From: a virus
Virus record (IMG/VR): IMGVR_UViG_3300031857_000027
Reading direction: 5' to 3' (one strand)
DNA length: 64,000 nt
In this document: positions 1-64,000 of the stretch, piece by piece
Layout of the letters: every line of letters begins with the position of its first letter
Numbering within the stretch: the stretch's first letter is position 1
The notes under the pieces: model-generated
What the model saw: only the letters and a program-made list of their open reading frames with translations
Databases searched by the model: none
Told to the model about the DNA's origin: nothing
Made by a program: the position numbers and the translations under genes

Positions 1-54
1 ACATTCTTCCACTGTTCGTGGCCGATACTTTTCTGTCCATAGAAGATGTTCCAT
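1..54 (-). CDS. gp44: Clamp loader large subunit, N-terminus only (runs off window)
   Basis: Manual translation of the minus strand from ATG at 54 gives MEHLLWTEKYRPRTVEEC, containing the W-x-EKYRP clamp-loader/RFC motif; lies downstream of gp45 as in T4-like phages. Confidence 0.9.
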   Translation of the reverse strand, partial: MEHLLWTEKYRPRTVEEC

Positions 55-86
55 GGTAACCTTTCACAAAAATCATAATGTAATAT

Positions 87-115
87 ATTATATCAGTCAG
101 CGTTCAATTTTGCAA
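87..115 (-). promoter_or_regulatory. sigma70-type promoter for gp44
   Basis: Minus strand TTGCAA-17 nt-TATAAT, with TG of an extended -10. Confidence 0.65.
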
Positions 116-308
116 GCACTTCAAGATATGGTTCTTTAACTTGCCAATCAATATTATTGACACCGTAAATAACAGTTCTTGGTTGTAGTTGTGCATTTGA
201 ATCTGGCTGAATTAGTTCAAAGACTGATGCAACAATGTCTTTATTGATAGCGATTGAATCACCATCGTGGTTTAGTGATGCATTTGTAAAAATAACAAAC
301 TTACCCAT
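93..308 (-). CDS. Hypothetical protein (71 aa)
   Basis: Fills the gap between gp45 and gp44; SD-like AAAGG upstream. Confidence 0.7.
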   Translation of the reverse strand: MGKFVIFTNASLNHDGDSIAINKDIVASVFELIQPDSNAQLQPRTVIYGVNNIDWQVKEPYLEVLAKLNAD

Positions 309-310
309 GA

Positions 311-991
311 TTAACCTTTCTCATATTTTGAGCCTGCTTCAGTTGCAATCCAATACTGAATGCTCATTGATTTGTGTTTGAAGTGTGCAATACCCTTTGA
401 AGAGATAGTTACTGAATAAGCACCAGCAAGCATCTTCAAATTCTCTGTTTTGAACAGCATCTTGTACTTGTCACCATTGCTCTTTGACACTTCAAGAGAT
501 TCTGTGTGTGCTGCATCATTCTGCAAATCAAATGCAGTTACAGAAACTTTACTACCATCAGATTCAATAGCAATATGTGGTGAAGAAAGGACATTGGCAG
601 CACGAAGAATCCAATCAAAGTCTTCTGCACTCAAATCAAATTTGATTTCTGGATTGTTGAGTTCCAGATTCTTATCTGGTGCAGCAACGATCATGCTTGA
701 TGCACAGAAGCGATATTTGATTTTGCTGCGACCTTGTAGACCAGAGATGAGAACATTTGCCTCATCAAAGTCAATCACAGGTTCTTCTTTGTGTAGTGAA
801 AGAACGGACAAAAAGTTGTTCAGATCATATACACCAAACTCTTTTGGAATTTCTTCAGAGACAACAGCCTCAGCAAGAATATTCTTATGAGTAGAAATGG
901 TACGAATTGTTTTGCCTGGTTTGAAAAGAATGCCTTGATTAATACTGGCAAAGTTTTTCAATACAGACAGAGTTTCATTTGAAAGTTTCAT
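311..991 (-). CDS. gp45: DNA polymerase sliding clamp
   Basis: N-terminus MKLSNETLSVLKNFASINQGI and C-terminal YWIATE; 226 aa; adjacent to gp44. Confidence 0.95.
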   Translation of the reverse strand: MKLSNETLSVLKNFASINQGILFKPGKTIRTISTHKNILAEAVVSEEIPKEFGVYDLNNFLSVLSLHKEEPVIDFDEANVLISGLQGRSKIKYRFCASSMIVAAPDKNLELNNPEIKFDLSAEDFDWILRAANVLSSPHIAIESDGSKVSVTAFDLQNDAAHTESLEVSKSNGDKYKMLFKTENLKMLAGAYSVTISSKGIAHFKHKSMSIQYWIATEAGSKYEKG

Positions 992-994
992 GAT

Positions 995-1264
995 TTATTT
1001 CCTCGTCAAGTCATGATTATGTAAGGCCATTATAGCATAGTGTACAACTTTTAACAAGTCATCTCGATTATAGCCGTTCTTTTTGCCGTAACGCTGTGCA
1101 TACTTCATGATGTTTCCAATAAAGAATCCTTCACCGTGCCCACAGTCTATAATGAATTCTGAAGTTTGGAATTTGTTTAGTGAGTAGTGTTGACCGTATG
1201 TCTTGTCGATGTATTTTTTTAACTCTTCAAGAATACGGTCTTCACTGTATTTGTAGTCGATCAA
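995..1264 (-). CDS. DUF3310-like small protein (putative nucleotide kinase-related family)
   Basis: QHY...GFFIGNIMKYAQRYGKK...DLLKVVHY motif typical of this family in T4-like phages. Confidence 0.65.
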   Translation of the reverse strand: MIDYKYSEDRILEELKKYIDKTYGQHYSLNKFQTSEFIIDCGHGEGFFIGNIMKYAQRYGKKNGYNRDDLLKVVHYAIMALHNHDLTRK

Positions 1265-2076
1265 AGTCTACCGGTATACTGAGCAACAGCGGGCATGTTG
1301 CCAGTAAATGCGTATGTACCGATATGCTGAGTTCTCATCCAAGGACACAACCAAATGTTTCCACCCATCTTGCGCCACATTTGACAGAACATATAATCTT
1401 CTGACAGATAACGCTCAGAGCCACCACCAACACATGAATCAGTTGTGTCAATCACGGTATCAAAGTATGCATGAATGTAACGTGAGCCATCGAAATGTGC
1501 TTGACCAATATGATCGGGCTTATAACGAATGAAAGGATATTCTTCTTTCATCTTATCAAACACCTGACGCTTGATCATCATATGACCTGTACCAATTTCC
1601 ATTACTTCTAATGGCTCGGATACTTGGAATTGTTGTGTGCCTTTTACTACGTTGAATACGTATTCACCAACAAGATTCTCAAGTTCTTTTGGATTCAGGT
1701 CTGGATGTTTGCGGGCTGTTTCCGCAATGTTGCCCCAGTTGATTGACTTCTTGGGATAAGGACCACCAATAACATCTTTATCTAATGCCATCAGTGCTAC
1801 GATATCATTCGGATCAAAGTGAATGTCCGAATCAATGAACATCATGTGTGTAAAATCTGTGCGTAGAAACTCATCTACCAAATAGTTTCTTGCTCTTGTG
1901 ATGAGTGATTCGTTGAAGAGAAAAGAAAACTTTGTTTCAATGCCATAACGAATCATGATAGTTTGTAAGTCAAGGCAAGACTTCATATACAAACCGTGAT
2001 TCATACCACCATACATTGGTGTAGCCACGAACAGTTTATTCTTTCTCAGTTCTTCAAGGTTAACTTGTAATTGCAT
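1261..2076 (-). CDS. Putative GT-A fold glycosyltransferase
   Basis: LFVATPMYGG first strand, ESLITRARN, FIDSD (DxD), GTGHMMIKR and LSEDYMFC (ED motif). Confidence 0.65.
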   Translation of the reverse strand: MQLQVNLEELRKNKLFVATPMYGGMNHGLYMKSCLDLQTIMIRYGIETKFSFLFNESLITRARNYLVDEFLRTDFTHMMFIDSDIHFDPNDIVALMALDKDVIGGPYPKKSINWGNIAETARKHPDLNPKELENLVGEYVFNVVKGTQQFQVSEPLEVMEIGTGHMMIKRQVFDKMKEEYPFIRYKPDHIGQAHFDGSRYIHAYFDTVIDTTDSCVGGGSERYLSEDYMFCQMWRKMGGNIWLCPWMRTQHIGTYAFTGNMPAVAQYTGRL

Positions 2077-2087
2077 AATTTATCCAT

Positions 2088-2127
2088 AAAAAAAGAGTGA
2101 GAACACATAATATATATGCTCTCACTC
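2088..2127 (-). terminator. Intrinsic terminator between the wHTH gene and the glycosyltransferase gene
   Basis: 15-bp stem with 2 GU pairs, GAGTGAGAGCATATA-TAT-TATGTGTTCTCACTC, followed by T7. Confidence 0.75.
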
Positions 2128-2146
2128 CACCAGTTTCTAGCCTAAT

Positions 2147-2410
2147 TTAGGCAAACGCTTCTGCTCCAAGAACAGCATGTGCCATAGCAACCATTTCTTT
2201 GGTTGGTTTGCCGAGTTTGTAGTAAGTGATACGACGACCATCAGCAAGAGTTTTCTTGTTGGTATAGATGCAGTAGCCTTCAGCACGAAGTTCTTCAATG
2301 CGGGCACCAACGTTTACGATACCGAAACGGGCACGTGCTTGTGCAGAAGTCAAGGTATTGTAAGGACCGTCCTTAGAAAGGAACTTTAGAATTTTCTCTT
2401 TAGCAGACAT
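2147..2410 (-). CDS. Small winged-HTH DNA-binding protein
   Basis: LTSAQARARFGIVNVGARIEELRAEGYCIY helix-turn-helix plus wing; has its own promoter and GGAG SD. Confidence 0.7.
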   Translation of the reverse strand: MSAKEKILKFLSKDGPYNTLTSAQARARFGIVNVGARIEELRAEGYCIYTNKKTLADGRRITYYKLGKPTKEMVAMAHAVLGAEAFA

Positions 2411-2481
2411 TCAATTTACTCCATAAAAATTAGTCGCACGAAAAATGAATAGTAGAGGCGACTTTTCTCTACATAGTTAAT

Positions 2482-2510
2482 AGTATATACAAAAAAAGAG
2501 AGTGTGTCAA
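2482..2510 (-). promoter_or_regulatory. Early sigma70 promoter
   Basis: TTGACA-17 nt-TATACT. Confidence 0.85.
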
Positions 2511-2517
2511 CACTCTC
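2491..2517 (-). terminator. Intrinsic terminator after the DUF262-HNH gene, overlapping the next promoter
   Basis: GAGAGTGT-TGAC-ACACTCTC followed by T7. Confidence 0.75.
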
Positions 2518-2535
2518 TTAGGCAATAGTGAAAAA

Positions 2536-3912
2536 TTAAGCAAATGTTACCGCTTGATCAGACCAACGATTACCTTTTTTATTGTTGTATTCAGCGCAAA
2601 CAAGTTGACCGTTTTCAATAGTAGTTTCACCACCTAGATCGTGTGGTAGAATGTGATCGGCTTGCCACTTTTTGTGATTGTTGATCTCATGTTCTGGAAT
2701 TTCTTTACCAGTTTTAGGGCAAACACCACCTTGTTTTGACCATAATTCATACTTCTGTGCTTGTGTATAAAAACGTTCTTTATCACGTGCAGTCACAAGT
2801 TTACCAAGGCAATCAACTTTATTGAACTCACGCAACAAAGTATCTTTACGTGCAGTCAATTCTGGTGCAGACATGGTATCATTACATGAACTATAAGTAC
2901 GTGATTCACCACCTGAAGTTGTCATGATTGGTTTATCATTTGCAATCAAACGATTCTCTGTAGCCATAAACCACTTGAAAAAATCACCTTCATTCAAAAT
3001 TTTCATGTTGTTGTCTTGAATATGTGTAGTCAACATATAAAGATTGAATAATGTTGATGAGTTTTTAAAACCATCATCAGCATATTTTTTCACAAGGCGC
3101 AGAACTTCTTCAATGCGTTTCTCTGCACGATTTGTACCACGTGATACCGCAGAGTCATCTTCATAGGCTTTTTTCTTTTCACCCAATTGAATTGTTTTTT
3201 GGGTGCCAAACGTTGAGTAAATTGCCATTGAAACAATAAAGTCATCAATAGAACGGCGAACAAATTGTTTCTCTGTTGGAAAAACTTTTTTCAAAACTGG
3301 ATAGTGTTCTTTAACACGATCACGAACCCAACCCGAAAAAGGAACTAGAATAGCATTTAGTTTTTCTTGTGAGTTAAGAGATACACCGTCATTGATATTC
3401 AAAAACAATTGTGTCATATCATAACGTGTAGCATTCGTATATGCAACATAAGCCACTTGCACATACTCATCAACATATTTGCGGAAAATTTTCTTGAATG
3501 TATTATAATTGTCGCAGGTTTTATCAACGTGTACCGTTGTACCATTAGGCAGTGTATAATCTCCATGTGCAATGGAAATTTTGCCTTCTAAAAATTCATT
3601 GATAGTAATGGTGCGGTTGTTACCGTCAATTGAAATCCATTCATATCCTTGGTCTTGCCAATATTTGAAGTATTTCCAGTCATCTGAACCCTCGATAACA
3701 TTTTCAAGGCACTTCTCGACATTACAAAGAACAATTTTTGATGGTGCCATGCCTGTAACAAGTGATGTTACAAATGCGGTTTTTGTATCATCAGACCATC
3801 GTGCAGATGATTGAAAGGAAAGGTCTAGACCTGTTTTTTTACGCAAGTCAAAAAGTTGCGGATCAATAAGTTTGAAGGATGCATTATAGCAATGCAGTGT
3901 ATTGTATTTCAT
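2536..3912 (-). CDS. DUF262 (ParB/Srx-like) + C-terminal HNH nuclease, GmrSD-like
   Basis: FQ...W, IDGNNRT (DGQQR-like) and FLNINDG..L...E motifs; C-terminal CPKTG...ADHILPHDLGGETTIENGQLVC..YN HNH domain. Confidence 0.8.
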   Translation of the reverse strand: MKYNTLHCYNASFKLIDPQLFDLRKKTGLDLSFQSSARWSDDTKTAFVTSLVTGMAPSKIVLCNVEKCLENVIEGSDDWKYFKYWQDQGYEWISIDGNNRTITINEFLEGKISIAHGDYTLPNGTTVHVDKTCDNYNTFKKIFRKYVDEYVQVAYVAYTNATRYDMTQLFLNINDGVSLNSQEKLNAILVPFSGWVRDRVKEHYPVLKKVFPTEKQFVRRSIDDFIVSMAIYSTFGTQKTIQLGEKKKAYEDDSAVSRGTNRAEKRIEEVLRLVKKYADDGFKNSSTLFNLYMLTTHIQDNNMKILNEGDFFKWFMATENRLIANDKPIMTTSGGESRTYSSCNDTMSAPELTARKDTLLREFNKVDCLGKLVTARDKERFYTQAQKYELWSKQGGVCPKTGKEIPEHEINNHKKWQADHILPHDLGGETTIENGQLVCAEYNNKKGNRWSDQAVTFA

Positions 3913-3952
3913 AATTTCTCCTAGTTTAGTTTCTGACCAGTAGTCAGAGTTT

Positions 3953-3994
3953 AAAAAAGTGTCACTTACTTAAACATTGTTTGTTCAGTGACAC
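3953..3994 (-). terminator. Terminator/attenuator hairpin in the leader of the DUF262-HNH gene
   Basis: GTGTCACT...AGTGACAC followed by T6, located between the promoter and the start codon. Confidence 0.55.
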
Positions 3995-4001
3995 AAATAT
4001 A

Positions 4002-4030
4002 ATCCTAACAGAGGACTAAGCCTCTGTCAA
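4002..4030 (-). promoter_or_regulatory. sigma70 promoter
   Basis: TTGACA-17 nt-TAGGAT. Confidence 0.65.
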
Positions 4031-4033
4031 GAA

Positions 4034-5215
4034 TTAAAACGGCTGTTCTTCAGAAGTTGTTACCGGTTCAATCTGTTCAGTTGATACCAATTCACTAGGA
4101 TCAATACCAGCATCAATCTTAGTATACAGATCAAGGAAGGTAATCTTAGTATCGGCATCAAAACGATTCAAGCAATACTCAATCGCTTTTTTCTTATCAC
4201 CGTAAATACCGAATGTTTTCACAATGTGTACCAAACGGCGGGTTGAAATAACCTCATCACAACCACCATCAGCAAAGGTATTACGAATCGTATTAGCCCA
4301 AGTAACTAGATTTTTGGCAAATACATCATCAGAACGACCGACTGAATCAAGTTCTTTGTTGATAATTTTTTCTTCAATACGTGCAGGTGGAAACTCTTGC
4401 TCCATTGTATTTGGGAAACGCTCAAGAAACGCCTCATTCAATACATTGGTAAACATATAGCGACCATCTTCAGAGCCTTTACCTTTTGTGTTAGCGGTAG
4501 CAAACACGGTAAAACCTGGCGCAGGTGTAACCAGTTCATTCTTTTTCTTTAGCAAGAATGGCTTACCCTCAAGTACCCGTTGTAAGCAGGAAAGATTCTG
4601 AGCGCCGTAGTCAATCTCATCAATACAGAGTACAGCACCTTGGCGGGCTGCCACAGTCACAGGACCGTCACGCCATTCCATTTGACCGTTGATCAGAACA
4701 TAGTTACCAAGCAAATCACTCTCATCAGAATCAGGTGTCATTGATACGCAAACGAATTTGCGTTTTGCTTTGGCGCAAGCCTGTTCAATACTCATGGTCT
4801 TACCGTTACCAGATTGACCAGTGATGAACACAGGGAAGAATTGTTTTGATTTCACAATTGACAACACATCATCAAAGTTGCCAAAAGGAACATAGTTGTC
4901 ATATTGAAAAGGAACCAGATTCTCAAGTTCAAGATCAGTTGTCACATTTGCAATACGATTACCTTGCACAGGTTCGGGTTTTGCCATAGGTATTACCTGT
5001 GCAGCCAGACTGATGGCTGGTGTAGCACCAGAGGCGCCAGGAACACGATATACACCACGTTTGACCTTATTACTCTCATCGTTAGTGAACCAGTAGGGAA
5101 TCGCCAGACCAGCATCGGAGGCAATGTCTTTCACTTCTGACAACGATACCTCAGCCTTACCAGTTGCATTAAGAGCATCAATAAAAGCCTGACGTTTATT
5201 AGCACGACTTGTCAT
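4034..5215 (-). CDS. cobS: MoxR/CobS-like AAA+ ATPase
   Basis: Walker A GQSGNGKT, Walker B LCIDEID, ATANTKGKG and NEAFLERF; matches the phage 'CobS' family. Confidence 0.85.
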   Translation of the reverse strand: MTSRANKRQAFIDALNATGKAEVSLSEVKDIASDAGLAIPYWFTNDESNKVKRGVYRVPGASGATPAISLAAQVIPMAKPEPVQGNRIANVTTDLELENLVPFQYDNYVPFGNFDDVLSIVKSKQFFPVFITGQSGNGKTMSIEQACAKAKRKFVCVSMTPDSDESDLLGNYVLINGQMEWRDGPVTVAARQGAVLCIDEIDYGAQNLSCLQRVLEGKPFLLKKKNELVTPAPGFTVFATANTKGKGSEDGRYMFTNVLNEAFLERFPNTMEQEFPPARIEEKIINKELDSVGRSDDVFAKNLVTWANTIRNTFADGGCDEVISTRRLVHIVKTFGIYGDKKKAIEYCLNRFDADTKITFLDLYTKIDAGIDPSELVSTEQIEPVTTSEEQPF

Positions 5216-5247
5216 AATATAAATTCTCCATCACTTTAGGAACTACC

Positions 5248-5276
5248 ATTATATAAGGATACCACCACTTTGTCAA
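5248..5276 (-). promoter_or_regulatory. Consensus early sigma70 promoter
   Basis: TTGACA-17 nt-TATAAT. Confidence 0.9.
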
Positions 5277-5290
5277 GCGGTGGTATGTTA

Positions 5291-7579
5291 TCAAACTGCT
5301 ATCATACCGATGAAACGTGATACCAGAACACGGTTGACTTGACGATTTTTGGTATACTTACTGAACGCCTTGGTCAAAGTTGAGGTGGTAACTTTTGTTG
5401 GTGCCTCAAAGTCTTCATCCTCAATATTCAAATCACTACCACCTGGTAGAATAAAGAATGATTCATAGCCAACATTCTTTGATTCAAGATACTTATCTTT
5501 GCGAATCAATTTCATGTACTTTGAATACGCATCTTTCAATTGATAGTAATTCTCACGTGGTGATTTACGCAGTTCATTAATTTCATCATTAAACAAACGG
5601 CGGCGTACAGCATTTTTCATCATGTAGTTGGGCGACAAATAGAAGCCGATGATTTTTACACCGGTTGTTTTCGTCAACCAATTACTAATGGCAATACGAA
5701 TACCATCATCACCTTCAGGTACCGCTTGTTGAATTTTGTTTTTCTTATCACATAGAAAAACGTTCTGATAATTTGTACTGAAGAAGTTTCGGTTGCCATT
5801 GATGCTTTCACCTTCATTCGGTTTGTGATATGAATTGATATCATCAGCATCACCATCATGAACCACACACAAGTTTACAATATCAAGATTGTTCACAGTG
5901 CGGAACTCTTTGATAATTGATTGGCAAGCAATCATCGCCTCAGTCAACGGTGTATTGGACAGTGAATCGGATTGTGGGCGATAAAAATTAGCACCTCTAG
6001 AATAACGACCACCAGACCAAGCATTCATGAGACACAGAATATTCTTTGTTGCCTTAGAAAATTCTGAGTTACTCATCTTTGAGTTAATTAACTCACGAAG
6101 ATACACCGAAGACAAGTGCATCTCACGATTGTTTTCAGAGAAACAACCATAAGATTTACCTGTACCAGGTTCTTCACGGTAGTCAATCGTTTCACGAACA
6201 TGATCAGCATTACCGAAACCATATGCTGCAAATGGAATGTTTACTTTGCGGCAGAAGGTAGCCAACACAAGTATCTGTTCATATGATGCACCAAGATTCT
6301 CTGACATTGAACCAGACTTATCAAGCAACAAAATCAAGCCGTGCGATTTACCTTTAGGCACACGCATAACTTTTTTGAAAATGTTATCATCAATCTGATA
6401 TTTGAAAACACGGCTTACATCAATGTCACCAGTTGACGATGTTTTCGCTTTAGAAAACTTATCGGCAGCCTTACGCATCTCAAATTCTTTTGCCAACAAT
6501 GAAATGAATCGTTCATTCTTACGACGAAAATCATTGTACAAAGTATTGGCAATTGATTGATAGTCAGAAGGTCGCTGTTTTGAAAACTCTTCAGTCAGAA
6601 CTTCCTGTACACGTTTTGCTGGTGTGACAATCTTTGTCAGATTCGGCTTAGGTATATCAACATAAACATACTCACGTGCATGTTTCGCAATGAGTTTGCC
6701 TTCATTCTGACGGAAGTTTTCATCAGTCTCACACCGTGGTTCGGGAGTTTGATCCTCACGTACACTCTGAGATTCTTTGGTGCGATTTACACCATCTTTG
6801 TCTTCACCCTCATCATCACCTTCCTCTTCACCATCTTGGCTAGCGTTTGATGCCGATTCATTTTCTTGATCACCATCTTCACCTTTGGCTTTAGTCTTAG
6901 ATTTTTGTTCACCTTCGCCATCAGTCTCAGCATCACCTTCATTTGAACCAGGTTGGGTTTCATAATCTTCATCACCCTCATCGGACTCAAAATTATCTTG
7001 AGGCATATTAGTCTGAGACTGTTCTTCTTTTGAATAGTCCCAAATCTCATTGGTAACTTTGAGAACATCATCCCATGTTTCACAGGTCTGAACACGTTCA
7101 ACAAACTCCTGTTCTTTTGCATTGAATGCAACAGGAATGGTGTAGCCAGATTTTGAATAGATGTTCAAACGGTCAATGAACGACATTGTATTAACATCAC
7201 GACCAGCCAGACCAAAGAAGTCTTTGTCCATGAGTTCATTGAAACCGTTGACAAACGAACGGCGCAGACCAGGATAACGGCGCTTTTGTCGTTTTTCAAT
7301 ACGTGCATCTTCAACTACATTCAAAAAGCCTTTGTAGTTTGCACCACGTTCATGTACAGCACCATGCCAACCATCGGCAGGAGTATCAATAGCGTGACCA
7401 ACTTCATGACCCATTAGCAAGTCATAAAGGTCGCCTGACATTTGTTCCCAAATAGGACAGGTTAGAACACGATTTTTAGGATCAAACATTGCCGTTGGAA
7501 CTTTGGCATGTTGAACGATAAGATTCTCGGTGGCCATGAGTTTGGCCAGACCGGACTTTTGATTTTGAATGTTACTCAT
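5291..7579 (-). CDS. CobT-like protein: N-terminal HExxH metallopeptidase-like domain, acidic linker, C-terminal VWA domain
   Basis: HEVGH, NVVEDARIE, D/E-rich linker, MIDAS LLDKSGS, TPL and HDGD; adjacent to the MoxR AAA gene. Confidence 0.8.
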   Translation of the reverse strand: MSNIQNQKSGLAKLMATENLIVQHAKVPTAMFDPKNRVLTCPIWEQMSGDLYDLLMGHEVGHAIDTPADGWHGAVHERGANYKGFLNVVEDARIEKRQKRRYPGLRRSFVNGFNELMDKDFFGLAGRDVNTMSFIDRLNIYSKSGYTIPVAFNAKEQEFVERVQTCETWDDVLKVTNEIWDYSKEEQSQTNMPQDNFESDEGDEDYETQPGSNEGDAETDGEGEQKSKTKAKGEDGDQENESASNASQDGEEEGDDEGEDKDGVNRTKESQSVREDQTPEPRCETDENFRQNEGKLIAKHAREYVYVDIPKPNLTKIVTPAKRVQEVLTEEFSKQRPSDYQSIANTLYNDFRRKNERFISLLAKEFEMRKAADKFSKAKTSSTGDIDVSRVFKYQIDDNIFKKVMRVPKGKSHGLILLLDKSGSMSENLGASYEQILVLATFCRKVNIPFAAYGFGNADHVRETIDYREEPGTGKSYGCFSENNREMHLSSVYLRELINSKMSNSEFSKATKNILCLMNAWSGGRYSRGANFYRPQSDSLSNTPLTEAMIACQSIIKEFRTVNNLDIVNLCVVHDGDADDINSYHKPNEGESINGNRNFFSTNYQNVFLCDKKNKIQQAVPEGDDGIRIAISNWLTKTTGVKIIGFYLSPNYMMKNAVRRRLFNDEINELRKSPRENYYQLKDAYSKYMKLIRKDKYLESKNVGYESFFILPGGSDLNIEDEDFEAPTKVTTSTLTKAFSKYTKNRQVNRVLVSRFIGMIAV

Positions 7580-7668
7580 TTGATAACCTCGTCAATCACT
7601 GAGTAACCATTATATATGGTTTGACGGGGTTTGTCAAGCACATCAGAAAAGTGTTGCAAAAAAGACAT
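7576..7668 (-). CDS. Putative 30-aa leader ORF, MSFLQHFSDVLDKPRQTIYNGYSVIDEVIK (not in ORF track)
   Basis: GGAGGT SD 4 nt before the ATG, downstream of a consensus promoter; its stop overlaps the next start (ATGA). Confidence 0.4.
   Translation of the reverse strand: MSFLQHFSDVLDKPRQTIYNGYSVIDEVIK
7609..7637 (-). promoter_or_regulatory. Consensus early sigma70 promoter (proximal)
   Basis: TTGACA-17 nt-TATAAT. Confidence 0.9.
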
Positions 7669-7697
7669 CAATACCTCCATATCAAACTGTACACACC

Positions 7698-7726
7698 ATT
7701 ATAACTGGTATGCTGGAGATTGTCAA
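7698..7726 (-). promoter_or_regulatory. Consensus early sigma70 promoter (distal)
   Basis: TTGACA-17 nt-TATAAT, with an A-tract upstream. Confidence 0.9.
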
Positions 7727-7738
7727 GTTGCTTTTTTG

Positions 7739-9067
7739 CTAACGACCGACCTGCGGTAGGTACTTAGCCTTGGTCTCTTCCCACGATAGTTCAATTAAGT
7801 CATCATAAAACAGTGTTTCATAAGATACATTGTCTTTCTTCATCAACTGTTTGATACGACCTTTGGCATGTTTGTCTCTCCAGATACCAACTAATGAATC
7901 GTAGTCAGTAGGAAAGGCCTTGACTAATTCACTTTCTTTGATTCGGTCACAAAGAAAATCGTTTGTGTTTGTATACAATGAACTAAAGTAAATGCCACGT
8001 GCATGTTCAGAACGAATGAGTTCTTTAGGCACTTTCAGTTGTGAATAAGTAAAGTTCAAAGAACGATTCTTATGGTCACGTTTGTGTGGCTGACCACTTG
8101 GTTTTACCGCTTCATACCATTCAAAGTATTTGCGTGTGTGATTTTTTTTCAGCCATTCACGAATCTCATATCGTGTATCTTTTTCTGGTTCAAATGAAAC
8201 AGAACCAGAGGTGAAACCCATTGGCTGCCAATGATCTAGATTATCATACTGTGATAAACCACCCGCCTTAGTTTTACCATAAAGAGAAGTTGTGGTAACA
8301 CCAACAAGCACATCACCATAAACTCTTTTCCAGATATTTTGCACTTCATCTGACAGACACAACAATGCTAGTAGTTTACCACCAACATAGTTGAAGCCTA
8401 GTGGTTGAAAAGGTACAATCGTAGAACCAATAGCAGTATGATTAATCATAGCACCTTGTGTCTTACGTTCACGTGACCAACCAATAAAGTTATCACGTGG
8501 TGTCAGATCAAGAAAATCTGATGAGATACAAATCACACCAAGATATTTACCAGTAACATCGTCTTTGACAATAAAGTTTAGATTACGACCGATATTGGAA
8601 TTGTTTTTCATCGTAGAGATGAATGTACGAATCGTATTCCAAGTTTCTGGTAGTTTCTTGTTTCTTTTCTTTGTGATTGTTACTGAAGAACCATCAATAC
8701 CAGTTTTTGTAATTTCACCAGAATCATCGGTATACTCTAGAACAGGTTTAAGATTCAAATAGTCTTCAGCGGATTCTGGCACCCAAATATTTGATTTGAC
8801 ATCCTCAATAGATGCCGCTTGTGACAAATCAATTAGTTGTTTCTCAACACCAAACAATGTTGAAACTTCTCTACTAGGATATTTGTCTTGTACTTCACAC
8901 CATTTCTGATACAAAGTATACTCTTTGACATCCATTTGTGAAACATAAGTCAACTCACGTATAACTTTTTCACGCAGGTAATCAACATCAATATCGGAAA
9001 AAGAACTGGCGGGATTTTTGTCCTGCCATTCTTGCCATTGTTGCTCTACAAATGTTTTCTCATCCAT
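7739..9067 (-). CDS. DruA-like (DUF4338) protein
   Basis: GRNLNFIVKD..TGKYLGVI, LTPRDNFIGW, PLGFNYVGGKLLALL and TTTSLYG motifs, recalled as the DUF4338/DruA family. Confidence 0.65.
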   Translation of the reverse strand: MDEKTFVEQQWQEWQDKNPASSFSDIDVDYLREKVIRELTYVSQMDVKEYTLYQKWCEVQDKYPSREVSTLFGVEKQLIDLSQAASIEDVKSNIWVPESAEDYLNLKPVLEYTDDSGEITKTGIDGSSVTITKKRNKKLPETWNTIRTFISTMKNNSNIGRNLNFIVKDDVTGKYLGVICISSDFLDLTPRDNFIGWSRERKTQGAMINHTAIGSTIVPFQPLGFNYVGGKLLALLCLSDEVQNIWKRVYGDVLVGVTTTSLYGKTKAGGLSQYDNLDHWQPMGFTSGSVSFEPEKDTRYEIREWLKKNHTRKYFEWYEAVKPSGQPHKRDHKNRSLNFTYSQLKVPKELIRSEHARGIYFSSLYTNTNDFLCDRIKESELVKAFPTDYDSLVGIWRDKHAKGRIKQLMKKDNVSYETLFYDDLIELSWEETKAKYLPQVGR

Positions 9068-9638
9068 TTTTTTTGCTATTACGAATAATTTTTTTCACAA
9101 GTTTAGTTGCTCTTTGTCTTGCCATTCTCAGTGCTACGGGCTTCACATAGTTCGTATAATGAATTCCATTCATGTGGTCCATTTCATGCATAAAACAACG
9201 AGCCGTTAATCCATCAAGTCTCATTTCTTGTTTTTCACCATGCTCATTAAGAAATTCAACTTCAATCCAATCAGGTCTTTCTACATTTAAAAACAGACCT
9301 GGATAAGATAAGCATCCTTCTTTTTCTTTTACTTTATTGGCAGACATTATTTTTAGTTTAGGATTCAAGCATGTTAGTTGAAAGTCGTCCATACCAATAA
9401 CAAACATTCTCTCAGCAACACCGCATTGGTTTGCAGACAATCCTAAACCAGAATACAATTTCATGGTAGTACGCAAACGTTTTGCCAAATGAACAATTGC
9501 GGGATTAGGAAAGTCTCCTTTATACTCAGGTATAGGAACACTCAACATAAAGTAATCTTCACCATGTACAGGCAAAGGATTTACTTTCTCTATTTGTTGT
9601 AAGCCAGCGGCAGTATCAATTGTTAGTATCTCACTCAT
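9060..9638 (-). CDS. def: Peptide deformylase
   Basis: GLGLSANQCG, EGCLS and HEMDH motifs. Confidence 0.95.
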   Translation of the reverse strand: MSEILTIDTAAGLQQIEKVNPLPVHGEDYFMLSVPIPEYKGDFPNPAIVHLAKRLRTTMKLYSGLGLSANQCGVAERMFVIGMDDFQLTCLNPKLKIMSANKVKEKEGCLSYPGLFLNVERPDWIEVEFLNEHGEKQEMRLDGLTARCFMHEMDHMNGIHYTNYVKPVALRMARQRATKLVKKIIRNSKKNG

Positions 9639-11341
9639 TTCACCATCCTTGAAAAATTTTTGACTTTCTCAAATTTAATTGTATTTGCAAACTTATCTTG
9701 TAGTATGTCACCTTTATGGCTGATGACAAACAGATTTACACCTTCAAGTGTATGTAATATCTTCATCAAGTCTTCTGTGCCACTTGTATCTAAACTTGAA
9801 TCAAACACTTCATCAAGTATCAATAGATTGGTATTGGTGGAGTTCTTTAGTTTTGCAACTGCTCTCCATGTCAACATCAATGCCATATCAATACGCTGTT
9901 TCTCACCTTCTGAAAAATTATGGTAAGAAAATTCATCACGATGCCTAGACTTAATTGTTTCTTTGAATGACTCATCAAGATTGAAGTTCACAAAGAAATC
10001 CATACTTGTCAGATACTTGTTCACCAATTTGTTTATTACTGGCAAATATTGCTTGATGATGTTTGTTTTGATGCCGGTATCTTTCAACAATGAAGAAGCA
10101 ACATCGTAATATGCTTTATCATCCAACAACTGCTTCAGTTCATCTTGTGCTTGTTCAACCTCTTTCTTGATGGTATCTAATTCATCCTCATCAACGTCTT
10201 CTTTTGGCTTTTGTATTTGTTTGATTTGTTTTTCTAGTTTGATAATTGAATCATTCAAACCTTTGACACCAGTCTGTGTTGTCGCCAATTGAATGCGTAC
10301 ATTTGATAGTTCTTTTTCTTTTTCACGCAGTTCAGCAACTACATTTTCTTGATCTGTAATTTTTGTTTGTAATTCCGTCAAAGCACTAGCAAGTTCGTGT
10401 TCTTTTGTGCCAAGTTCTGTGAGTTGCCCTTCTTTAAACTCCATGGTAATGGCCTGCCTACAGGTTGGGCAATCAGCATTGTGTTCATAGAAACTTCTAT
10501 CATTTCCCACTTTGGATATCTTGCTCTCAATTTGTGACTCAACTTTTTTAAACGCAGTAATCTTCTTTTCATTTTCAGGAATTTTAGCACAGACTTCGGA
10601 TAAGGTCTGCTTGGTTTGTTCCAAGCTGTCAATGTCACCATGTAAGGTGCGAATGGTTTCTCTGTGCAGAAGTATCTCTTCCTCATATTCTTTTACCTTT
10701 GCTTCATTATCTTGATTGAGTTTATCTTGATGCTCTTTCTTCAATTGATACTTCTGCATCAACAAAGATATATCACTCTTTTTTGCTACCGTCAGGTCTT
10801 TATTGTTTGACAATCTTTCTTTGATTAGACCATTCATTGTAGAGAAAATCTGAATGTCTAACAAGTCTTCAATAATTGCTCTACGGTCGGCAGAAGACAA
10901 CTGCATGAACGGCGTAAACGATGCTGAACCAAGAATAACGATCTGTGTGAAAGACTTGTAGTTTAGTTTGAGAATAAACCTCTCTAGGTAGTCTTGATAA
11001 TCTCTTACAGCCGCATCTTGATTCAGCAAAACTTTATCTTGGTAGATTTCAAAGATGTTTGGTTTGATACCACGAACAATCTTGAACTCTTTGCTACCAA
11101 TTGAAAACTCTATTTCAACTACAGCATCCCGATTGTTGATTGAGTTTACAAGATTTGGTTTGTTAATTGCACGAAAAGGTTTACCAAACAAACCAAAACA
11201 CAAGGCGTCAAGCATCGTTGACTTACCAGAGCCATTCGTACCTACAATTAATGTATTAGCGTTACTGTTTAGTGCTATTTCGGTAAAGTAATTACCGGTA
11301 CTTAACAGATTTTTCCAACGCAGTGTTTTAAATAATATCAT
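9635..11341 (-). CDS. gp46: Recombination exonuclease, SMC/Rad50-like subunit
   Basis: GTNGSGKS Walker A, CPTC zinc hook, FSEGEK signature and LILDEVFD. Confidence 0.95.
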   Translation of the reverse strand: MILFKTLRWKNLLSTGNYFTEIALNSNANTLIVGTNGSGKSTMLDALCFGLFGKPFRAINKPNLVNSINNRDAVVEIEFSIGSKEFKIVRGIKPNIFEIYQDKVLLNQDAAVRDYQDYLERFILKLNYKSFTQIVILGSASFTPFMQLSSADRRAIIEDLLDIQIFSTMNGLIKERLSNNKDLTVAKKSDISLLMQKYQLKKEHQDKLNQDNEAKVKEYEEEILLHRETIRTLHGDIDSLEQTKQTLSEVCAKIPENEKKITAFKKVESQIESKISKVGNDRSFYEHNADCPTCRQAITMEFKEGQLTELGTKEHELASALTELQTKITDQENVVAELREKEKELSNVRIQLATTQTGVKGLNDSIIKLEKQIKQIQKPKEDVDEDELDTIKKEVEQAQDELKQLLDDKAYYDVASSLLKDTGIKTNIIKQYLPVINKLVNKYLTSMDFFVNFNLDESFKETIKSRHRDEFSYHNFSEGEKQRIDMALMLTWRAVAKLKNSTNTNLLILDEVFDSSLDTSGTEDLMKILHTLEGVNLFVISHKGDILQDKFANTIKFEKVKNFSRMVK

Positions 11342-12414
11342 TCAGTAGTGGTACTCAGTGCCTCAACATAAAGTTCCTGCATAATACTTTTTAGTTTAAC
11401 AGGCTCTACATTGATTGTCAAGTTATCGATATACTTTGAAAGTATTGTCATGGTATCTTCTGCCTGATCAACTAATTCTTGGTCAATATCAGTTGTTGTA
11501 TCGGTGAAATCTTCAACGACAGATATATCGGCAGCACCGGCTTTGTATATACTATCAATCACAATGTCAAACAAAAATGGATTTAGTTTGTTGATCACAA
11601 CCACCTTGACATAACAACCCTCATAGATCGAATAGTCCATGAATGTTGGTTTATAACCTTCAGCGAAATTTTCTAGTTCATCATTATAATTTAACTTGTA
11701 AAACATTCTGTATGGGTTCTTGACAAACTCTTGTTCACGGGTATGTGTGTCAAAGATGACAAAGCCACGTGGGTCATTATAATCTGCCCATGTCATTTCA
11801 TTTGGTGAACCAACGTAGTAAATGTGTCCATCATCAGAACGATGATGAAAATGACCAGACAAAACTATATCATACTTGTTAAACAGTGCCTTGTCAATAC
11901 CCTCATGGCAAATATTACCACGATCCATTTCAAAGCCTGCTATTTCAAAATGACCAAAAACGATTTGTGATTTGGAGTCTTTTAGTCTTTGAGTGATTTC
12001 AACTTCGTTATCGTCACATATCCAAGGTACCAGGTCAATATCAATGCCGCCAAACTGCATTGTAGTAAAAGTATCCAGTACAGTAACATTATCATAACCG
12101 TTTAGAAGTAACTTTGAGGAGTTAACCTGAAGGGTGTTTTTGAAAGCGACATCATGGTTACCAAGGAATGTGATGAACGTGATGCCATTTTCTTGTAGTT
12201 TATCAAAGAAATATTTACGACATAGATAGAGTGAATTGAAGTTAATAAACTTACGGCGGTCGAAAAGATCACCAAGTTGTACAACGGTTGTAACATTGTG
12301 ATCCTTTAAGTAGGGGAAGAACACGTTATCGTAGAACTTCTCTATGTATTTATGAAAGTCTAAAGAATCACCTCTCATACCGAAGTGAGTATCACCAAGC
12401 ACACATATTTTCAT
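11338..12414 (-). CDS. gp47: Recombination nuclease, Mre11-like subunit
   Basis: GDTHFG, GDLFD, GNHD and SGHFH phosphoesterase motifs. Confidence 0.95.
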   Translation of the reverse strand: MKICVLGDTHFGMRGDSLDFHKYIEKFYDNVFFPYLKDHNVTTVVQLGDLFDRRKFINFNSLYLCRKYFFDKLQENGITFITFLGNHDVAFKNTLQVNSSKLLLNGYDNVTVLDTFTTMQFGGIDIDLVPWICDDNEVEITQRLKDSKSQIVFGHFEIAGFEMDRGNICHEGIDKALFNKYDIVLSGHFHHRSDDGHIYYVGSPNEMTWADYNDPRGFVIFDTHTREQEFVKNPYRMFYKLNYNDELENFAEGYKPTFMDYSIYEGCYVKVVVINKLNPFLFDIVIDSIYKAGAADISVVEDFTDTTTDIDQELVDQAEDTMTILSKYIDNLTINVEPVKLKSIMQELYVEALSTTTE

Positions 12415-12418
12415 AATA

Positions 12419-12958
12419 TTACTCTACATCATCATCTAGAAATTGTTCAAGACCCTCCGACTTCTTTTCTTTTTTCTTTTTCTTATTTTCCTCAAAGTTA
12501 TGAATGAACTCTGAGATGTTATCATACAACTCAAACTGCTTCATGTTACCATTTTCATCTTCATACATCTCACCCTCATCAAGCAAACCAAACTGTTGTG
12601 TGGCTTTATACTTCACATACAGTTGCTTCTTCTCACGCATAATTCTACGCAGAAAAGCATAGTAAATTATCTGTGTGAAGTAAGCAAATGGATTCTTTGA
12701 TTTGGCAGGATCAAAGTTACGAAAATACATCAGACAGTTTTCAACACCATCTGATATCATCTCATCACGGTATGTGTATGAAATAAAGTTTGGCTTACGT
12801 GATAGGTGTTCTGCAATCTTTAGAAAGCATTCGCCAATGTAATCTGGTATCTTTGGCTCTGGTTTATTTTCTTCTTTAGCAGTGGCACATTCTGTACGAT
12901 ACTTAACAAGTGCTGCTAGAAAATCTGCATTATTAACGTAATGATTTGCTGTTGTCAT
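12419..12958 (-). CDS. gp55: Late-transcription sigma factor
   Basis: HYVNN, YIGECFLKIA and NPFAYFTQIIYYAFLRRI motifs. Confidence 0.95.
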   Translation of the reverse strand: MTTANHYVNNADFLAALVKYRTECATAKEENKPEPKIPDYIGECFLKIAEHLSRKPNFISYTYRDEMISDGVENCLMYFRNFDPAKSKNPFAYFTQIIYYAFLRRIMREKKQLYVKYKATQQFGLLDEGEMYEDENGNMKQFELYDNISEFIHNFEENKKKKKEKKSEGLEQFLDDDVE

Positions 12959-13890
12959 TATACATTACCGTAAATGTTATTCTTCAAGTATGTATAGCCC
13001 TTGATAAGTTCTTCTACACCATCATCTAGTGTATGATAAGGTGCCCAACCTGTTGATTCTAGTTTTTCATTTGACACAATATAGTTACGTTGATCTGGGT
13101 CTTTTTTGATATCACCCCCTACCACTGTGAAAGTAGGAATATGTTTCTTGATAATGTCACAGAGTTCTAGTTTAGATACATTTGCCGATGACAAACCTAC
13201 ATTATAGATATTGCTCTTCATGTAATCAAACTGAAAGAGTGCATGTAAGAATGCTTCACATACATCACGTACATGAATGTAGTTACGTTTGAAATGACCT
13301 TCAAAGATAATTACATAGCCATCATTGACTGCACGATAGACCAAATCATTTACTAGTAAGTCTGAACGCATACGTGGTGACATACCAAACACGGTAGCAA
13401 GACGGTAACTGATTGAGTTCTCACGCTCCATCAATCTTTCTTCTACTGCAACCTTATCAATCGCATACTTAGAGATTGGCCGCAGTGGTGATTCTTCTGT
13501 GCAGAAATTGTTTTCATCACCTGTGCCATATGCTGAATTGGTTGTAGGCATAATGATACGCTGTTCATTTGAAACAGCATTTAACATCCAGAACATTGCA
13601 TCTTTGTTTGTCGTGTCTGCACCAACAACATCTTTATTACACAGCGGCGCACCAACAAGTGCTGCAAGTGGTATAACAACATCTGCTTTTTTCAACAGAG
13701 GCGTCATATGATATGGATTACGAATGTCTCCATTTACAATGGTAAGTTTTTTGTTTTCACAAAGATGATTCAGTCCAGTTTGCTTGTACATGAAGTTGTC
13801 AATGACAGTCACTTCATGTCCTGTCTGAAGTAAATACTCTGTTAAAATGCAGCCAATATAGCCAGCGCCGCCAGTCACCAATATGTTCAT
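12958..13890 (-). CDS. NAD-dependent nucleotide-sugar epimerase/dehydratase/reductase (extended SDR)
   Basis: VTGGAGYIG Rossmann motif, YAIDK (YxxxK), RLATVFG and RNYIHVRD. Confidence 0.9.
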   Translation of the reverse strand: MNILVTGGAGYIGCILTEYLLQTGHEVTVIDNFMYKQTGLNHLCENKKLTIVNGDIRNPYHMTPLLKKADVVIPLAALVGAPLCNKDVVGADTTNKDAMFWMLNAVSNEQRIIMPTTNSAYGTGDENNFCTEESPLRPISKYAIDKVAVEERLMERENSISYRLATVFGMSPRMRSDLLVNDLVYRAVNDGYVIIFEGHFKRNYIHVRDVCEAFLHALFQFDYMKSNIYNVGLSSANVSKLELCDIIKKHIPTFTVVGGDIKKDPDQRNYIVSNEKLESTGWAPYHTLDDGVEELIKGYTYLKNNIYGNV

Positions 13891-13891
13891 A

Positions 13892-15073
13892 TTATACCCT
13901 ATTCAGTACAGTTGTGATTTCGTCAATTGCCATCTTACTTAATGTTGGATAGTTACCAATGTAGAACGAATAAAAGTGCATGTGATCAGTGTTTGGAAAG
14001 TTCTTGTAATGATCTTCTGGCACAATGTTCTTCAAGTATGGTTGACGCAGTTGATTGCCGCCACCAGCAGAACCACGACGAAACTCAATTTGTTCATCAC
14101 GCATCTTACCCATCAATCTTTGAGCAAACTCTTTGTTTGCATACTCTGGCTGCAATACAATGTTAAAGGCATAGTTGCTGCAACCAATCAATCTAAAATC
14201 AACCTTATACTTTTTCTGGTCTAGTTTAGCCAAAAAGTAAAATAGATTCTCATTACGTAGTCTAACATTTTCATCCAAATGTTTCAACTGATTTTGACCA
14301 AGTATACCGCCAATCTCATTGTTACGCATGTTGTATGCTGGATAGGCAAAGATAAAGTCAGAGTTCAACTCAGGGTACTCTGCCTTATACTTCTCGGACA
14401 TTTCTTCTGATGCACACTCACGAACCATACCGTGTGAACGAAGCATACGAACTGTGTGATATACTTCAGGGTCGTTTGTACATACCATACCACCTTCAAT
14501 GGTAGACATGTGATGTGCAAAGTAGAAAGAGAAGTTAGACATCCAACCATAACTACCCAACAGTTTACCGTTGTGTGTTGCACCATGTGATTCACAGACA
14601 TCTTCAATCAAAGGTATGCTACGATGACGTAGAACTTCCAATACTCTGTCAGATAAACAATCAAAACCTTGTGCATACGTAATAAACACTGCTCTTGTTT
14701 TATCAGTGATTGCATTGAGTATGCCAAAATCATTCATGCCAAGTGTATCCAAATCAATGTCAACAAATACTGGTGTGAAACCACATTGAATAATAGATGC
14801 GATATCAGATACCCATGTGAATGGTGGCACAATCACTTCACCACCTTCTGGATGTTTGATCTTCAACATTGTCATTGACAATAGATTAGCAGAAGCACCT
14901 GAGTTGACAAACACAGAATATTTTACACCAAGCCATTTACTCCATGCTTCTTCAAAAGCACGGCACTCAGGACCATTTGTAAGTTTAGGATTATCTTTTT
15001 TAAGATGTTCTATTACCAAATCTAAATCTTCTCTAGTAATATTGTCTGACATTAAAGGATACTTCATTCTCAC
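13892..15073 (-). CDS. DegT/DnrJ-family PLP enzyme, ColD/E1-type NDP-4-keto-6-deoxyhexose 3-dehydratase-like
   Basis: VNSGASANL, EDVCESHGA and SFYFAHHMSTIEGG, with His in place of the Schiff-base Lys. Confidence 0.8.
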   Translation of the reverse strand: MRMKYPLMSDNITREDLDLVIEHLKKDNPKLTNGPECRAFEEAWSKWLGVKYSVFVNSGASANLLSMTMLKIKHPEGGEVIVPPFTWVSDIASIIQCGFTPVFVDIDLDTLGMNDFGILNAITDKTRAVFITYAQGFDCLSDRVLEVLRHRSIPLIEDVCESHGATHNGKLLGSYGWMSNFSFYFAHHMSTIEGGMVCTNDPEVYHTVRMLRSHGMVRECASEEMSEKYKAEYPELNSDFIFAYPAYNMRNNEIGGILGQNQLKHLDENVRLRNENLFYFLAKLDQKKYKVDFRLIGCSNYAFNIVLQPEYANKEFAQRLMGKMRDEQIEFRRGSAGGGNQLRQPYLKNIVPEDHYKNFPNTDHMHFYSFYIGNYPTLSKMAIDEITTVLNRV

Positions 15074-16053
15074 TCCATTATAATTTTAGAGCCTTCAAAA
15101 TCAAATCTGAAGGGCACCCATACATTAATTTCTGGTATTGCTTGTCTTATCTTCTCATGTGCATCAGGCGGTGCAAGAAACATAAAGAATCCACCACCAC
15201 CCGCACCCATCAATTTACCACCGTATGCACCAGCATTCATTGCTTTATTGTATATTGTATCTATGTAACTAGTTGTAACACTATCCGTGAGTTCTCTTTT
15301 CCGTTTCCACTGATAGTCTAACAACTCACCTATGTTTTCTATTTTACCATGATTTTCAAAAATATACAATGCATTATTTGTGACTGAAGTTATTTCTTCC
15401 AATAACTTTGTAGACTTACCCTCTTTGATAGCATCAATTTGGTGTTTGGCGTGAACACTTGAAAATCTATCAATGCCTGAAAAACCTAGCATGATATGTT
15501 CTTCTAGGTTGAGTGTATAATCATCTTTAATTCTTAGGTCACGAACATTGATACCCTCATCAGATAATTCAATGACACGAATGCCACCATAAGCCGCCAT
15601 GATTTGGTCTTGTACACCAACAGACTCACCAATACAGTTCTGTTCTATATTGATAGCATCAATTGCAAGACCATACGGCGTTGGCAATTTTTTCTTTGAA
15701 GCCAGTATGGCGTGAATCAATCCAACAGTAAATGAAGAACTTGATCCAATGCCTGAACGAGCAGGTAAATCGCCGTCATGGCTAATAGAAATCCCATTAG
15801 GTATATCATAGTATTTCAAACACTCCCTTACAGAAGGATGATCTATTTGTGAAATATCTGATACGCTTTCAATTTTAGAATAGATAACTCTATTCACATA
15901 GTCAAAGTAAGGCGGTAACTTCTTTAAACTTATATAGCAGTAGTGTGCCATGGCAGCAGATATGACCTTAGAAGGTCTGTTTTGATACCATGCTGGATAA
16001 TCTGTACCACCACCAAACAAAGAAAGACGATAAGGAGTTCTAGATATAATCAT
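15070..16053 (-). CDS. hddA: GHMP sugar kinase, HddA-like (heptose-7-phosphate 1-kinase family)
   Basis: SRTPYRLSLFGGGTD, DLPARSGIGSSS, GVQDQ and GGKLMGAGGGG motifs. Confidence 0.8.
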   Translation of the reverse strand: MIISRTPYRLSLFGGGTDYPAWYQNRPSKVISAAMAHYCYISLKKLPPYFDYVNRVIYSKIESVSDISQIDHPSVRECLKYYDIPNGISISHDGDLPARSGIGSSSSFTVGLIHAILASKKKLPTPYGLAIDAINIEQNCIGESVGVQDQIMAAYGGIRVIELSDEGINVRDLRIKDDYTLNLEEHIMLGFSGIDRFSSVHAKHQIDAIKEGKSTKLLEEITSVTNNALYIFENHGKIENIGELLDYQWKRKRELTDSVTTSYIDTIYNKAMNAGAYGGKLMGAGGGGFFMFLAPPDAHEKIRQAIPEINVWVPFRFDFEGSKIIME

Positions 16054-16580
16054 TTTTCGTTATAGTAGTCTCCGTACTCTACAAGTATCGTAGCAATACC
16101 ATCTTTTCTTTCATATGCCTTTGTATATGCAGGCATAATATCTTCTGGTTCTTCTAGTCTTATCACATCAACATTTTCACACAACATTCTAAAAGCATCG
16201 GTGTAATCACCGACATGTTGGTGTTGTGGGTGCAAAGGTCTTTCTGAGCCAATACTTGTACGAATGATGATACGTGGTTTGTAATCAGACATCATCGTAA
16301 TTTTATCAACATGATTGACAAGTTGATTTGTTGCACAGATTAAAAAATTCCATCGTGGATAAATGCTCACAGGAATAAAACCAGCAAGTGCAAGACCAAG
16401 TGTCATACCCATTTGTGTGTCTTCAAACACAGGCATTTCTAACAACTGTTCTTTTGGTACATCTTTCAATGTGTTTGTCATGGCAGTGCCAGCATACTCA
16501 ACTGCTTGACCCATGAACATTACACGTGAATCTTTTGACAGCATCTCCATTGCTGCTTTGAGTTCTTCAAAGTATTTCAA
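16050..16580 (-). CDS. ThDP-dependent E1-beta/transketolase pyrimidine-binding domain protein (no C-terminal domain)
   Basis: LLEMPVFEDTQMGMTLGLALAG, NQLVN and HPQHQH; only 176 aa. Confidence 0.8.
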   Translation of the reverse strand: MKYFEELKAAMEMLSKDSRVMFMGQAVEYAGTAMTNTLKDVPKEQLLEMPVFEDTQMGMTLGLALAGFIPVSIYPRWNFLICATNQLVNHVDKITMMSDYKPRIIIRTSIGSERPLHPQHQHVGDYTDAFRMLCENVDVIRLEEPEDIMPAYTKAYERKDGIATILVEYGDYYNEK

Positions 16581-17176
16581 AATTGCACCCTCATTCCTGC
16601 ACCAGCATGTGGATATTTGGTTTCATATTCATAGTAATAAATGTATTCTTGGTCAAGATGTTTGTATAATGATTGATTTAAACCCCATGTCTTCATCGTG
16701 TCTGTACACACTGACTTACCATTGTCTTCAACAATAAACTTGATAGGCAAATTATTAGCCATGCTGTACTTTAAGTTCTCAGAAAAGACGCCCGATTCAG
16801 CAGTCATGTCACCAACAAAACAATAAACTTTTGTATCAATCTTTTTTCTCTTCATAGCCATTGCAGCACCAACAGCAATTGGTATGTTACCACCAACGAT
16901 TGCTGATGAGTAGATATTGAATTCTGGATAGCACAGTGAAATTGATTTGCCTTCCAAAATATCTTTTTCTATTTGTTCTGGTGGTACACCTTTCAGCAAA
17001 CATTGATAGTGTGAACGCCATGAACAGAACACCCAATCTTTTGAACGAATATCTTTAAAGATTTTAATCAGTTCATTTTCATTGCCATAGTAAAGATGAA
17101 TTGGCGCACGAATACGAGCATTATTAAAATGCTCTGCCATCTTCTCTTCAAATTCTATAAGTTCTTGCTTAGTCAC
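16577..17176 (-). CDS. ThDP-dependent E1-alpha-like subunit (short)
   Basis: HLYYGNE, WRSHY, SAIVGG and GDM...VEDN ThDP-binding motif; 199 aa. Confidence 0.8.
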   Translation of the reverse strand: MTKQELIEFEEKMAEHFNNARIRAPIHLYYGNENELIKIFKDIRSKDWVFCSWRSHYQCLLKGVPPEQIEKDILEGKSISLCYPEFNIYSSAIVGGNIPIAVGAAMAMKRKKIDTKVYCFVGDMTAESGVFSENLKYSMANNLPIKFIVEDNGKSVCTDTMKTWGLNQSLYKHLDQEYIYYYEYETKYPHAGAGMRVQF

Positions 17177-18689
17177 CTAGTATCTTCCTCTTCAATTTAA
17201 TCTTTGACATCTCTTGAATGTTCTGTCTTGATTGTGTGCCAAATTTATTCTCAACAAGATTTAGAAATGGTTCATGTGAAAAGTATTTGTGCCATGCTTC
17301 ATCACGAAACTTTAAAACTTCAGCACCAGTTAGTGCTTTTGTTCTGAGTGGTTTACAATCATATGAAAGAAATGCAAACTCTTCAAATGTCTCTGGCAAT
17401 TCCCATTTATTATTAATTGCTTCCATGTATAGTGGACTGCCAGGTAATGCCATTGCTGCATAGAAGTTTGCATGTTCACAATTCAACTCAAGTGCAAGGT
17501 CAAGTGTCTCTTGCATTGTTTCTTGTGTGTCTTCTGGAAAACCAAACATGTAATTACCAAGTACGTTGATGCCTGCATCTTTGATATCTTGTACAACTTC
17601 ACGAATGTCAACTTGCTTAAAGCGACCTTTATCAATCTCTAAACGAACTTGTGGATTACCTGCTTCAATACCAAGTGCAAGCCAATTAACACCTGCTTCT
17701 TTAAATAGTTCAAGTTGATCCTTGCGAACAGAATCAACACGTGCATATGCCCAAAAGTTAAACTTCATACCACGATCAACAAGACCTTGTAAAATAGGCA
17801 CATAGTATTTCTTGTTCAGAAAGAACATTTCATCAGTCAAACGAACTGTACGCACACCGTTTTCCCACAGAAACTCAAATTCTTTGAGCATCAATTCTGG
17901 TGAAAAGAAACGCATACCACGTGAGTCTGACGATACTGTACCTTGCTGATACGATGTACGATTCACGATGTTGATCATACAGAAGTTGCAACCAAATGAG
18001 CAGCCTAATGATGTTGAGATTGCGGCAAACGGTGTACGATCTTCATCTAAGAAGTTTGTATGCCAATAATGTGCCCTGTACTTGTCTAAAAGATTTGTTT
18101 TCTTTGGTAGCAAATCCCATGCATAACCAGGCATTACACGATCCATGTCTTCTGTTTTGACAATTTCTCCTGGTGCACCTGTTGCAGCAAAGCCATGCTT
18201 CTTATAAACAAGACCACGAACTTTATCCAAGTGATCTTTGTAGTTTGTTTGAAGTAGGTCTAGTAAACCATATACACCTTCATTGATGAATACAAAATCA
18301 ACATAAGGTAAACCAATCACATCATACGGCAATGCAGATGCATGAGAGCCAATGAATACAGTTTTGATTGAAGGCCGAATGAGTTTGAGTTGTCTTGCTA
18401 GTCTTGATGCACCAATCATCATTGTGGTGCCTGAGTTTGGATTTTGTCCATAAAGAACAAACACTGCTATGTCTGTATTCGTAGCAGAGATACGATGAGC
18501 CGAATGCTCAAGGTCTGGTGATGGGTCCGCATCAAAGTCTAAGATACAAGGATCATGTCCTTCTTTACGAACTGCTTGCGCCAAAAGGAGTGCCCATGTC
18601 GGCGGCTCAATAGCCGAATATTTTTGTGACAGGTCCTGATAGGCCTGCTTGGCACTGCTTGGTATCACAAATGTCACCACTTTTGACAT
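17169..18689 (-). CDS. B12-binding radical SAM enzyme
   Basis: N-terminal cobalamin-binding domain (IGSHAS, EG), CSFGCNFC, DEMF, GIEAG, MFGFPEDT and PGSPLY. Confidence 0.9.
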   Translation of the reverse strand: MSKVVTFVIPSSAKQAYQDLSQKYSAIEPPTWALLLAQAVRKEGHDPCILDFDADPSPDLEHSAHRISATNTDIAVFVLYGQNPNSGTTMMIGASRLARQLKLIRPSIKTVFIGSHASALPYDVIGLPYVDFVFINEGVYGLLDLLQTNYKDHLDKVRGLVYKKHGFAATGAPGEIVKTEDMDRVMPGYAWDLLPKKTNLLDKYRAHYWHTNFLDEDRTPFAAISTSLGCSFGCNFCMINIVNRTSYQQGTVSSDSRGMRFFSPELMLKEFEFLWENGVRTVRLTDEMFFLNKKYYVPILQGLVDRGMKFNFWAYARVDSVRKDQLELFKEAGVNWLALGIEAGNPQVRLEIDKGRFKQVDIREVVQDIKDAGINVLGNYMFGFPEDTQETMQETLDLALELNCEHANFYAAMALPGSPLYMEAINNKWELPETFEEFAFLSYDCKPLRTKALTGAEVLKFRDEAWHKYFSHEPFLNLVENKFGTQSRQNIQEMSKIKLKRKILGD

Positions 18690-18703
18690 AACAAAAATTC
18701 CTA

Positions 18704-19120
18704 TTAATGAAGTTTTTTATTCTTTGCTTCTTGTATGCTTTGAATAACTTCTTCTATGATTTGATGTTGCACATCTTCTTCTTCTTGCTCTTGTTCTTCT
18801 AAGAGATTATCAATCATCTTATCTGAATCTGCCATCTCTTCAATTGTTCGCTCAACAAGTTTGTCATAGTATCGTATCATTGATTCTTTAGGCTCTACAA
18901 CAGTCACGATGTCTGAATAATAAATCATCGCAGAGTTTTCTTTGATCAACTCTACTGGTAACCATGGCATCATCATCATGACCGTTTGACCTGTAGGTAA
19001 ACGACGAAACACAATACGCATAGGATCGTTGATTTGTATTTGATCAGAATTCTCTTCTTCAAACATAGAAGCCATGATATCTTCACCAGATTGCATTCTT
19101 ATAAGTTTGACGTTATGCAT
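18704..19120 (-). CDS. Conserved T4-like phage protein downstream of uvsW (Sm-like N-terminus, acidic tail)
   Basis: VKLIRMQSGEDI...NDPM...MPW pattern; overlaps the uvsW stop. Confidence 0.6.
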   Translation of the reverse strand: MHNVKLIRMQSGEDIMASMFEEENSDQIQINDPMRIVFRRLPTGQTVMMMMPWLPVELIKENSAMIYYSDIVTVVEPKESMIRYYDKLVERTIEEMADSDKMIDNLLEEQEQEEEDVQHQIIEEVIQSIQEAKNKKLH

Positions 19121-20618
19121 TCTTGACCTCTATATTGTAAAACTTGTACTTAAACTTTTCTTCATCGTATATCCTAACACGTTCTTGCAAGTGTTGCAAG
19201 GTATAGTTTACATGTTTACCTATACGAAAGTCATCGGCTATATCATAGAGAACTGCTTCACTTTTGTTATCACCTATTCTTAGACCTCTACCAATTGATT
19301 GTAGATTTCTAACCCTTGACTTAGACGGTGATGCAAAGATGACATTATGTAGATTGCGAATGTTGATACCCGTACTAAAGGTACCGTATGATGCCACGAT
19401 AATGGCATTGTTTTGTTTTTCGGTAATAGCACGAACTTGTTCACGGACATCAACGTCTGTGCCACCATAAACAAAAAACACATGACGATTGGTGGCCTTT
19501 TCTTCAATCATCTTGTGTAGATGTTTACCATGCTTCTCTACTAGATTGAATAGTATAAGTGAGTTGCCTTCAAGTGACAATGCAAGATTACGTATGAATT
19601 CATTTCTTGCGGTACTTCTTACTATGTAGTCTATCTCAGATTGATAATCCCAACCTCTAGAGAGTTTACACACCTCTTCAGAATATTTCAGTACCAGACA
19701 CTTAATACGGAAGTCTGCCAGTTGTTTATTCTCAATCAGTTTAGCAGTAGTGGTAGACTGATACACAGGACCAAATAGTCCTTCTAACACTAGTTTGTGA
19801 GTCTGTGTGCCGTCAACTGTACCTGTGCAACCAATACGATATGATGCATTCTTCAGACCAGTCATAATGGTAGTCAATGACTTTGCTTTGAACTGATGTG
19901 CTTCATCACCCAATACAAAATCAAATTGCTCAAAGTATTCTGGTGGATTCTTGTAGATAGATTGCCATGTGGTAATGGTTAGAAACTTATCTGTGTGCTT
20001 CTCTTTGCCTGAATACTGACGATGACAATAAGTGTCTGCATCATAACCATATGACTTGAAATCGGAATACATTTGCTCAACAAGTGATGTTGTTGGTACA
20101 ATCAGTAATCCTTTTCTGTAATCTTTGTATTGTAAATACCGAAGAATAAGATACTGTATCAGAGACTTACCTGAACCAGTGGGTGATAACAACAACATTC
20201 TCTTTCTTCTTACGGCAGTAATGAATGCTTTGTATTGATACTCCCTTACACCTTCTGTTATAATGGTCTTGTCCAAATGAAGTTGCTCCAAAAACTCATT
20301 GGCCTCCAATGCTGAAAAACTCTCTGTATTGTTTACAGCAGCATCAACCTCAAGTTTGTAACCTCTTTCTTCACAGAACTTTTCAATGTAAGGTACAAGT
20401 CCATGGTAGATAGTGTATGTTCGTAGGTCAGCAAGTCTTATCTTACCATCCCAAAGACGATTCTTGTACGCTGGCATGAATTGATAACCAGGTACAAAGA
20501 ATGTAAAGTAGTCTGCAAGTTCTTGTGCGACACTTTTCTCACACGTAAACCTGATGAATGCTTCATTTTGTTTATATAATATTAAATCAAACACCTTGTA
20601 TGAATTTTTCCCAGTCAA
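19113..20618 (-). CDS. uvsW: DNA helicase UvsW (true start probably GTG at 20594)
   Basis: WDGKIRL, SPTGSGKS, DEAH and LQSIGRGLR SF2 motifs. Confidence 0.95.
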   Translation of the reverse strand: MTGKNSYKVFDLILYKQNEAFIRFTCEKSVAQELADYFTFFVPGYQFMPAYKNRLWDGKIRLADLRTYTIYHGLVPYIEKFCEERGYKLEVDAAVNNTESFSALEANEFLEQLHLDKTIITEGVREYQYKAFITAVRRKRMLLLSPTGSGKSLIQYLILRYLQYKDYRKGLLIVPTTSLVEQMYSDFKSYGYDADTYCHRQYSGKEKHTDKFLTITTWQSIYKNPPEYFEQFDFVLGDEAHQFKAKSLTTIMTGLKNASYRIGCTGTVDGTQTHKLVLEGLFGPVYQSTTTAKLIENKQLADFRIKCLVLKYSEEVCKLSRGWDYQSEIDYIVRSTARNEFIRNLALSLEGNSLILFNLVEKHGKHLHKMIEEKATNRHVFFVYGGTDVDVREQVRAITEKQNNAIIVASYGTFSTGINIRNLHNVIFASPSKSRVRNLQSIGRGLRIGDNKSEAVLYDIADDFRIGKHVNYTLQHLQERVRIYDEEKFKYKFYNIEVKNA

Positions 20619-21021
20619 TGAATGAACGAAGTTCCCATGTTCGGTTGTTCAATTCTTTTAATATTGCCTGACAGACTTCAACAATTTCTTCATGCAACAA
20701 CTTCTTTGCAAGGTACTTATTGATATCTTCATCCGCTTCTAAGTATGTATTGATCTCAGATTTGAGTGTAAATGGAAATGGCTGCCAACCATATTTGGTC
20801 AAATCTTCATCATCAAGTCTACCTGTATAGTATTCCCATTTCAACTTACGCCATTTGTTGTAGTTGAACTCTGCTTCTTTGGCTAGTAACCGATGTGAAG
20901 AAAGAATGTTCAGATACTTTGAGTGAAGTTTGGGAATATCAATCAGTGCTTTACCTGGTTCAGTGCGGTCAATGTTAGAATCCGCAGTCCACATTTGTAA
21001 TACTTCGTCAAGTTTGCTCAT
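20587..21021 (-). CDS. uvsY: Recombination mediator UvsY
   Basis: IPKLHSKYL, WEYYTG and YLEADED motifs; located between gp3 and uvsW. Confidence 0.9.
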   Translation of the reverse strand: MSKLDEVLQMWTADSNIDRTEPGKALIDIPKLHSKYLNILSSHRLLAKEAEFNYNKWRKLKWEYYTGRLDDEDLTKYGWQPFPFTLKSEINTYLEADEDINKYLAKKLLHEEIVEVCQAILKELNNRTWELRSFIDWEKFIQGV

Positions 21022-21023
21022 AT

Positions 21024-21048
21024 TATACCTCCTATTAGGAGTATATCA
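21024..21048 (-). promoter_or_regulatory. Extended -10 promoter overlapping an SD-sequestering hairpin before uvsY
   Basis: TG-A-TATACT; TATACTCCT-AAT-AGGAG(G)TATA hairpin covers the AGGAGG SD. Confidence 0.55.
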
Positions 21049-21051
21049 CAA

Positions 21052-21591
21052 TTAAAATAATTTTTCTACGTTATAATAGGTAAATCTGAATGTAGCGTCT
21101 GCTGTGATGATTGTATCTGGTGTGTCAGTAGAAGACATAACAAAACCAGATAGTGAAATTGGAAATAAATCTTTGAAGTTGAAACGGTAATAAGGTTTGT
21201 TTGATGCAGAAAGAATAGTCACTGCACCATCAGAATACTGTGGAGTCTTTGTTGGTATTGCTGAAGCAAATTGATTTAGTTTTGACAAATTCTGATATTC
21301 TTCATACTCAGTTGGGAATGTTACTGCACGAAGCCAGTCATGTACTTCTAACCACGACAACATTTCAGCATCAACAATAAAGGTAACATTCAACACATCA
21401 TAGATTGCTTTTTCACCAGGAGCATACAGTTCAACAAATGGGTTCTGTACAGGAATTTCTGAAGTAGAAAGACCAGGTAAAGAAATTGTTTGAGTAAAGT
21501 ATTGCAGATTCGGTGTACGAGCCAGATTCAGCGTAAACTTATTCGGCTGTAACGAATTTGGATTTGTAGGGTTACGTGTAAGGACTGTCAT
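21052..21591 (-). CDS. gp3: Tail completion / sheath stabilizer
   Basis: N.LQPNKF..., PGEK..YD.L...FIVD, W.EVHDWL, SDG..., F.DLFP.SL and ATF.F.YY motifs. Confidence 0.9.
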   Translation of the reverse strand: MTVLTRNPTNPNSLQPNKFTLNLARTPNLQYFTQTISLPGLSTSEIPVQNPFVELYAPGEKAIYDVLNVTFIVDAEMLSWLEVHDWLRAVTFPTEYEEYQNLSKLNQFASAIPTKTPQYSDGAVTILSASNKPYYRFNFKDLFPISLSGFVMSSTDTPDTIITADATFRFTYYNVEKLF

Positions 21592-21596
21592 ACTCT

Positions 21597-21604
21597 TATT
21601 TATG
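21597..21604 (-). promoter_or_regulatory. Late promoter for gp3
   Basis: CATAAATA, a variant of T4 TATAAATA, immediately after the gp23 terminator. Confidence 0.6.
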
Positions 21605-21610
21605 CACCAT

Positions 21611-21639
21611 AAAAAAAGAGGCTCCCGAAGGAGCCTCTC
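21611..21639 (-). terminator. Intrinsic terminator after the major capsid gene
   Basis: GAGGCTCC-TTCG-GGAGCCTC followed by T7 (UUCG tetraloop). Confidence 0.9.
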
Positions 21640-21667
21640 TAAATCCCACTCTACGGTGGTTATTTAA

Positions 21668-23011
21668 TTACATCAGGTTTGCAATACGGAAGCCACGGTA
21701 GTAGTTGTTGCTCTGTGTTGTCAGAGCGCCGAGGCCTTGATCTGTACCTTCTGCGAATGGATTTGCTACCAGACCGTAACGAGTCTTGAAGCCAATCTTT
21801 GGCTGGAATGTACCAGTATCTACAGCACGAACCATTTGCAGCGGTACGTATGGGCAGTAGAACATACCAGCATCGTATGCGTTTGTGCCTTTGTAACCAA
21901 CTACAGCAAATTCAGATGTCGAACCAACTGGGAAGTATGGGTCGATGTAGACTTTGATACGACCGAAGATTGTACCAGCAAATGTGTTGCCTGTATCGTC
22001 AACTGTCAGTGATACTTGACCAGCAAGTGCTGAGTTATAGTCAAGGATACCAGCCATTGCCAGAGCAGAAGCTACGTCTGAAGAACAGATAACGATGTTA
22101 CCTTTTCCACGACGGGTTGTCTTAGCGATTTGGTTTGCTTCACGCTCAATTTGGAATGCCAGACCTTTGATCTTTTCAACCATCCAACGACCGTTTGAGT
22201 CTGTGTCAAGGTTGAATGCGCCTCTAGTTGTTGTACCTGCTTGGCAACCTGGCTTAGCAATCTTGTAGATTGTACGGATAACTTCACGGTTGATTTCAGC
22301 AAGAATTTCAGCGGACAGAATGTTAGCCAGTTCTGTTTCAGCGTCAAGACCATGAACTGCTTTCAAGTCTTGTGCCAGTTCCATTGAGTATTCTGCTTTC
22401 AGCGCACGTGTACGGGCTGTTACAGTGACTTTCTCAATTGAGAATGCCATTTCTTGGAATGTGTTACCAGCAGCGCCATCACCCAGTGCTTCAGCAGAAC
22501 CAGTTGTCATAGCACCAGTTGGAGCAGCGTTACCTGTAAACAGATAATCTGTTGTGTTACCAGCGATTGTCATTGAAGAAGCAACGATTGCACCGTTAGC
22601 ACCCGAGAATGCTGTGTTTGCTTCGTTGTAGAATGCTTCGTTACCGCCTTGTGATGCATACTTAGTACGCATTGCAAAGATCAGACCTGTAGGACCTGTC
22701 ATTGGCTGAACGCCGCAAACGTCATAAGCGATCAGGTTAGGCAGTGAACGACGAACCAGGCTGATCAGGATTGGATCGAAACCAGCAACTGGACCAGCAG
22801 CAGCAGAACCGCCACTAAAACCACCTGTACCAGCAAAGTTAGTTGGTGAACCAGTTTCACTCAGAATACCTGCTTCTTTCATCATTTCTTGAGCTTGGTT
22901 CTCAAGAATTACCGCTGTAACGGCTTTACGATATGGGTCAGCAATTTTTGGCATATCTGGATGATCCAGTACACCTTCCCATTTGTTTTGTAGATTTTCA
23001 GACAAATACAT
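21668..23011 (-). CDS. gp23: Major capsid protein
   Basis: DPILISLVRR, GVQPMTGPTGLIFAMR, RALKAEYS.ELAQDLKAVHGLDAE and FQPKIGFKTRYG. Confidence 0.98.
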   Translation of the reverse strand: MYLSENLQNKWEGVLDHPDMPKIADPYRKAVTAVILENQAQEMMKEAGILSETGSPTNFAGTGGFSGGSAAAGPVAGFDPILISLVRRSLPNLIAYDVCGVQPMTGPTGLIFAMRTKYASQGGNEAFYNEANTAFSGANGAIVASSMTIAGNTTDYLFTGNAAPTGAMTTGSAEALGDGAAGNTFQEMAFSIEKVTVTARTRALKAEYSMELAQDLKAVHGLDAETELANILSAEILAEINREVIRTIYKIAKPGCQAGTTTRGAFNLDTDSNGRWMVEKIKGLAFQIEREANQIAKTTRRGKGNIVICSSDVASALAMAGILDYNSALAGQVSLTVDDTGNTFAGTIFGRIKVYIDPYFPVGSTSEFAVVGYKGTNAYDAGMFYCPYVPLQMVRAVDTGTFQPKIGFKTRYGLVANPFAEGTDQGLGALTTQSNNYYRGFRIANLM

Positions 23012-23035
23012 CTTTGTATCTCCTTAGTTTATTAT

Positions 23036-24130
23036 TTAAATTTTTGTTCTTGAAATTGCATTAACAACCGAAGCAACGTATGGATCAGCGGATACTTTCT
23101 TTTCGCTACCATCGTCTTCTACTTCTTCATGAAGTTGTGCAACATCGGCTTTTTTAACGCCTGATGGGAAGTAATTCTCACGAATTGTCTCAAGTTTTTC
23201 TACGAACTCTTCCTCTGTGGAGAATTCAACACTCTCTGCAAGTGACTTGATTTTTTCTACTTGAGTTGCTGTGAGACCTTCGCAAACTTCATTTACTAGT
23301 TGTACTTTAATTGCTTCAGTAAGTTGTTTCTTGTACTGAATATTGGCTTCAATTTCTTCATTCAATTTAACTTCCAGTTCTTCGACTTTAGATGCAAGTT
23401 CATCTACCAGTTCGACTTTATCTTCTGGAACGTTGATGTAGTTTTCGGCAAACAGATTACGCAAACCAGCAATAAAGTCTTCAGTGATTTCGGAACGCAG
23501 ACCGCTTTCAATAGCGATTTCGTTCTCTTGCATCCACTGCTCTACTACGTAGTTTAGGTAATCATCTACCTTTTCTGTAAGTTCAGATTTGATTTCTTCA
23601 AGAGCCTCGGCTAACATGCCAGCATATTCTGCTTCCATTTGTTCTTGAATCTGTGCAACACGGTCAAATACACGTGCTTCAAAGATTGTAGCAGCCTTTA
23701 CTTTGAAGTCTTCTGAAATGTTTGAATCGTCAGCAAACAATGAAGCAACATCTTCTTTCATTTGTGCTTTCATTTCTGCGATTGCTGATTCGTCATCAAT
23801 CAGTTCTTCTTCTTCGTTGGTTTGTTCAGGCATCATTGCTGTACCTGTACCCGCTTTCATGTTCTTGTCGCCAAGTTGAACATCGCTTGATGCAGCAGAA
23901 GGCTTAGTTGTAGGTGCTGTTGCACTCTTAGCACTACCTTTGCTTGACAACTTGTTAGAATCATCAGTAGGTTTGTTGTTCTGTGGTGTAGGACCGCCTA
24001 AGTCTTCAGGTGTTCCAGGATTGCCTGGAGGTGTATTCTGAGTTAATTTAGGCATTGGCATACCAGGAGCAGATGACTTGCTTCCTGCAAGAATTTCTGC
24101 CGCTGCTTCCATGAGTTTGTTTGTTGCCAT
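23036..24130 (-). CDS. gp22: Prohead core scaffolding protein
   Basis: KAATIFEA, KVDDYLNYVVEQW and ENEIAIE.G motifs; acidic coiled coil; upstream of gp23. Confidence 0.92.
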   Translation of the reverse strand: MATNKLMEAAAEILAGSKSSAPGMPMPKLTQNTPPGNPGTPEDLGGPTPQNNKPTDDSNKLSSKGSAKSATAPTTKPSAASSDVQLGDKNMKAGTGTAMMPEQTNEEEELIDDESAIAEMKAQMKEDVASLFADDSNISEDFKVKAATIFEARVFDRVAQIQEQMEAEYAGMLAEALEEIKSELTEKVDDYLNYVVEQWMQENEIAIESGLRSEITEDFIAGLRNLFAENYINVPEDKVELVDELASKVEELEVKLNEEIEANIQYKKQLTEAIKVQLVNEVCEGLTATQVEKIKSLAESVEFSTEEEFVEKLETIRENYFPSGVKKADVAQLHEEVEDDGSEKKVSADPYVASVVNAISRTKI

Positions 24131-24152
24131 TGAATATCTCCTTATGATTTCT

Positions 24153-24160
24153 TATTTATA
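24153..24160 (-). promoter_or_regulatory. Late promoter (gp22)
   Basis: TATAAATA consensus. Confidence 0.8.
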
Positions 24161-24164
24161 AATT

Positions 24165-24815
24165 TTAAAGTTTTCGTAGGAAGTTTTCGAAGAGTTGTAA
24201 TCCGACAGATTCAACATCTCTGCGTGATGCTTTACGAATTTGCTGTTTAGCATAGTCAATATGTGACTCGACAAACTTACCCTCTACGAACATCCATTCT
24301 TTGTTTTCCATGATGCCCTGAACAAAAGCACCGGGAGCAGAAGGGTCAGCAACGATATCAGCAGCAGTTGCAAGGCGCAGGTCATCTTGTACTAGATTAT
24401 AACCTTCTTTTGTCATTACGACAGAACCCAAAGCACGTGATGAAACACCAAGACCGACACCAGACTCAATGAGATTCTTGGCGATCAAACCATATGGTGT
24501 TTCCATGATGAGTGCTTTACCGACAAATGTATTACCATTCTCTACCAAACTTGTAATCTTGTGTGACACACGTTCTAGATTCAGTGATGGTGTATCTGGA
24601 TGTCCCAGTTCACCAAGCGCACGATTTGTGTTGATATACTCTTCGGTATATCGTTCAACTTCATTGCGAAGTGTGTCCATTTTGTACATACGATTGTTAC
24701 GGTTGACTGCATCGCCAACCAAAAATATACCTTCAATGTAAAGATTCTTTTTACCGTCTTCTGTTTTTTCGGTAAGATATCTTACATTCTCAATATGTTC
24801 TTTAATAAGTTTCAT
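24165..24815 (-). CDS. gp21: Prohead protease
   Basis: LYIEGIFL, NRNNRMY, ALGELGHP, GVSSRALGS and DIVADPSAP. Confidence 0.95.
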   Translation of the reverse strand: MKLIKEHIENVRYLTEKTEDGKKNLYIEGIFLVGDAVNRNNRMYKMDTLRNEVERYTEEYINTNRALGELGHPDTPSLNLERVSHKITSLVENGNTFVGKALIMETPYGLIAKNLIESGVGLGVSSRALGSVVMTKEGYNLVQDDLRLATAADIVADPSAPGAFVQGIMENKEWMFVEGKFVESHIDYAKQQIRKASRRDVESVGLQLFENFLRKL

Positions 24816-25177
24816 TAGATTGATACTCCTGTATATGGATCAACATTGTATGTTGCATACTTGGCCAAGTGTAAAATAATTGTGCCGCCAGTATTGATTT
24901 CAATTACAATGCTTTGAGTGTTATTGTTTGCGACCGAATATCCATAAGAATCAAAATCCATGTCACCACCATTTTGGAGTGCTAACAAAGGTATACCATT
25001 TCGTGTGATACGGATGTTACCATTTGTTGACCACAAAACATGTTTAATGTCGGCGGCGGTAACAGTTTCGGTTGTAGCATTTGCTCTTAAATTATTGAGA
25101 GTGATCGTGTATGTACCAGGATCCACTGCTCGTACAATTGATGAACCTCTTAGAGTATTCGTAATTTCAAATGGCAT
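24815..25177 (-). CDS. Hypothetical virion protein (120 aa)
   Basis: Tightly packed in the head operon; stop overlaps the gp21 start. Confidence 0.7.
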   Translation of the reverse strand: MPFEITNTLRGSSIVRAVDPGTYTITLNNLRANATTETVTAADIKHVLWSTNGNIRITRNGIPLLALQNGGDMDFDSYGYSVANNNTQSIVIEINTGGTIILHLAKYATYNVDPYTGVSI

Positions 25178-25178
25178 T

Positions 25179-25640
25179 TTATTTTAGTCCCATAGCTTGA
25201 CGACGACGCATTGACATTTTTCTTTTCATCAACGTGCGTCTTAGTTTACTTTTTCTTGTTGTTTTCCAAGAACGTTTTAACAAACGTGCTTTGCGTAATC
25301 TTACTGTTGCAGGTATGCGCTTTATTGTATTACCAGAAATACGGTAACCTTTTATTCCTGATTTGCGTACATTTCTCTGTACAACAATTCTACCTTTTTT
25401 ATTGCGACGAATGCGGCGGCGTACCTTTGTAATACGACCCATCTTTTGAATGTTTGGATTGCGTTTCTTAGCCGCTTCCTCTAACACTTCTTCGTCAACT
25501 TCAATCTCTTCAAACATTGCATCAACGACATATGGCTTTGCTTCTTCCATACGAACAGAAGCAATGTCGTTCAGACGTTCAAAGATTAACTCTTTGGCTT
25601 CGTCTAATCTATTTTGCAGAATTAGTTCTACAAAACTCAT
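25179..25640 (-). CDS. Prohead core protein, gp68-like (acidic N-half, very basic C-half)
   Basis: Position between gp20 and gp21; R/K-rich tail ending KRKMSMRRRQAMGLK. Confidence 0.65.
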   Translation of the reverse strand: MSFVELILQNRLDEAKELIFERLNDIASVRMEEAKPYVVDAMFEEIEVDEEVLEEAAKKRNPNIQKMGRITKVRRRIRRNKKGRIVVQRNVRKSGIKGYRISGNTIKRIPATVRLRKARLLKRSWKTTRKSKLRRTLMKRKMSMRRRQAMGLK

Positions 25641-26268
25641 ATAGTTTTCCGAATGTTGCTACAGATTCAGTTAGTTGTTGCCAAAAGATTTCTTTACTAT
25701 CTTCTTCTAACTGACCGTATGTGTTTATGATTTGTTGTTTTGTTTCTTCGTTTAGAGAAATTGTATTGCCATCATTCAGCATCAATTCTTCTGCTTCTAC
25801 TAGTTCTTTAATGTATTCTTCTGCTTGAACTGGAGCATCAACCATTGGACCATAAGGAATGCTAAATGCTCTTTTTATTTTATCACTCCAATACAGAGCA
25901 ATACGTGTGCCGTCTGGATACAATCTTACCGCTTTACGTTTGATTACCAAAACCACTGGAGGGTCTGGTACCAATGGTGTATCCATACGTGCTTCTTCAA
26001 GTTCCACTTCCTCACGAACTGCTTGTCTTGCTTTACCGTAAATCTGTTTACTTGAAACTAAATCTACCATGCGATTGAAAAGATTACGCATGATCTCACG
26101 ATCAGCACTGTTGAACTGTGGGCGTTCTTCACCCATCTTATCCAAGATTTTGTGAATACGAGCCAACTGTGCTTTGTTTGCAAGACCAGCACGAACAAGT
26201 GCATCAAACTTAGAGTAGTCTTGCTTCTCTTCTTCTACGATAGATTTAAATTCAAGTAATGATTTCAT
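25609..26268 (-). CDS. Hypothetical head/internal protein
   Basis: In the head operon; several (L/V)xE sites resembling gp21 cleavage sites. Confidence 0.6.
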   Translation of the reverse strand: MKSLLEFKSIVEEEKQDYSKFDALVRAGLANKAQLARIHKILDKMGEERPQFNSADREIMRNLFNRMVDLVSSKQIYGKARQAVREEVELEEARMDTPLVPDPPVVLVIKRKAVRLYPDGTRIALYWSDKIKRAFSIPYGPMVDAPVQAEEYIKELVEAEELMLNDGNTISLNEETKQQIINTYGQLEEDSKEIFWQQLTESVATFGKLYEFCRTNSAK

Positions 26269-26465
26269 TCTTGCTCTACGGCTTCTTCACTGTCGGTAAC
26301 TTCTTCGTCGCCTTGCTCTTTCCCGCCAAATAAAGTTGCAGCCATTTCTTGCTTACGGCCTTGGAGCGCATCGAACGCTTTTGCGGATAAAACATTTTCT
26401 ATACCTTCTTTTGCGGCGGCGCTATCACCAGCGGCAATATTGTTGACAATATCTTTTAATTCCAT
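26265..26465 (-). CDS. Small acidic prohead core protein, gp67-like
   Basis: Directly after the portal gene; 66 aa with acidic tail. Confidence 0.65.
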   Translation of the reverse strand: MELKDIVNNIAAGDSAAAKEGIENVLSAKAFDALQGRKQEMAATLFGGKEQGDEEVTDSEEAVEQE

Positions 26466-26476
26466 AATAACCTTCC

Positions 26477-28144
26477 TTATCTGCGTCTATTATTTATACT
26501 GACAACCGATTTACTTACTTCATCATCTAAACCAGGTGTCAATGACTCTTCTTCTTCGGCATTTTCTACCGTATTATCTTCTGGCTCTGCTTGTGGTTCA
26601 GCACCTTGTGGTGGTCCACCTAAAACAGGACCTTGCATGTCATCAGGCAATGTGTCTTTTTCTTTTTGAATCTCTTCCTGCATTGCTTCAATTTCTTCAT
26701 CCGTCATCATGAGAATCTTATTCATCACATAATTGTTAGAGAAGTAACGACCAACAAATGGATCAACTTGACTTACCATTTGCAATCTATTTTGTAGCAA
26801 CTCTGCTTCACGCAGTTCGGTAAAGTTATTGTCTTTACGGAAGTCGTAGTAGATGTCTTCTTTGAATTTATCCCACTCTTCACGTGTACAAATACCTTTG
26901 AGTACCAGTTGTACTTTCAATGCTTCGTCAAAGATTTGTGAGAATTTATTACGCAGACGAATGACAAACTTGGCAAACTTTAATTCATCACGGGTAACTT
27001 CTTGTGAACGACCAAGACCTGCTAACCCACCTTCTTGTGATTCAAGTCTTGAATATGGTACGTTTAGAGATTGTAAAAGTTTCTTTTGAAAATATTTTAC
27101 GTCTTCTAGTTCACCTAAGTTTTGACCAGCAGGCAATGTAGTAATCTCTGTACCCTTACCACCTTCACGGCGTGGCAGCCAGAAGTCTTCAAGCATTGAC
27201 ATGTGCTTACGTTCGTCACGAATTTCACCTGTGTTGGCATCGTAAACTAATTTGTTACGGTACTTGATCATGATGTCACGCAGATATTGTTCTGCTTTAC
27301 CACGTGGTAAGTTACCAACGTCAATGTAGAAAATACGGCGTTCTGGCGCTCTTGAAATACGGTAGATAACAATCGCATCTTCAATCATACGCAACTGATT
27401 GAGTGGCTTGATTGCTTTGTGTAGATATGAAATAACAAATGTATTCTTAGCATCCATCAAACCAGAATTCACATTGATGATAGCATCTGGTGCAATACGA
27501 ATACCTTGACCTACGTTTGATGTAAATGTCTGTGTCGTGGTACCACGATCATTGTAGACATAGTATTCAGCAACCGATACAACAACCATTGCTCCTGTTT
27601 TTGGATCACGGTCTTTCTTAATCTCACGCACTTTACGAATCTTGCGTGGATCAATGTATCTAAGTTCTTGAATACCTTCTTTAGGATTCTTATCGTTGAC
27701 TACGATATGATAAAAAACACGGCCATCAATATACCAACGTTTGAAAACATCATCGGCCAAATTACTAAAGTTCAACATCTTCAATACATTGTTGAACTCT
27801 TCAATAATTTTCTTTTTGATTGTTTCAGGTTGTTTTAGATTGTCAAGCACGATGTCAACTACTTTACCCTGATCATCATGTGTGATGGCTTCATTGACGA
27901 TTTCATCAATTGCCATTTGACATTCTGGGTGATTTGACATCTCACGATATCGTGTGATAAGTTCTATTTCGTTGCGAACAGAACCTTCAAGATCAACATA
28001 TGTACCGTAATACGCATTTTGCGTAACGGTAACCGCACCATCATCTACGGTTGCGGAAGGCAGCGCAAAGGATGCCTGCTCAGGCTTTTCAGCCTTGACG
28101 ACATCCTTCGAGCCTATTGTAAAGCCGAAAAGTTTAATTGCCAT
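26477..28144 (-). CDS. gp20: Portal protein
   Basis: LFGF, YRISRAPERRIFYIDVGNLP and EDFWLPRREGGKGTEITTLP. Confidence 0.98.
   Translation of the reverse strand: MAIKLFGFTIGSKDVVKAEKPEQASFALPSATVDDGAVTVTQNAYYGTYVDLEGSVRNEIELITRYREMSNHPECQMAIDEIVNEAITHDDQGKVVDIVLDNLKQPETIKKKIIEEFNNVLKMLNFSNLADDVFKRWYIDGRVFYHIVVNDKNPKEGIQELRYIDPRKIRKVREIKKDRDPKTGAMVVVSVAEYYVYNDRGTTTQTFTSNVGQGIRIAPDAIINVNSGLMDAKNTFVISYLHKAIKPLNQLRMIEDAIVIYRISRAPERRIFYIDVGNLPRGKAEQYLRDIMIKYRNKLVYDANTGEIRDERKHMSMLEDFWLPRREGGKGTEITTLPAGQNLGELEDVKYFQKKLLQSLNVPYSRLESQEGGLAGLGRSQEVTRDELKFAKFVIRLRNKFSQIFDEALKVQLVLKGICTREEWDKFKEDIYYDFRKDNNFTELREAELLQNRLQMVSQVDPFVGRYFSNNYVMNKILMMTDEEIEAMQEEIQKEKDTLPDDMQGPVLGGPPQGAEPQAEPEDNTVENAEEEESLTPGLDDEVSKSVVSINNRRR
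26491..26498 (-). promoter_or_regulatory. Late promoter (gp67-like gene)
   Basis: TATAAATA at the end of gp20. Confidence 0.75.
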
Positions 28145-28162
28145 TAAAAATCATCCTATATT

Positions 28163-28186
28163 AAAAAGTAGGGCAAATGCCCTACT
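28163..28186 (-). terminator. Terminator after the tail tube gene
   Basis: AGTAGGGC-ATTT-GCCCTACT followed by TTTT. Confidence 0.75.
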
Positions 28187-28187
28187 C

Positions 28188-28733
28188 TTAGACCACACCG
28201 TCTGCAACTGCTTCCCACCACTGGTAGGTTAGCGTTACAGAAAACTCTTCAATCGTATCATTTGAACCCCAATCAACATCAATTGGAGTGATGTCAGAAG
28301 GGAACATTCCTACAAATTTATATTTTTTGATAGTATTACCCGCTTTACCAAATTGCGTAACTTCACCATCTTGTGTGTAGCCTAATGGTGTAGTTGCAAC
28401 TGGATTGCGAACGTTTAGATTGTGGCTATTGATGCCATTCATCCAACGTTCAAATGCATTGCGAACAATAAAGTCTTCATCGTTGATGATTGTTACTGTC
28501 CAATCAGCAAAAGTACGATTACCCACAAACTTTAATTCACGGCCAAAGTATTGTACAGGTACAACACCCAGAGTTGAACCTGGAAGTTGTGCTGTCTTAC
28601 ACATGAACGTCATTTTTGTTTGTGCGTTTCCTGGTATTGAGAACGCAGGAAACGGCATACTTACCTCAAATAGATTTGGGCGGGCACCGTCACCTGTTAA
28701 TTGTGAACGGAACTGATTTACGTTAAATGCCAT
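28188..28733 (-). CDS. gp19: Tail tube protein
   Basis: GARPNLFEV, GR.LK..G.RTF.DWTVTIINDEDF and IEEFSVT. Confidence 0.96.
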   Translation of the reverse strand: MAFNVNQFRSQLTGDGARPNLFEVSMPFPAFSIPGNAQTKMTFMCKTAQLPGSTLGVVPVQYFGRELKFVGNRTFADWTVTIINDEDFIVRNAFERWMNGINSHNLNVRNPVATTPLGYTQDGEVTQFGKAGNTIKKYKFVGMFPSDITPIDVDWGSNDTIEEFSVTLTYQWWEAVADGVV

Positions 28734-28759
28734 TTAATTTTCTCCTGTTTCTCTTTTAT

Positions 28760-30448
28760 TTAGACTGAACCTACTACCTCATTGAAACTTACACCTGTGC
28801 GTACTGCCACGAAGTTAAGTTGAATGAAGTTGATAGAACGAGCAGGTTTGATGTAAATGTCACCAACAAATTCATTACGGTCAATAATTTCTGCTGTGTT
28901 ATTAGTGTCATCGCAGACTACACGGAAGTCTGTGATACCACGACGACCTTGAACATCACGCAGGTAGGGTTCTACAAGAGCGACAAACTGGGCACGTGTG
29001 AACTGATCGTTGAATTCAAACAGAGAGAAACGTGCTGCACGTGCAATTGCTTTTTCAATTGTGATAAACAAACGACGAACATTAATGCGGTCAAATGCGC
29101 TTGGTTTTGCAAGCATTGTTTTGTCACCATACAGAACAGTACCTTCACCTGGGAAAGAAACAACAGGGTTAATGCCTTTTAGATACAGTGTATCACGTTC
29201 TGCTTTAGTTGGATTCCAAGCAAGTTTGATTACATTTTTGATTTGACCACGATTCATACCACCAGGTGAGAACCAAGGGTCACGTTCGTTATCTGTACGT
29301 ACACACAGACCGGCAATATCACCGTTCAATGGAATCCAACGGTAAACATCGTTGTACTTGTCGTATTGATATTTGTATCCAGAATCAATTACTGCATATG
29401 AAGATGATGTCAATGCATCACGGAATGCTGTAACATCGGTTGCTTCAGTTCCGGCATTATCAACAACGTCTGCTTTTTCTGGTGAAATGAATGCAACACA
29501 GTCTTTACGAGTTTCTGCAACATTGCTAATAACATGTGTAGCAATTGTGCTGTTACCTGTACCAGTTACGAGCAATGATACATCAACTGCTTCAGCATTC
29601 TTAAACAGGTCCCAACCAGAAGTGATTTGTGATGAACCTACTGAGCCATCTGCACCATTTGAGAACGAGTATTCTACATTTGCTGTTGTTGTTTTGAATG
29701 CCGATGCGTTAGCAGTAGAACCCCATGCAGTACCAGAACTCAGATTTGCTGTTGCTGGATGTGCAACCCACCATACATATTTTGATTTATTTGAAATAAC
29801 ATTCTTATAGTAGTTGCTATTACCCGAATCATCTTTAGCATCTGATGCTTTTGAAACGAATGCGTATTTTTCAAGAACTGTACCTGCTGTACCTGACCAC
29901 AAACCATCTTCGTCAACGACAACAATATGAACTTCGTCGTTTGCACCACCACGGCTTGCAACGTATGATGATGTTCCAGTGTTTGCGTTAAATTGTGAGC
30001 GATATGGCCATGTTGCAAATGTTCCCAAGTCTGCCACGGAAACTTTTAATGAGTTGCCTAATGCACCAGGGAATTTTGCTGCCCAACCACCGTATGCACC
30101 ATCGGCATACCCGCTGTGATTGTCTGTCCAGTCGTCTTCGTTTCTGATTACTAAAGCACCACCATTTGCAGTAGCGTTGTTAGCACCACCTGGTGTGGCA
30201 CGAACGATTTTTAGATTGTTACCATATGCTAGGAAGTTCGCTGCGGAGAACCAATATTCATAATTTACGCTATCTGGTTTACCGAATGTGTCCACTAGAC
30301 GAACTTCATCGGAAATAGTTGTGACTACACCACATGGTCCCCAATTAAAAGGTCCTGCAAAAGCGCCAGTAGAAGTGGCAACTGAAGGAATAACTGTAGT
30401 CAGATCGATCTCTGATACATTCACTCCAGGTGATAATTGAAATGCCAT
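28760..30448 (-). CDS. gp18: Tail sheath protein
   Basis: SPGV...EIDLT, PWFSPGG.NRG, RINVRRLF and IKPARSINFI.LNFVA. Confidence 0.97.
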   Translation of the reverse strand: MAFQLSPGVNVSEIDLTTVIPSVATSTGAFAGPFNWGPCGVVTTISDEVRLVDTFGKPDSVNYEYWFSAANFLAYGNNLKIVRATPGGANNATANGGALVIRNEDDWTDNHSGYADGAYGGWAAKFPGALGNSLKVSVADLGTFATWPYRSQFNANTGTSSYVASRGGANDEVHIVVVDEDGLWSGTAGTVLEKYAFVSKASDAKDDSGNSNYYKNVISNKSKYVWWVAHPATANLSSGTAWGSTANASAFKTTTANVEYSFSNGADGSVGSSQITSGWDLFKNAEAVDVSLLVTGTGNSTIATHVISNVAETRKDCVAFISPEKADVVDNAGTEATDVTAFRDALTSSSYAVIDSGYKYQYDKYNDVYRWIPLNGDIAGLCVRTDNERDPWFSPGGMNRGQIKNVIKLAWNPTKAERDTLYLKGINPVVSFPGEGTVLYGDKTMLAKPSAFDRINVRRLFITIEKAIARAARFSLFEFNDQFTRAQFVALVEPYLRDVQGRRGITDFRVVCDDTNNTAEIIDRNEFVGDIYIKPARSINFIQLNFVAVRTGVSFNEVVGSV

Positions 30449-30492
30449 TGGATTTCTCCTTTTATTGTTGGGTCAATATTCTTTTTATTGTC

Positions 30493-30500
30493 TATTTAGT
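30493..30500 (-). promoter_or_regulatory. Late promoter (gp18)
   Basis: ACTAAATA. Related NNTAAATA boxes also occur at about 23033, 28757, 35843, 39561, 45954, 46451, 50407, 52539 and 61502, each just upstream of a structural gene. Confidence 0.6.
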
Positions 30501-30503
30501 TTT

Positions 30504-32135
30504 TTACAAACTTGATGATAAATAACCCGCTGGTGGCTCCCACATGTCTCCATCTTCCACTTCCATCTCTCTACGCAGTCCGTCTTCAATAAAACCGAAC
30601 GGCAGCATACTTTCTTCTCCCAAAATGTTCTGTTCTTCTAGCATAATCTTACGAATGTCAATTCTTGTTTCGTCTTTGAAGAAAGTCTGTGCTGTCAGCC
30701 AAGCATAAAGCACTAAACCCATTACGATATCGTCATTGTTACCTTCTTCGGCTGCATAGGTATCTCTTGTACGAACAAAAGTATTCAGTTCTGCGATGGT
30801 ATCAAAGTCGTTGATAATGAGTTTGTCGTTCTCAATCAGCGTTTTCAAGTTAGCACAACCAATTTTCTTGACTGATTTGGTCGTCTTTACACCAAAAGCA
30901 ACTGAGCGTTTGAAACCAGCGGAGATGCTCTGACCTTTGATGTGATGATGTTCTAACTTATAGATGTTCTCGTATTCTAAGTCATAATGCAGAATATCTA
31001 CCACTTGCTGACCCACATTGTTGGTTTCAATTAGCACATAAGCCTGATTGTAACGGTTTGCTAAAGCATAAATTGCTGTAGGTAAGAACAATAGCGGCAA
31101 TTTATTGTTGCGGTATCGTGCAACTTGTTTATACGGTGCTTCTGTAGCATCCAAAACATTGATGGTGTGATAGTCCATACCAACACCCTCTGAACAATCC
31201 ACTGTAGCAATGTATATTCTACCTGGTCGTGGGTCTTCATACACAAACAAGTGGCCATCGTCTTCAATACGCATTGGATCATAGAACGCCAATGAGCGCA
31301 ATTTAGAACCAGAAATCAATGTTGCTGAAGAACCAATAAATTCTGTCTCAAACTCTTGACGGAATTGTTCTTCAGAAGTATTTCGTATCGTTTCTTCTTT
31401 CCACTTTTCATCACGACCTGGCACCATTGACCAGTGGATTTCTAGTGTTTTGTAAGTTGAACGTTTTTCAATCGCATCTGTCCACATCTTATAGAACAGA
31501 TTCAAGCCGTTTGGCGTAGAAACAATAATTACTTTAGATGTCTTACCAGATGAAATAACAGGGTAAGTAGAAGTAAAAAAGTCTACTGCCATGTTGTGCG
31601 GCACAAATGCGAATTCATCAAGGAAGATTAGATTGTATGAACCACCTCGGACACCTGCTGCTGATGTTGCATACGCATAAATCTTTGAACCGTTCTCTAA
31701 TTCAATTGATCGTTTATTCCAGTTGATGATACCTTGCTGAAGCCACATGGGTAAATACTCATAGGCTTTCTGTATCTTGGCTAGAATGTCTTGTGCAAGT
31801 TGAAGTTTGTTGGCAAGAATACCAATAACAAATTCTTCGTTGAACAGTGCAGACCACAGCATGTAACCAACAGTCGTGGTTGTTTTACCAACCTGTCGTG
31901 GCATCTTTGCAATGACAAAACGATTGTTATGAAATTGATTGACCATTTCTTCCTGAAATGGCCACATCTCAAAAGGAACAAGACCTTTATCTACGTTGAC
32001 AATCTTAACGTAGGTACGAATAAAATACACCGGATCTTCGGTGCATTTTACAATCTCTTTTAGTTGCTCTTCAGTGTAGGATATTTCAACACCGACTCGT
32101 TTGAGCCGTGCATTACCAAGGTACCCGTCATCCAT
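30504..32135 (-). CDS. gp17: Terminase large subunit
   Basis: YLGN..LK, PRQVGKTT, IFLDEFAF, STPNG, F.QEF and DDIVM. Confidence 0.97.
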   Translation of the reverse strand: MDDGYLGNARLKRVGVEISYTEEQLKEIVKCTEDPVYFIRTYVKIVNVDKGLVPFEMWPFQEEMVNQFHNNRFVIAKMPRQVGKTTTTVGYMLWSALFNEEFVIGILANKLQLAQDILAKIQKAYEYLPMWLQQGIINWNKRSIELENGSKIYAYATSAAGVRGGSYNLIFLDEFAFVPHNMAVDFFTSTYPVISSGKTSKVIIVSTPNGLNLFYKMWTDAIEKRSTYKTLEIHWSMVPGRDEKWKEETIRNTSEEQFRQEFETEFIGSSATLISGSKLRSLAFYDPMRIEDDGHLFVYEDPRPGRIYIATVDCSEGVGMDYHTINVLDATEAPYKQVARYRNNKLPLLFLPTAIYALANRYNQAYVLIETNNVGQQVVDILHYDLEYENIYKLEHHHIKGQSISAGFKRSVAFGVKTTKSVKKIGCANLKTLIENDKLIINDFDTIAELNTFVRTRDTYAAEEGNNDDIVMGLVLYAWLTAQTFFKDETRIDIRKIMLEEQNILGEESMLPFGFIEDGLRREMEVEDGDMWEPPAGYLSSSL

Positions 32136-32138
32136 AAT

Positions 32139-32573
32139 TTATCGTGTAAAACTCTTCAGCATCCAACCATGTTTTTGATGAGCATCTAAAATGTCTTGTA
32201 AGAAGTTACCTACAGCAGGTTCGTCAGCAGCGTCAGCAATTGCAATACCAGCACGTAGTTCCATAATGAACTTATCATTATCGGCAGCAAGTTCGGACAT
32301 CATGATAAGCGGTGAAGGAATAGCAACGATGTCTTGCACCTTTGATAGTTCCATCATTCTTGCCAAAGTTGTAGGAGCATATGAATTTAAAGCACGAATG
32401 TGTTCGGCAATCGGATCGGTCTGATCAAACACTGCTTCATAAAAGTCTCCTAAGAAACCATGATACTGTGCAAAGTCAGGACCTTCTACATTCCAATGGA
32501 AGGTGTGTGCTTTGAAGTACAAACCAAAGTTTGTACCCAAAATAACCTTCATCTGTTCGATTAGTTGTTCCAT
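32139..32573 (-). CDS. dps: Dps / ferritin-like DNA-protection protein
   Basis: HTFHWNVEG, H..LGDFYE, D.IAEHIRAL and HQKHGWML. Confidence 0.92.
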   Translation of the reverse strand: MEQLIEQMKVILGTNFGLYFKAHTFHWNVEGPDFAQYHGFLGDFYEAVFDQTDPIAEHIRALNSYAPTTLARMMELSKVQDIVAIPSPLIMMSELAADNDKFIMELRAGIAIADAADEPAVGNFLQDILDAHQKHGWMLKSFTR

Positions 32574-32577
32574 AATT

Positions 32578-32979
32578 TTATTTATTTCCTTTAATCATTT
32601 TGAGTAATTCGTTGGTGGAGCCAACAAACACTGCTTTATCTATGTTGACTCCTTTTGCGGATTCAGATTGGGGTGCAAGCTCTCTTTTCCGTTTCTGAAG
32701 TTCCAACAAATCTTTGTTCATCTCAGCCAGATTTTTCATCATTGTGGCTAAGACTTCATATGCTCTTGGTGACTCTGATTGATTTGCAACTGATGCCAGT
32801 TCAGTTAATGCTCTATTGCCATTGTCAATTAATGAACGCATGTTTGTGCGGGCAAATTCAGCATCGGCATCAATTTGATTAGCGTTGTCATTTACGGCAA
32901 CAGGCAAAGTTTCAATGAATTTCTCTTCAATGGGTTCCACATCAAAGATTTCAGATAAGTTTTTGTTTAGTTTTTTCAT
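32578..32979 (-). CDS. gp16: Terminase small subunit
   Basis: D.EFAR.N, SPRAYEV and VFVGST.EL.K motifs. Confidence 0.92.
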   Translation of the reverse strand: MKKLNKNLSEIFDVEPIEEKFIETLPVAVNDNANQIDADAEFARTNMRSLIDNGNRALTELASVANQSESPRAYEVLATMMKNLAEMNKDLLELQKRKRELAPQSESAKGVNIDKAVFVGSTNELLKMIKGNK

Positions 32980-33977
32980 GATAAAGTATCAGGCCATTCT
33001 CTAATTGTTTCAATGAATCCAAAATCAGAAGGCGGTGCGGCAGTTGTTGGATTAGGTTCAACTATTACAGCAGCAGCATTAATTGAAGTGCTGTCTAATG
33101 TGGATACATTGTATCTTGCACCAGAGTAATCACCTGTAAGTGTGTATCCTGGTTTAATGTATTCATTGCCTCCAGTAATTACAAGTGTACCGAGTGAAGT
33201 GTTACTGAAGTATTCTACCGTACCAAAGAATCCATTTGCACTGTCACGAATCGTTTCACCGGTAGTAAACACATTGTTACCATTTGCATAGTCAACATAG
33301 ACCTTCTGTATTTGTTTAGATGTGAGGTCAATGTTGATGTTTGTGTTGGCTTGATTAATAAGTTTGCCAGTTTTAACTGGTGGCCAAATGAAACTCTTAG
33401 CAGTGAATGTTAAGTCCCAAATAATGATTCTTGTTGTGCCGTCACCCATGCCACCTTCATACTCAACGGTAGATGCGACAGAATTCAATATGATAGGCAC
33501 CGTATACTTCTGTCCCATTTGAGGAATAAAATCTACTACAACACTAAAATCTGGTGTGAAGAATGGTAAAATTTGTTCCAGTATTTGTGTGCCGTCTTCT
33601 GTATTACGAACATAGATAGACAAACTAAATTCATAGTTGTATGGCACAGGCAAATACTGTGTTGCAACACCGGTGTTTGTAACAGCAGCAAAATTTTGTA
33701 ATGTAGAAATCTGTTTGCGACTTGCATCATACTCAAGACTGTCAAGATTAAATGACATTCTTGGTATAACAGAGTTAACCGACTTAACTAAATTTGGATC
33801 AGAAGTAATCTGTGTCAGATATCTTTCTTTTGGTCCATAAGACAATGGTACTTTAAGTTTTTCTTTTGGATTACCTGCTTGTGTGTAACGAACAATCTCA
33901 AGGTCGTTAAACATTGTACCAAACACAACGACCATCTTACGAATGGTGCGGTGATAAAATTGTGCATTACCTAACAT
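32976..33977 (-). CDS. gp15: Tail sheath stabilizer / terminator
   Basis: FYH.TIRK.VVVFGT.FN, VPL.YGPKE, PRMSF and QILEQILPFF.P. Confidence 0.93.
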   Translation of the reverse strand: MLGNAQFYHRTIRKMVVVFGTMFNDLEIVRYTQAGNPKEKLKVPLSYGPKERYLTQITSDPNLVKSVNSVIPRMSFNLDSLEYDASRKQISTLQNFAAVTNTGVATQYLPVPYNYEFSLSIYVRNTEDGTQILEQILPFFTPDFSVVVDFIPQMGQKYTVPIILNSVASTVEYEGGMGDGTTRIIIWDLTFTAKSFIWPPVKTGKLINQANTNINIDLTSKQIQKVYVDYANGNNVFTTGETIRDSANGFFGTVEYFSNTSLGTLVITGGNEYIKPGYTLTGDYSGARYNVSTLDSTSINAAAVIVEPNPTTAAPPSDFGFIETIREWPDTLS

Positions 33978-34882
33978 TACGGTTCTCCAAACGGATTAAC
34001 TTCCGTAAAGTCAATGATACCATCACTTGCTGCTTCAATACGAGCGTTGTCAATGATGTCTTCAAATGGTGTATTTTGTGTTGGTGCATCAGACGCTAGT
34101 GTTACTGTCCACTGTGCGCTGCTTGTGTTACCGTGTACGTTCGCTGATGATGTGAAATCACCTTGCATACGGTAGACATCAATATATGCATTTGGTTGAA
34201 AGTCATAAACTAATGCTTGTGCTGTAGAAGTTGATAGTGATGAACCTTGATATACAATTTCATCATTTAAGAATTTACCTGAACCTGAACCTAATGAGAT
34301 ACGAAGTTTGGGATAGTAATTACGAATGTTTCCATCAATTTCATCAATACCAGTTTCAATGATCTCACTTGAGAAATAAAACTGTTTCATTTTCAAAGCA
34401 TACACATACACATTACCACCACGACCACGACCTAATGTATAAAACATTGCTTGATCGTTCTCTGATTCTACACTAGTAATCTCAAAGAAACTTGTGGTCA
34501 TTGGTATATAAATCAAATCACCTTCAAGAGGTCTTGTCAGACCATTGACTGCATATCTAAATCTCAGTCGTGAGACAAGCAATGTTGCTTCGTCACGAAT
34601 CTCTAAACCAAACTTAGATATAAAGTCTTGATCACCATCAAAACCATTTACATTTTCCAAATACATTTCAATTGGATGTGCAGTGCGATATTCTTTGAGA
34701 ACATCTTCACCAAACAGATAGTCTACTTGATCACGTGTTGTGCGTGGTAGATAATAAACATCCAAGCCATAAATCTTGAGTGCTTCAATAACAAGATTTT
34801 CAACCAATAGTTGTTCAGGGGTGATGACATTGCCACCACCCAACTTTGACGGGAAATTATTGAAATAAAAATTAGTAGTCAT
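33977..34882 (-). CDS. gp14: Neck protein
   Basis: EQ.L.E.LV.E..KIYG.DVYYLPR, SKFGLEIRD, P.EGDLIY.P and DFTE.NPFG. Confidence 0.93.
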   Translation of the reverse strand: MTTNFYFNNFPSKLGGGNVITPEQLLVENLVIEALKIYGLDVYYLPRTTRDQVDYLFGEDVLKEYRTAHPIEMYLENVNGFDGDQDFISKFGLEIRDEATLLVSRLRFRYAVNGLTRPLEGDLIYIPMTTSFFEITSVESENDQAMFYTLGRGRGGNVYVYALKMKQFYFSSEIIETGIDEIDGNIRNYYPKLRISLGSGSGKFLNDEIVYQGSSLSTSTAQALVYDFQPNAYIDVYRMQGDFTSSANVHGNTSSAQWTVTLASDAPTQNTPFEDIIDNARIEAASDGIIDFTEVNPFGEP

Positions 34883-35835
34883 TAGCCTGTAAAGATTTCT
34901 GACGGCAGTGAACCCATCATGTAAATCTGTTCTTCCATTTCTTTAATTTCTTCCGACGCTTCATCGTAAATCTTTTGACCATTCAGTGTCACACCACCAG
35001 GCATTTGAATGCCTTCAAACTTTTTGAGGTTGTTGCCCCATTGTTGTTTGATTTTTGCTGTGGCTAACTGCTTCAGAAAACGGTCATTCCATACATCAGT
35101 TGTGCCTTCAATTTGAATAGCCGAATTATTGTGTGTTGTTGATGGCGGACCAATCAGTGTTAGGCTTGTTGGTGACTCAATATTGCCAACTTGTTTTGAC
35201 TCTCCACCAATTGTAATGAAATCAAACGGCACGATTTCTTGGTCAAACTTTGTGCCGTAACCAATTATTGTGTTTGATGATGGTGAACCCGTTACTGTAC
35301 CCGTCAATACAACCGTTTCAGGCTGAACTGTACGATAGCACTCAACTACAACCCAATCACCAGGTTGTACATCCCTAGTCCAATCAATATCTAAGAACAC
35401 TTTATTTTGATGACGGTTAAATCTGAATTGAGGTGTACCAGAAAATAATAAGTTCAGTGTGCGTAAATGCTGCATCGTGATTTCATATGACACATATGAT
35501 ACAGATGTAAAGTCGTAAAGATCGTGCAGACGCAACTGATAACGCAAGTCAAACATGTTGATTGATGCGTTTGATTGGTCAAACGGAAAAATACCTGTGA
35601 CAAACTGTACCGCATCTGGACAATAAATCCATTTGCGATTAATATCTTCTTGTGTAATCTGATGCTTCATGAACAGTTTTTCTGTTCCATCGTAATGATA
35701 GTCACGCCAAAAACCGAGTGCGTCATCAATACGATCATCAACTTGATCATCATCTACGTTAATTTCAATGACTGGCCAACCAAGTCGGCGTAAGCAGTAG
35801 TCTTTGAACTGTTGTCTTGTGTTTATAGTTGCCAT
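34882..35835 (-). CDS. gp13: Neck protein
   Basis: YCLRRLG.PVIEINVDDDQ and KQQWG.NL.KF.G..MPGGVTLNG. Confidence 0.95.
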   Translation of the reverse strand: MATINTRQQFKDYCLRRLGWPVIEINVDDDQVDDRIDDALGFWRDYHYDGTEKLFMKHQITQEDINRKWIYCPDAVQFVTGIFPFDQSNASINMFDLRYQLRLHDLYDFTSVSYVSYEITMQHLRTLNLLFSGTPQFRFNRHQNKVFLDIDWTRDVQPGDWVVVECYRTVQPETVVLTGTVTGSPSSNTIIGYGTKFDQEIVPFDFITIGGESKQVGNIESPTSLTLIGPPSTTHNNSAIQIEGTTDVWNDRFLKQLATAKIKQQWGNNLKKFEGIQMPGGVTLNGQKIYDEASEEIKEMEEQIYMMGSLPSEIFTG

Positions 35836-35850
35836 AGTTGTTTATTTATT

Positions 35851-38298
35851 CTAAGTCCATTTGAGAATGACTACACCTGAACCACCAGCACCACCGGCAC
35901 CACCAGAATACAGCCATCCGCCGCCTCCACCACCACCGGAGTTGGTATTTGCTGCGGCTGCCGCATTTGTAGCACCAGCACTACCGCCTTGAGAAGCAGT
36001 TCCTCCACTGTTTCCGCTACCACCACCGCCACCACCGGCATATCCAATACTCGAACCAGAAAGTGTTGAAAATAATCCTACACCACCAGTGCCACCGCCT
36101 CCACCAACTGCACCATTCTGTCCTGCTCCTCCTGCACCACCGCCGCCACCGCCAGCATCATTAGCACCATTTCCGCCGCTGTTTCCTTGACCTGGTGTTC
36201 CAGGTGCGCCGGCTATTAGACCTGCCGGTTGTCCAGGATAAGAAGTGCCTCCTCCACCAGAACCACCACTTCTTGCAAATGTGCCACTGCTTGGAGCACC
36301 AGTAGCACCACCACCTCCACCGGTTGCCCACAAACTAGACACTGGTGATGTGCTAAAAACGCCTGAATTTGATCCATTTGTTCCCGCTACTTGTGATGGA
36401 CCACCTCCACCACCACCTCCAACGACAACTGTATAAACTTGTCCCGGAGATACTGCTAAATTTGTGCCTGTAAGAAATCCACCAGCACCACCGCCACCTG
36501 CAACAGAACCTCCACCTCCACCACCGCCAGCGACGATTAGGTATTCAAGACTTGTTGTGCCTGTTGGTACTGTCCATGTTGTGGTGTTAGAGAAAACAGT
36601 AAATTTATTTTGTAAAGCCGATACTCTAATAACAGCAAAACCTGAGCCACCAGCACCACCAGCAGTTCCAGGTTCACCAGTATATCCACCACCACCGCCA
36701 CCACCACCACGATTAGATACAGCAACACCTCCAGTTGCCGCCGATGGAGAATTTACGCCATTTGCACCGCCACAAATAAAATGTCCAAATGGTGTGTTTG
36801 TTGGATTTAAATATGCACCACCGCCACCACCACCGGCATAACCAACATTAGCACCAGTAATTGATGAGAAAATTCCTATGCCACCATTTGAGGATGTTCC
36901 TGACGGGCTGCCAAAGCCAGCACCACCGCCACCACCTCCTCCACCAGAACGATCAGTGCCACCACCAACCGCACTTCCACCGGCACCACCATCGAATCCT
37001 TGACCTGGTGTGCCTCTTCCTCCTGGCGTTGAATTATTTAAACCTCTGCCATTACCACCACCAGAACCACCGGATTGTCCATATCCACTGTCTGTTGCAG
37101 CACCTCCCCCACCACCTATTGCAGTCAAAAGAACAGAAGAAGTTACTGTGTTTCCAGCAGAAAGAACTGTGTTTACTCCATTACTACCGACACCAGGAGC
37201 ACCCGCCGTGCCACCTCCACCAATCTGAATTGTGTAAAGTTGTTCGGGTGCTACTACATAACCTGTACCTTGCAATAAACCGCCAGCACCACCGCCACCA
37301 CCAATACGACCACCACCACCTCCACCTCCAGCAATTAATAGATAGTCAATATTAGTAACGCCGGGGGGTATTACTAATTGACCAGTGTTTGCAAATACAT
37401 ATACACCATTGACACCTGCGGTTTCTGTATAGCGAATGATGATGATGCCGGACCCACCTGCCCCACCTGCCGCTGTGTAAGCTCCGCCGCCACCGCCACC
37501 GCCAGTATTTGCTGTGCCACTTTGCACTGGCGGCGCACCGGGATAATTACCCCCACCATTACCACCACCACCAATACCACCGCCACCTACAGTGCCGTTT
37601 GTGTATACACCTCCACCACCGCCGCCACCATATGCTACATTGGCACCAGATATAGTAGAGTATATTCCCGCACCACCTGCTGCACCAAAAGCACCATTTG
37701 CTTTCCCGTTTTGACCAGTGTTAGCAGCACCACCGCCGCCACCATGACCATAATTTGGTGTACCGCTTACACCAGAACCACCAGCACCTCCATTGTTTCC
37801 TTGTCCTGGAGTACCTAGTCCCCCAGGTGCATTAAAAGCAGGGTCAGAATTTGCGCCACCACCACCAGAGCCACCCGAAAACCCAGGTTGTCCAGCATAT
37901 GGATTGCCATTTCTTGTTCCACCGCCACCACCACCTATCGCTGTTAGTGAACCGAATACTGAGTTGGAGCCGTTGCTTCCGTTTATACCATTATCGGAAC
38001 TGGTAGCGGCAGCACCTCCACCACCTATTGTAATTGTGTATGATTGACCCGGCGTTACAGAAAAACCGATGCCTTGTAAAACTCCACCGGCACCACCGCC
38101 ACCACCAAAAGAACCACCACCTCCACCACCGGCGACTAAAAGATAATCAACAGATGTCACACCCGAAGGTGCTACCCATGTTGTTGCTTGAGTGAATATT
38201 CTTGTGACTGTATATGAAACTATGGCAGCACTAGCAGAGATGCCTCTGCCAAGAATCCCAGGTAAAGAACCAACCGCAAAAGTTGACAACAAAGGCAT
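35851..38298 (-). CDS. Glycine-rich putative adhesin/receptor-binding protein with three tandem polyglycine domains
   Basis: Three copies of F....(W/L)..P.G.T...YL..AGGGGGG...GGSG..(I/V)I. Confidence 0.7.
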   Translation of the reverse strand: MPLLSTFAVGSLPGILGRGISASAAIVSYTVTRIFTQATTWVAPSGVTSVDYLLVAGGGGGGSFGGGGGAGGVLQGIGFSVTPGQSYTITIGGGGAAATSSDNGINGSNGSNSVFGSLTAIGGGGGGTRNGNPYAGQPGFSGGSGGGGANSDPAFNAPGGLGTPGQGNNGGAGGSGVSGTPNYGHGGGGGAANTGQNGKANGAFGAAGGAGIYSTISGANVAYGGGGGGGVYTNGTVGGGGIGGGGNGGGNYPGAPPVQSGTANTGGGGGGGAYTAAGGAGGSGIIIIRYTETAGVNGVYVFANTGQLVIPPGVTNIDYLLIAGGGGGGGRIGGGGGAGGLLQGTGYVVAPEQLYTIQIGGGGTAGAPGVGSNGVNTVLSAGNTVTSSVLLTAIGGGGGAATDSGYGQSGGSGGGNGRGLNNSTPGGRGTPGQGFDGGAGGSAVGGGTDRSGGGGGGGGAGFGSPSGTSSNGGIGIFSSITGANVGYAGGGGGGAYLNPTNTPFGHFICGGANGVNSPSAATGGVAVSNRGGGGGGGGYTGEPGTAGGAGGSGFAVIRVSALQNKFTVFSNTTTWTVPTGTTSLEYLIVAGGGGGGGSVAGGGGAGGFLTGTNLAVSPGQVYTVVVGGGGGGGPSQVAGTNGSNSGVFSTSPVSSLWATGGGGGATGAPSSGTFARSGGSGGGGTSYPGQPAGLIAGAPGTPGQGNSGGNGANDAGGGGGGAGGAGQNGAVGGGGGTGGVGLFSTLSGSSIGYAGGGGGGSGNSGGTASQGGSAGATNAAAAANTNSGGGGGGGWLYSGGAGGAGGSGVVILKWT

Positions 38299-38438
38299 TA
38301 CATTCCACCGAATAAAAACGCATCGTCAAAAATGTCGGGTGGTGAAACGATGTTGTTTGCGCTAACGGCGTTATTTGCAATCAAATTGCCTGTAACTGCA
38401 CGAACTTGTATTATTCCAGTTTCAACTTTTTGTATCAT
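38298..38438 (-). CDS. 46-aa micro-protein MIQKVETGIIQVRAVTGNLIANNAVSANNIVSPPDIFDDAFLFGGM (not in ORF track)
   Basis: Fills the gap; AAGGTG SD upstream; TAATG coupling to the next gene; C-terminal ~31 aa nearly identical to the end of the 51693-52181 protein. Confidence 0.8.
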   Translation of the reverse strand: MIQKVETGIIQVRAVTGNLIANNAVSANNIVSPPDIFDDAFLFGGM

Positions 38439-38446
38439 TTTACACC

Positions 38447-39004
38447 TTAGGGGTTTTGATTTAACGCTCTTTGAAAATTACTATTTGCCGCTAATACTGT
38501 GTAAACATTTGCTGCCGTTTTTAAAATATTAAATGAATATATGTCAATGGATTCTTGTTGTGTAGTAGAAAAACCAGGAGCTGAATTTCCTGCCCACCAA
38601 GGATTTTGTAAAGTACCATCAACATAAACATTGGCACGATATCTCGTTGCACCATGCTTCAATAAAATTGCCGCAGTAATTGTTTGTCCAATAGTCAACT
38701 GTGAATCAAGAGTATTTTGTGTGTTCGCTCTAAAATTAAAAGTTACATTTGCTGTTGTGTTTGAAGAAAAGAAATAAACAGTATTGTTTTCTAAATCAAT
38801 GTTTACATTACCACCAACAGCAACGGAGTATACATTTGCAGATTCAAGAACTTGACTCAAAGATATGTGAAGGTTTGCAGCAAGAGTGTTGCCTGCAATT
38901 TGACCTGCTACAATATTGTTTGCACGAACGGCATTACCTGCAATTTTGTTTCCAATAATTGCACCATCTGCAATACGACCTGATTCTACTTTTTGATCTG
39001 ACAT
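38447..39004 (-). CDS. Fibre-associated protein (pentapeptide-repeat stalk + beta-sandwich head)
   Basis: IADGAIIGNKIAGNAV repeats; paralogue of 39009-39542. Confidence 0.65.
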   Translation of the reverse strand: MSDQKVESGRIADGAIIGNKIAGNAVRANNIVAGQIAGNTLAANLHISLSQVLESANVYSVAVGGNVNIDLENNTVYFFSSNTTANVTFNFRANTQNTLDSQLTIGQTITAAILLKHGATRYRANVYVDGTLQNPWWAGNSAPGFSTTQQESIDIYSFNILKTAANVYTVLAANSNFQRALNQNP

Positions 39005-39008
39005 TTAA

Positions 39009-39542
39009 TTAACCAAATCCATATGATGTTCTTGATCCTAAAACTGAAAACGCATTGGATCCTGTTTTAATTGATGTGAAGGTATAAACATCTAATTGTT
39101 GATTCGTAAGTGATGCTGCATAAGTCGGTCTAGTGTTACCACTCCATCTTGTATTGCCTGATTGATAAACACCATCAATTGCCAAATTGGCCAAGAACTG
39201 TGTGGAGCCTTGTGTCAATATGAATGCTGTAGTAATTGATTGACCGTTTGCCATAAAACTATTTAAAGTAGTTTCTGGACTTACCCGAATATTAAAAGTA
39301 ACATTATCAGCAACATTACTGGTTACATAATAAACTGAATTGTCATCAAGTGATACATTTACATTACCGCTTGTTGAACTTGAAATCAAATTAGCATTTT
39401 CCAATAAACGATTTACTGGAGCAAGTTTTACAGAAGCAATCGTGTTATTAGCAACCAAATTACCCGTAATTGTACCAACGGCTATTTTGGCTCCAGTAAC
39501 CGAAGTATTGGCAAATCTATTAGTGTTTATTCTTTGCGTCAT
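39009..39542 (-). CDS. Fibre-associated protein, paralogue of 38447-39004
   Basis: Shared LE.AN...GNVN..L....VY...NVTFN.R...GQ.IT...W.GN..P...D.Y.F...KT pattern. Confidence 0.65.
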   Translation of the reverse strand: MTQRINTNRFANTSVTGAKIAVGTITGNLVANNTIASVKLAPVNRLLENANLISSSTSGNVNVSLDDNSVYYVTSNVADNVTFNIRVSPETTLNSFMANGQSITTAFILTQGSTQFLANLAIDGVYQSGNTRWSGNTRPTYAASLTNQQLDVYTFTSIKTGSNAFSVLGSRTSYGFG

Positions 39543-39569
39543 TTTATTTCATTTTTTGTTTATTTAGAG

Positions 39570-42500
39570 TTAGCCACCAAATACAATTGACATTGCAATT
39601 GCTTTACCTGTTGTCGCCGCAGACTGAATCGATGTATTAAGTGATGTACTCAATTTTTGTGAAGTTATGCTGCCATCTGGAATAACAAATGCGTTTGCCG
39701 TTGTGTACATAGTGGCAACACGCACCAATTCACCATTAGCAGGAATTTCATCTAATGTAATTGTCTGTAAAGCGGTATTTACAGTATAATCATTTATAGA
39801 CTGGACAATACCGTCAATTGTTACAATAAGTGTTTCACGGGCCTGAGGATTAAATCCTAAGTTAAATGTAGCAGTTGTACCAGTTGATATTGTTTCAAAT
39901 ACAGATACAGAGACATTTGAACTTACATATTGAATATAATAAGGATTAATTTTTTCAAAGCCAACAATTCGAATGTTTTCATTATTACCTGGCGCAGTGA
40001 CAAATGTAACTGTGTTTGTTGATGGAGTTACGGTATACGCAGTTTCGGGTTGTAAAATACCACCAATAGAAACAAAAATGGCTTTGTTTGATTCCGGTCT
40101 AAATCCAATACTAAATGCTTGAGTTGAACCATCACCAACAGCACTGTATGTTGATACTACAGCACCAGCAGAATTCGCAATGTCTAAGAAATAAGGTACT
40201 ACATTATTAAATCCTGCCACACGAATGGATTGACCAGCAGGTGGAGGTTCATTAAATGAAATGGAATTATTTGAACGAGTTACAATATAATCCACAAGTT
40301 CAGTTTGAACAATACCACCAATTGAAACAATCACCGCACTGTTAGATGCAGGTGTAAATCCTAAAGCGTAAGTAGAAACAGCACCATTTGATGTTGTGTT
40401 AAATGTTGTGACTTCAGCATTAGCACCCGTATTTGCTTTGTCAAATGCAGCATTTGCTTGAATAAAGGCAGCATTTGCTTGACCACGAACCCAAGGATCG
40501 GATGCATTATTCGCCGCATTGAATGCCGCATTCGCATGAACATATGATGAATTGGCGTGAATGAAACCACTGTTGGCATGATTAAACGCCGACTGTGCAT
40601 GAAGAATACCAGCATTTGCTTGTATAAACGCAGAATTTGCAGTGTTAAATGCTGGTTGTACTTGTGGTGCTACATTATTTGCTGAAGCAAACGCCGCATT
40701 CGCATGGTCAAATGCTGCATTGGCCTGTGACGAAGTTGCATTCGCTACAATGAATGATGCATTCGCTTGATTGTATGATGCATTCGCTTGAATGAATCCA
40801 CTATTTGCATGGAAGAATGCAGAGTTTGCCTGCACAAATCCAGAATTTGCATGATCAAAACCAGCATTCGCTTGAATCGTCGTAGCATTCGCAACGATAA
40901 ATGCCGCATTTGCACGGTTACTTGCCGTTACTGCTTTATCGTCAGCAGTGTTAGCAGCATCAAATCCAGCATTTGCGTGATGAAAGGCTGACTGTGCATG
41001 AAGTATGCCAGCATTGGCTTGTATGAATGCTGCATTGGCGGTATGAAACGCCGGCTGAACTTGCGGTGCTACATTATTAGCAGCAGCAAACGCAGCATTC
41101 GCATGGGCGTATGCACCATTAGCGTATACACCAGCAGACGAAGCATTTGCATCAGCGTTGTTTGCTGTGATAAATGACGCATTGGCTTGAATGAATGCCG
41201 CATTGGCGGTATTAAACGCCGGTTGTACCTGTGGTGCTACATTGTTTGCAGAAGCAAATGCAGCGTTGGCGTGTACAAACGCAGAGTTAGCATATGATCC
41301 GGCAGATAGTGCATTTTGATCGGCCGTATTTGCTTTATCAAACGATGCATTAGCATGTATAAATGCTGAGTTGGCAGTATCGTATGCGGGCTGTACTTGC
41401 GGGAATACATTGTTTGCCGCCGCAAAGGCTGCATTGGCATGGTCAAACGATGCATTAGCCTGAATAAATGCTGAATTGCCCGTGTTGAACGCCGCATTAG
41501 CAGAAGCGAATGCACCATTAGCATTGGCAAAAGCGGCATTGGCCATCGCAAGACCAGCATTTGCATTTGCAAAAGCAGCGTTGGCATAATTACCAGTTGA
41601 GTTTTGACTTACGTAAGCAGCATTGGCATGATCAAAGGCTGAGTTGACATGAATGTAACCACTGTTAGCATGTATAAATGCCGCATTTGCATATTGACCA
41701 GTCGCATTCTGTGACTGATATGCTGCGTTGGCATGACCGAATGCGGAGTTGGTATGAATAAATGCGCCGTTGGCTACAGTAAACGCAGCATTAGCGTATT
41801 GACCTGTAGCATTCTGTGACTGATATGCAGAGTTCGCATGTATAAATGCCGCATTGGCATATTGACCAGTTGCATTTTGCGATAGATAAGCCGCATTCGC
41901 ATGAACATACGATGAGTTTGCCTGAATGAATCCGGAGTTTGCATGTTTAAAACTTGCAGTTGCTAAGTTCTCTGCAATGTTCGCTGTCGCAAATCCCGCT
42001 TTAGCGTGTTCATTTGTACTGTTTGCAAGATTCGCACCAATAGGATAAAACTCTTTTTCGTATGCTTCAAACGTGTCATATACTGCCCAACTGTTCGCAG
42101 TTTTATTTGCAAGAATAATATGGCCGGGTTCACCCGATCCTTCATATGCTAACCATTCATTAACAGTTTCATCCCAAAGAATATATGCGTTTGGTGATGA
42201 ACCACGATTGACAATGATTGCGGCATTGAGTGTTGGTGTACCAGTAACATTGGCACTCAGAATTACATTGTTACCACCAACAAACAATTGGTCCGTAGTA
42301 ATTGTTTGAGCATTACTAATTACAAGATTGCCTGTGATAGTCAGATTACCTGTGAACAAACCATCACCAGCAACGTGTAGGTTTGCTTGTGGGCTGTCTG
42401 TATCAATGCCTAAACGGTCGTTGGCATAATCCCAATACAGTTTAGTTGGGTCTTGATCAATTGCACCATTACGACCAAACAGAATAGCACCATTTGTTTT

Positions 42501-45362
42501 ATTCTTGCCTTCCATCAAATGTGAATAGACGAGAATTGAACCGTCTGTTACGTCTGACAGAGTAACATAACCAACTGCCATTGGTATACTTGGCGGCACT
42601 GGAGGAGTTGTTTGATATTCACCCGGCGTATCTGACAAGAACAACTCTTGTCCAGCAGCCAATAATGAAGTGTTAAGTCCTCTGATTTTACCATGTATCG
42701 TTACATAACCATAATCATTATTTGCAATTGCAGTTGAAGTAACACCAACAACTTCTGCATTTGCAGCAATGTCAGCAGAAGCAAGTGCAACAGCAGGGAA
42801 GCCATTTGCTGATGCATCACCACCTATACGGGCAACTTTGCCTCTGTCAATCGTGGTACCAGAATTGTTCCATACACGAATTACTGTTTCTTGACCAAGT
42901 TGAATCGTGTTATCAGATTCGTTGTTGTATGCTAAAGTTTTTTGATCATTGTCGTAAAAAATACGACCTTCATTTCTTGGTGGTACAGAAGATGATGTGT
43001 TTAGATCAATATACGAACCAACAAATACATTTTGTGTAGTTAGATTAGCATCAATTACAACATTAGCGGTAACTGTACCACCAAGATTTGCGTCTAATGA
43101 ATTGTTAGCACGAATGAATGCTGAGTTTGAAGTATCTCTTGCAACATTATCAATACCATAGCCAATGAATGCTGTGAATTGTTTTGTAGAATCCGGAAAT
43201 CTTATCTGGCCATCTGTACCAAAGTCCCATGTATTGCTTGTAGTTCCAGTGGTTTGAATATGTGCGCCACCCGGATCAACCCACATAACCGATTCGTCGG
43301 CAAAATTCATTCTTACATAACCAGCGCCACCGTTATTGTTATATAAATCAATACCATTCGGGAAACCACTTCTACCGATATCTCCACGTGATGCTGGTAA
43401 TGTTATTGTACCATCTTGAGTGAACGTGAAACTTCTTGTTGGTGAATCAAAAAGACCTTGATTCGTCTGAATAAGAACGCTAGTTTTACCATACAGCACT
43501 GCTTGACTAGCATTATCCAAATATATTCCAGTATTACCACTTTGTGCATTTGCTGTTATTGATAATACTCCATCACCCTGATTGGTAATTCTTCCTTTGG
43601 AAGGTCCGAATATTAAAGTGCCGGGAAGAGCAAATGCACCATTTGAATGTAATTGAGCAGTGAAGCCACTATTAACTAAGTTTGCTTTGTCAGTATTTGC
43701 TTGATTGTACGCAGCATTTGCCCAAATGAATGCAGCATTAGCATACTGACCAGTTGCATTCTGTGAGATGTATGCCGCATTGGCGTGATCAAAAGCGGCA
43801 TTCGTTTTTATAAATGCACTGTTAGCCTGAATGTATGCGGCGTTAGCAGCAGCAAAAGCACCGTTAGCGTTTGCAAAGGCAGCATTGGCTCTAGCAAAAG
43901 CACCATTGGCATTTGCGAAAGCATATGATGTGTAGACATACAGGTCTACTGTACCGTTTGCACCAAAGAAATAATTTGAGAAGATAGCATTAGCACCTGT
44001 AATGCTACCATTTGAACCCGTTGTTGTTAAAGTATTTGATGTAAGATTACCAACAATGACAACATCACCAGTAACTTGACCACCAACGTTTGCATTGAGT
44101 GAATTGTTTGCACGAATAAATCCTGCATTTGCATGATTGAATGCGGCGTTGGACTGAATGAATCCTGAGTTTGCTTGAATATATGCAGCATTAGCAGCAG
44201 CAAAAGCACCATTGGCATTTGCAAATGCGGCATTGGCTCTAGCAAAGGCACCGTTGGCATTTGCAAAAGCAGCATTCGCATGATCAAACGCTGAGTTTGT
44301 TTTTATGAAGCCGCTATTTGCATGGATGAATGCTGCATTTGTCTGTATGAATGCTGAGTTTGCTTGAATATAAGCAGCATTAGCAGCAGCAAATGCGCCG
44401 TTAGCATTTGCGAAAGCAGCATTCGCATGATGATACGCAGAGTTTGCTTGAATAAACCCGCTATTTGCGTAACTACCTGATGCATTCTGAAACTGAAACG
44501 CAGAGTTTGCATGAATAAATGCTGCGTTGGCTTGTTCAAATGCAGAGTTCGCACGAATACCACTTGTGTTCTGACTTGTGTATGCAGCATTCGCATGTAA
44601 GTATGCGGCATTTACATGAAAGAATGATGAATTAGCTTGAATGAATCCTGAGTTAGCATGAATATATGCCGCATTGGCCATTGCAAGACCAGCATTTGCA
44701 TTTGCAAACGAATAGTTAGCATGAAAGAATGCTGAGTTGGCTTGAATGAAACCACTATTCGCATGATCAAACGAATAATTAGCATGTAAAAATGCGGAAT
44801 TTGCTTTTACAAACGCAGAGTTGGCGTATGATGCTGGTGCCGAACCACCCAAGTCATCGTATGATATACCATCATTTGTGAACTGCCATTTATTGTCTGT
44901 TTCATTCCATAACAAATAAACGTTTGCTTCCACACCACGATCAATTTCAATACCCGCATTCATAGTCGGTGTACCCGACTGACTGATAGCAGCATTCAAT
45001 GTGATGATGTTATCACCAATCAATACGATTGGTACATTGGCGCCAATTGAACCGCCAATGATATTCAGATTACCTACAATAGTTAGATTACCAGTAATCG
45101 TGCCACCAGTATTTGCATTTACGGTATTATTTGCACGAAGAGATGTCGCATTAACAGAATTGAATACAGTATTTAATCTATCATATGCAGAAATGCCACG
45201 AATATAAGAATCGAAACCACCAATGATGATAGGACCGTCACCAGCTGGTGAACCAATGAATAATGTATTACTGCTATATGAATACGCTGGCTCACCAATG
45301 TTAAGTGTTGCTGGTGTGTTCGTGACAAGTGAACGCTTTATTTGTATTGTTGTATTTGCCAT
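39570..45362 (-). CDS. Long tail fibre-like protein with ~115 A-N-x-A-F-x-x heptads
   Basis: N-terminal IQIKRS...GEPAY (Mtd-N-like), AGIEIDRG domains, heptad blocks, three C-terminal (N/D/T)G....(F/Y).(L/I)G domains, and terminal GKAIAMSIVFGG. Confidence 0.75.
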   Translation of the reverse strand: MANTTIQIKRSLVTNTPATLNIGEPAYSYSSNTLFIGSPAGDGPIIIGGFDSYIRGISAYDRLNTVFNSVNATSLRANNTVNANTGGTITGNLTIVGNLNIIGGSIGANVPIVLIGDNIITLNAAISQSGTPTMNAGIEIDRGVEANVYLLWNETDNKWQFTNDGISYDDLGGSAPASYANSAFVKANSAFLHANYSFDHANSGFIQANSAFFHANYSFANANAGLAMANAAYIHANSGFIQANSSFFHVNAAYLHANAAYTSQNTSGIRANSAFEQANAAFIHANSAFQFQNASGSYANSGFIQANSAYHHANAAFANANGAFAAANAAYIQANSAFIQTNAAFIHANSGFIKTNSAFDHANAAFANANGAFARANAAFANANGAFAAANAAYIQANSGFIQSNAAFNHANAGFIRANNSLNANVGGQVTGDVVIVGNLTSNTLTTTGSNGSITGANAIFSNYFFGANGTVDLYVYTSYAFANANGAFARANAAFANANGAFAAANAAYIQANSAFIKTNAAFDHANAAYISQNATGQYANAAFIWANAAYNQANTDKANLVNSGFTAQLHSNGAFALPGTLIFGPSKGRITNQGDGVLSITANAQSGNTGIYLDNASQAVLYGKTSVLIQTNQGLFDSPTRSFTFTQDGTITLPASRGDIGRSGFPNGIDLYNNNGGAGYVRMNFADESVMWVDPGGAHIQTTGTTSNTWDFGTDGQIRFPDSTKQFTAFIGYGIDNVARDTSNSAFIRANNSLDANLGGTVTANVVIDANLTTQNVFVGSYIDLNTSSSVPPRNEGRIFYDNDQKTLAYNNESDNTIQLGQETVIRVWNNSGTTIDRGKVARIGGDASANGFPAVALASADIAANAEVVGVTSTAIANNDYGYVTIHGKIRGLNTSLLAAGQELFLSDTPGEYQTTPPVPPSIPMAVGYVTLSDVTDGSILVYSHLMEGKNKTNGAILFGRNGAIDQDPTKLYWDYANDRLGIDTDSPQANLHVAGDGLFTGNLTITGNLVISNAQTITTDQLFVGGNNVILSANVTGTPTLNAAIIVNRGSSPNAYILWDETVNEWLAYEGSGEPGHIILANKTANSWAVYDTFEAYEKEFYPIGANLANSTNEHAKAGFATANIAENLATASFKHANSGFIQANSSYVHANAAYLSQNATGQYANAAFIHANSAYQSQNATGQYANAAFTVANGAFIHTNSAFGHANAAYQSQNATGQYANAAFIHANSGYIHVNSAFDHANAAYVSQNSTGNYANAAFANANAGLAMANAAFANANGAFASANAAFNTGNSAFIQANASFDHANAAFAAANNVFPQVQPAYDTANSAFIHANASFDKANTADQNALSAGSYANSAFVHANAAFASANNVAPQVQPAFNTANAAFIQANASFITANNADANASSAGVYANGAYAHANAAFAAANNVAPQVQPAFHTANAAFIQANAGILHAQSAFHHANAGFDAANTADDKAVTASNRANAAFIVANATTIQANAGFDHANSGFVQANSAFFHANSGFIQANASYNQANASFIVANATSSQANAAFDHANAAFASANNVAPQVQPAFNTANSAFIQANAGILHAQSAFNHANSGFIHANSSYVHANAAFNAANNASDPWVRGQANAAFIQANAAFDKANTGANAEVTTFNTTSNGAVSTYALGFTPASNSAVIVSIGGIVQTELVDYIVTRSNNSISFNEPPPAGQSIRVAGFNNVVPYFLDIANSAGAVVSTYSAVGDGSTQAFSIGFRPESNKAIFVSIGGILQPETAYTVTPSTNTVTFVTAPGNNENIRIVGFEKINPYYIQYVSSNVSVSVFETISTGTTATFNLGFNPQARETLIVTIDGIVQSINDYTVNTALQTITLDEIPANGELVRVATMYTTANAFVIPDGSITSQKLSTSLNTSIQSAATTGKAIAMSIVFGG
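40430..44826 (-). repeat. 21-bp/heptad coding repeats in three blocks (~44826-44095, ~43925-43690, ~41960-40430)
   Basis: Recurrent ANAAFIH/ANSGFIQ/QNATGQY/ANNVAPQVQPAF units; boundaries approximate. Confidence 0.85.
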
Positions 45363-45371
45363 TTGTAATTC

Positions 45372-45593
45372 TTAGAATAGTCCACCGTCAATATCTGCAA
45401 TCGCAGTGACAGCAATTTTCGTTTCATATCGATTGTTTGCCGAACTATAGACTAAAGAAAATCCATCTTGCACACCATCTGTTGACACATCATTAATTTC
45501 CGCCAGTGTAACATTAGGTTTTGGTTTGTAATTCGGTGATACAAGTGTTGTTCTATTTGGTTGAAAAACCGTAACTTTACCTAAATCTGGCAT
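45372..45593 (-). CDS. Small fibre-associated protein ending in DGGLF
   Basis: L.EINDV...DG..LVY motif and C-terminal DIDGGLF. Confidence 0.65.
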   Translation of the reverse strand: MPDLGKVTVFQPNRTTLVSPNYKPKPNVTLAEINDVSTDGVQDGFSLVYSSANNRYETKIAVTAIADIDGGLF

Positions 45594-45596
45594 GAC

Positions 45597-45932
45597 TTAC
45601 CTCGTAACTGATGGAAGTACAACAGCAGTGCCTTCTACTACACGTGTCACGGAGTTATCAACAGAGTTTCTGATAATCAAGTCATACACATATCGGCCTG
45701 GCGTTAAATTTGCTGTGTTTGCAGCGGTCATCGATAACGTGATTTGACCGTTCGCATTTCCAGTAATGATTGCGGAAAGTGTATTTGCTGATGAAGAATA
45801 ATATGATTTGCGTAATTGAGCCGATGCAGAATATGTTGTAAGATTTACGGAGTCACCTTGTGTATCATTTACTGTGACAGTTGATGTGAGGTTTGCACCT
45901 TGCTCAATGGTAATTTCTACGTATGCCGCCAA
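45597..45932 (-). CDS. Conserved Ig-like virion protein (TTG start)
   Basis: ITIEQGA..., NLT.YSA.AQLRK, GRYVYD and RVVEG...V.PSVTR; AGGAG SD. Confidence 0.75.
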   Translation of the reverse strand: MAAYVEITIEQGANLTSTVTVNDTQGDSVNLTTYSASAQLRKSYYSSSANTLSAIITGNANGQITLSMTAANTANLTPGRYVYDLIIRNSVDNSVTRVVEGTAVVLPSVTR

Positions 45933-45979
45933 GATTGTCTCCTTCTAATCGTGTATTTAGTCAATCTTGTACCGCTAAT

Positions 45980-46005
45980 AAAAAACCCCGACTAGCGGGG
46001 TTTTT
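45980..46005. terminator. Bidirectional intrinsic terminator
   Basis: AAAAAACCCCG-ACTAG-CGGGGTTTTT. Confidence 0.8.
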
Positions 46006-46027
46006 GTTTTATGATTGAAAAACAATG

Positions 46028-46417
46028 TTACGCAGGTTGTGGTTCAACTTCTTTCCATGAAACTGTTTCTTCATCCCATGTATACATCTTCTTACCCTCA
46101 CCCATGCCGGCATCCGAAGGCATAGCTACAGGTGCTTCCCAATTTACATCTTCATTGTTCAACACCCATGAAGCATACGGTTTTGGTGGAACGAACGCAT
46201 CCAATTCTGCATTGTATGTATAACCGACACCTGCATAACGCTTGCGGAAGTTATGATTGTATGATGTCTGCTTCCAATTGCCACCAAACAATCTTTGACA
46301 GAAACCAATACCTAATTCTTCACGCTCAACGCCATTAGCGTCAAGTAATTCATTGTTGGACACAACAATGACTTGAGTTACAACATTGTTTTCATCAAGT
46401 TGTGCAAAATGTGCCAT
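46028..46417 (-). CDS. Conserved fibre-associated protein (MAHFA family)
   Basis: MAHFAQLD.NN.V..VIVV, WKQTSYN..FRK.YAG.GY.Y and F.PPKPY.SW; follows a Gly-rich gene. Confidence 0.7.
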   Translation of the reverse strand: MAHFAQLDENNVVTQVIVVSNNELLDANGVEREELGIGFCQRLFGGNWKQTSYNHNFRKRYAGVGYTYNAELDAFVPPKPYASWVLNNEDVNWEAPVAMPSDAGMGEGKKMYTWDEETVSWKEVEPQPA

Positions 46418-46465
46418 CTAAAAACTCCCTCTTTGTTAAAAGTTACTTTGTATTTATAAATCTAT

Positions 46466-49111
46466 TTATGTCCATTTGATAATGACAACACCTGAACCAC
46501 CACTTCCTGTCGATTCTCCAGTTGGATTATTACCACCACCACCGCCACCACCAGTGTTATTATTCGCACTTGTAGCATTTATGACTGTTGGACTGTATGG
46601 ATAACCGCCCTGTTTTTGACCAGCACCAGCACCAAAAGGAGTTCCGACTAATACACCATATGGAGCATAACCTCCACCGCCGGCTTGAACGCCTTGTGGA
46701 TATGCACCTCCACCACCACCAGCATATGCAGTATTAGCACCAGAAATTGATGAGAATAGACCGACTGCACCATTGGCGCCAGACCAAGTGGGTACGCTTC
46801 CTGCGCCACCGCCACCACCTCCTAATCTATCCGCACCAGACGGTGAAAATAAACCATTGGAGCCACCACCACCTTCGGCAGGTGAATATCCACCAGCATT
46901 TCCTGGACCACCAGAACCACCTGAATTACCACTGCCGCCACCTCCAGATCCACCGGAACTACCATTAACGTTAGTGGGTCCAGAACTACCTCCAGCCGGT
47001 CCTCCTGCTCCACCCGTACCACCACCTGACGACCAAATAGCAGGAAATGGTGATGATGACCAAATTCCTGAATTCGAACCATTTGCACCAGTAACACCAT
47101 ATGAAGTGGTACCGGCACCACCTGCACCAACAACAATTACGTGAGATGCACCAGGTGTTACAGAAGTGCCTGAACCTGTTCTAAAACCACCAGCACCACC
47201 ACCTCCAGCCGCATAGCCACCAGCACCAGCACCACCACCAGCAACCACAAGATAATCAATACTAGTTACACCATCCGGCACACTCCATGTAGTGGTGTTA
47301 GAAAAGATTGCAACTTTGTTTTGTATTGCTGAGATTTTGATGACAGCAAAACCTGAGGCGCCTGATCCTCCAGAAGAAGACCAACTTGGACCTGCACCGC
47401 CGCCGCCGCCACCGCCGCCGGTTGAATTATTGGCATTTCGACCAGTAGCACCAGAAGAAGGTCCACCAAGTCCATTACCTGCGCCATATGGTGTTCCTAA
47501 CCAAGGTGCGCCCGAAGAGTATAATGCGTAGCCTGCACCACCAAAAGACATAAAGCCATCATAAGAACCACCACCACCGCCGCCAGCATATGCAACATTA
47601 GAACCTGATAATGATGAAAATATTCCTATACCACCATTACCACCAGATGGTGCAGTACCAGATTGTCCTACACCGCCAGCGCCACCACCACCACCAGTGC
47701 CGTAATTGCCAAAACCAGCGTAACTATCACCACCGTTAAAACCTTGTCCCGGTGTGCCTCGGCCGGATGGACCAATCGGTGATCCGGGAGATACTTGACC
47801 ACCGCCACCAGAGCCACCAGAATTTCCCCATGTTGCAACTCCAGGCGATTGACCACCGCCACCACCTCCACCTATTGCAATTAAAATCTCAGCATTTGCC
47901 GTATTGCCAGCGGATAAAACAGTGCTTGTTCCATTAGAACCTTTAACACTAGCTGGCGACCCAGGACCACCAACTCCACCACTACCAATTCGAATTGTAT
48001 AGATTTGATTAGGTCCTACTGCATAACCTGTGCCTTGTAGAACACCACCAGCACCACCGCCACCACCGGAACCACCGCCACCGCCGCCACCGCCCGCAAC
48101 TAAAAAATAATCAATTGTGGTGACACCATTAGGTATTATAAATTGACTTGTGTTTGCGAAAACGAATGTTTGATTTGAAATTTCACCATATCTCCATTTA
48201 AGAATAACAACACCTGAACCACCGGAACCACCGGTAGCAGGTGCGGGCGAACCACCATATCCACCCCCACCGCCTCCACCACCTGTAGAATTATTGCCCG
48301 AAACACCAGGATTTATACTGAGAGCATGAATCCCACCATTACCACCTCCAGTTGTGTTAGCACCTGAACCACTATTACTTCCACCTCCACCGCCAGCATA
48401 TCCTGTATTAGCACCTGTGATTGTTGAAAATATTCCGACACCACCTCTACCACCACCACTACCACCGCCGATGGTGCCAGGCGAACCACCTCCTGCGGCG
48501 CCGGCGCCACCACCACCACCGTAAGGGGCTCCACCATTATTACCTTGTCCAGGCGTTCCTAATCCACCCACTGGGCTTGACCCAGCACCGCCACCAGAAC
48601 CACCAGATCGATTGCCGGCCCCAAGAAACCCACCACCACCGCCAATAGCCCAAGATACTATTGTATTTCCCGTAGCAGTATTAAAAATCCCCGAATTCGA
48701 ACCATTACTACCACTGGTGCCACCAACACCTCCCGCACCACCAGCACCAACGACAACTGTATATTGTGCAGTCGGAGTTACTGATATATTTGGACTTGCA
48801 AGATAACCACCAGCACCACCGCCACCACCCCAATCGACAGCCGGCTGATACCCACTACCACCGCCACCACCACCGACAACAAGATACTCAACACTTGTTA
48901 CACCTATAGGCACAGTCCAAGTTGAACTTTCTGAGAATATTTGAACACCATTAAAAATTCCAGACGGCACTTCCTCTGGCCATATACCAGCAAGTCTTGC
49001 TATTTGTGCTTCACTTAAAGACCAAATTCCTGTGGCGGTACCTTGCCCAATACCACCACCAGTGGTTAGGTTTCGTGTGCCAATAATTCCGCCATTAAAT
49101 CCCTTAGCCAT
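46466..49111 (-). CDS. Glycine-rich putative adhesin with three polyglycine domains; paralogue of 35851-38298
   Basis: Same three-repeat layout; N-terminal NGGIIG...ATGIWSLSE segment. Confidence 0.7.
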   Translation of the reverse strand: MAKGFNGGIIGTRNLTTGGGIGQGTATGIWSLSEAQIARLAGIWPEEVPSGIFNGVQIFSESSTWTVPIGVTSVEYLVVGGGGGGSGYQPAVDWGGGGGAGGYLASPNISVTPTAQYTVVVGAGGAGGVGGTSGSNGSNSGIFNTATGNTIVSWAIGGGGGFLGAGNRSGGSGGGAGSSPVGGLGTPGQGNNGGAPYGGGGGAGAAGGGSPGTIGGGSGGGRGGVGIFSTITGANTGYAGGGGGSNSGSGANTTGGGNGGIHALSINPGVSGNNSTGGGGGGGGYGGSPAPATGGSGGSGVVILKWRYGEISNQTFVFANTSQFIIPNGVTTIDYFLVAGGGGGGGGSGGGGGAGGVLQGTGYAVGPNQIYTIRIGSGGVGGPGSPASVKGSNGTSTVLSAGNTANAEILIAIGGGGGGGQSPGVATWGNSGGSGGGGQVSPGSPIGPSGRGTPGQGFNGGDSYAGFGNYGTGGGGGAGGVGQSGTAPSGGNGGIGIFSSLSGSNVAYAGGGGGGSYDGFMSFGGAGYALYSSGAPWLGTPYGAGNGLGGPSSGATGRNANNSTGGGGGGGGAGPSWSSSGGSGASGFAVIKISAIQNKVAIFSNTTTWSVPDGVTSIDYLVVAGGGAGAGGYAAGGGGAGGFRTGSGTSVTPGASHVIVVGAGGAGTTSYGVTGANGSNSGIWSSSPFPAIWSSGGGTGGAGGPAGGSSGPTNVNGSSGGSGGGGSGNSGGSGGPGNAGGYSPAEGGGGSNGLFSPSGADRLGGGGGGAGSVPTWSGANGAVGLFSSISGANTAYAGGGGGAYPQGVQAGGGGYAPYGVLVGTPFGAGAGQKQGGYPYSPTVINATSANNNTGGGGGGGNNPTGESTGSGGSGVVIIKWT

Positions 49112-49494
49112 TAACTAATTTCCTCAAACGATGAGATAAAGTGTAAACGATTATTTGCATCAGCCCTGACTCTGATGTTATCACCTTCTTCCAAGTAAAG
49201 TGATTTTGACAGAATATCAAGTGATGATTTGGCAGGTACAGTAACTACATTTGCAATTGCATAAACTGAGTTGCCAACACCTGTGCTTGTGTTTTGTGCG
49301 CCAAATTTAAACAGTTCAACCGATACGTTACCAGAATTGGATCCGTCAACATTAGACACAATCAGTGTATTAACCTTAAACACTTTATTTGAGTTGACAG
49401 GATTAACAATCACTGACGATGAAACTGTCGTAACGTTGGCGACGTTACTTTTACCTCTGATATCTGTTACGCTAACAATGTTTGGCGCTGCCAT
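49111..49494 (-). CDS. Small beta-sandwich adaptor protein (MAAPNIV type)
   Basis: MAAPNIV...K(V)NTLIVSNVDG...VPAKSSL...LYLEEGD...SFEEIS. Confidence 0.7.
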   Translation of the reverse strand: MAAPNIVSVTDIRGKSNVANVTTVSSSVIVNPVNSNKVFKVNTLIVSNVDGSNSGNVSVELFKFGAQNTSTGVGNSVYAIANVVTVPAKSSLDILSKSLYLEEGDNIRVRADANNRLHFISSFEEIS

Positions 49495-49497
49495 TTA

Positions 49498-49950
49498 TTA
49501 ACCTCCGAATATGATCGAACTTACAATGCCCGAACTTGAAATTTTTAAATTTGCTTCCGCTGAAAAATTATTTGATGAAATTGCATTTGTTGTAATCAAA
49601 TTTCCAGTAATTTGACCAGCAACAATATTATTCGCACGAATAGCATTTACTGCCATCTTTGTGCCAGTAACCGAACCATCAGATGGAACTTGAGTTGATG
49701 AGCCAGCACCTAAATGATGAATAACAATGTTATTTACTCCCGTGGCAGGCGCAGAAGTAAAAATAATTAAATCACCGTTTAATATATAATCAACATTGGG
49801 TACTTTATACAAACCACCAATGAAAACTGCAATTGCAGCAACTCCAGCCGGGGCTCTAATCAACGGTCCAAAAGTTGTAGTTGCATCATCACCACTGTAG
49901 ATATTAACTACATGTGGTACTGAAGTTACTTGATTGCCAATATATGACAT
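49498..49950 (-). CDS. Fibre linker protein (MSYIGN type)
   Basis: MSYIGN start, GD..TTTF domain, PSDGSVT pentapeptides, terminal SSIIFGG. Confidence 0.7.
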   Translation of the reverse strand: MSYIGNQVTSVPHVVNIYSGDDATTTFGPLIRAPAGVAAIAVFIGGLYKVPNVDYILNGDLIIFTSAPATGVNNIVIHHLGAGSSTQVPSDGSVTGTKMAVNAIRANNIVAGQITGNLITTNAISSNNFSAEANLKISSSGIVSSIIFGG

Positions 49951-49961
49951 TTAATTTCCTA

Positions 49962-50381
49962 TTATTCGTATGTCGGTCTTACTGGTGGTTCACCTGCTGG
50001 TGTGGGAAACTTGTCATTGATTTCTTTGATTGACTCATAGAACTTTGTTCCCTTGCCTGGAATTTCACTGTTATCCATTGCTTCCCATAAATTGTTTACT
50101 ATAGTTACAATATCAGGATAGTTTGCAGCACGATCAATAAAGTGCTGCCAGTATTCAATAAACTTATTCTGATATTCCAATTCTTTAAAAATCTCTTCTT
50201 TAGTTGGTGGTTTTGTTCCCGCCTCGTCTTCCCATCTTGTAAACTCAAAATGACCACCAGATGCAGACATATCATATCTTGCACTTGGTCTGAGTGCTTT
50301 AATTGCAGTGTCAATACCACATACAAGTTTGTTGTTGTTTCCTACCAAATATTGTGCATAAGAAATTTGTTCGTTATTCAT
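49962..50381 (-). CDS. Putative tail fibre assembly protein (XkdW-like)
   Basis: AIKALRP.A, W.....KPPTKEEI, R...YP and I..K(F)P pattern. Confidence 0.5.
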   Translation of the reverse strand: MNNEQISYAQYLVGNNNKLVCGIDTAIKALRPSARYDMSASGGHFEFTRWEDEAGTKPPTKEEIFKELEYQNKFIEYWQHFIDRAANYPDIVTIVNNLWEAMDNSEIPGKGTKFYESIKEINDKFPTPAGEPPVRPTYE

Positions 50382-50409
50382 TCAATCACCTCTAATTAAA
50401 TAAAAGTAT

Positions 50410-51327
50410 TTATTGTAAAAAAGTTATAGTACCAGAGCCAGTAAATTGATATAACCAAGATGAGCCTAAGTTAGTTTCGGTTGCGCTACCTGTCGTGCTT
50501 GATGCCCTAATTACACTTTTAAATATAACAACTCCACTTGCTCCAGATAATACTGTAGGACCCACAATACCACCATCGCAACCACCAGCACCGCCACCAC
50601 GATTTGCTAACGGTGCTGATGCATTTGCAGCACCACCTGGAGCATTTTGAGTTCCGGCTCCACCACTACCGATACCAGCACCCCCTGCTCCATATGTAAG
50701 AGATGAACCTGTAATTGCGCTAGATATTCCCACTCCACCAGCACCACCAACATAACTAGGAAAACCACCTGCACCACCCGCACCACCCGCACCACCTCCA
50801 CCACCAGAAGCAGAAGCAGAAGATGGATTGGCAGAGCCGCCTCCACCATTATTACCTAATGGCGGATAGCCTGCTGCACCCGTAGCAAAAACACCATTCC
50901 ATTGTGGTTGTGCGTAACCACCGCCACCCGAACCACCAGGCAGTGCTGATCTTAAAGATCCGTTACCAATTTGGACTGGATATCCAAAAAATGCCCCACG
51001 ACCACCACCATCACAAACAACATTTGACCAAACAGCCGGATTATTAAATGTAATTGAAGAGTTTGAACCGGATGATGAACCTGAACCACCACCACCAACT
51101 GTTACTTGAAGCACTGCTCCAACAGCAGGAAAGGCTAAACCTGTTCTTAAACCACCACCGCCACCACCGCCACCTTGTGCATAGATGTTTTGACCAGACC
51201 CATCATAACTTCCACCACCACCTGCTAAAACGAGATATTCAATAAAAGACGGTTGAGTAATACCCAAAGAAGGACCCGTCATTCTTCTAAGTGTTACTCT
51301 ATTTGCGGTGATTCTATTTAAAGCCAT
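50410..51327 (-). CDS. Glycine-rich putative adhesin, single domain
   Basis: IEYLVLAGGGG...GASGVVI...YQFTGSGTITF. Confidence 0.7.
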   Translation of the reverse strand: MALNRITANRVTLRRMTGPSLGITQPSFIEYLVLAGGGGSYDGSGQNIYAQGGGGGGGGLRTGLAFPAVGAVLQVTVGGGGSGSSSGSNSSITFNNPAVWSNVVCDGGGRGAFFGYPVQIGNGSLRSALPGGSGGGGYAQPQWNGVFATGAAGYPPLGNNGGGGSANPSSASASGGGGGAGGAGGAGGFPSYVGGAGGVGISSAITGSSLTYGAGGAGIGSGGAGTQNAPGGAANASAPLANRGGGAGGCDGGIVGPTVLSGASGVVIFKSVIRASSTTGSATETNLGSSWLYQFTGSGTITFLQ

Positions 51328-51339
51328 TCAAAACTCCAG

Positions 51340-51678
51340 TTAATAAATCTCTGTACCAAAAGCCGAAAAACTCATTAATGAACTATTTGCATTTACCGAA
51401 ATGTTTGAACCAGCATTCATTGTAATGCCAAGTGTTAGTGTAATTGAATCTCTGGCGGGGCAATTCACACGGTATGCAATATAGTTTGTGTTAGAAACTG
51501 CAACACCAGAAACATTCACAGCAATGCTAAATGAGTTTCCAACACCATCGGATTCATTTAAATTAGCAATTGTAATTGATGAGATAATTGCGGAATTACC
51601 AACAGGAACCCGATAAAGATTTGTCAACGTATTGGCTGTTGGATTTGACTGCCCTAAAATTCTATATGATCTTGCCAT
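51340..51678 (-). CDS. Small beta-sandwich adaptor protein (MARSYRILGQ type)
   Basis: Y.ILGQ.NP.A...T.LY.VP, SSITIAN, LTLGIT and FSAFGTEI. Confidence 0.7.
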   Translation of the reverse strand: MARSYRILGQSNPTANTLTNLYRVPVGNSAIISSITIANLNESDGVGNSFSIAVNVSGVAVSNTNYIAYRVNCPARDSITLTLGITMNAGSNISVNANSSLMSFSAFGTEIY

Positions 51679-51692
51679 TTGTTATTTTCCTT

Positions 51693-52181
51693 TTACATTC
51701 CACCAAACAAAAATGCATCATCAAAAATGTCTGGTGGGGACACAATGTTGTTACCACTAACCGCATTGTTTGCTATTAAATTACCAGTAATTTGAGTCAC
51801 TCCAATTTTATTACCTAAAACAGCACCATCTGCGATTTTTGTTGTTGTGACTGCGCTAGTAGCAATTGCGGTTTCAGTTACAGCGCCAGGTAAAATTTGT
51901 GATGCTGAAATTTGATTATATGTAATTGCTACTGGTGCAAGATATCTGACAGTAATATTGTTAGTGCCAAGAGATGGTGCCTCATCAAATGTCATTAAAC
52001 CATTCGTCACAGTGTAAGATGTTGTTGGTGTTTGAATGACACCATTTACAACAACTTCAATATCATTGGCACTATCAATGTCTCTTGTTAAAGTAAATTG
52101 AGTGCAAGCACCTGTACCGTTAAAACTATCAACGGTTATTGTAAAAGCATTTACTTCAGGTTCGTTGCCAATGTATGACAT
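51693..52181 (-). CDS. Fibre linker protein (MSYIGN type)
   Basis: MSYIGNEP start, FNGTG..TQFTL domain, pentapeptide repeats, terminal DDAFLFGGM. Confidence 0.7.
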   Translation of the reverse strand: MSYIGNEPEVNAFTITVDSFNGTGACTQFTLTRDIDSANDIEVVVNGVIQTPTTSYTVTNGLMTFDEAPSLGTNNITVRYLAPVAITYNQISASQILPGAVTETAIATSAVTTTKIADGAVLGNKIGVTQITGNLIANNAVSGNNIVSPPDIFDDAFLFGGM

Positions 52182-52516
52182 TAGGAAATCTCCAGAACTG
52201 AAGCAATGACATCAGCGGAAGATGCTACAGATGTATTTACTGCTAAGTAATCTCCTGCTTCCAACACAAGTTTTTGATCGCCACCAATAGGTACTAATGC
52301 ACCACCGGGAGCAATCGTAGCACTCTGAACCAAATACACGTTCGGTGCGGCAGCACCAGCGCAGGTTAAAATAACGTTTGCAGCGATTGGTGAACTTGTA
52401 ATGTTAGCGATTGTCATACCGATAACTGTGGCTTGCACACCAGCAGCAGCCGCATATACGTTCTGAGCAGTCGTTCCTGCCGCTTTGAGAACACTGTTTT
52501 TAAAATTGTTAGCCAT
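52181..52516 (-). CDS. Small beta-sandwich adaptor protein (MANNFKN type)
   Basis: MAN.FKN, TVIGMTIAN, KLVLEAGD and SVLEIS. Confidence 0.7.
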   Translation of the reverse strand: MANNFKNSVLKAAGTTAQNVYAAAAGVQATVIGMTIANITSSPIAANVILTCAGAAAPNVYLVQSATIAPGGALVPIGGDQKLVLEAGDYLAVNTSVASSADVIASVLEIS

Positions 52517-52545
52517 TAAATCCTCTGTTTTTCTTCAGTATTTAT

Positions 52546-53406
52546 TTAACCTAAGGCAATCGCAAATGCAATTGATGAGTCAATTGCTGCTGAAATTGTG
52601 CCATAAATTGCAGTATTTGCTTGACCCACCAAGAGTGTAATGTTACCTGTGCTTGTATTTAAGTTTGCTGCATTAACAGAACCAGCAACACTTAAATCAT
52701 CAAATCCAAGTGAGTCTAAAGTAACGTTACCAGATATTGATAGATTACCATAAATGAATGCATCACCACCGACCGCCAGATTGCTTGTGATATTTACACT
52801 TGCGGCATTACCCGTGAGTATTAATCCACTTGTGACGTTCAGTGTGGAGATATTCGCCAATGGCGCAACGATGCTACTACCAACATTCAGTGTCGTTGTA
52901 ACATTTGCCCTTGTAATATTACCAGATATAGTTACATTTGAAGCAAACGTATTTCCAACAACAACTAAAGTTTGAGCAATATTTGCATTACCTGCCACAG
53001 CCAAATCATTAAAACCAATGGCATCTAAAGTCGTATTACCTGAAATGGTCAGATTACCGTGTAAGAATGTATCACCACCAACAAACAATCTATTAGTAAC
53101 ATTAACCGAAGTTATGTTTGCGATTACGTTAGCATTTCTACCAATCGTTATATCTCTAGGTACCGTAACATCATTGTCTAAGAAAAGAACATTAGCAAGA
53201 TTTGCGGTGTTTGCTCTTAGTGTATTAATGTTTGCTAATGTGCGAACATTCAGAGAAGCAGCAGAACCTTCGATAAAAATCGAAGAGTTCATCACAAAAC
53301 CACCGCCCGTATTATCGGTCAGATTATTTGCAACCGCAACAAGAGTAGATGTTGTGGTTAGCCACTCTTCAAAAGTATTGGCTGTTGAAAGTTGATCTAT
53401 TGCCAT
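52546..53406 (-). CDS. Asn-rich short fibre / beta-helix protein
   Basis: N-terminal NTFEEW...T, repeated GNLTISGN units, terminal IAFAIALG. Confidence 0.65.
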   Translation of the reverse strand: MAIDQLSTANTFEEWLTTTSTLVAVANNLTDNTGGGFVMNSSIFIEGSAASLNVRTLANINTLRANTANLANVLFLDNDVTVPRDITIGRNANVIANITSVNVTNRLFVGGDTFLHGNLTISGNTTLDAIGFNDLAVAGNANIAQTLVVVGNTFASNVTISGNITRANVTTTLNVGSSIVAPLANISTLNVTSGLILTGNAASVNITSNLAVGGDAFIYGNLSISGNVTLDSLGFDDLSVAGSVNAANLNTSTGNITLLVGQANTAIYGTISAAIDSSIAFAIALG

Positions 53407-53407
53407 C

Positions 53408-53629
53408 TTATGTTCTCGTTACAAGTTGTTGAAGAAGATTCTTAATTTCTGATATGTCATCTTCTAATTTATTTACTTTATTTTCCAGTGTTTGCTTCTC
53501 TTGTAGTTCTTTTAATTTTTGTTCTCTTTCTGCATAATAAAGGGCAAATTCTTCCTTGTTGACATTCAGAAGTGCTTTACTTTCTGTGTCACGATAAAAA
53601 TTTTGATTGTCTTTTATTTGAACAAACAT
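53408..53629 (-). CDS. Small conserved coiled-coil virion-associated protein
   Basis: RDTESKALLN and L..DISEIK.LL motifs; typically follows VrlC-like genes. Confidence 0.7.
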   Translation of the reverse strand: MFVQIKDNQNFYRDTESKALLNVNKEEFALYYAEREQKLKELQEKQTLENKVNKLEDDISEIKNLLQQLVTRT

Positions 53630-53631
53630 AT

Positions 53632-56600
53632 TTAAACCGTAGCCTCTGGCAAAGCAACAACACGTAATTGAGAAACTAAAGGCACATTAACTGTGCTTGA
53701 ACCAAACATAACTATCTTAATTGCAAATGACATAAAGTCTTTATATTCAACACCATTAGCACCAGTGTATCTTACTCTATTATTTGGGATACCTGACCCA
53801 TAAGTTCCTGGAGCAAAGATCACTTCAAAAAAATCACCTCTGCCATTAGAAACGGCATTGAGTGATGTTGAGTTTTCTGTCATTAATTGATAATTGTTGT
53901 CATCGAATTCAGAAGAATCTGATTCAGAAAGTAACTTGTAATACACAAGAATTCCTGAACCCGGTGGGCGATAAATGTCCATATACACACGTAAATCGCC
54001 AGCATCAAAACCAGGAGCAAGTTTCACACGTTTCGTAATATAACGAATATTTGAATTACCCCCTGACGATTTATCTTCACCATTATACACTGCGGTAGCA
54101 CCCGAACCACTACCACCAGAAATTGTCAATATTGGTGAAGTATAATAACCTGAACCTGGATTAGTTAATTCAAGTCGAACAATTTTATCTCCATCGGTTA
54201 CTGCTCTTGCAGCGGCACCACGATCATCGTTTGTTCCATCTGGGTAAGTAAACGTTACGCTTCCATTTGTTGTGTAGCCAGAACCTTGATTTACAACGAT
54301 AAACCCTGTATTTTGTAACTCCATATTATTGATTCTATTTTCAATCGTCAGAAGGTTTAGACGAGTGATATCAATCATTGGAGAAACATCTGGATTATTT
54401 GTTGTAAGTGTAGTTCTTACTAAAAACGTGGTATTTCCTGTGGTTTTATTAAGAATTCTTCTACCAAAACCATCATCACAACTATAGTCTCTATTTTTGA
54501 TTAAAGGTAAAAGTTCATGAGTTCCGCCTGTGTTAAGTTCAGAAATGAACTCATAAGAAACATCAGCACCCGATAGAGTTGCATCTGTAGACATAAGTTG
54601 GAAAGTATCAAAAACAGTATTTGCCGAATAATCTGTCATATCAACTTCAAAGAAGCCTTGTCCAGTACCATTTGTAAACACTCTTTTCTGAATACTAAAC
54701 ATGATGTCTTGTTCTTGATCGGCAGTCCAAGTAGAACCGTTTTGTGATAAGAACAGAGACCCTGTATAAGGTTGTTCTGAAATCTTCACAGTAGTTCGAA
54801 TATCGGTTGCACCAATTTGAGCAATATAACACTCATATCCATTACTATTTGAAACAAGTACAAATGAATGTTCTCCTGGTAGTAACAATATTGGAACATC
54901 AAATTTAAACTCAGTGTATTTGTTTGAATCTGTTACATCAGGATTATCAGTTATTGTTACTTGATCTGGAGTCAGAGTTTTTTCGGCATATGGATAAACC
55001 ACAGCAGAAGAAGGGTACCCGTTATCAACTGGTCGGATTTGACAAGTCACTGGAGCAGATATGTCTTTTGTTTTAAAGCAAACACGAACAGAATCAATCA
55101 CGATACCTTGTGGATATTGATTTGGATTAATCAGGAATGTTTGTGCAAGAGGATCGTAGTATCCAATAACAACGTTGTTCCTTCTAGTTGTAACGACCGA
55201 TGATTTAATTGAAGTAACTGTCTCTGTTGTGGATTCATTTACGGTTGATCTTGAAACAGTAGGAGTAAAGACTGTAACAGAAGTTGATTGTTTAGTATCT
55301 ACTTGACCCTGTGACAAAAACTTCGCATCTCCATTTGTTCTGGAGTTTTCAAGGTTATTAAACGCATCATCAATTAAGCGTAAAACTTTTTCACCCGTTC
55401 TAAACACATCTGCGGGTAAAAAGAAAATAGCGGCTGTTGTGCCTTCTTTTGTTGTCTCTAAATCTCCTATTGTATAAACAGAAGTTGAATCTGGATTAGT
55501 TGTCCAAGTTCCATTAATTGTTGCAACACGTGTAGAAGAATCATATGAACTTATTGTAACAGACTGTCCCTTACCTGTTCCAGCAAGAATTAGAATTCTC
55601 TTATTCACATAATCGGCAGCATTAGTAGCACCACCAGCAGAAAGAGCAAGTGTGATTGTAGTAGCCGAACCAGCAAGAGCAATACCTGTTTGGTGATACC
55701 ATTTGTCTGCTCTATATGTTCTTCCTGTAATATCACCTTTAACCCAAATACCATTTGTTGCACACTGATCCCAAGAACCAAACGATGCTGATGGTTGCAT
55801 ATTTACAGAGAACAAATTGTTATTTGAGGTCAATGCTGCACCACCAATTCCAATTACTGTGTCTGTGCTTAAAAGTTCTGTGTTTGAAGATGCTCTATAA
55901 AAAGTTACAGTTTCAGAATTTGAAATTGTTGTTTGATATTGCAAGTTATTTTGAACCATCTCAAAACGATTTACTTTTGCAATTTTATCATTAACATTTA
56001 CATTATCAAAAAATGCATTAAGTGTCGTAAACGGTTTGAATTTGCTACCTATAACCAATATGTTTCTTGCTCTCATAAACTGAACAATACTTACATCGAT
56101 CAATCTGTCACCAAAAGATTGGGTAAGTTGTTTAGGTACAATTGTGCTAATAATATTGGTGCGTGTTTTGTCTAATGTTTCAGTTACAACTTCTTTTTTT
56201 CTTTCGGTAAAATCAACTGAGGCGGTGACCGCAATGAGGCCACCGCCAGTGGGTTTCCCACCACTGTTTTCGAATCCTTTTGCCCAACTATCATTACGAT
56301 CGGTGCCGTCTTTATTTACAACATTTATACCAAGAAGTTCTCTCTGACCAAATTCCACAGCCTCAACACCAACAACTTGAGTGTTCCAGTTGCCATAATC
56401 AGTAAACTTCATTGCTGACCATGCATCTGCTGCCTCAGCACCACCGGACAAATCAATATTTTGTGATTCTAAACGAGTTTCGGAACGCCAGACATCAGAA
56501 GGCGGGTCAAGAACAATTGACCCAATATAATTAACAATATTAAATGGGTTAATATTCATTGTTTTTGATGCTCTGTTCTGCACAACAAAAGGAGTAATTG

Positions 56601-59600
56601 TTGAAGAAAGCAACATCAATGGTCCATTAATCTCAACATTTTGATTTGAAGTTGAATTATTGGAAAATACTCTTGTTGAAGCAAGATTAAATGAACCACG
56701 TAGAGTGCGTGTAACAATATCAATTGCTGAATTAAAATCAGGTTTTACTATATCAGCAGCACTTTTATCGATGAACGAATCAACAAATACACCATTTTTT
56801 GGTCTTGCTATACCAAATGAATCACGAACTGTTCTATCGTTTTTATTGATTGTGGCAAGTTCAGCAATTGATAAAGATGTATATAACTCCAGATTTTGTA
56901 TTCTCTTATCCAATCTGGCAATATCTTTCATTGTATATCTTCTGTGATTAAATGCTTGAATTTTTACAGAAGAAATTATGGTTACATATGGAGGATAAGT
57001 CAAAATATACAGAGTCATTGAATCATCTGGTTCAACTGGAACAACAGGATTAAATGCAGGAACTCCTTGTAATACCAGAAACTCTCTATTTTTCGTTAAA
57101 ACAATTCTGTCAATTCTAGGTAAATAATACTCAAAATCCATTAGAACATCTAAACCTGGTTCGGCAACTTTTGGTCCTAAAACGGCTTCATCAACATCCA
57201 AAATAAAGTTTCTTGCAATCGTGTCTGCTGATGCACTACTTCTAACTGATGCTCGAACCGGACGAAAATCTAAGTAATCCCTCAAGAAAATTTTTGCACC
57301 ACTTTGCAGCGTGTAGATGGGTATCATATCATAACTGACACCTCTACCGCCATTTTCTTGTGTACCAAGTCTTGTATAAGAATCAATATCGAAATATCCA
57401 GAACCGTTTGAAGAAAATCTATTATAACGAATAACTAAAGGACCTATTGGTGCGTTTTGTCCGGGTCTTAAAGTAATCGATGACCAATCATAATAAGAAT
57501 CCTTTTGTCCAGTATTCAAAATATATCTGGCAGTAACGTTTGATGACTCGGTGAGAGCATTGTATACAGATGTAGTTACGTTAGCACCATTTAAATCAAA
57601 AATAGCATTAATTGAATGAACATCCGTTACGTATAACCATTGTGGTTGCCCTGGTCTTCTTTCAACTATTGATTGATTGATAATAGTTTGACCATCAAAT
57701 GGAGCCACGTTCGCATTATTGTTAGCAGCAAAAACTTTTACGTAAGTTCCTAGGCCTATACCCCATCCTGGGTCAACTAACTGGGTGTTTGCTTTAACAA
57801 ATGTTTTTGTTTTTGAAGTTGGGTTAGAAGCATTTACAACAGCATAAATGTTTGCTGTCATATTCGCACCATCTGTTACCGTGATTGTTCTTGATGAAGT
57901 ATCAACAGTAAAGTTTTCAGCCGGAATAGTTCTACCTACTTGATACCAACTTGTGCCAGAATTAGTTGGGATAACTTGATAATATCTTTGTTTTGAATCA
58001 GTTGTAGTTGCACTTTGTAGAGTTTCACCAGTACCTAAAGATAATGCTTGCGATACTCCGCCGGTAAATGTGACAGTTTGATATAATCTCTTATATGAGT
58101 ATGAAAAATCACGTATAGTATTATCAGCAACATTTTCTACACCAACTCTAATTAACAAAGGTTCTCTTATTGTATCTCTAATTGAAGCAGGCTGAAATAG
58201 CCCTTTAGATTGAACAAGTGTGGTTGTAGATACACCAATTTGTTCATCTTTTGATAAAGGTGAAACATTTGCCAATGCAATACGAGAATTTCCAGCACCC
58301 AATCTAACAAGAGATTCAGCATCAGCGAATTTAGGATCAAGTATGAATCTAAAATTGGCTCCAACTGCGGTGCTAAAAGGTGGGAAAACGGTAGCAGTTA
58401 AACTTGATCCAACATAATCAGTAATGATTCTTGTTGAATTATCGCTAGGTGAGTTTAGTGGCGCACCACCAACAATTCTCAATGACAAGCCTTTATATAC
58501 ATCATTATTTGCAGCAAATCCAGTAGGAAATACCACTGTGCTTGTGGAGCCACCTGTTGCATTTATACCATAACCACCATTTGCCGCTATAGGACGAGTA
58601 TTTACATCAGTTAAATATACTTTGTAAATATAGTTATTACTCTCACTTGTGTTGCCCGAAACGGAATAAAAAGAAACAACTTTAATTTTTGTGTTTCCAA
58701 TTGTTGTGTTTGCGTAAATTGCAGCATTTCCTGTTCCAACATAATTAGTTATTTGACCGGTATTCAATAATGAAATATCGGCATTAGCATATTGGTTTGT
58801 TGCAAAATTACCATACATGCCATTGGCAAAAATATAATAACCGTAATCAACCTCAACTCTACGATTTTCTACAGTCTCCGTAGTTCTTGGTTTTGGTACA
58901 GTTATTGTTGTTGGTGCATCAGTTCTAAATTCATAACCTTTAATATATGCTTTACCTGAACCTAAAGTAACATTAGCAAAAGCCGAATTCGAAACGCTGT
59001 CGGTGAGTTCTAATGGGAAATTTTTAATAACATAATCACCAGACTCATCTTCTGTTCTGCGGGCAAATTCATCACCTAAAGAAGCATAGATTGGAGTATT
59101 AACAGTTTTTTGTGGAACACCACCATCCATGATGCTTAACTCCACAAATTGTTTCAAATCTGTGCTACCAATCGGTCTTGTCTCCAGTGTCATCAAAACT
59201 TTATAGCGGTCTGCACCTGGTGCTTGGAAATTTGAAGAGCCTTGTGCTGGATCAAGAAGTGTAGTGTCTTCTGTATAATCAACCAAATCTTCACTCACAG
59301 AAAAACCAACAATTGCACTACCCTCACGACTGTATTTGTCAACCGCCACACTTTGTGGCTGTACTTTTACAAAAATTCCATCGTAATAAAATACACCTTC
59401 ATTTACAGAAAATGATTGACAGTTTCCAGTAGCATTTGCCGAAGCAGTATTTGCATAATAAGTTATTGCTTGTGGGTCAGTATTTGAAGTGTAGATAGTT
59501 TCATTAACTGTAAATGGATCGCCATATAATTGATTGACAATAAATGTGATTGGCTCATTATTTGCACTAACAGCACCATACGATTTTAAAACATATGCAC

Positions 59601-59913
59601 GTTTTGTATTGGCCGAATTAATAATTACTTGTTTATCAAAATTTAAATATGAAATATCTTGGCCGGAATAACTTGAAGCAATGTTAATATACGCTACATT
59701 TTGAATTGTGATTTGCCCACCTGTAACTACGGAACCAGTTTTGAACACATGGTCGCCAAACTTTTTAATCTGATCTTGTAAGGTACTTTGAAGTTGCGTC
59801 AATTCACGGGATTGAACAGCATTTCCCGGCTTAAACAAAACCCTATAATAATTTTTATCGTCGTCAAAATCGTCGTAGTAAGGATCTTGATTAAAATTTG
59901 TAGTAAGTGCCAT
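53632..59913 (-). CDS. Large VrlC/DUF4815-like baseplate structural protein
   Basis: PYYDDFD..KNYYRVLFKPG.AVQ.RELTQLQ, APGADRY, YLPRID, RYTMKDI, DPLAQTF and SQNGSTWT. Confidence 0.85.
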   Translation of the reverse strand: MALTTNFNQDPYYDDFDDDKNYYRVLFKPGNAVQSRELTQLQSTLQDQIKKFGDHVFKTGSVVTGGQITIQNVAYINIASSYSGQDISYLNFDKQVIINSANTKRAYVLKSYGAVSANNEPITFIVNQLYGDPFTVNETIYTSNTDPQAITYYANTASANATGNCQSFSVNEGVFYYDGIFVKVQPQSVAVDKYSREGSAIVGFSVSEDLVDYTEDTTLLDPAQGSSNFQAPGADRYKVLMTLETRPIGSTDLKQFVELSIMDGGVPQKTVNTPIYASLGDEFARRTEDESGDYVIKNFPLELTDSVSNSAFANVTLGSGKAYIKGYEFRTDAPTTITVPKPRTTETVENRRVEVDYGYYIFANGMYGNFATNQYANADISLLNTGQITNYVGTGNAAIYANTTIGNTKIKVVSFYSVSGNTSESNNYIYKVYLTDVNTRPIAANGGYGINATGGSTSTVVFPTGFAANNDVYKGLSLRIVGGAPLNSPSDNSTRIITDYVGSSLTATVFPPFSTAVGANFRFILDPKFADAESLVRLGAGNSRIALANVSPLSKDEQIGVSTTTLVQSKGLFQPASIRDTIREPLLIRVGVENVADNTIRDFSYSYKRLYQTVTFTGGVSQALSLGTGETLQSATTTDSKQRYYQVIPTNSGTSWYQVGRTIPAENFTVDTSSRTITVTDGANMTANIYAVVNASNPTSKTKTFVKANTQLVDPGWGIGLGTYVKVFAANNNANVAPFDGQTIINQSIVERRPGQPQWLYVTDVHSINAIFDLNGANVTTSVYNALTESSNVTARYILNTGQKDSYYDWSSITLRPGQNAPIGPLVIRYNRFSSNGSGYFDIDSYTRLGTQENGGRGVSYDMIPIYTLQSGAKIFLRDYLDFRPVRASVRSSASADTIARNFILDVDEAVLGPKVAEPGLDVLMDFEYYLPRIDRIVLTKNREFLVLQGVPAFNPVVPVEPDDSMTLYILTYPPYVTIISSVKIQAFNHRRYTMKDIARLDKRIQNLELYTSLSIAELATINKNDRTVRDSFGIARPKNGVFVDSFIDKSAADIVKPDFNSAIDIVTRTLRGSFNLASTRVFSNNSTSNQNVEINGPLMLLSSTITPFVVQNRASKTMNINPFNIVNYIGSIVLDPPSDVWRSETRLESQNIDLSGGAEAADAWSAMKFTDYGNWNTQVVGVEAVEFGQRELLGINVVNKDGTDRNDSWAKGFENSGGKPTGGGLIAVTASVDFTERKKEVVTETLDKTRTNIISTIVPKQLTQSFGDRLIDVSIVQFMRARNILVIGSKFKPFTTLNAFFDNVNVNDKIAKVNRFEMVQNNLQYQTTISNSETVTFYRASSNTELLSTDTVIGIGGAALTSNNNLFSVNMQPSASFGSWDQCATNGIWVKGDITGRTYRADKWYHQTGIALAGSATTITLALSAGGATNAADYVNKRILILAGTGKGQSVTISSYDSSTRVATINGTWTTNPDSTSVYTIGDLETTKEGTTAAIFFLPADVFRTGEKVLRLIDDAFNNLENSRTNGDAKFLSQGQVDTKQSTSVTVFTPTVSRSTVNESTTETVTSIKSSVVTTRRNNVVIGYYDPLAQTFLINPNQYPQGIVIDSVRVCFKTKDISAPVTCQIRPVDNGYPSSAVVYPYAEKTLTPDQVTITDNPDVTDSNKYTEFKFDVPILLLPGEHSFVLVSNSNGYECYIAQIGATDIRTTVKISEQPYTGSLFLSQNGSTWTADQEQDIMFSIQKRVFTNGTGQGFFEVDMTDYSANTVFDTFQLMSTDATLSGADVSYEFISELNTGGTHELLPLIKNRDYSCDDGFGRRILNKTTGNTTFLVRTTLTTNNPDVSPMIDITRLNLLTIENRINNMELQNTGFIVVNQGSGYTTNGSVTFTYPDGTNDDRGAAARAVTDGDKIVRLELTNPGSGYYTSPILTISGGSGSGATAVYNGEDKSSGGNSNIRYITKRVKLAPGFDAGDLRVYMDIYRPPGSGILVYYKLLSESDSSEFDDNNYQLMTENSTSLNAVSNGRGDFFEVIFAPGTYGSGIPNNRVRYTGANGVEYKDFMSFAIKIVMFGSSTVNVPLVSQLRVVALPEATV

Positions 59914-59923
59914 TTATTAACCT

Positions 59924-61495
59924 TTAAAATCTAACAATAAGTTTGATATTTTCAGCCTGACCTTCTGCTCTTGTGGTCTTAGTCGCATTTTGCGTATATA
60001 AAATATCACCTGAATATGGTTCAAATTCTGGATTCTGTACAGTTACAACCAGACGATCAGAAACACCAGAACTAGCTCCTCTCAAAAGAACACCGGTTCT
60101 AAATGTACCTCTCACATTCGTCAATCTAACTTGATCAAATGTTTGATCTAAAACTGAACCATGAGCAATCGTGTTGGCTGCCGAAGTATCATTAGGTAAA
60201 CCTTGATAAGCAAATTCATCAATCGAATAACTCGAACCAGCGGTTATCGTTAAGACAGTTGCTTGAGAGACAACCGGACTAGCATTAGCAGGTGATACAA
60301 CCGTAGATTCACCATATTTATGAGGGTTTACAAAGATACCATATTGTCTAAAAGTTGTATTTGCTGGTATCTTGCCATTTTCAGTTGAATCGATTTCACC
60401 AATTCTTGATACAACCATAACACTATTTGCACCCAATTCTCTTGCTGGATTGTATGCGTGACCATATTTCATATCACGAATTACACGAATAGACGCATTT
60501 GAACCTGTACCATAAACAAAAGCATTTGCTCTTGAATAATTAATTCCAATCGTAGTTACAGTTACTTTAGTTAAAAATCCATTAGCATTAATTGATGCGG
60601 CAGCCACGGCACCAGTTCCATCACCATCGATAAAGATTCGTGTTGTTAGTGCGATTTGATTTGCGGTTGTATTTCCACCGCCAGCAGAAGTTGTCGCAGT
60701 GGATAAAAATATGTTATTATTAGGCACATCTATTCTGGAAATGAATGTGCCAGGTGCTATTCCTGTACCCGAAACTGTCATGTTGGCCGTAACGTTTGTT
60801 GTGTTGGCTAAATTCAGTCTTGTGCAACCAGAAGAAAAAACAGGAATGACTGCTACATTATTCTCATAAAAACCGGAACCCATATTTTCGACAACGATTG
60901 TTGTAAGTTCGCCATCAACAACACCAATAAGATTTATGTTATAGTCTAATTGATTTGTACTTGATGGGGCTGGAATCCAATCGTCTGCCAAAAATTTATT
61001 CGATGGCTTAACATTAAACATGTACTTCCAAATGTAACCATCAGAGGTTGCGATGTTACCATTAGAAGATGTATAATCGCCAGTAGGTTCTACGGTTGAA
61101 TTTGCGGATACATTGTTAGACAGACACTTGTAAACATTTCGCTCAGATGTGAAAACATACATCGGTTTGACGTTTAGTGAATTGTTTCCAGTTAGCAACT
61201 CATCCAAGTCAATCAAATCATCATACTGTTTATACTTTGTATTTGCCGTCCAAGATATTTTAGGTATGACAAGTTCAACATCATTACCAGTAATCTTTTT
61301 GGCTGCAATCATATTTTCCCATGCAAGTTTTTCATCGTTCACGGAATCTACGATTGAATTGGGAACATTTTCGTCAAAATAAGGTAAGTGATTGCCAATA
61401 AAAACGTAACCAATTTCTGGCGCAGGTTCATAAAAAGATTCTTTAAACTGAACCGCAGAGATATATGGTATTTTTTTAGTCGTAACTGAAGTCAT
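59924..61495 (-). CDS. gp8: Baseplate wedge subunit
   Basis: VYKCL.N, DGYIWKYMF, GH..NP.RELG, FRQYG and SGDILY..N.....R...Q.E.IKLI..F. Confidence 0.9.
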   Translation of the reverse strand: MTSVTTKKIPYISAVQFKESFYEPAPEIGYVFIGNHLPYFDENVPNSIVDSVNDEKLAWENMIAAKKITGNDVELVIPKISWTANTKYKQYDDLIDLDELLTGNNSLNVKPMYVFTSERNVYKCLSNNVSANSTVEPTGDYTSSNGNIATSDGYIWKYMFNVKPSNKFLADDWIPAPSSTNQLDYNINLIGVVDGELTTIVVENMGSGFYENNVAVIPVFSSGCTRLNLANTTNVTANMTVSGTGIAPGTFISRIDVPNNNIFLSTATTSAGGGNTTANQIALTTRIFIDGDGTGAVAAASINANGFLTKVTVTTIGINYSRANAFVYGTGSNASIRVIRDMKYGHAYNPARELGANSVMVVSRIGEIDSTENGKIPANTTFRQYGIFVNPHKYGESTVVSPANASPVVSQATVLTITAGSSYSIDEFAYQGLPNDTSAANTIAHGSVLDQTFDQVRLTNVRGTFRTGVLLRGASSGVSDRLVVTVQNPEFEPYSGDILYTQNATKTTRAEGQAENIKLIVRF

Positions 61496-61504
61496 AAATT
61501 ATAT

Positions 61505-64000
61505 TTATTGCTTAAATATGATTGCTGTTTGTGCATTGGATGTTTGATACCAAGACACAGGATTAATTGTAATGACAGCACCAGAACCGGCACTATTAGG
61601 TGCAACATCTGGAGTATAGTAATATTCTCCAGCACCTTGCAAAACACTATTGCTATTTAGTGTAACTTTACGAATTGCACCATTACCAGGATAAACTTCA
61701 ACAAGCGCATTAGCTGCGGTATTTCTACCAGTAAATCCAACGGTAATTACTGCATTTGTTTGATCGTTCGCAACAGGCGTAATTGTAAATACGGCGTTTG
61801 TATATGAGTTACTGTTTGCTGTAAGTGTCACAGAAGCAGTCTGACCAACGTTTGCCGAAGTATTAACTACTAAGTTTGCTGCTGCTTTTGCATTAGCACT
61901 ATATCCTATGATAAAAGATGCTACAGTTGATGGTGACTGCAATGTATCAGTGGCCGGGTCAAGAATTCCCACAACAATAATATCTGCACCATTTGCATAT
62001 AAGCCAACATGATTCACAGTGGTTCTTACAATCGCACCAAAAGCACCGTTAACCTCAACCGTACAGTTTGCACGAATGTTTGCAGTTGCTTGTGTTGTCG
62101 AAAACACCACGTTACCATTTACGTATCCCGAACCACCAACAATTGGGCGAACTTCTGTCACCGAAACGGTTGTCACATTTGGTGTCACGGTTGTTGGTGG
62201 AATTCTGTATAAACCAACATCGGTAACTACTATTGATTCTATATTAATTGCACCGTTTGAATGCACAGTATAAGTTGCATTCGCATCCCTAACAGGAAGA
62301 CCACCGCTAAACACCAGATACCCATTCGCAAGACTATTTCCCGTGAAAAGATTTCCAGCAGTGTTTGATACAACCGATATTACAGAGTTTGGTGCTGTAT
62401 TTAAAATAGCAGTGGGTGTAGAACCATTAGCATACAAACCAGGATCAACAATCGTAATCTTACGAATTTGTCCATCCAAAGGTTTCATTTCTAATGTGAA
62501 CGAAGCATTACCAACATTTGCTGTTGCTAATGGTGTACCTTTGTATAAACCACCACTTACCAAATGCACGTTGTATACAAGGCCTTGGGAATTAACAACA
62601 ATTATAGCATTTGCACCAACGTTGTCACTTCCTGCTCCACTAAATTGAACGTATCCATTTACACCATATGCAAAGGCGTTTACAGAAATTGAGTTTACTT
62701 GTGCAGATAATGGTGGGAATGTTTCAACACGAATTGTTGCTTGACGACTTGGATCACCTCCAGAAATTACAAGAACGCCATTTGAATGTCCGTTACCTGT
62801 ACTGTTTACAGTAACCGAAGAAATTACAGCATTTGCGTTTGTATTTGGTCTGGCAGTTGGTGTAGATTGATACAGTCCAGAATCAATCACTTCAACTGTG
62901 TTGACAACCGTGTTTGGATGAACAATTAATCTTACGTTTGCATCTCTCAATGGTGAACCGCCAGAGAATACCAGCCAACCATTTGCATAACCTTGACCAC
63001 GAATTGGTATACTAATACCATTTGCATATACAACACGATGTGGATTACTATCTGGTATAGCGATTGGTTTATTAGCATACAAACCACCAGATACAAATGT
63101 TAATGTTCGAATTGTACCATTTGAATTAAATACTTCTACGTTTGCGATTGCTGGTATTGCTTCATCTGTACCAGAGAATGTCATTACACCATTTTCATAT
63201 CCAGAACCACCAGCAGTGATTGTGAGACTTGTAATTTGGCCGCCACCATTTGAAAATACTAGATAACCATTTGAGTATCCGGAACCAGCATTTGCAATTC
63301 TTAAATTAGAAATGTTTGATGTCGTAATTAAAGATGTGTTGCTGACAATCGTGTTAATTTTTCTAATTTCACCATTTACCGCAATCAGTGAACCTAATGA
63401 CAAAATACCTTTTGTGTTAGCGATATTATATTTTGTACTATTTCCAGTAACAACAACTCTACCATTTCCAACATTGACTGTGCCAGCAATTGTATTTGCC
63501 GTAAAACTCTGAATTGCAACATCAGTAAGTTCAACCAGATTTTCTTTATTATATAAAGCATAGTTGACCATGCCAACAGGATGTAACAGTTGCTTCAGCA
63601 TTGTTTTGTATTTGCTGAACTCTGTTTTTGAAGAAATTACATAAGAATAATCAACGTAGTAATCTTGGCCTTGAAGTTTTCTTTCGAAAGAAGACAATAT
63701 AGAATCGGATGTTGTCCAACGACCGGGCGCAGAAGAATACGAGCGTTCAATTTCTGCTGTTGCTGTTGCTGTGCCATCTCCACCAACAATACTTACGGTC
63801 GGGTTATATTCATAACCAGAACCAGGATTAATAACTTTAATTGAAATAATTTGTCCATTGGCAGTAAATCCTGTTGGTGTTAATGTTTCACCATCACCTA
63901 TTAGCGAATCAATTTGAATATTCGCACCCGAACCTGTATTAGAACTAACTGAAATCGTAGGAAACTTACCTTGTGTGTAACCATAACCACCAAGTGGCCA
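61505..64000 (-). CDS. gp7: Baseplate wedge initiator gp7-like protein, C-terminal part (open to window end)
   Basis: Frame stays open from 63697 to 64000 (WPLGGYGYTQG...GRWTTSDSILSS). Contains LQ..DYY.DYSYVI...LHPVG. Upstream of gp8. Confidence 0.75.
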   Translation of the reverse strand, partial: WPLGGYGYTQGKFPTISVSSNTGSGANIQIDSLIGDGETLTPTGFTANGQIISIKVINPGSGYEYNPTVSIVGGDGTATATAEIERSYSSAPGRWTTSDSILSSFERKLQGQDYYVDYSYVISSKTEFSKYKTMLKQLLHPVGMVNYALYNKENLVELTDVAIQSFTANTIAGTVNVGNGRVVVTGNSTKYNIANTKGILSLGSLIAVNGEIRKINTIVSNTSLITTSNISNLRIANAGSGYSNGYLVFSNGGGQITSLTITAGGSGYENGVMTFSGTDEAIPAIANVEVFNSNGTIRTLTFVSGGLYANKPIAIPDSNPHRVVYANGISIPIRGQGYANGWLVFSGGSPLRDANVRLIVHPNTVVNTVEVIDSGLYQSTPTARPNTNANAVISSVTVNSTGNGHSNGVLVISGGDPSRQATIRVETFPPLSAQVNSISVNAFAYGVNGYVQFSGAGSDNVGANAIIVVNSQGLVYNVHLVSGGLYKGTPLATANVGNASFTLEMKPLDGQIRKITIVDPGLYANGSTPTAILNTAPNSVISVVSNTAGNLFTGNSLANGYLVFSGGLPVRDANATYTVHSNGAINIESIVVTDVGLYRIPPTTVTPNVTTVSVTEVRPIVGGSGYVNGNVVFSTTQATANIRANCTVEVNGAFGAIVRTTVNHVGLYANGADIIVVGILDPATDTLQSPSTVASFIIGYSANAKAAANLVVNTSANVGQTASVTLTANSNSYTNAVFTITPVANDQTNAVITVGFTGRNTAANALVEVYPGNGAIRKVTLNSNSVLQGAGEYYYTPDVAPNSAGSGAVITINPVSWYQTSNAQTAIIFKQ

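Follow-up and report, generated by a model that had tools for sequence, protein, structure and literature searches.

An Ala-Asn signature in the exposed virion proteins of a T4-like phage lineage and a candidate glycosyltransferase

The exposed virion proteins of the T4-like myovirus IMGVR_UViG_3300031857_000027 carry a genuine sequence signature, an excess of Asn preceded by a small residue and above all by Ala, which runs through the capsid and sheath, the periphery of the baseplate, and the fibres and is confined to these outer parts. We analysed one stretch of 64,000 nucleotides of this virus (the window), in which every gene lies on the minus strand and gp23 shares 64.7% identity with gp23 of Cyanophage P-TIM40. 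Because the motif tracks one phage transferase gene, the virion may be modified at these sites. We give a probability of roughly 0.4 to the reading that Ala-Asn is recognised by a phage factor as an acceptor for covalent modification, with the transferase encoded at 1261..2076 as the best candidate.

Ala-Asn excess in exposed virion proteins

An earlier note on this DNA had described the predicted surface proteins as dense in [AGS]N and the replication proteins as lacking the motif. The virion proteins, with the fibre and collagen-like proteins left out, were compared with 500 composition-corrected shuffles. A total of 270 [AGS]N were observed vs 170 expected (O/E 1.59, z 9.5, reached by 0 of 500 shuffles), indicating that the excess survives correction for composition, and the O/E in non-virion proteins was 0.97, so both descriptions held. 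The reversed pair, N[AGS], had an O/E of 1.05 in the virion proteins. Separated by pair, the excess was 2.22x for Ala-Asn (124 observed vs 58 expected, z 8.7), 1.5x for Gly-Asn, and a marginal 1.19x for Ser-Asn, and it was directional, with Asn-Ala at 1.1x. Ala-Asn ranked first among 266 dipeptides, the runner-up having a z of 3.5, and every dipeptide in six control phages had a z of at most 4.8. GCNAAY occurred 124 times in frame 0 compared with 8 and 9 times in the other frames, and all synonymous codons were used, indicating selection on the protein rather than on a DNA word.

The residue following Ala-Asn was rarely charged (0.23x) or Pro (0.24x), an avoidance that was not found at other Asn. 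Thr, Val, and Gly were favoured at this position, and Thr at +1 was enriched 2.0-2.9x in four phages. NxS/T, which had been counted alongside [AGS]N, did not hold up as a general acceptor motif, since its O/E in virion proteins was 0.93 and Ala-Asn sites showed no preference for it; solely the 286-aa protein described below was enriched. Within the window, the Ala-Asn O/E was 2.33 in exposed virion parts and 0.99 in internal parts.

The Asn-rich strings quoted previously from gp23, gp18, and gp14 were all found in the sequences. In the gp23 major capsid protein (21668..23011), 14 [AGS]N were observed vs 7.3 expected, and the surplus mapped to about residues 120-190, the insertion domain. The gp18 tail sheath (28760..30448) contains 8 Ala-Asn, most of them in variable regions, the gp8 baseplate wedge (59924..61495) contains 11, and a 2093-aa DUF4815 structural protein (phrog_358, 53632..59913) contains 20. 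[AGS]N were likewise overrepresented in two small fibre-associated paralogues (185 and 177 aa, phrog_5906, 38447..39542; O/E 2.19 and 1.82), a 111-aa fibre-assembly-like protein (phrog_1084/3304, 45597..45932; 6 observed vs 2.8 expected), a 127-aa protein with no family match (49111..49494; 9 vs 4.4), and a gp7-like baseplate protein truncated at the window edge (61505..64000; 47 vs 24.3), in which part of the [AGS]N sits in internal repeats. The window also encodes a 1930-aa fibre with weak family matches (39570..45362), three small tail-fibre-like proteins (112, 162, and 111 aa; 51340..52516), and a 286-aa fibre-like protein with weak similarity to bactofilin (52546..53406).

The motif was also rich in the complete relative G001, Stenotrophomonas phage DLP6, Caulobacter phage Cr30, Sinorhizobium phage phiM12, and RHph_I1_18. 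The Ala-Asn O/E in exposed and internal parts, respectively, was 2.23 and 1.20 in G001, 1.92 and 1.01 in Cr30, 1.64 and 0.54 in phiM12, and 1.92 and 0.63 in RHph_I1_18. T4, P-TIM40, ACG-2014f, OC, BUDD, and BUCT608 had values of about 1 in exposed and internal parts alike, and Melnitz showed a mild excess (1.31-1.43). The distribution among 80 IMG/VR loci was bimodal, with about 38 falling at an O/E of 1.6-2.6, where z reached 15.7, and a second group of about 35 at 0.5-1.1, and a motif-poor subclade containing the relative G006 was nested within the motif-rich group.

Individual sites were poorly retained. The gp8 orthologues of motif-rich phages contained 11, 8, 11, 8, and 6 Ala-Asn vs one each in BUDD, P-TIM40, and ACG-2014f, at positions that mostly differed between orthologues. 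The DUF4815 orthologues contained 20-27 in motif-rich phages vs 3-8 in motif-poor ones, and the window protein had 3 of its 20 Ala-Asn in common with the G001 orthologue (40% identical, 18 Ala-Asn). Across the orthologues of the window and G001 (52% overall identity), 27 of 97 sites remained Ala-Asn, and Asn was kept at 52% of Ala-Asn sites vs 47% of other Asn. Since the sites shift while the density holds, their positions are not structurally fixed, except in the 286-aa family and the heptads of the fibre.

Possible structural role of the Asn residues

The motif could instead be a structural or physicochemical idiom that requires no enzyme and would have spread through duplicated domains and drift within the lineage, with Asn favoured in beta-rich, fibrous, and loop regions for packing or turns, as Asn ladders, or for solubility or contact with carbohydrate. 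We consider this a real possibility, although a somewhat doubtful one. The fibre fits it well: the Asn previously noticed at a constant heptad position was borne out by 105 Asn having a second Asn 7 residues on, and the 132 Ala-Asn of this protein accompany about 105-130 heptads with the consensus A-N-[AS]-[AG]-[FY]-[IAV]-[HQ], in which Asn stands amid small residues plus an aromatic, as in the core or flank of a coiled coil. Conserved Asn at one heptad position, followed by a small residue, also characterises the N@d layers of trimeric autotransporter coiled-coil stalks. Unlike in those layers, however, the fibre Asn recurs in almost all heptads, and the hydrophobic residue conserved best is a Phe/Tyr three positions after it, so the fibre Asn is more likely core-flanking. 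The hand counts given for the 286-aa protein proved exact (24 [AGS]N and 16 NxS/T); its family has 21 invariant columns, 8 of them Asn, and its model (pLDDT 71) has helices at the two ends only. As judged from these sequence patterns, the Asn that recur periodically in the fibre and those that are invariant in the 286-aa family are probably structural, with or without modification. They are placed as packing residues would be, which in these two proteins speaks against the modification reading; the excess persists without the fibre and collagen-like proteins.

Several further observations are consistent with a structural idiom. The majority of the [AGS]N in gp23 are also conserved in motif-poor cyanophages, with only those of the insertion domain being extra; internal repeats or paralogy inflate the counts in gp7 and several small proteins; and other fibres have their own biases, such as Gly-Asn in a P-TIM40 protein (39 vs 21.8 expected) and in T4 gp5 (9 vs 3.6). 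In contrast, gp8, DUF4815, and gp18 of the same fold show no excess in sister clades. Moreover, the sites are not positionally conserved and their Asn evolve at the background rate, so fixed packing positions cannot explain a twofold density, and the direction and downstream context of Ala-Asn and its standing as the lone outlier among dipeptides speak against such an idiom.

The candidate glycosyltransferase and its possible acceptors

The gene at 1261..2076 (phrog_1574, with a sub-threshold match to Pfam Anp1) is flanked by an HTH_39 gene and by DUF3310/gp45. A Foldseek search of the PDB with its AlphaFold model (pLDDT 95.9) returned STIV A197 as the top match (2c0n, E 1.3e-8), followed by Mnn9, LH3, COLGALT1, and ppGalNAc-Ts. 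TM-scores to solved transferases were about 0.45 (0.45-0.62 for A197), and A197 was also the best sequence-profile match (E 0.04). The family invariants are R63, D82-x-D84, E226-D227 (within an E226-D227-Y pattern), and H251. On the strength of the predicted structure, we are confident that the product is a GT-A glycosyltransferase; the fold alone does not reveal its acceptor.

The proposed covariation of this DxD glycosyltransferase with the motif was partly supported. The gene was found in all checkable motif-rich genomes (the window, G001, G002, G007, DLP6, Cr30, phiM12, and RHph_I1_18), and no motif-rich relative without it was found among the genomes checked. It was missing from the motif-poor T4, P-TIM40, BUDD, BUCT608, Melnitz, and G006, having been lost in two motif-poor lineages; in G006, it was cleanly gone from between the HTH_39 gene and gp45. 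It is among the 3 of 208 G001 ORFs whose presence tracks the motif. However, Ochrobactrum phage OC also carries the transferase (47% identity) while lacking the motif (O/E 1.04), Melnitz shows its mild excess without the transferase, and with about 5-7 independent lineages the association was not significant (one-sided Fisher test, about 0.14-0.3). The six-gene sugar-like cassette at 12958..18689 (SDR, RfbH/DegT-type, HddA-like kinase, split ThDP, and B12 radical SAM), which had been suggested as the source of the sugar, gave family matches that were all under equivalog cut-offs and was absent from the motif-rich G001, DLP6, RHph_I1_18, and others, indicating that it is not part of a shared system. 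The GT41/HMW1C-type enzyme also envisaged was not found in a search of the complete relative G001.

Less probably, the transferase would glycosylate phage DNA at a hydroxylated pyrimidine rather than protein, and its co-distribution with the motif would reflect shared ancestry only, leaving the motif itself to be explained in some other way. We regard this as unlikely, although its genomic setting is suggestive. In the relatives, the gene keeps its place in the replication module, with gp46/PDF on one side and gp45 on the other. The transferase of DLP6 follows, in this order, an NTP-transferase/APH fusion, a Tet_JBP dioxygenase (E 8e-19), and PDF, which is the arrangement of a DNA-glycosylation cluster, with a dioxygenase and a sugar-activating enzyme near the transferase; a similar neighbourhood occurs in Cr30, where Tet_JBP lies 5 kb away. 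Many family members contain intein-like insertions, and the window has a GmrSD_N-like/HNH gene 0.5 kb upstream of the transferase. The window enzyme has in common with JGT-like GT-A enzymes associated with TET/JBP (5mYOX) both the fold and the R...DxD...EDY pattern (bioRxiv 10.1101/2023.12.21.572611), and its R63, D82-x-D84, and E226-D227-Y resemble the R...DDD...EDY/F of phage DNA enzymes. Nevertheless, the R, DxD, xED, and C-terminal His form a core common to all GT-A enzymes and so do not mark a DNA enzyme, and in structure the enzyme comes closest to protein glycosyltransferases and to a viral protein with a link to capsid glycosylation. In addition, G001 (complete), phiM12, and RHph_I1_18 carry the transferase while no TET/JBP or ThyA-type hydroxylase was found in them, the window likewise showing neither; no ThyA-family hydroxymethylase was found in G001, DLP6, or OC; and Melnitz has a TET homologue but no transferase. 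In several carriers, then, no known pathway would supply a DNA base open to glycosylation.

It is improbable that the motif is read by a non-sugar factor, be it a protease, a chaperone of assembly, a different enzyme acting on Asn, or the 111-aa product of G001:45429-45764 (phrog_26159, no Pfam match): the latter is present in DLP6, RHph_I1_18, and G007 and absent from OC, G006, Melnitz, BUDD, and BUCT608, thereby following the motif without exception and fitting it better than the transferase, which OC has, but a protein of this size with no recognisable fold is a weak enzyme candidate, and the 2OG oxygenase, Asp/Arg hydroxylase-family, DUF4422, and methyltransferase genes of the window are absent from G001, DLP6, and RHph_I1_18.

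Comparison with known systems and a proposed surface modification

HMW1C/ApNGT enzymes (GT41) modify a fibrous surface protein with hexose at many Asn, in the cytoplasm and without a lipid carrier, and they have a GT-B fold, a TPR-like domain, and an NxS/T sequon; the window lineage differs in both the lack of GT41 in G001 and the lack of NxS/T enrichment. Mycobacteriophage-encoded glycosyltransferases decorate capsid and tail proteins, altering surface recognition (Freeman et al. 2023, Cell Host Microbe, cited in PMC12801897 and PMC11256854). That system is reportedly O-linked, acts on Ser/Thr-rich C-terminal extensions of a few proteins, and has its transferase genes near structural genes, whereas the motif described here centres on Asn and is scattered, and its candidate transferase is encoded in the replication module.

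Two parallels come from viruses of other domains. STIV A197 is, like the window enzyme, a small stand-alone viral DxD GT-A protein; it is essential and "possibly glycosylates B345", and the STIV major capsid protein is glycosylated (PMC10551542). STIV is, however, an archaeal virus, the two transferases share 15% identity, and the capsid acceptor of A197 is putative. Chloroviruses N-glycosylate capsid Asn outside NxS/T (NTGT, NTET, NTAT, NIPG, and NVAT; PMC9614988), and PBCV-1, whose Vp54 bears glycans on Asn at the capsid surface, encodes its own cytoplasmic glycosyltransferases (PMC9614988, PMC5408694). The contexts N-T-x-T, N-I-P-G, and N-V-A-T resemble the A-N-[T/V/G] of the window phage. 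A small residue may also precede the glycosylated Asn of chloroviruses. In contrast, these eukaryotic giant viruses have four to six fixed sites in one protein and proven glycans, whereas the window lineage has hundreds of shifting sites in many proteins and putative glycans.

To our knowledge, no GT-A enzyme makes an Asn-linked glycan. Virion modification is plausible but unproven, and that the motif is modified, at Asn, and by the 1261..2076 enzyme is what we infer from the patterns above. The exposed virion proteins of this lineage present Ala-Asn with Thr, Val, or Gly favoured as the next residue and charged residues and Pro avoided there, and selection holds the density of the motif high while individual sites are gained and lost. 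In the proposed scheme, a phage-encoded factor, with the conserved GT-A enzyme using a host or phage nucleotide sugar as the best candidate, would recognise the motif in the cytoplasm during assembly, so that Ala-Asn may serve this lineage as an acceptor for covalent modification of the particle surface.

Ala-Asn excess on exposed virion proteins

The window belongs to a T4-like myovirus and carries every gene on the minus strand. The replication and accessory module (311-21021) contains gp45, a GT-like gene, an HNH gene, CobS, PDF, gp46, gp47, gp55, a six-gene sugar-like cassette, UvsW, and UvsY, and the virion module (21052-64000) encodes gp3, gp23, gp22, gp21, gp20, gp19, gp18, gp17, gp16, gp15-13, three collagen-like proteins, a 1930-aa fibre, many small fibre proteins, a 2093-aa DUF4815 protein, gp8, and gp7. 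The gp23 protein was 64.7% identical to that of Cyanophage P-TIM40 and approximately 60% identical to that of Stenotrophomonas phage DLP6, and the window phage was also present on many metagenome contigs. The collagen-like proteins (35851-38298, 46466-49111, and 50410-51327, minus strand; phrog_2295) lie among the fibre genes and have an Ala+Gly+Ser fraction of approximately 0.55. A 144-aa DNA-binding protein (phrog_3636; 32139-32573, minus strand) is encoded between the small and large terminase genes. In the replication module, a 442-aa protein (7739-9067, minus strand) matched the Pfam family DruA, a Druantia defence protein, above the cut-off (E 6.5e-20); an orthologue (75%) and a paralogue (39%) of this protein occur in G001, a complete relative from IMG/VR.

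An earlier note had proposed from hand counts that the virion proteins are dense in [AGS]N dipeptides, and these counts were exact or close on recount. After shuffling within each protein of a virion set without the fibre and the collagen-like proteins, [AGS]N was seen 270 times against 170 expected (O/E 1.59, z 9.5), whereas the O/E of the non-virion proteins was 0.97; the enrichment thus survived correction for composition. The reversed dipeptides, N[AGS], gave an O/E of 1.05 in the virion proteins under the same shuffles. Ala-Asn was the main driver (2.22x), followed by Gly-Asn (1.5x) and Ser-Asn (1.19x).

The O/E was 2.33 in the exposed components (capsid, sheath, gp7, gp8, DUF4815 protein, and fibre proteins, with the 1930-aa fibre left out) and 0.99 in the internal parts (portal, tube, neck, and others). 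The enrichment was limited to exposed components, as judged by component class, and to variable regions. The monomer model of the 286-aa protein (52546-53406, minus strand) was unusable for judging exposure because its pLDDT was 71 and its middle had no assigned strands. Thr, Val, and Gly were favoured after Ala-Asn, with Thr at +1 reaching 2.0-2.9x in four phages, and charged residues (0.23x) and Pro (0.24x) were avoided; no such avoidance was found after other Asn. The sequon NxS/T occurred at an O/E of 0.93-1.04 in the virion proteins, and in 12 of 13 phages it was no more frequent at Ala-Asn than at other Asn.

The window was compared with 12 cultured phages and several IMG/VR genomes, each represented by its structural module or its whole genome. 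The O/E of the exposed parts, 2.33 in the window, was 2.23 in G001, 2.64 in G002, and 1.71 in G007 (the latter two also from IMG/VR), 1.81 in DLP6, 1.92 in Caulobacter phage Cr30, 1.64 in Sinorhizobium phage phiM12, 1.92 in RHph_I1_18, and 1.43 in Melnitz. Values of 0.74-1.08 were obtained for the Ochrobactrum phage OC, BUDD, BUCT608, P-TIM40, ACG-2014f, T4, and the IMG/VR genome G006. Across the whole 169 kb genome of G001, Ala-Asn was seen 166 times in the virion homologues against 79.4 expected (z 9.7), and the O/E was 0.98 in non-virion proteins and 1.02 in unassigned ORFs. A wider scan of IMG/VR was built on the DUF4815 alignment, that of gp8 being too divergent; the 80 loci around DUF4815 orthologues were bimodal, with approximately 38 at 1.6-2.6 and approximately 35 at 0.5-1.1.

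Site turnover and probably structural asparagines

The best single explanation of the signal, to which we give a probability of about 0.4, is a surface motif read by a phage factor, with the glycosyltransferase encoded at 1261-2076 (minus strand) as candidate enzyme. A purely structural or physicochemical cause of the motif is nearly as likely, and some of the asparagines look structural from their sequence context. In the fibre (39570-45362, minus strand), Asn recurs in nearly every heptad with the consensus A-N-[AS]-[AG]-[FY]-x-[HQ], and successive Ala-Asn pairs follow one another at a distance of 7 residues in 59 cases and of 14 in 26. Heptad periodicity with a conserved Asn is shared with N@d trimeric coiled coils; the register is ambiguous from sequence alone, so that the Asn may or may not occupy the d position in the core of a parallel trimer, and no solved homologue of the heptad region was found. 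Likewise, Asn accounts for 8 of the 21 invariant columns in the family of the 286-aa protein, and most [AGS]N sites of gp23 are common to motif-poor cyanophages; these sites also look structural.

Conserved packing positions, however, cannot account for the twofold Ala-Asn density. Ala-Asn counts of orthologues with the same fold vary strongly from clade to clade: gp8 contains 6-11 in the motif-rich group versus 1 in BUDD, P-TIM40, and ACG-2014f, and the DUF4815 protein has 20-27 in motif-rich versus 3-8 in motif-poor phages. Most Ala-Asn columns occur in a single phage (41 of 51 in gp8 and 109 of 124 in DUF4815). In the comparison of the window with G001, which are 52% identical overall, 27 of 97 sites were still Ala-Asn, and Asn was kept at 52% of the Ala-Asn sites versus 47% of other Asn. 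Because the sites are mostly unshared and the clades differ, the twofold density is kept by turnover. We know of no description of a dipeptide density held in this way on exposed virion proteins.

Other origins of the signal were ruled out. A DNA-level word or codon-pair effect is contradicted by GCNAAY, which occurred 124 times in frame versus 8 and 9 times out of frame with all synonymous codons used, indicating that selection acts on the protein, and by the highly expressed tube and portal, which have no excess. Local composition, with Ala and Asn sharing loops, does not fit because Asn-Ala was not enriched, nor does a multiple-testing artefact, since Ala-Asn ranked first of 266 testable dipeptides (z 8.7; runner-up z 3.5) and the control phages had no comparable outlier, Ala-Asn ranking 149th to 250th in T4, P-TIM40, and ACG-2014f.

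A candidate glycosyltransferase and its distribution

The product of the DxD gene at 1261-2076 is predicted to be a GT-A fold nucleotide-sugar glycosyltransferase. Its model (pLDDT 95.9, pTM 0.92) is a single Rossmann-like alpha/beta/alpha domain. The DxD metal/nucleotide-sugar motif, D82-A-D84, was invariant in 51 diverse homologues, as were R63, E226, and H251, with D227 nearly so, which provides an xED catalytic motif and a C-terminal His. The model matched 145 PDB entries at E <= 0.001, the first listed of which were all GT-A; the best were STIV A197, Mnn9 in second place, LH3, COLGALT1, mimivirus R699, and ppGalNAc-Ts. STIV A197, a viral GT-A, is essential and may glycosylate the capsid protein of STIV (PMC10551542). 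The match to GT62 (Anp1/Mnn9; PF03452) reached 26.3 bits, below the gathering cut-off of 28.8, and spanned residues 58-103 only. The family is very large, with 7995 cluster representatives at E <= 0.001. Many members (P0243, P0244, P0260, P0284, P0285, and P0288 among them) measure 650-1180 aa, and their match falls into two to four separate stretches; intein or homing-endonuclease insertions are suspected there. The structural neighbours include collagen hydroxylysine glycosyltransferases, and the window also encodes collagen-like proteins; a P4H-like 2OG oxygenase of the phage lies beyond gp45 (L003:14977-15552).

The HTH_39 gene and the start of the transferase gene are separated by a GC-rich hairpin and a T run after it (2100-2145, minus strand), which resemble an intrinsic terminator, so the transferase may have its own transcription start. 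The T4 late promoter TATAAATA was rejected as a timing clue: three matches were found versus 4.3 expected by chance, none near the transferase, and only the terminator-like hairpin lies upstream.

Syntenic transferase orthologues were found between gp46/PDF and gp45 in DLP6, Cr30, and phiM12, and the gene was also present in RHph_I1_18, OC, G001, G002, and G007. It was absent from T4, P-TIM40, BUDD, BUCT608, Melnitz, and the 99%-complete G006, which has a clean gap between the HTH_39 gene and gp45 where the transferase was expected; ACG-2014f has only a 30%-identical relative adjoining tail-collar genes. Seven of ten IMG/VR fragments searched gave no match, and the five of these in which gp45 was looked for as well (G008, G009, G011, G012, and G013) also lacked it and are therefore uninformative. 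A tree from gp23, gp20, gp18, and gp17 gave one supported clade (98/98) comprising five unresolved lineages. Transferase and motif occur together in the lineage of the window, G001, and G007 and in that of Cr30, DLP6, phiM12, and RHph_I1_18. The OC lineage has the transferase without the motif, the G006 lineage has neither, and Melnitz with the cyanophages has no transferase and no, or a weak, motif. In the DUF4815 tree, the motif-poor G006 subclade is nested within the motif-rich group, which suggests a second, separate loss.

Motif-rich genomes are thus a subset of transferase-bearing genomes; the link was not significant (Fisher estimate 0.14-0.3 for five to seven independent lineages), and OC is discordant. 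Only three of the 208 ORFs of G001 have counterparts in DLP6 and RHph_I1_18 but none in G006, Melnitz, BUDD, or BUCT608, namely the transferase, a 111-aa ORF, and a 576-aa RNA-binding-like protein. The 111-aa ORF (G001 45429-45764; phrog_26159, no Pfam match) was the sole one of the 208 with perfect motif co-presence, being found in DLP6, RHph_I1_18, and G007 and not in OC, G006, Melnitz, BUDD, or BUCT608.

The transferase may instead serve phage DNA glycosylation. In DLP6, the genes just upstream of PDF and the GT-A gene (25452-28525 of the DLP6 record) encode an NTP-transferase/APH-like fusion and a Tet_JBP dioxygenase whose annotation reads SNF2 repair protein, and in Cr30 a Tet_JBP gene lies within 5 kb of the transferase. 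Judged by its genes, the DLP6 set looks like a base-J-like or 5hmC DNA-glycosylation cluster; no published description of such a cluster in DLP6 was found. Both arrangements match phage DNA-glycosylation clusters, whose GT-A enzymes share R...DDD...EDY/F (bioRxiv 10.1101/2023.12.21.572611), but these residues are the core common to all GT-A enzymes. It also speaks against a role in DNA glycosylation that the transferase persists without Tet_JBP in G001, phiM12, and RHph_I1_18, that no ThyA-family enzyme is encoded by G001, DLP6, or OC, and that Melnitz has a TET homologue without the transferase. In the window, neither a 5-methylpyrimidine dioxygenase nor a ThyA-type hydroxymethylase was found beside the transferase, and the DruA-like 442-aa protein was discarded as a hidden TET homologue because it has no similarity to the DLP6 enzyme. 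A 458-aa protein is encoded 0.5 kb upstream of the transferase gene (2536-3912, minus strand); its N-terminal half weakly resembles GmrSD_N (E 3e-4, below the cut-off), and its C-terminal part is an HNH nuclease. Glucosylated DNA is the substrate of GmrSD enzymes, which cleave it.

The sugar-like cassette (12958-18689, minus strand), which the earlier note had made part of the system, is an insertion flanked by gp55 and a DUF6561 gene. It encodes an SDR, an RfbH/DegT-type protein (3-dehydrase type), an HddA-like heptose kinase, a split E1 alpha/beta-like ThDP enzyme, and an HpnJ-like B12 radical SAM protein, all with matches below the equivalog cut-offs, and contains no nucleotidyltransferase. 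The cassette was absent from the motif-rich G001, DLP6, and RHph_I1_18 and from all other genomes compared, its site being empty in P-TIM40, G001, and G006, and it is therefore not tied to the motif. G001 carries a different sugar set beside RNase H (94420-96938), consisting of a cytidylyltransferase-cupin fusion, a GT2, and an SDR epimerase. The other oxygenase and transferase genes of the window phage, beyond gp45, are not common to motif-rich relatives, and its 2OG oxygenase, Asp/Arg-hydroxylase-family gene, DUF4422 gene, and methyltransferase were set aside as candidates because these relatives lack them.

Proposed modification and its significance

Of the proposal that the virion is modified, the virion-restricted surface motif and a candidate GT-A enzyme stand, and the cassette, sequon, and GT41 parts were rejected. 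HMW1C-type N-glycosylation was rejected since, besides the lack of NxS/T enrichment, GT41 (PF13844) had no match in G001 at E <= 0.1, although control genomes matched, nor among the window ORFs; what was found here thus differs from HMW1C/NGT systems in two defining features. The nearest precedent for the proposed mechanism is the N-glycosylation of chlorovirus capsids at non-sequon Asn, in the contexts NTGT, NTET, NTAT, NIPG, and NVAT (PMC9614988, PMC5408694). A putative virus-encoded glycosyltransferase is present here, as in virion glycosylation of the chlorovirus or mycobacteriophage kind. As cited in PMC12801897, work on mycobacteriophages (Freeman et al. 2023) shows that phages can glycosylate their virions; that process differs from the Asn-centred one proposed here. 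No paper was found on the Ala-Asn signature or on Asn-linked glycans of phage virions.

If the motif is read by the GT-A enzyme, this small protein would attach a sugar at a hitherto unknown acceptor motif, A-N-[T/V/G], the sugar would cover the whole outer surface (capsid, sheath, baseplate rim, and fibres), and motif density would evolve like a glycan shield. That a widespread T4-like lineage of environmental and cultured phages (DLP6, Cr30, phiM12, and the freshwater-type group of the window) is sugar-coated in this manner, with shield-like evolution of density, is an unlikely scenario. Under it, Asn-directed glycosylation of virions would be known from a bacteriophage for the first time, as would a protein N-glycosyltransferase of the GT-A type. 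Three cultured phages carry both motif and transferase (DLP6, Cr30, and phiM12), and close cultured phages lack one or both (OC, BUCT608, BUDD, and Melnitz). The presence of the signature in cultured phages makes the claim unusually easy to test.

Even without modification, the pattern demands an evolutionary explanation, since throughout a large clade one dipeptide is kept at twice its expected frequency, solely on the exposed proteins of the virion and while sites are continually gained and lost. Should the motif mark a modification, this would be protein glycosylation of a new kind, in its sequon as well as in its enzyme class. The surfaces of soil and water phages would then carry a chemical mask that escapes genome annotation, which would bear on adsorption, particle stability, grazing, and the immune recognition of therapeutic phages such as Stenotrophomonas phage DLP6.

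Follow-up and report, generated by a model that had tools for sequence, protein, structure and literature searches.

The window analysed here is a stretch of 64,000 nucleotides of viral DNA, and in its region 35851-53406 a marine T4-like myophage encodes its fibre module; the genes described here, labelled A to S, all lie on the minus strand. A (53632-59913), which comes after a baseplate wedge gene (phrog_438), encodes a giant baseplate-associated protein of 2093 residues (DUF4815, E = 6e-63; phrog_358, E = 0) and is the first gene of a conserved block, A-B-C-D-E, whose order is also found in L091 and L109. B (53408-53629; 73 residues) matches phrog_473, 'virion structural protein' (E = 3.5e-19), and is conserved in both, flanked by the homologues of A and C. 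C (52546-53406) is a repeat stalk of 286 residues, with a weak bactofilin-like repeat match, that ends in the tail ..SSIAFAIALG (class T1). The next gene, D (52181-52516; MANNFKN...VLEIS), is the first of three small adaptors and defines the D type. E (51693-52181) is a linker of 162 residues that starts with MSYIGN, continues through an Ig-like domain and a repeat stalk and ends in the T2 tail ..FDDAFLFGGM; it matches the tail fibre family phrog_18673 (E = 2.8e-10) and, weakly and below threshold, DUF4183 (E = 9e-4). The second adaptor, F (51340-51678; MARSYRILGQ...FGTEIY; F type), is followed by G (50410-51327; MALNRI...), a Gly-rich head of 305 residues (PF21722, E = 1e-12; phrog_2295) for which no relative of solved structure was found by sequence. 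H (49962-50381; 139 residues), located between G and I, matches three families of unknown function (phrog_20715, 9114 and 1787) and is 82-89% conserved in relatives. I (49498-49950; 150 residues) is a linker built like E: it has MSYIGN at the N-terminus, then an Ig-like domain and a stalk, and the T3 tail ..VSSIIFGG at its end (phrog_18673, E = 1.5e-7). The third adaptor, J (49111-49494; MAAPNIV...SFEEIS; J type), precedes K (46466-49111; MAKGFNGGII...), a head of 881 residues with three Gly-rich domains that matches PF21722 over three stretches (E = 8e-48).

L (46028-46417; 129 residues; phrog_7759, E = 1e-48) comes after the Gly-rich heads, as do its homologues in phage phiPsal1 (L001:6245-6625) and L109. 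M (45597-45932; 111 residues) is homologous to Mosig gp70 and matches phrog_1084, of unknown function, and phrog_3304, 'L-shaped tail fiber protein assembly'. N (45372-45593; 73 residues), ending in ..DIDGGLF, adjoins O (39570-45362) at an adaptor-free junction. O is a fibre of 1930 residues with an IQIKRS N-terminus (MANTTIQIKRS), Ala/Asn repeats, three Ig-like domains and, at its C-terminus, an orphan T3 tail, ..GKAIAMSIVFGG (..AMSIVFGG). After 27 nt comes P (39009-39542; 177 residues; phrog_5906, E = 1e-17), with an N-terminal repeat segment of the MTQRI kind and a C-terminal domain, then its paralogue Q (38447-39004; 185 residues; MSDQKV...; phrog_5906, E = 6e-22). R (38298-38438) has 46 residues, from an MIQKV N-terminus to an orphan T2 tail, ..DDAFLFGGM. 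Finally, S (35851-38298) is a head of 815 residues with three Gly-rich domains (PF21722, E = 7.5e-69); its N-terminus differs (MPLLSTF) and no adaptor stands before it.

The sequence features listed in the original prediction are all found at the positions it gave, including the three tail-adaptor junctions C/D (IAFAIALG/MANNFKN), E/F (DDAFLFGGM/MARSYRILGQ) and I/J (VSSIIFGG/MAAPNIV), the two orphan tails on O and R without an adjacent adaptor, the related N-termini of P, Q and R (MTQRI, MSDQKV, MIQKV) and the passage from ..DIDGGLF to the IQIKRS fibre. The claim that each adaptor is followed by a recurring N-terminal peptide or by a Gly-rich adhesin holds for E (MSYIGN) and for G and K (Gly-rich); the second MSYIGN protein, I, comes after H and not after an adaptor.

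D, F and J (about 110-127 residues) all match positions 1-111 of phrog_1276, a family annotated as having no known function (profile E = 1.4e-8, 1e-5 and 3.6e-4, respectively), and share 19-24% pairwise identity, which bears out the proposed homology of the three. No Pfam or NCBIfam model matched any of them. The AlphaFold2 model of F (pLDDT 89.8) is an eight-stranded jelly roll, and J reaches a pLDDT of 93-98 within a model of an I~J read-through fusion. In the PDB, fold matches with Z of 8-10 are to small jelly rolls that form oligomers, such as the KHP40 trimeric cement protein, the HFTV1 turret and nucleoplasmin cores. The family comprises 10,310 clusters at 50% identity and is carried by this phage and thousands of other phages; relatives in S-SCSM1, MaMV-DC, S-CAM1 and P-SSM2 bear the annotation labels 'virion (structural) protein' or 'tail fiber-like protein'. 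D, F and J are true paralogues and single jelly-roll modules, for which a connector role is most likely.

The co-occurrence of tail and adaptor classes across genomes, which the original prediction had put forward as a check, was surveyed in 270 viral contigs and several cultured phages, with a strongly positive outcome. Of the 208 unique adaptors in the viral contigs, 170 have a hydrophobic Gly-ended tail before them; for background ORFs the share is about 18%. D-type adaptors follow ..AFAIALG (pattern ..A[FY][AS]IALG), F-type adaptors ..FLFGGM, FLLSGM or FLLMGA, and J-type adaptors ..AIAMAIVFG(G) or IIFGG (pattern ..[IV]FG(G)). Among unique adaptors having an upstream ORF, D goes with T1 in 60/64, F with T2 in 52/78 and J with T3 in 48/62, with one cross-class case. 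All but one of the 61 tailed pairs in the non-redundant set are cognate (diagonal 18/25/17, off-diagonal 1; chi-square 116, p ~5e-24, uncorrected for shared ancestry). Common descent inflates these pairing statistics, and so does the close physical linkage of tail codons that abut the adaptor gene. The F type shows a finer pairing, FGTE[IV]Y occurring only with FLFGGM, FGSE with LMGA or LLSGM, and FGVELT with AMGS or FTGS. A scan starting from the tails, and hence unbiased by the adaptor, found a MAAPNIV adaptor directly after 32 of 48 unique proteins ending in ..GKAIAMSIVFG(G), and the stalks bearing this tail range from 49 to 873 residues with many different N-termini. The stalk-adaptor-head cassette is present in the myophage of this window, in Pelagibacter phage HTVC033P (gp66, gp65, gp64) and in the Pontimonas siphophage phiPsal1 (..LMLMGG, adaptor, unannotated Gly-rich ORF, L homologue); in myophage Mosig the corresponding genes are gp66 and gp65. 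For 20-30% of the adaptors of the F and J types, the preceding gene is Gly-rich and has no tail. Tandem and double adaptors are frequent, and the simple connector model leaves such tandems and doubles unexplained.

The N-terminal peptide code was borne out in part. A start of the form M[SA]Y[IL]GN is found in 62 of 68 genes following D-type adaptors, whereas N-termini after F- and J-type adaptors show no extra conservation (0.28 identity over the first 8 residues vs 0.31 overall).

As for the orphan tails, 30 of the last 31 residues of R are identical to those of E, and the codon differences, 16 synonymous against 1 non-synonymous, indicate that strong purifying selection has kept the R tail identical to that of E. 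In G001 the R homologue has 106 residues and ends in ..YFLFGLGS; an F-type adaptor comes next, then a Gly-rich gene. The O tail is also kept in its G001 homologue. T3 tails in the tail-centred scan precede either a J-type adaptor or an MTQRI-type protein. N-O-like pairs recur in Mosig (gp69, ..TINAGAF, then gp68, MATVIQIKRS), L129 and G001. The tails are not membrane anchors, because their hydrophobic stretch is just 6-8 residues long and is borne by virion fibre proteins.

Natural fusions place the adaptor domain either C-terminal to stalks or N-terminal to Gly-rich, collagen-like and IPT/TIG heads. Stalk and adaptor are joined in L091 and L109 (..GLAVSLLG-TAIT-GYKILGQ) and in P0135 (..FDDAFQFA, linker, adaptor); adaptor and head are joined in P0069 (Gly_rich_2 with Laminin_G_3) and P0141 (IPT/TIG), while P0015 has a collagen triple helix and a head together with two adaptor domains. 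Sequence identity in relatives is 69-97% for adaptors, with D above its neighbours, against 48-76% for stalks E and I and 41-61% for heads K and S (except one partial K match, 86% identical, that covers 32% of the protein); by this measure of sequence identity, they are better conserved than the adjoining stalks and heads. The fusions on both adaptor sides and this higher conservation support a connector role, as do the class pairing and the selection on the orphan tail. In the monomer model of the I~J fusion, confidence is good for the Ig-like domain, and the tail and the N-terminal 10 residues have pLDDT below 50.

We thus propose, with a probability of about 60%, that D, F and J are class-specific jelly-roll joints between a stalk tail and the next segment or head of modular fibres. 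Recognition would be class by class: the short hydrophobic Gly-ended tail of the stalk in front, presumably a trimer, would be bound by D if it is ..AFAIALG, by F if it is ..FLFGGM and by J if it is ..IVFGG or IIFGG. The opposite face of the adaptor would carry the next segment or receptor-binding head. Fibres would then be built non-covalently from exchangeable stalks, joints and heads following the gene order, A-B-C leading through D to E or I, E through F to G, and I through J to K. The orphan tails of O and R may be served in trans by the cognate adaptor, of which the genome has one copy, or may join MTQRI-type N-termini directly. Physical binding, trimeric stoichiometry, the assignment of faces and any branching are what we infer from these data, which agree equally well with branching or combinatorial assembly, with linear fibres of several segments and with equivalent sockets that take alternative heads.

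The adaptors could instead be tail-fibre assembly chaperones (Tfa- or gp38-like) that bind the upstream stalk tail and aid trimerisation without any need for linking, the stalk-adaptor fusions then being intramolecular chaperones. An adaptor gene directly downstream of a fibre gene occupies the classic chaperone position, tail-class specificity would suit a chaperone and its client equally well, and C-terminal fusions do exist (L091/L109). We nevertheless consider this reading unlikely: the adaptor domain also stands N-terminal to heads and a collagen-like fibre (P0069, P0015, P0141), D-type adaptors nearly always have an MSYIGN protein after them, no Pfam, NCBIfam or PHROG chaperone is matched, and the annotation labels of relatives are those of virion proteins. 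It is more doubtful still that the adaptors are small lectin-like receptor-binding knobs capping the stalks non-covalently, with the downstream Gly-rich proteins as independent fibres, since receptor-binding tips are normally most variable and the adaptors are the best-conserved genes of the module; moreover, they are fused N-terminal to heads, and one class serves very different stalks and heads. Such a function would agree with the resemblance of the jelly roll to CBM32, CBM35, CBM62, F-lectin and TNF-family knobs (Z ~7), with one homologue annotated 'putative lectin', and with stalk-adaptor fusions that resemble a fibre with its knob.

It may also be that there is no specific interaction, the tails being generic trimer-terminating motifs and the pairing that of three old cassettes inherited as blocks, with the terminal Gly codons partly constrained as a ribosome-binding site. 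Indeed, the three classes are three clades, and so represent few independent events; at the I/J junction the Gly-Gly codons, GGAGGT, are also a Shine-Dalgarno sequence, placed 7 nt ahead of the start codon of J, and 34 J-type pairs are in frame, suggesting gene fission. This account nonetheless seems improbable, because orphan tails distant from adaptors keep their motif (O, before P; R, under strong purifying selection), tails remain at junctions whose intergenic gap supplies a ribosome-binding site of its own, they occur on stalks of many N-termini and lengths, the F type shows internal covariation, and fusions exist on both adaptor sides.

The proposed module, in which class-specific joints link stalks and heads, has parallels in known systems. 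The T4 long tail fibre (gp34-gp35-gp36-gp37) consists of separate products end to end, with a small joint protein and genes in structural order, and the proposed module would be alike in all three respects, its gene order matching assembly order. Unlike in T4, one paralogous jelly-roll family would give at least three joints of different specificity; D, F and J have no PHROG or Pfam match linking them to gp35 or gp36, and their family spans myo- and siphophages as well as pelagiphages such as HTVC033P. Conserved docking modules with exchangeable heads recall the anchor-and-branch complexes (T4 gp10-like domains in CBA120, G7C, phiKp24 and Klebsiella phages; the SP6/K1-5 adaptor), where several receptor-binding proteins hang on one attachment point; there, tailspike N-terminal domains dock on gp10-like or adaptor domains, whereas here a C-terminal tail of 6-10 residues would meet a free jelly roll of about 110 residues. 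In T2 and S16, gp38 is a separately encoded glycine-rich adhesin capping the C-terminus of the trimeric fibre (the gp37 tip). The Gly-rich heads here are likewise separately encoded and would cap a fibre C-terminus, but gp38 attaches by its own N-terminal domain, whereas a separate jelly-roll protein would be intercalated here. In the P31 penton of PRD1/PR772 with spike P5, and in the adenovirus penton base with the fibre tail, a small single jelly roll is also a socket, which takes a terminal segment of the trimeric fibre; PR772 P31 is among the adaptor fold matches (Z 6.7), a weak and generic similarity, and P31 and penton base are pentameric capsid-vertex proteins rather than the tail-fibre joints proposed here. 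Multi-part fibres are themselves a known principle, and the family that would connect their parts in this phage and many others is apparently undescribed.

The window derives from a marine T4-like myophage whose large terminase (TerL) shares about 54% identity with its counterparts in Synechococcus phage S-PM2 and Pelagibacter phage Mosig. All of its genes lie on the minus strand. The genes named A to S in transcription order are bordered on one flank by a baseplate wedge gene (phrog_438) and the gene for a 2093-aa DUF4815 protein, and on the other by neck, terminase and sheath genes; because of this placement we regard the A-S region as the fibre module. When the module was compared by megablast with 50,697 phage records, no match appeared at the nucleotide level. 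Between the small and large terminase genes lies a 144-aa Dps/ferritin-like gene (32139-32573).

Within the module, three stalk or linker proteins end in a tail and are each followed by a small adaptor: C (..IAFAIALG) by D, which starts MANNFKN; E (MSYIGN...DDAFLFGGM) by F, which starts MARSYRILGQ; and I (MSYIGN...VSSIIFGG) by J, which starts MAAPNIV. Downstream of the adaptors, D precedes E, F precedes the Gly-rich head G (PF21722), and J precedes the head K, with three PF21722 domains. Orphan tails, with no adaptor behind them, are carried by the 1930-aa fibre O (..AMSIVFGG) and the 46-aa protein R (..DDAFLFGGM). The small proteins P and Q, together with R, start with MTQRI, MSDQKV and MIQKV, respectively, and the small protein N ends in ..DIDGGLF ahead of O (MANTTIQIKRS). 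The tails, adaptors, N-terminal peptides and orphan tails listed in the original prediction are thus all present in the sequence.

Against a gathering score of 24.3 bits, the Gly_rich_2 model PF21722 scores 48.9 in G, 163.8 over three stretches in K, and 232.6 over three stretches in a third head, S. This last protein and similar Gly-rich proteins starting MP(L/I)xxxF stand without an adaptor. Local GC in the Gly-rich genes is 0.48-0.52 against about 0.38 elsewhere, with a GC skew down to -0.31. Long Pro-rich ORFs antisense to these genes (e.g. 36464-36841 and 46773-47144, + strand) mirror their GGN codon runs and were rejected as genes. Two further small proteins accompany the heads. H (49962-50381; 139 aa, starting MNNEQISYAQYL) is 82-89% conserved among relatives and is encoded between the head G and the second MSYIGN linker, I; in some contigs (L063 and L064) it comes directly after an F-type adaptor. 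L (46028-46417; about 129 aa, phrog_7759) directly follows Gly-rich heads, as it does in siphophage phiPsal1 (L001:6245-6625), in L109:7628-8014 and in other contigs; it may serve in the assembly of these particular heads or bind distally as a partner.

The adaptors D, F and J are mutually only 19-24% identical, yet all align to positions ~1-111 of phrog_1276, a phage family without name or assigned function (profile E-values 1.4e-8, 1e-5 and 3.6e-4, respectively). This common match bears out their predicted homology and, at the sequence level, makes them real paralogues. Pfam, NCBIfam and Atlas hold no named family for them; F also matches, weakly and partially, phrog_693, a 'tail fiber protein' family, and the other PHROG matches of the three are families of unknown function.

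F was modelled with AlphaFold2 from 92 homologues, and the confident prediction (pLDDT 89.8) is an eight-strand beta-sandwich. Its best likenesses in the PDB (Z 9.8-8.0, 92-107 residues aligned at 2.4-3.4 A) are small jelly rolls: the nucleoplasmin-like cores of HDT1/NLP, the KHP40 trimeric cement, the HFTV1 turret and Ena appendage subunits. The adaptor is therefore modelled as a single jelly roll, to which no superfamily was assigned because no single match stands out. Among predicted viral structures, about 120 proteins match at E 1e-3 or better. Most are uncharacterised; some carry the annotation 'virion (structural) protein' (S-SCSM1, MaMV-DC), and others are domains within 'tail fiber-like' proteins of S-CAM1 and P-SSM2.

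A family profile built from 92 members and searched against 1.84 billion representatives retrieved 10,310 clusters with E-values up to 1e-3, and 2,804 when the cutoff is tightened to 1e-10. The members are mostly 108-112 aa long, with many tandem doubles of 215-240 aa, and are carried by pelagiphages, cyanophages, phages of freshwater and marine bacteria, and one actinobacterial phage. Tandem adaptor genes are frequent, as are single proteins of 215-330 aa with two or three adaptor domains (L089:5078-5763, L091:5339-5680, P0006 and, among the 150 top-ranked members, about 40); stacked rings or pseudo-hexamers are possible arrangements for them. No solved structure related by sequence was found for the adaptor profile, G or E, and no description of the family was found in the literature; the Douge baseplate publication is not relevant to it.

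Tail and adaptor were compared in 191 viral contigs with adaptor homologues, located with D, F and J as single queries, by inspecting the neighbouring genes. A hydrophobic Gly-ended tail lies upstream of 170 of the 208 unique adaptors having an upstream ORF, against a background of about 18%. The tail class follows the adaptor class: ..A[FY][AS]IALG (T1) precedes 60/64 D-type adaptors, ..FLFGGM, FLLSGM or FLLMGA (T2) 52/78 F-type adaptors, and ..AIAMAIVFG(G) or IIFGG (T3) 48/62 J-type adaptors. Among the unique adaptors examined there is one cross-class pair. When the set was reduced to 92 adaptors unlike one another, 61 tailed pairs remained, 60 of them cognate, a statistic that ignores shared ancestry; the co-occurrence of tail and adaptor classes across genomes is thus class-specific, as the original prediction anticipated. 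Moreover, within the F type, adaptor subtypes co-vary with tail subtypes. Seen from the tail side in the same loci, the next gene is the cognate adaptor for 52/53 T1, 30/34 T2 and 40/43 T3 tails. Cognate pairing of partner motifs across genomes, which we took as one mark of non-covalent fibre connectors as a functional class, is found for the adaptors in these counts, uncorrected for phylogeny. No tail lies next to about a quarter of the F- and J-type adaptors. Single-linkage BLAST clustering of the stalk bodies merged nearly everything, since low-complexity repeats are shared.

Because these loci had been centred on adaptors, a tail-centred scan was added with the last 60 residues of O as the query. 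The MAAPNIV adaptor lies directly behind 32 of 48 unique ..GKAIAMSIVFG(G) proteins, which range from 49 to 873 aa and have highly varied N-termini. The remaining 16 are O-like fibres followed by P/Q/R-type proteins starting M[TPSV][QE][QRK][IV]..R[IL]. The 'Q(K/R)(V/I)' peptide, listed in the original prediction as a shared N-terminus and present on P, Q and R, is for this reason best described as a conserved alternative partner of the T3 tail.

The orphan tails were followed in the relatives. R and E have 30 of their last 31 residues in common, with 16 synonymous codon differences, and in the relative G001 the R homologue (..YFLFGLGS) is followed by its own F-type adaptor and then a Gly-rich head. 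In G001 and in L129, the closest relative of the window, the J adaptor stands behind a Gly-rich gene without a tail; the O homologue of G001, several kilobases off, retains its T3 tail, and the L129 contig stops short of that point. These gene arrangements fit one adaptor copy serving non-adjacent tails. The ratio of two MSYIGN proteins to one D adaptor is conserved, and fits equally alternative heads on equivalent sockets or a branch.

The same cassette is found in cultured phages. The Pontimonas siphophage phiPsal1 encodes an 86-aa protein ending ..LDNALMLMGG, then an adaptor (MASSYKILGQ), a 298-aa Gly-rich ORF and an L homologue. This ORF (L001:5349-6245, or MG835450.1 15857-16753) is missing from the deposited annotation, where phiPsal1_022 and 023, two implausible Val/Leu-rich ORFs in other frames, overlie it. 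In Pelagibacter phage HTVC033P the order is gp66 (..GKAIAMAIVFG), the adaptor gp65 and gp64 (MANGGIIG, 34% Gly), and in myophage Mosig it is gp66 (..ALAYSIVFGG), the D-like adaptor gp65 and gp64. Judged by the hybrid tail of Mosig, T1 and T3 look like variants that diverged from a single motif, A-[IL]-A-x-[AS]-I-x-[LF]-G. The ..EIS ending is likewise common to D- and J-type adaptors, and the two sets of tail and adaptor look like diverged forms of a single pair. Mosig gp69/gp68 is a junction of the N-to-O type. This fourth, adaptor-free type, in which a small protein ending ..(I/L)DGG(L/S/T)F or ..INAGAF precedes a fibre starting MAxTxIQIKRS, is conserved between the phage of the window and Mosig (45372-45593/39570-45362 in the window; gp69/gp68 in L002, Mosig). 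The C-terminus of Mosig gp68 reads ..TTIDGGSF.

Three other explanations of the adaptors were weighed. If they were lectin-like tips, variation would be expected to concentrate in them. Measured against the window's copies, identity in five related contigs is 69-97% for the adaptors, 48-76% for E and I, and 41-61% for the heads K and S, except for one partial K match (86% over 32% of the protein). The tails, too, are better conserved than the proteins that carry them, with last-8 identities of 0.76 vs 0.53 overall (C-like), 0.51 vs 0.36 and 0.40 vs 0.28. This pattern would be expected of joints, not of receptor-binding tips. Of the predicted N-terminal peptides, MSYIGN is likewise conserved (0.65 vs 0.43); behind F- and J-type adaptors N-termini are heterogeneous. 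Fibre-assembly chaperones are a second candidate role, against which D, F and J match no chaperone family model (Caudo_TAP/Tfa, gp38, gp57-type) in Pfam, NCBIfam or PHROG. There are also natural fusions. L091 and L109 each have an MSYIGN stalk that continues via ..GLAVSLLG-TAIT-GYKILGQ into an F-like adaptor domain, and an exhaustive profile search added P0135, which has a ..FDDAFQFA segment, a linker and an adaptor in one chain. On the other side, P0069 joins an adaptor to a Gly_rich_2 head with a Laminin_G_3 insert, P0141 joins one to IPT/TIG, and P0015 combines two adaptor domains with a collagen triple helix followed by a C-terminal domain. The adaptor domain is therefore covalently joined to both kinds of neighbour in the order of the separate genes, and in the collagen fusion its surroundings are trimeric. 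A word-based search for longer fused forms gave only two proteins, both resembling chimeric assemblies.

The third explanation, that the pairing is mere linkage of old cassettes, has some merit. I and J lie in one reading frame with TAA TAA between them (GGA GGT TAA TAA ATG, 49494-49503), and the Gly-Gly codons of the tail double as the Shine-Dalgarno sequence (GGAGG ribosome-binding site) of the adaptor. T3-tail genes and J adaptors usually share a frame with 1-2 stop or sense codons between them, and the 34 in-frame J-type loci suggest gene fission. Linkage leaves the orphan tails, the subtype covariation and the fusions on both sides unexplained. Production of a fusion by stop-codon read-through was rejected, given the double TAA and the D-type and many F-type pairs that are out of frame. 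When the I~J read-through product was modelled with AlphaFold2 as a monomer, with 53 pairs that are in frame in nature supplied as paired alignment rows, the domains were confident; the tail and N-terminal peptide had pLDDT below 50 and the tail was unplaced, in a model of the cis-fusion only. Tails as ordinary membrane anchors, the case named beforehand as refuting a docking role, are ruled out by their shortness and their position on fibre proteins, and a ubiquitin-like covalent linkage through a C-terminal Gly by the varied last residues (G, GG, GGM, GA, GS, GKK).

Overall, the original interpretation is partly supported: the predicted cognate tail-adaptor joints are very likely, and a general N-terminal code and a branched tree are more tentative. 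The broader proposal, to which we give a probability of about 0.4, is that phrog_1276 jelly rolls give tailed phages a near-universal docking system that is orthogonal, has three or more specificities co-evolved with tail peptides, and allows heads to be exchanged and adaptor copies to be shared in trans. Under this docking proposal, a head fused to or encoded behind the matching adaptor could be borne by any stalk that has the right 8-10-residue tail. A single adaptor gene might also supply more than one tail in trans, so that virions would present mixed or branched collections of receptor-binding heads. Fibres made of several parts with small joint proteins are a known principle, exemplified by T4 gp35/gp36 and by gp10-like anchors. 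Homology to gp35/gp36-type hinges is absent among the PHROG and Pfam matches of D, F and J, and no gp10-like domain occurs among the sequence matches of the module or among the fold matches listed for the adaptor, the protein modelled for that search. To our knowledge, the multi-part and branched receptor-binding complexes described so far come from only a few phage systems of enterobacteria.

In the libraries and papers searched, neither the jelly-roll family nor its readable tail code seems to have been described. Our work describes an unnamed family of more than 10,000 clusters with a simple sequence rule, in which tail class matches adaptor class, and with cultured carriers for structural work (HTVC033P, Mosig, Melnitz and phiPsal1). 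If the rule reflects binding, it would provide a testable set of orthogonal peptide-domain pairs, make fibre architecture readable from metagenomic sequence, and explain how marine phages shuffle their receptor-binding heads.
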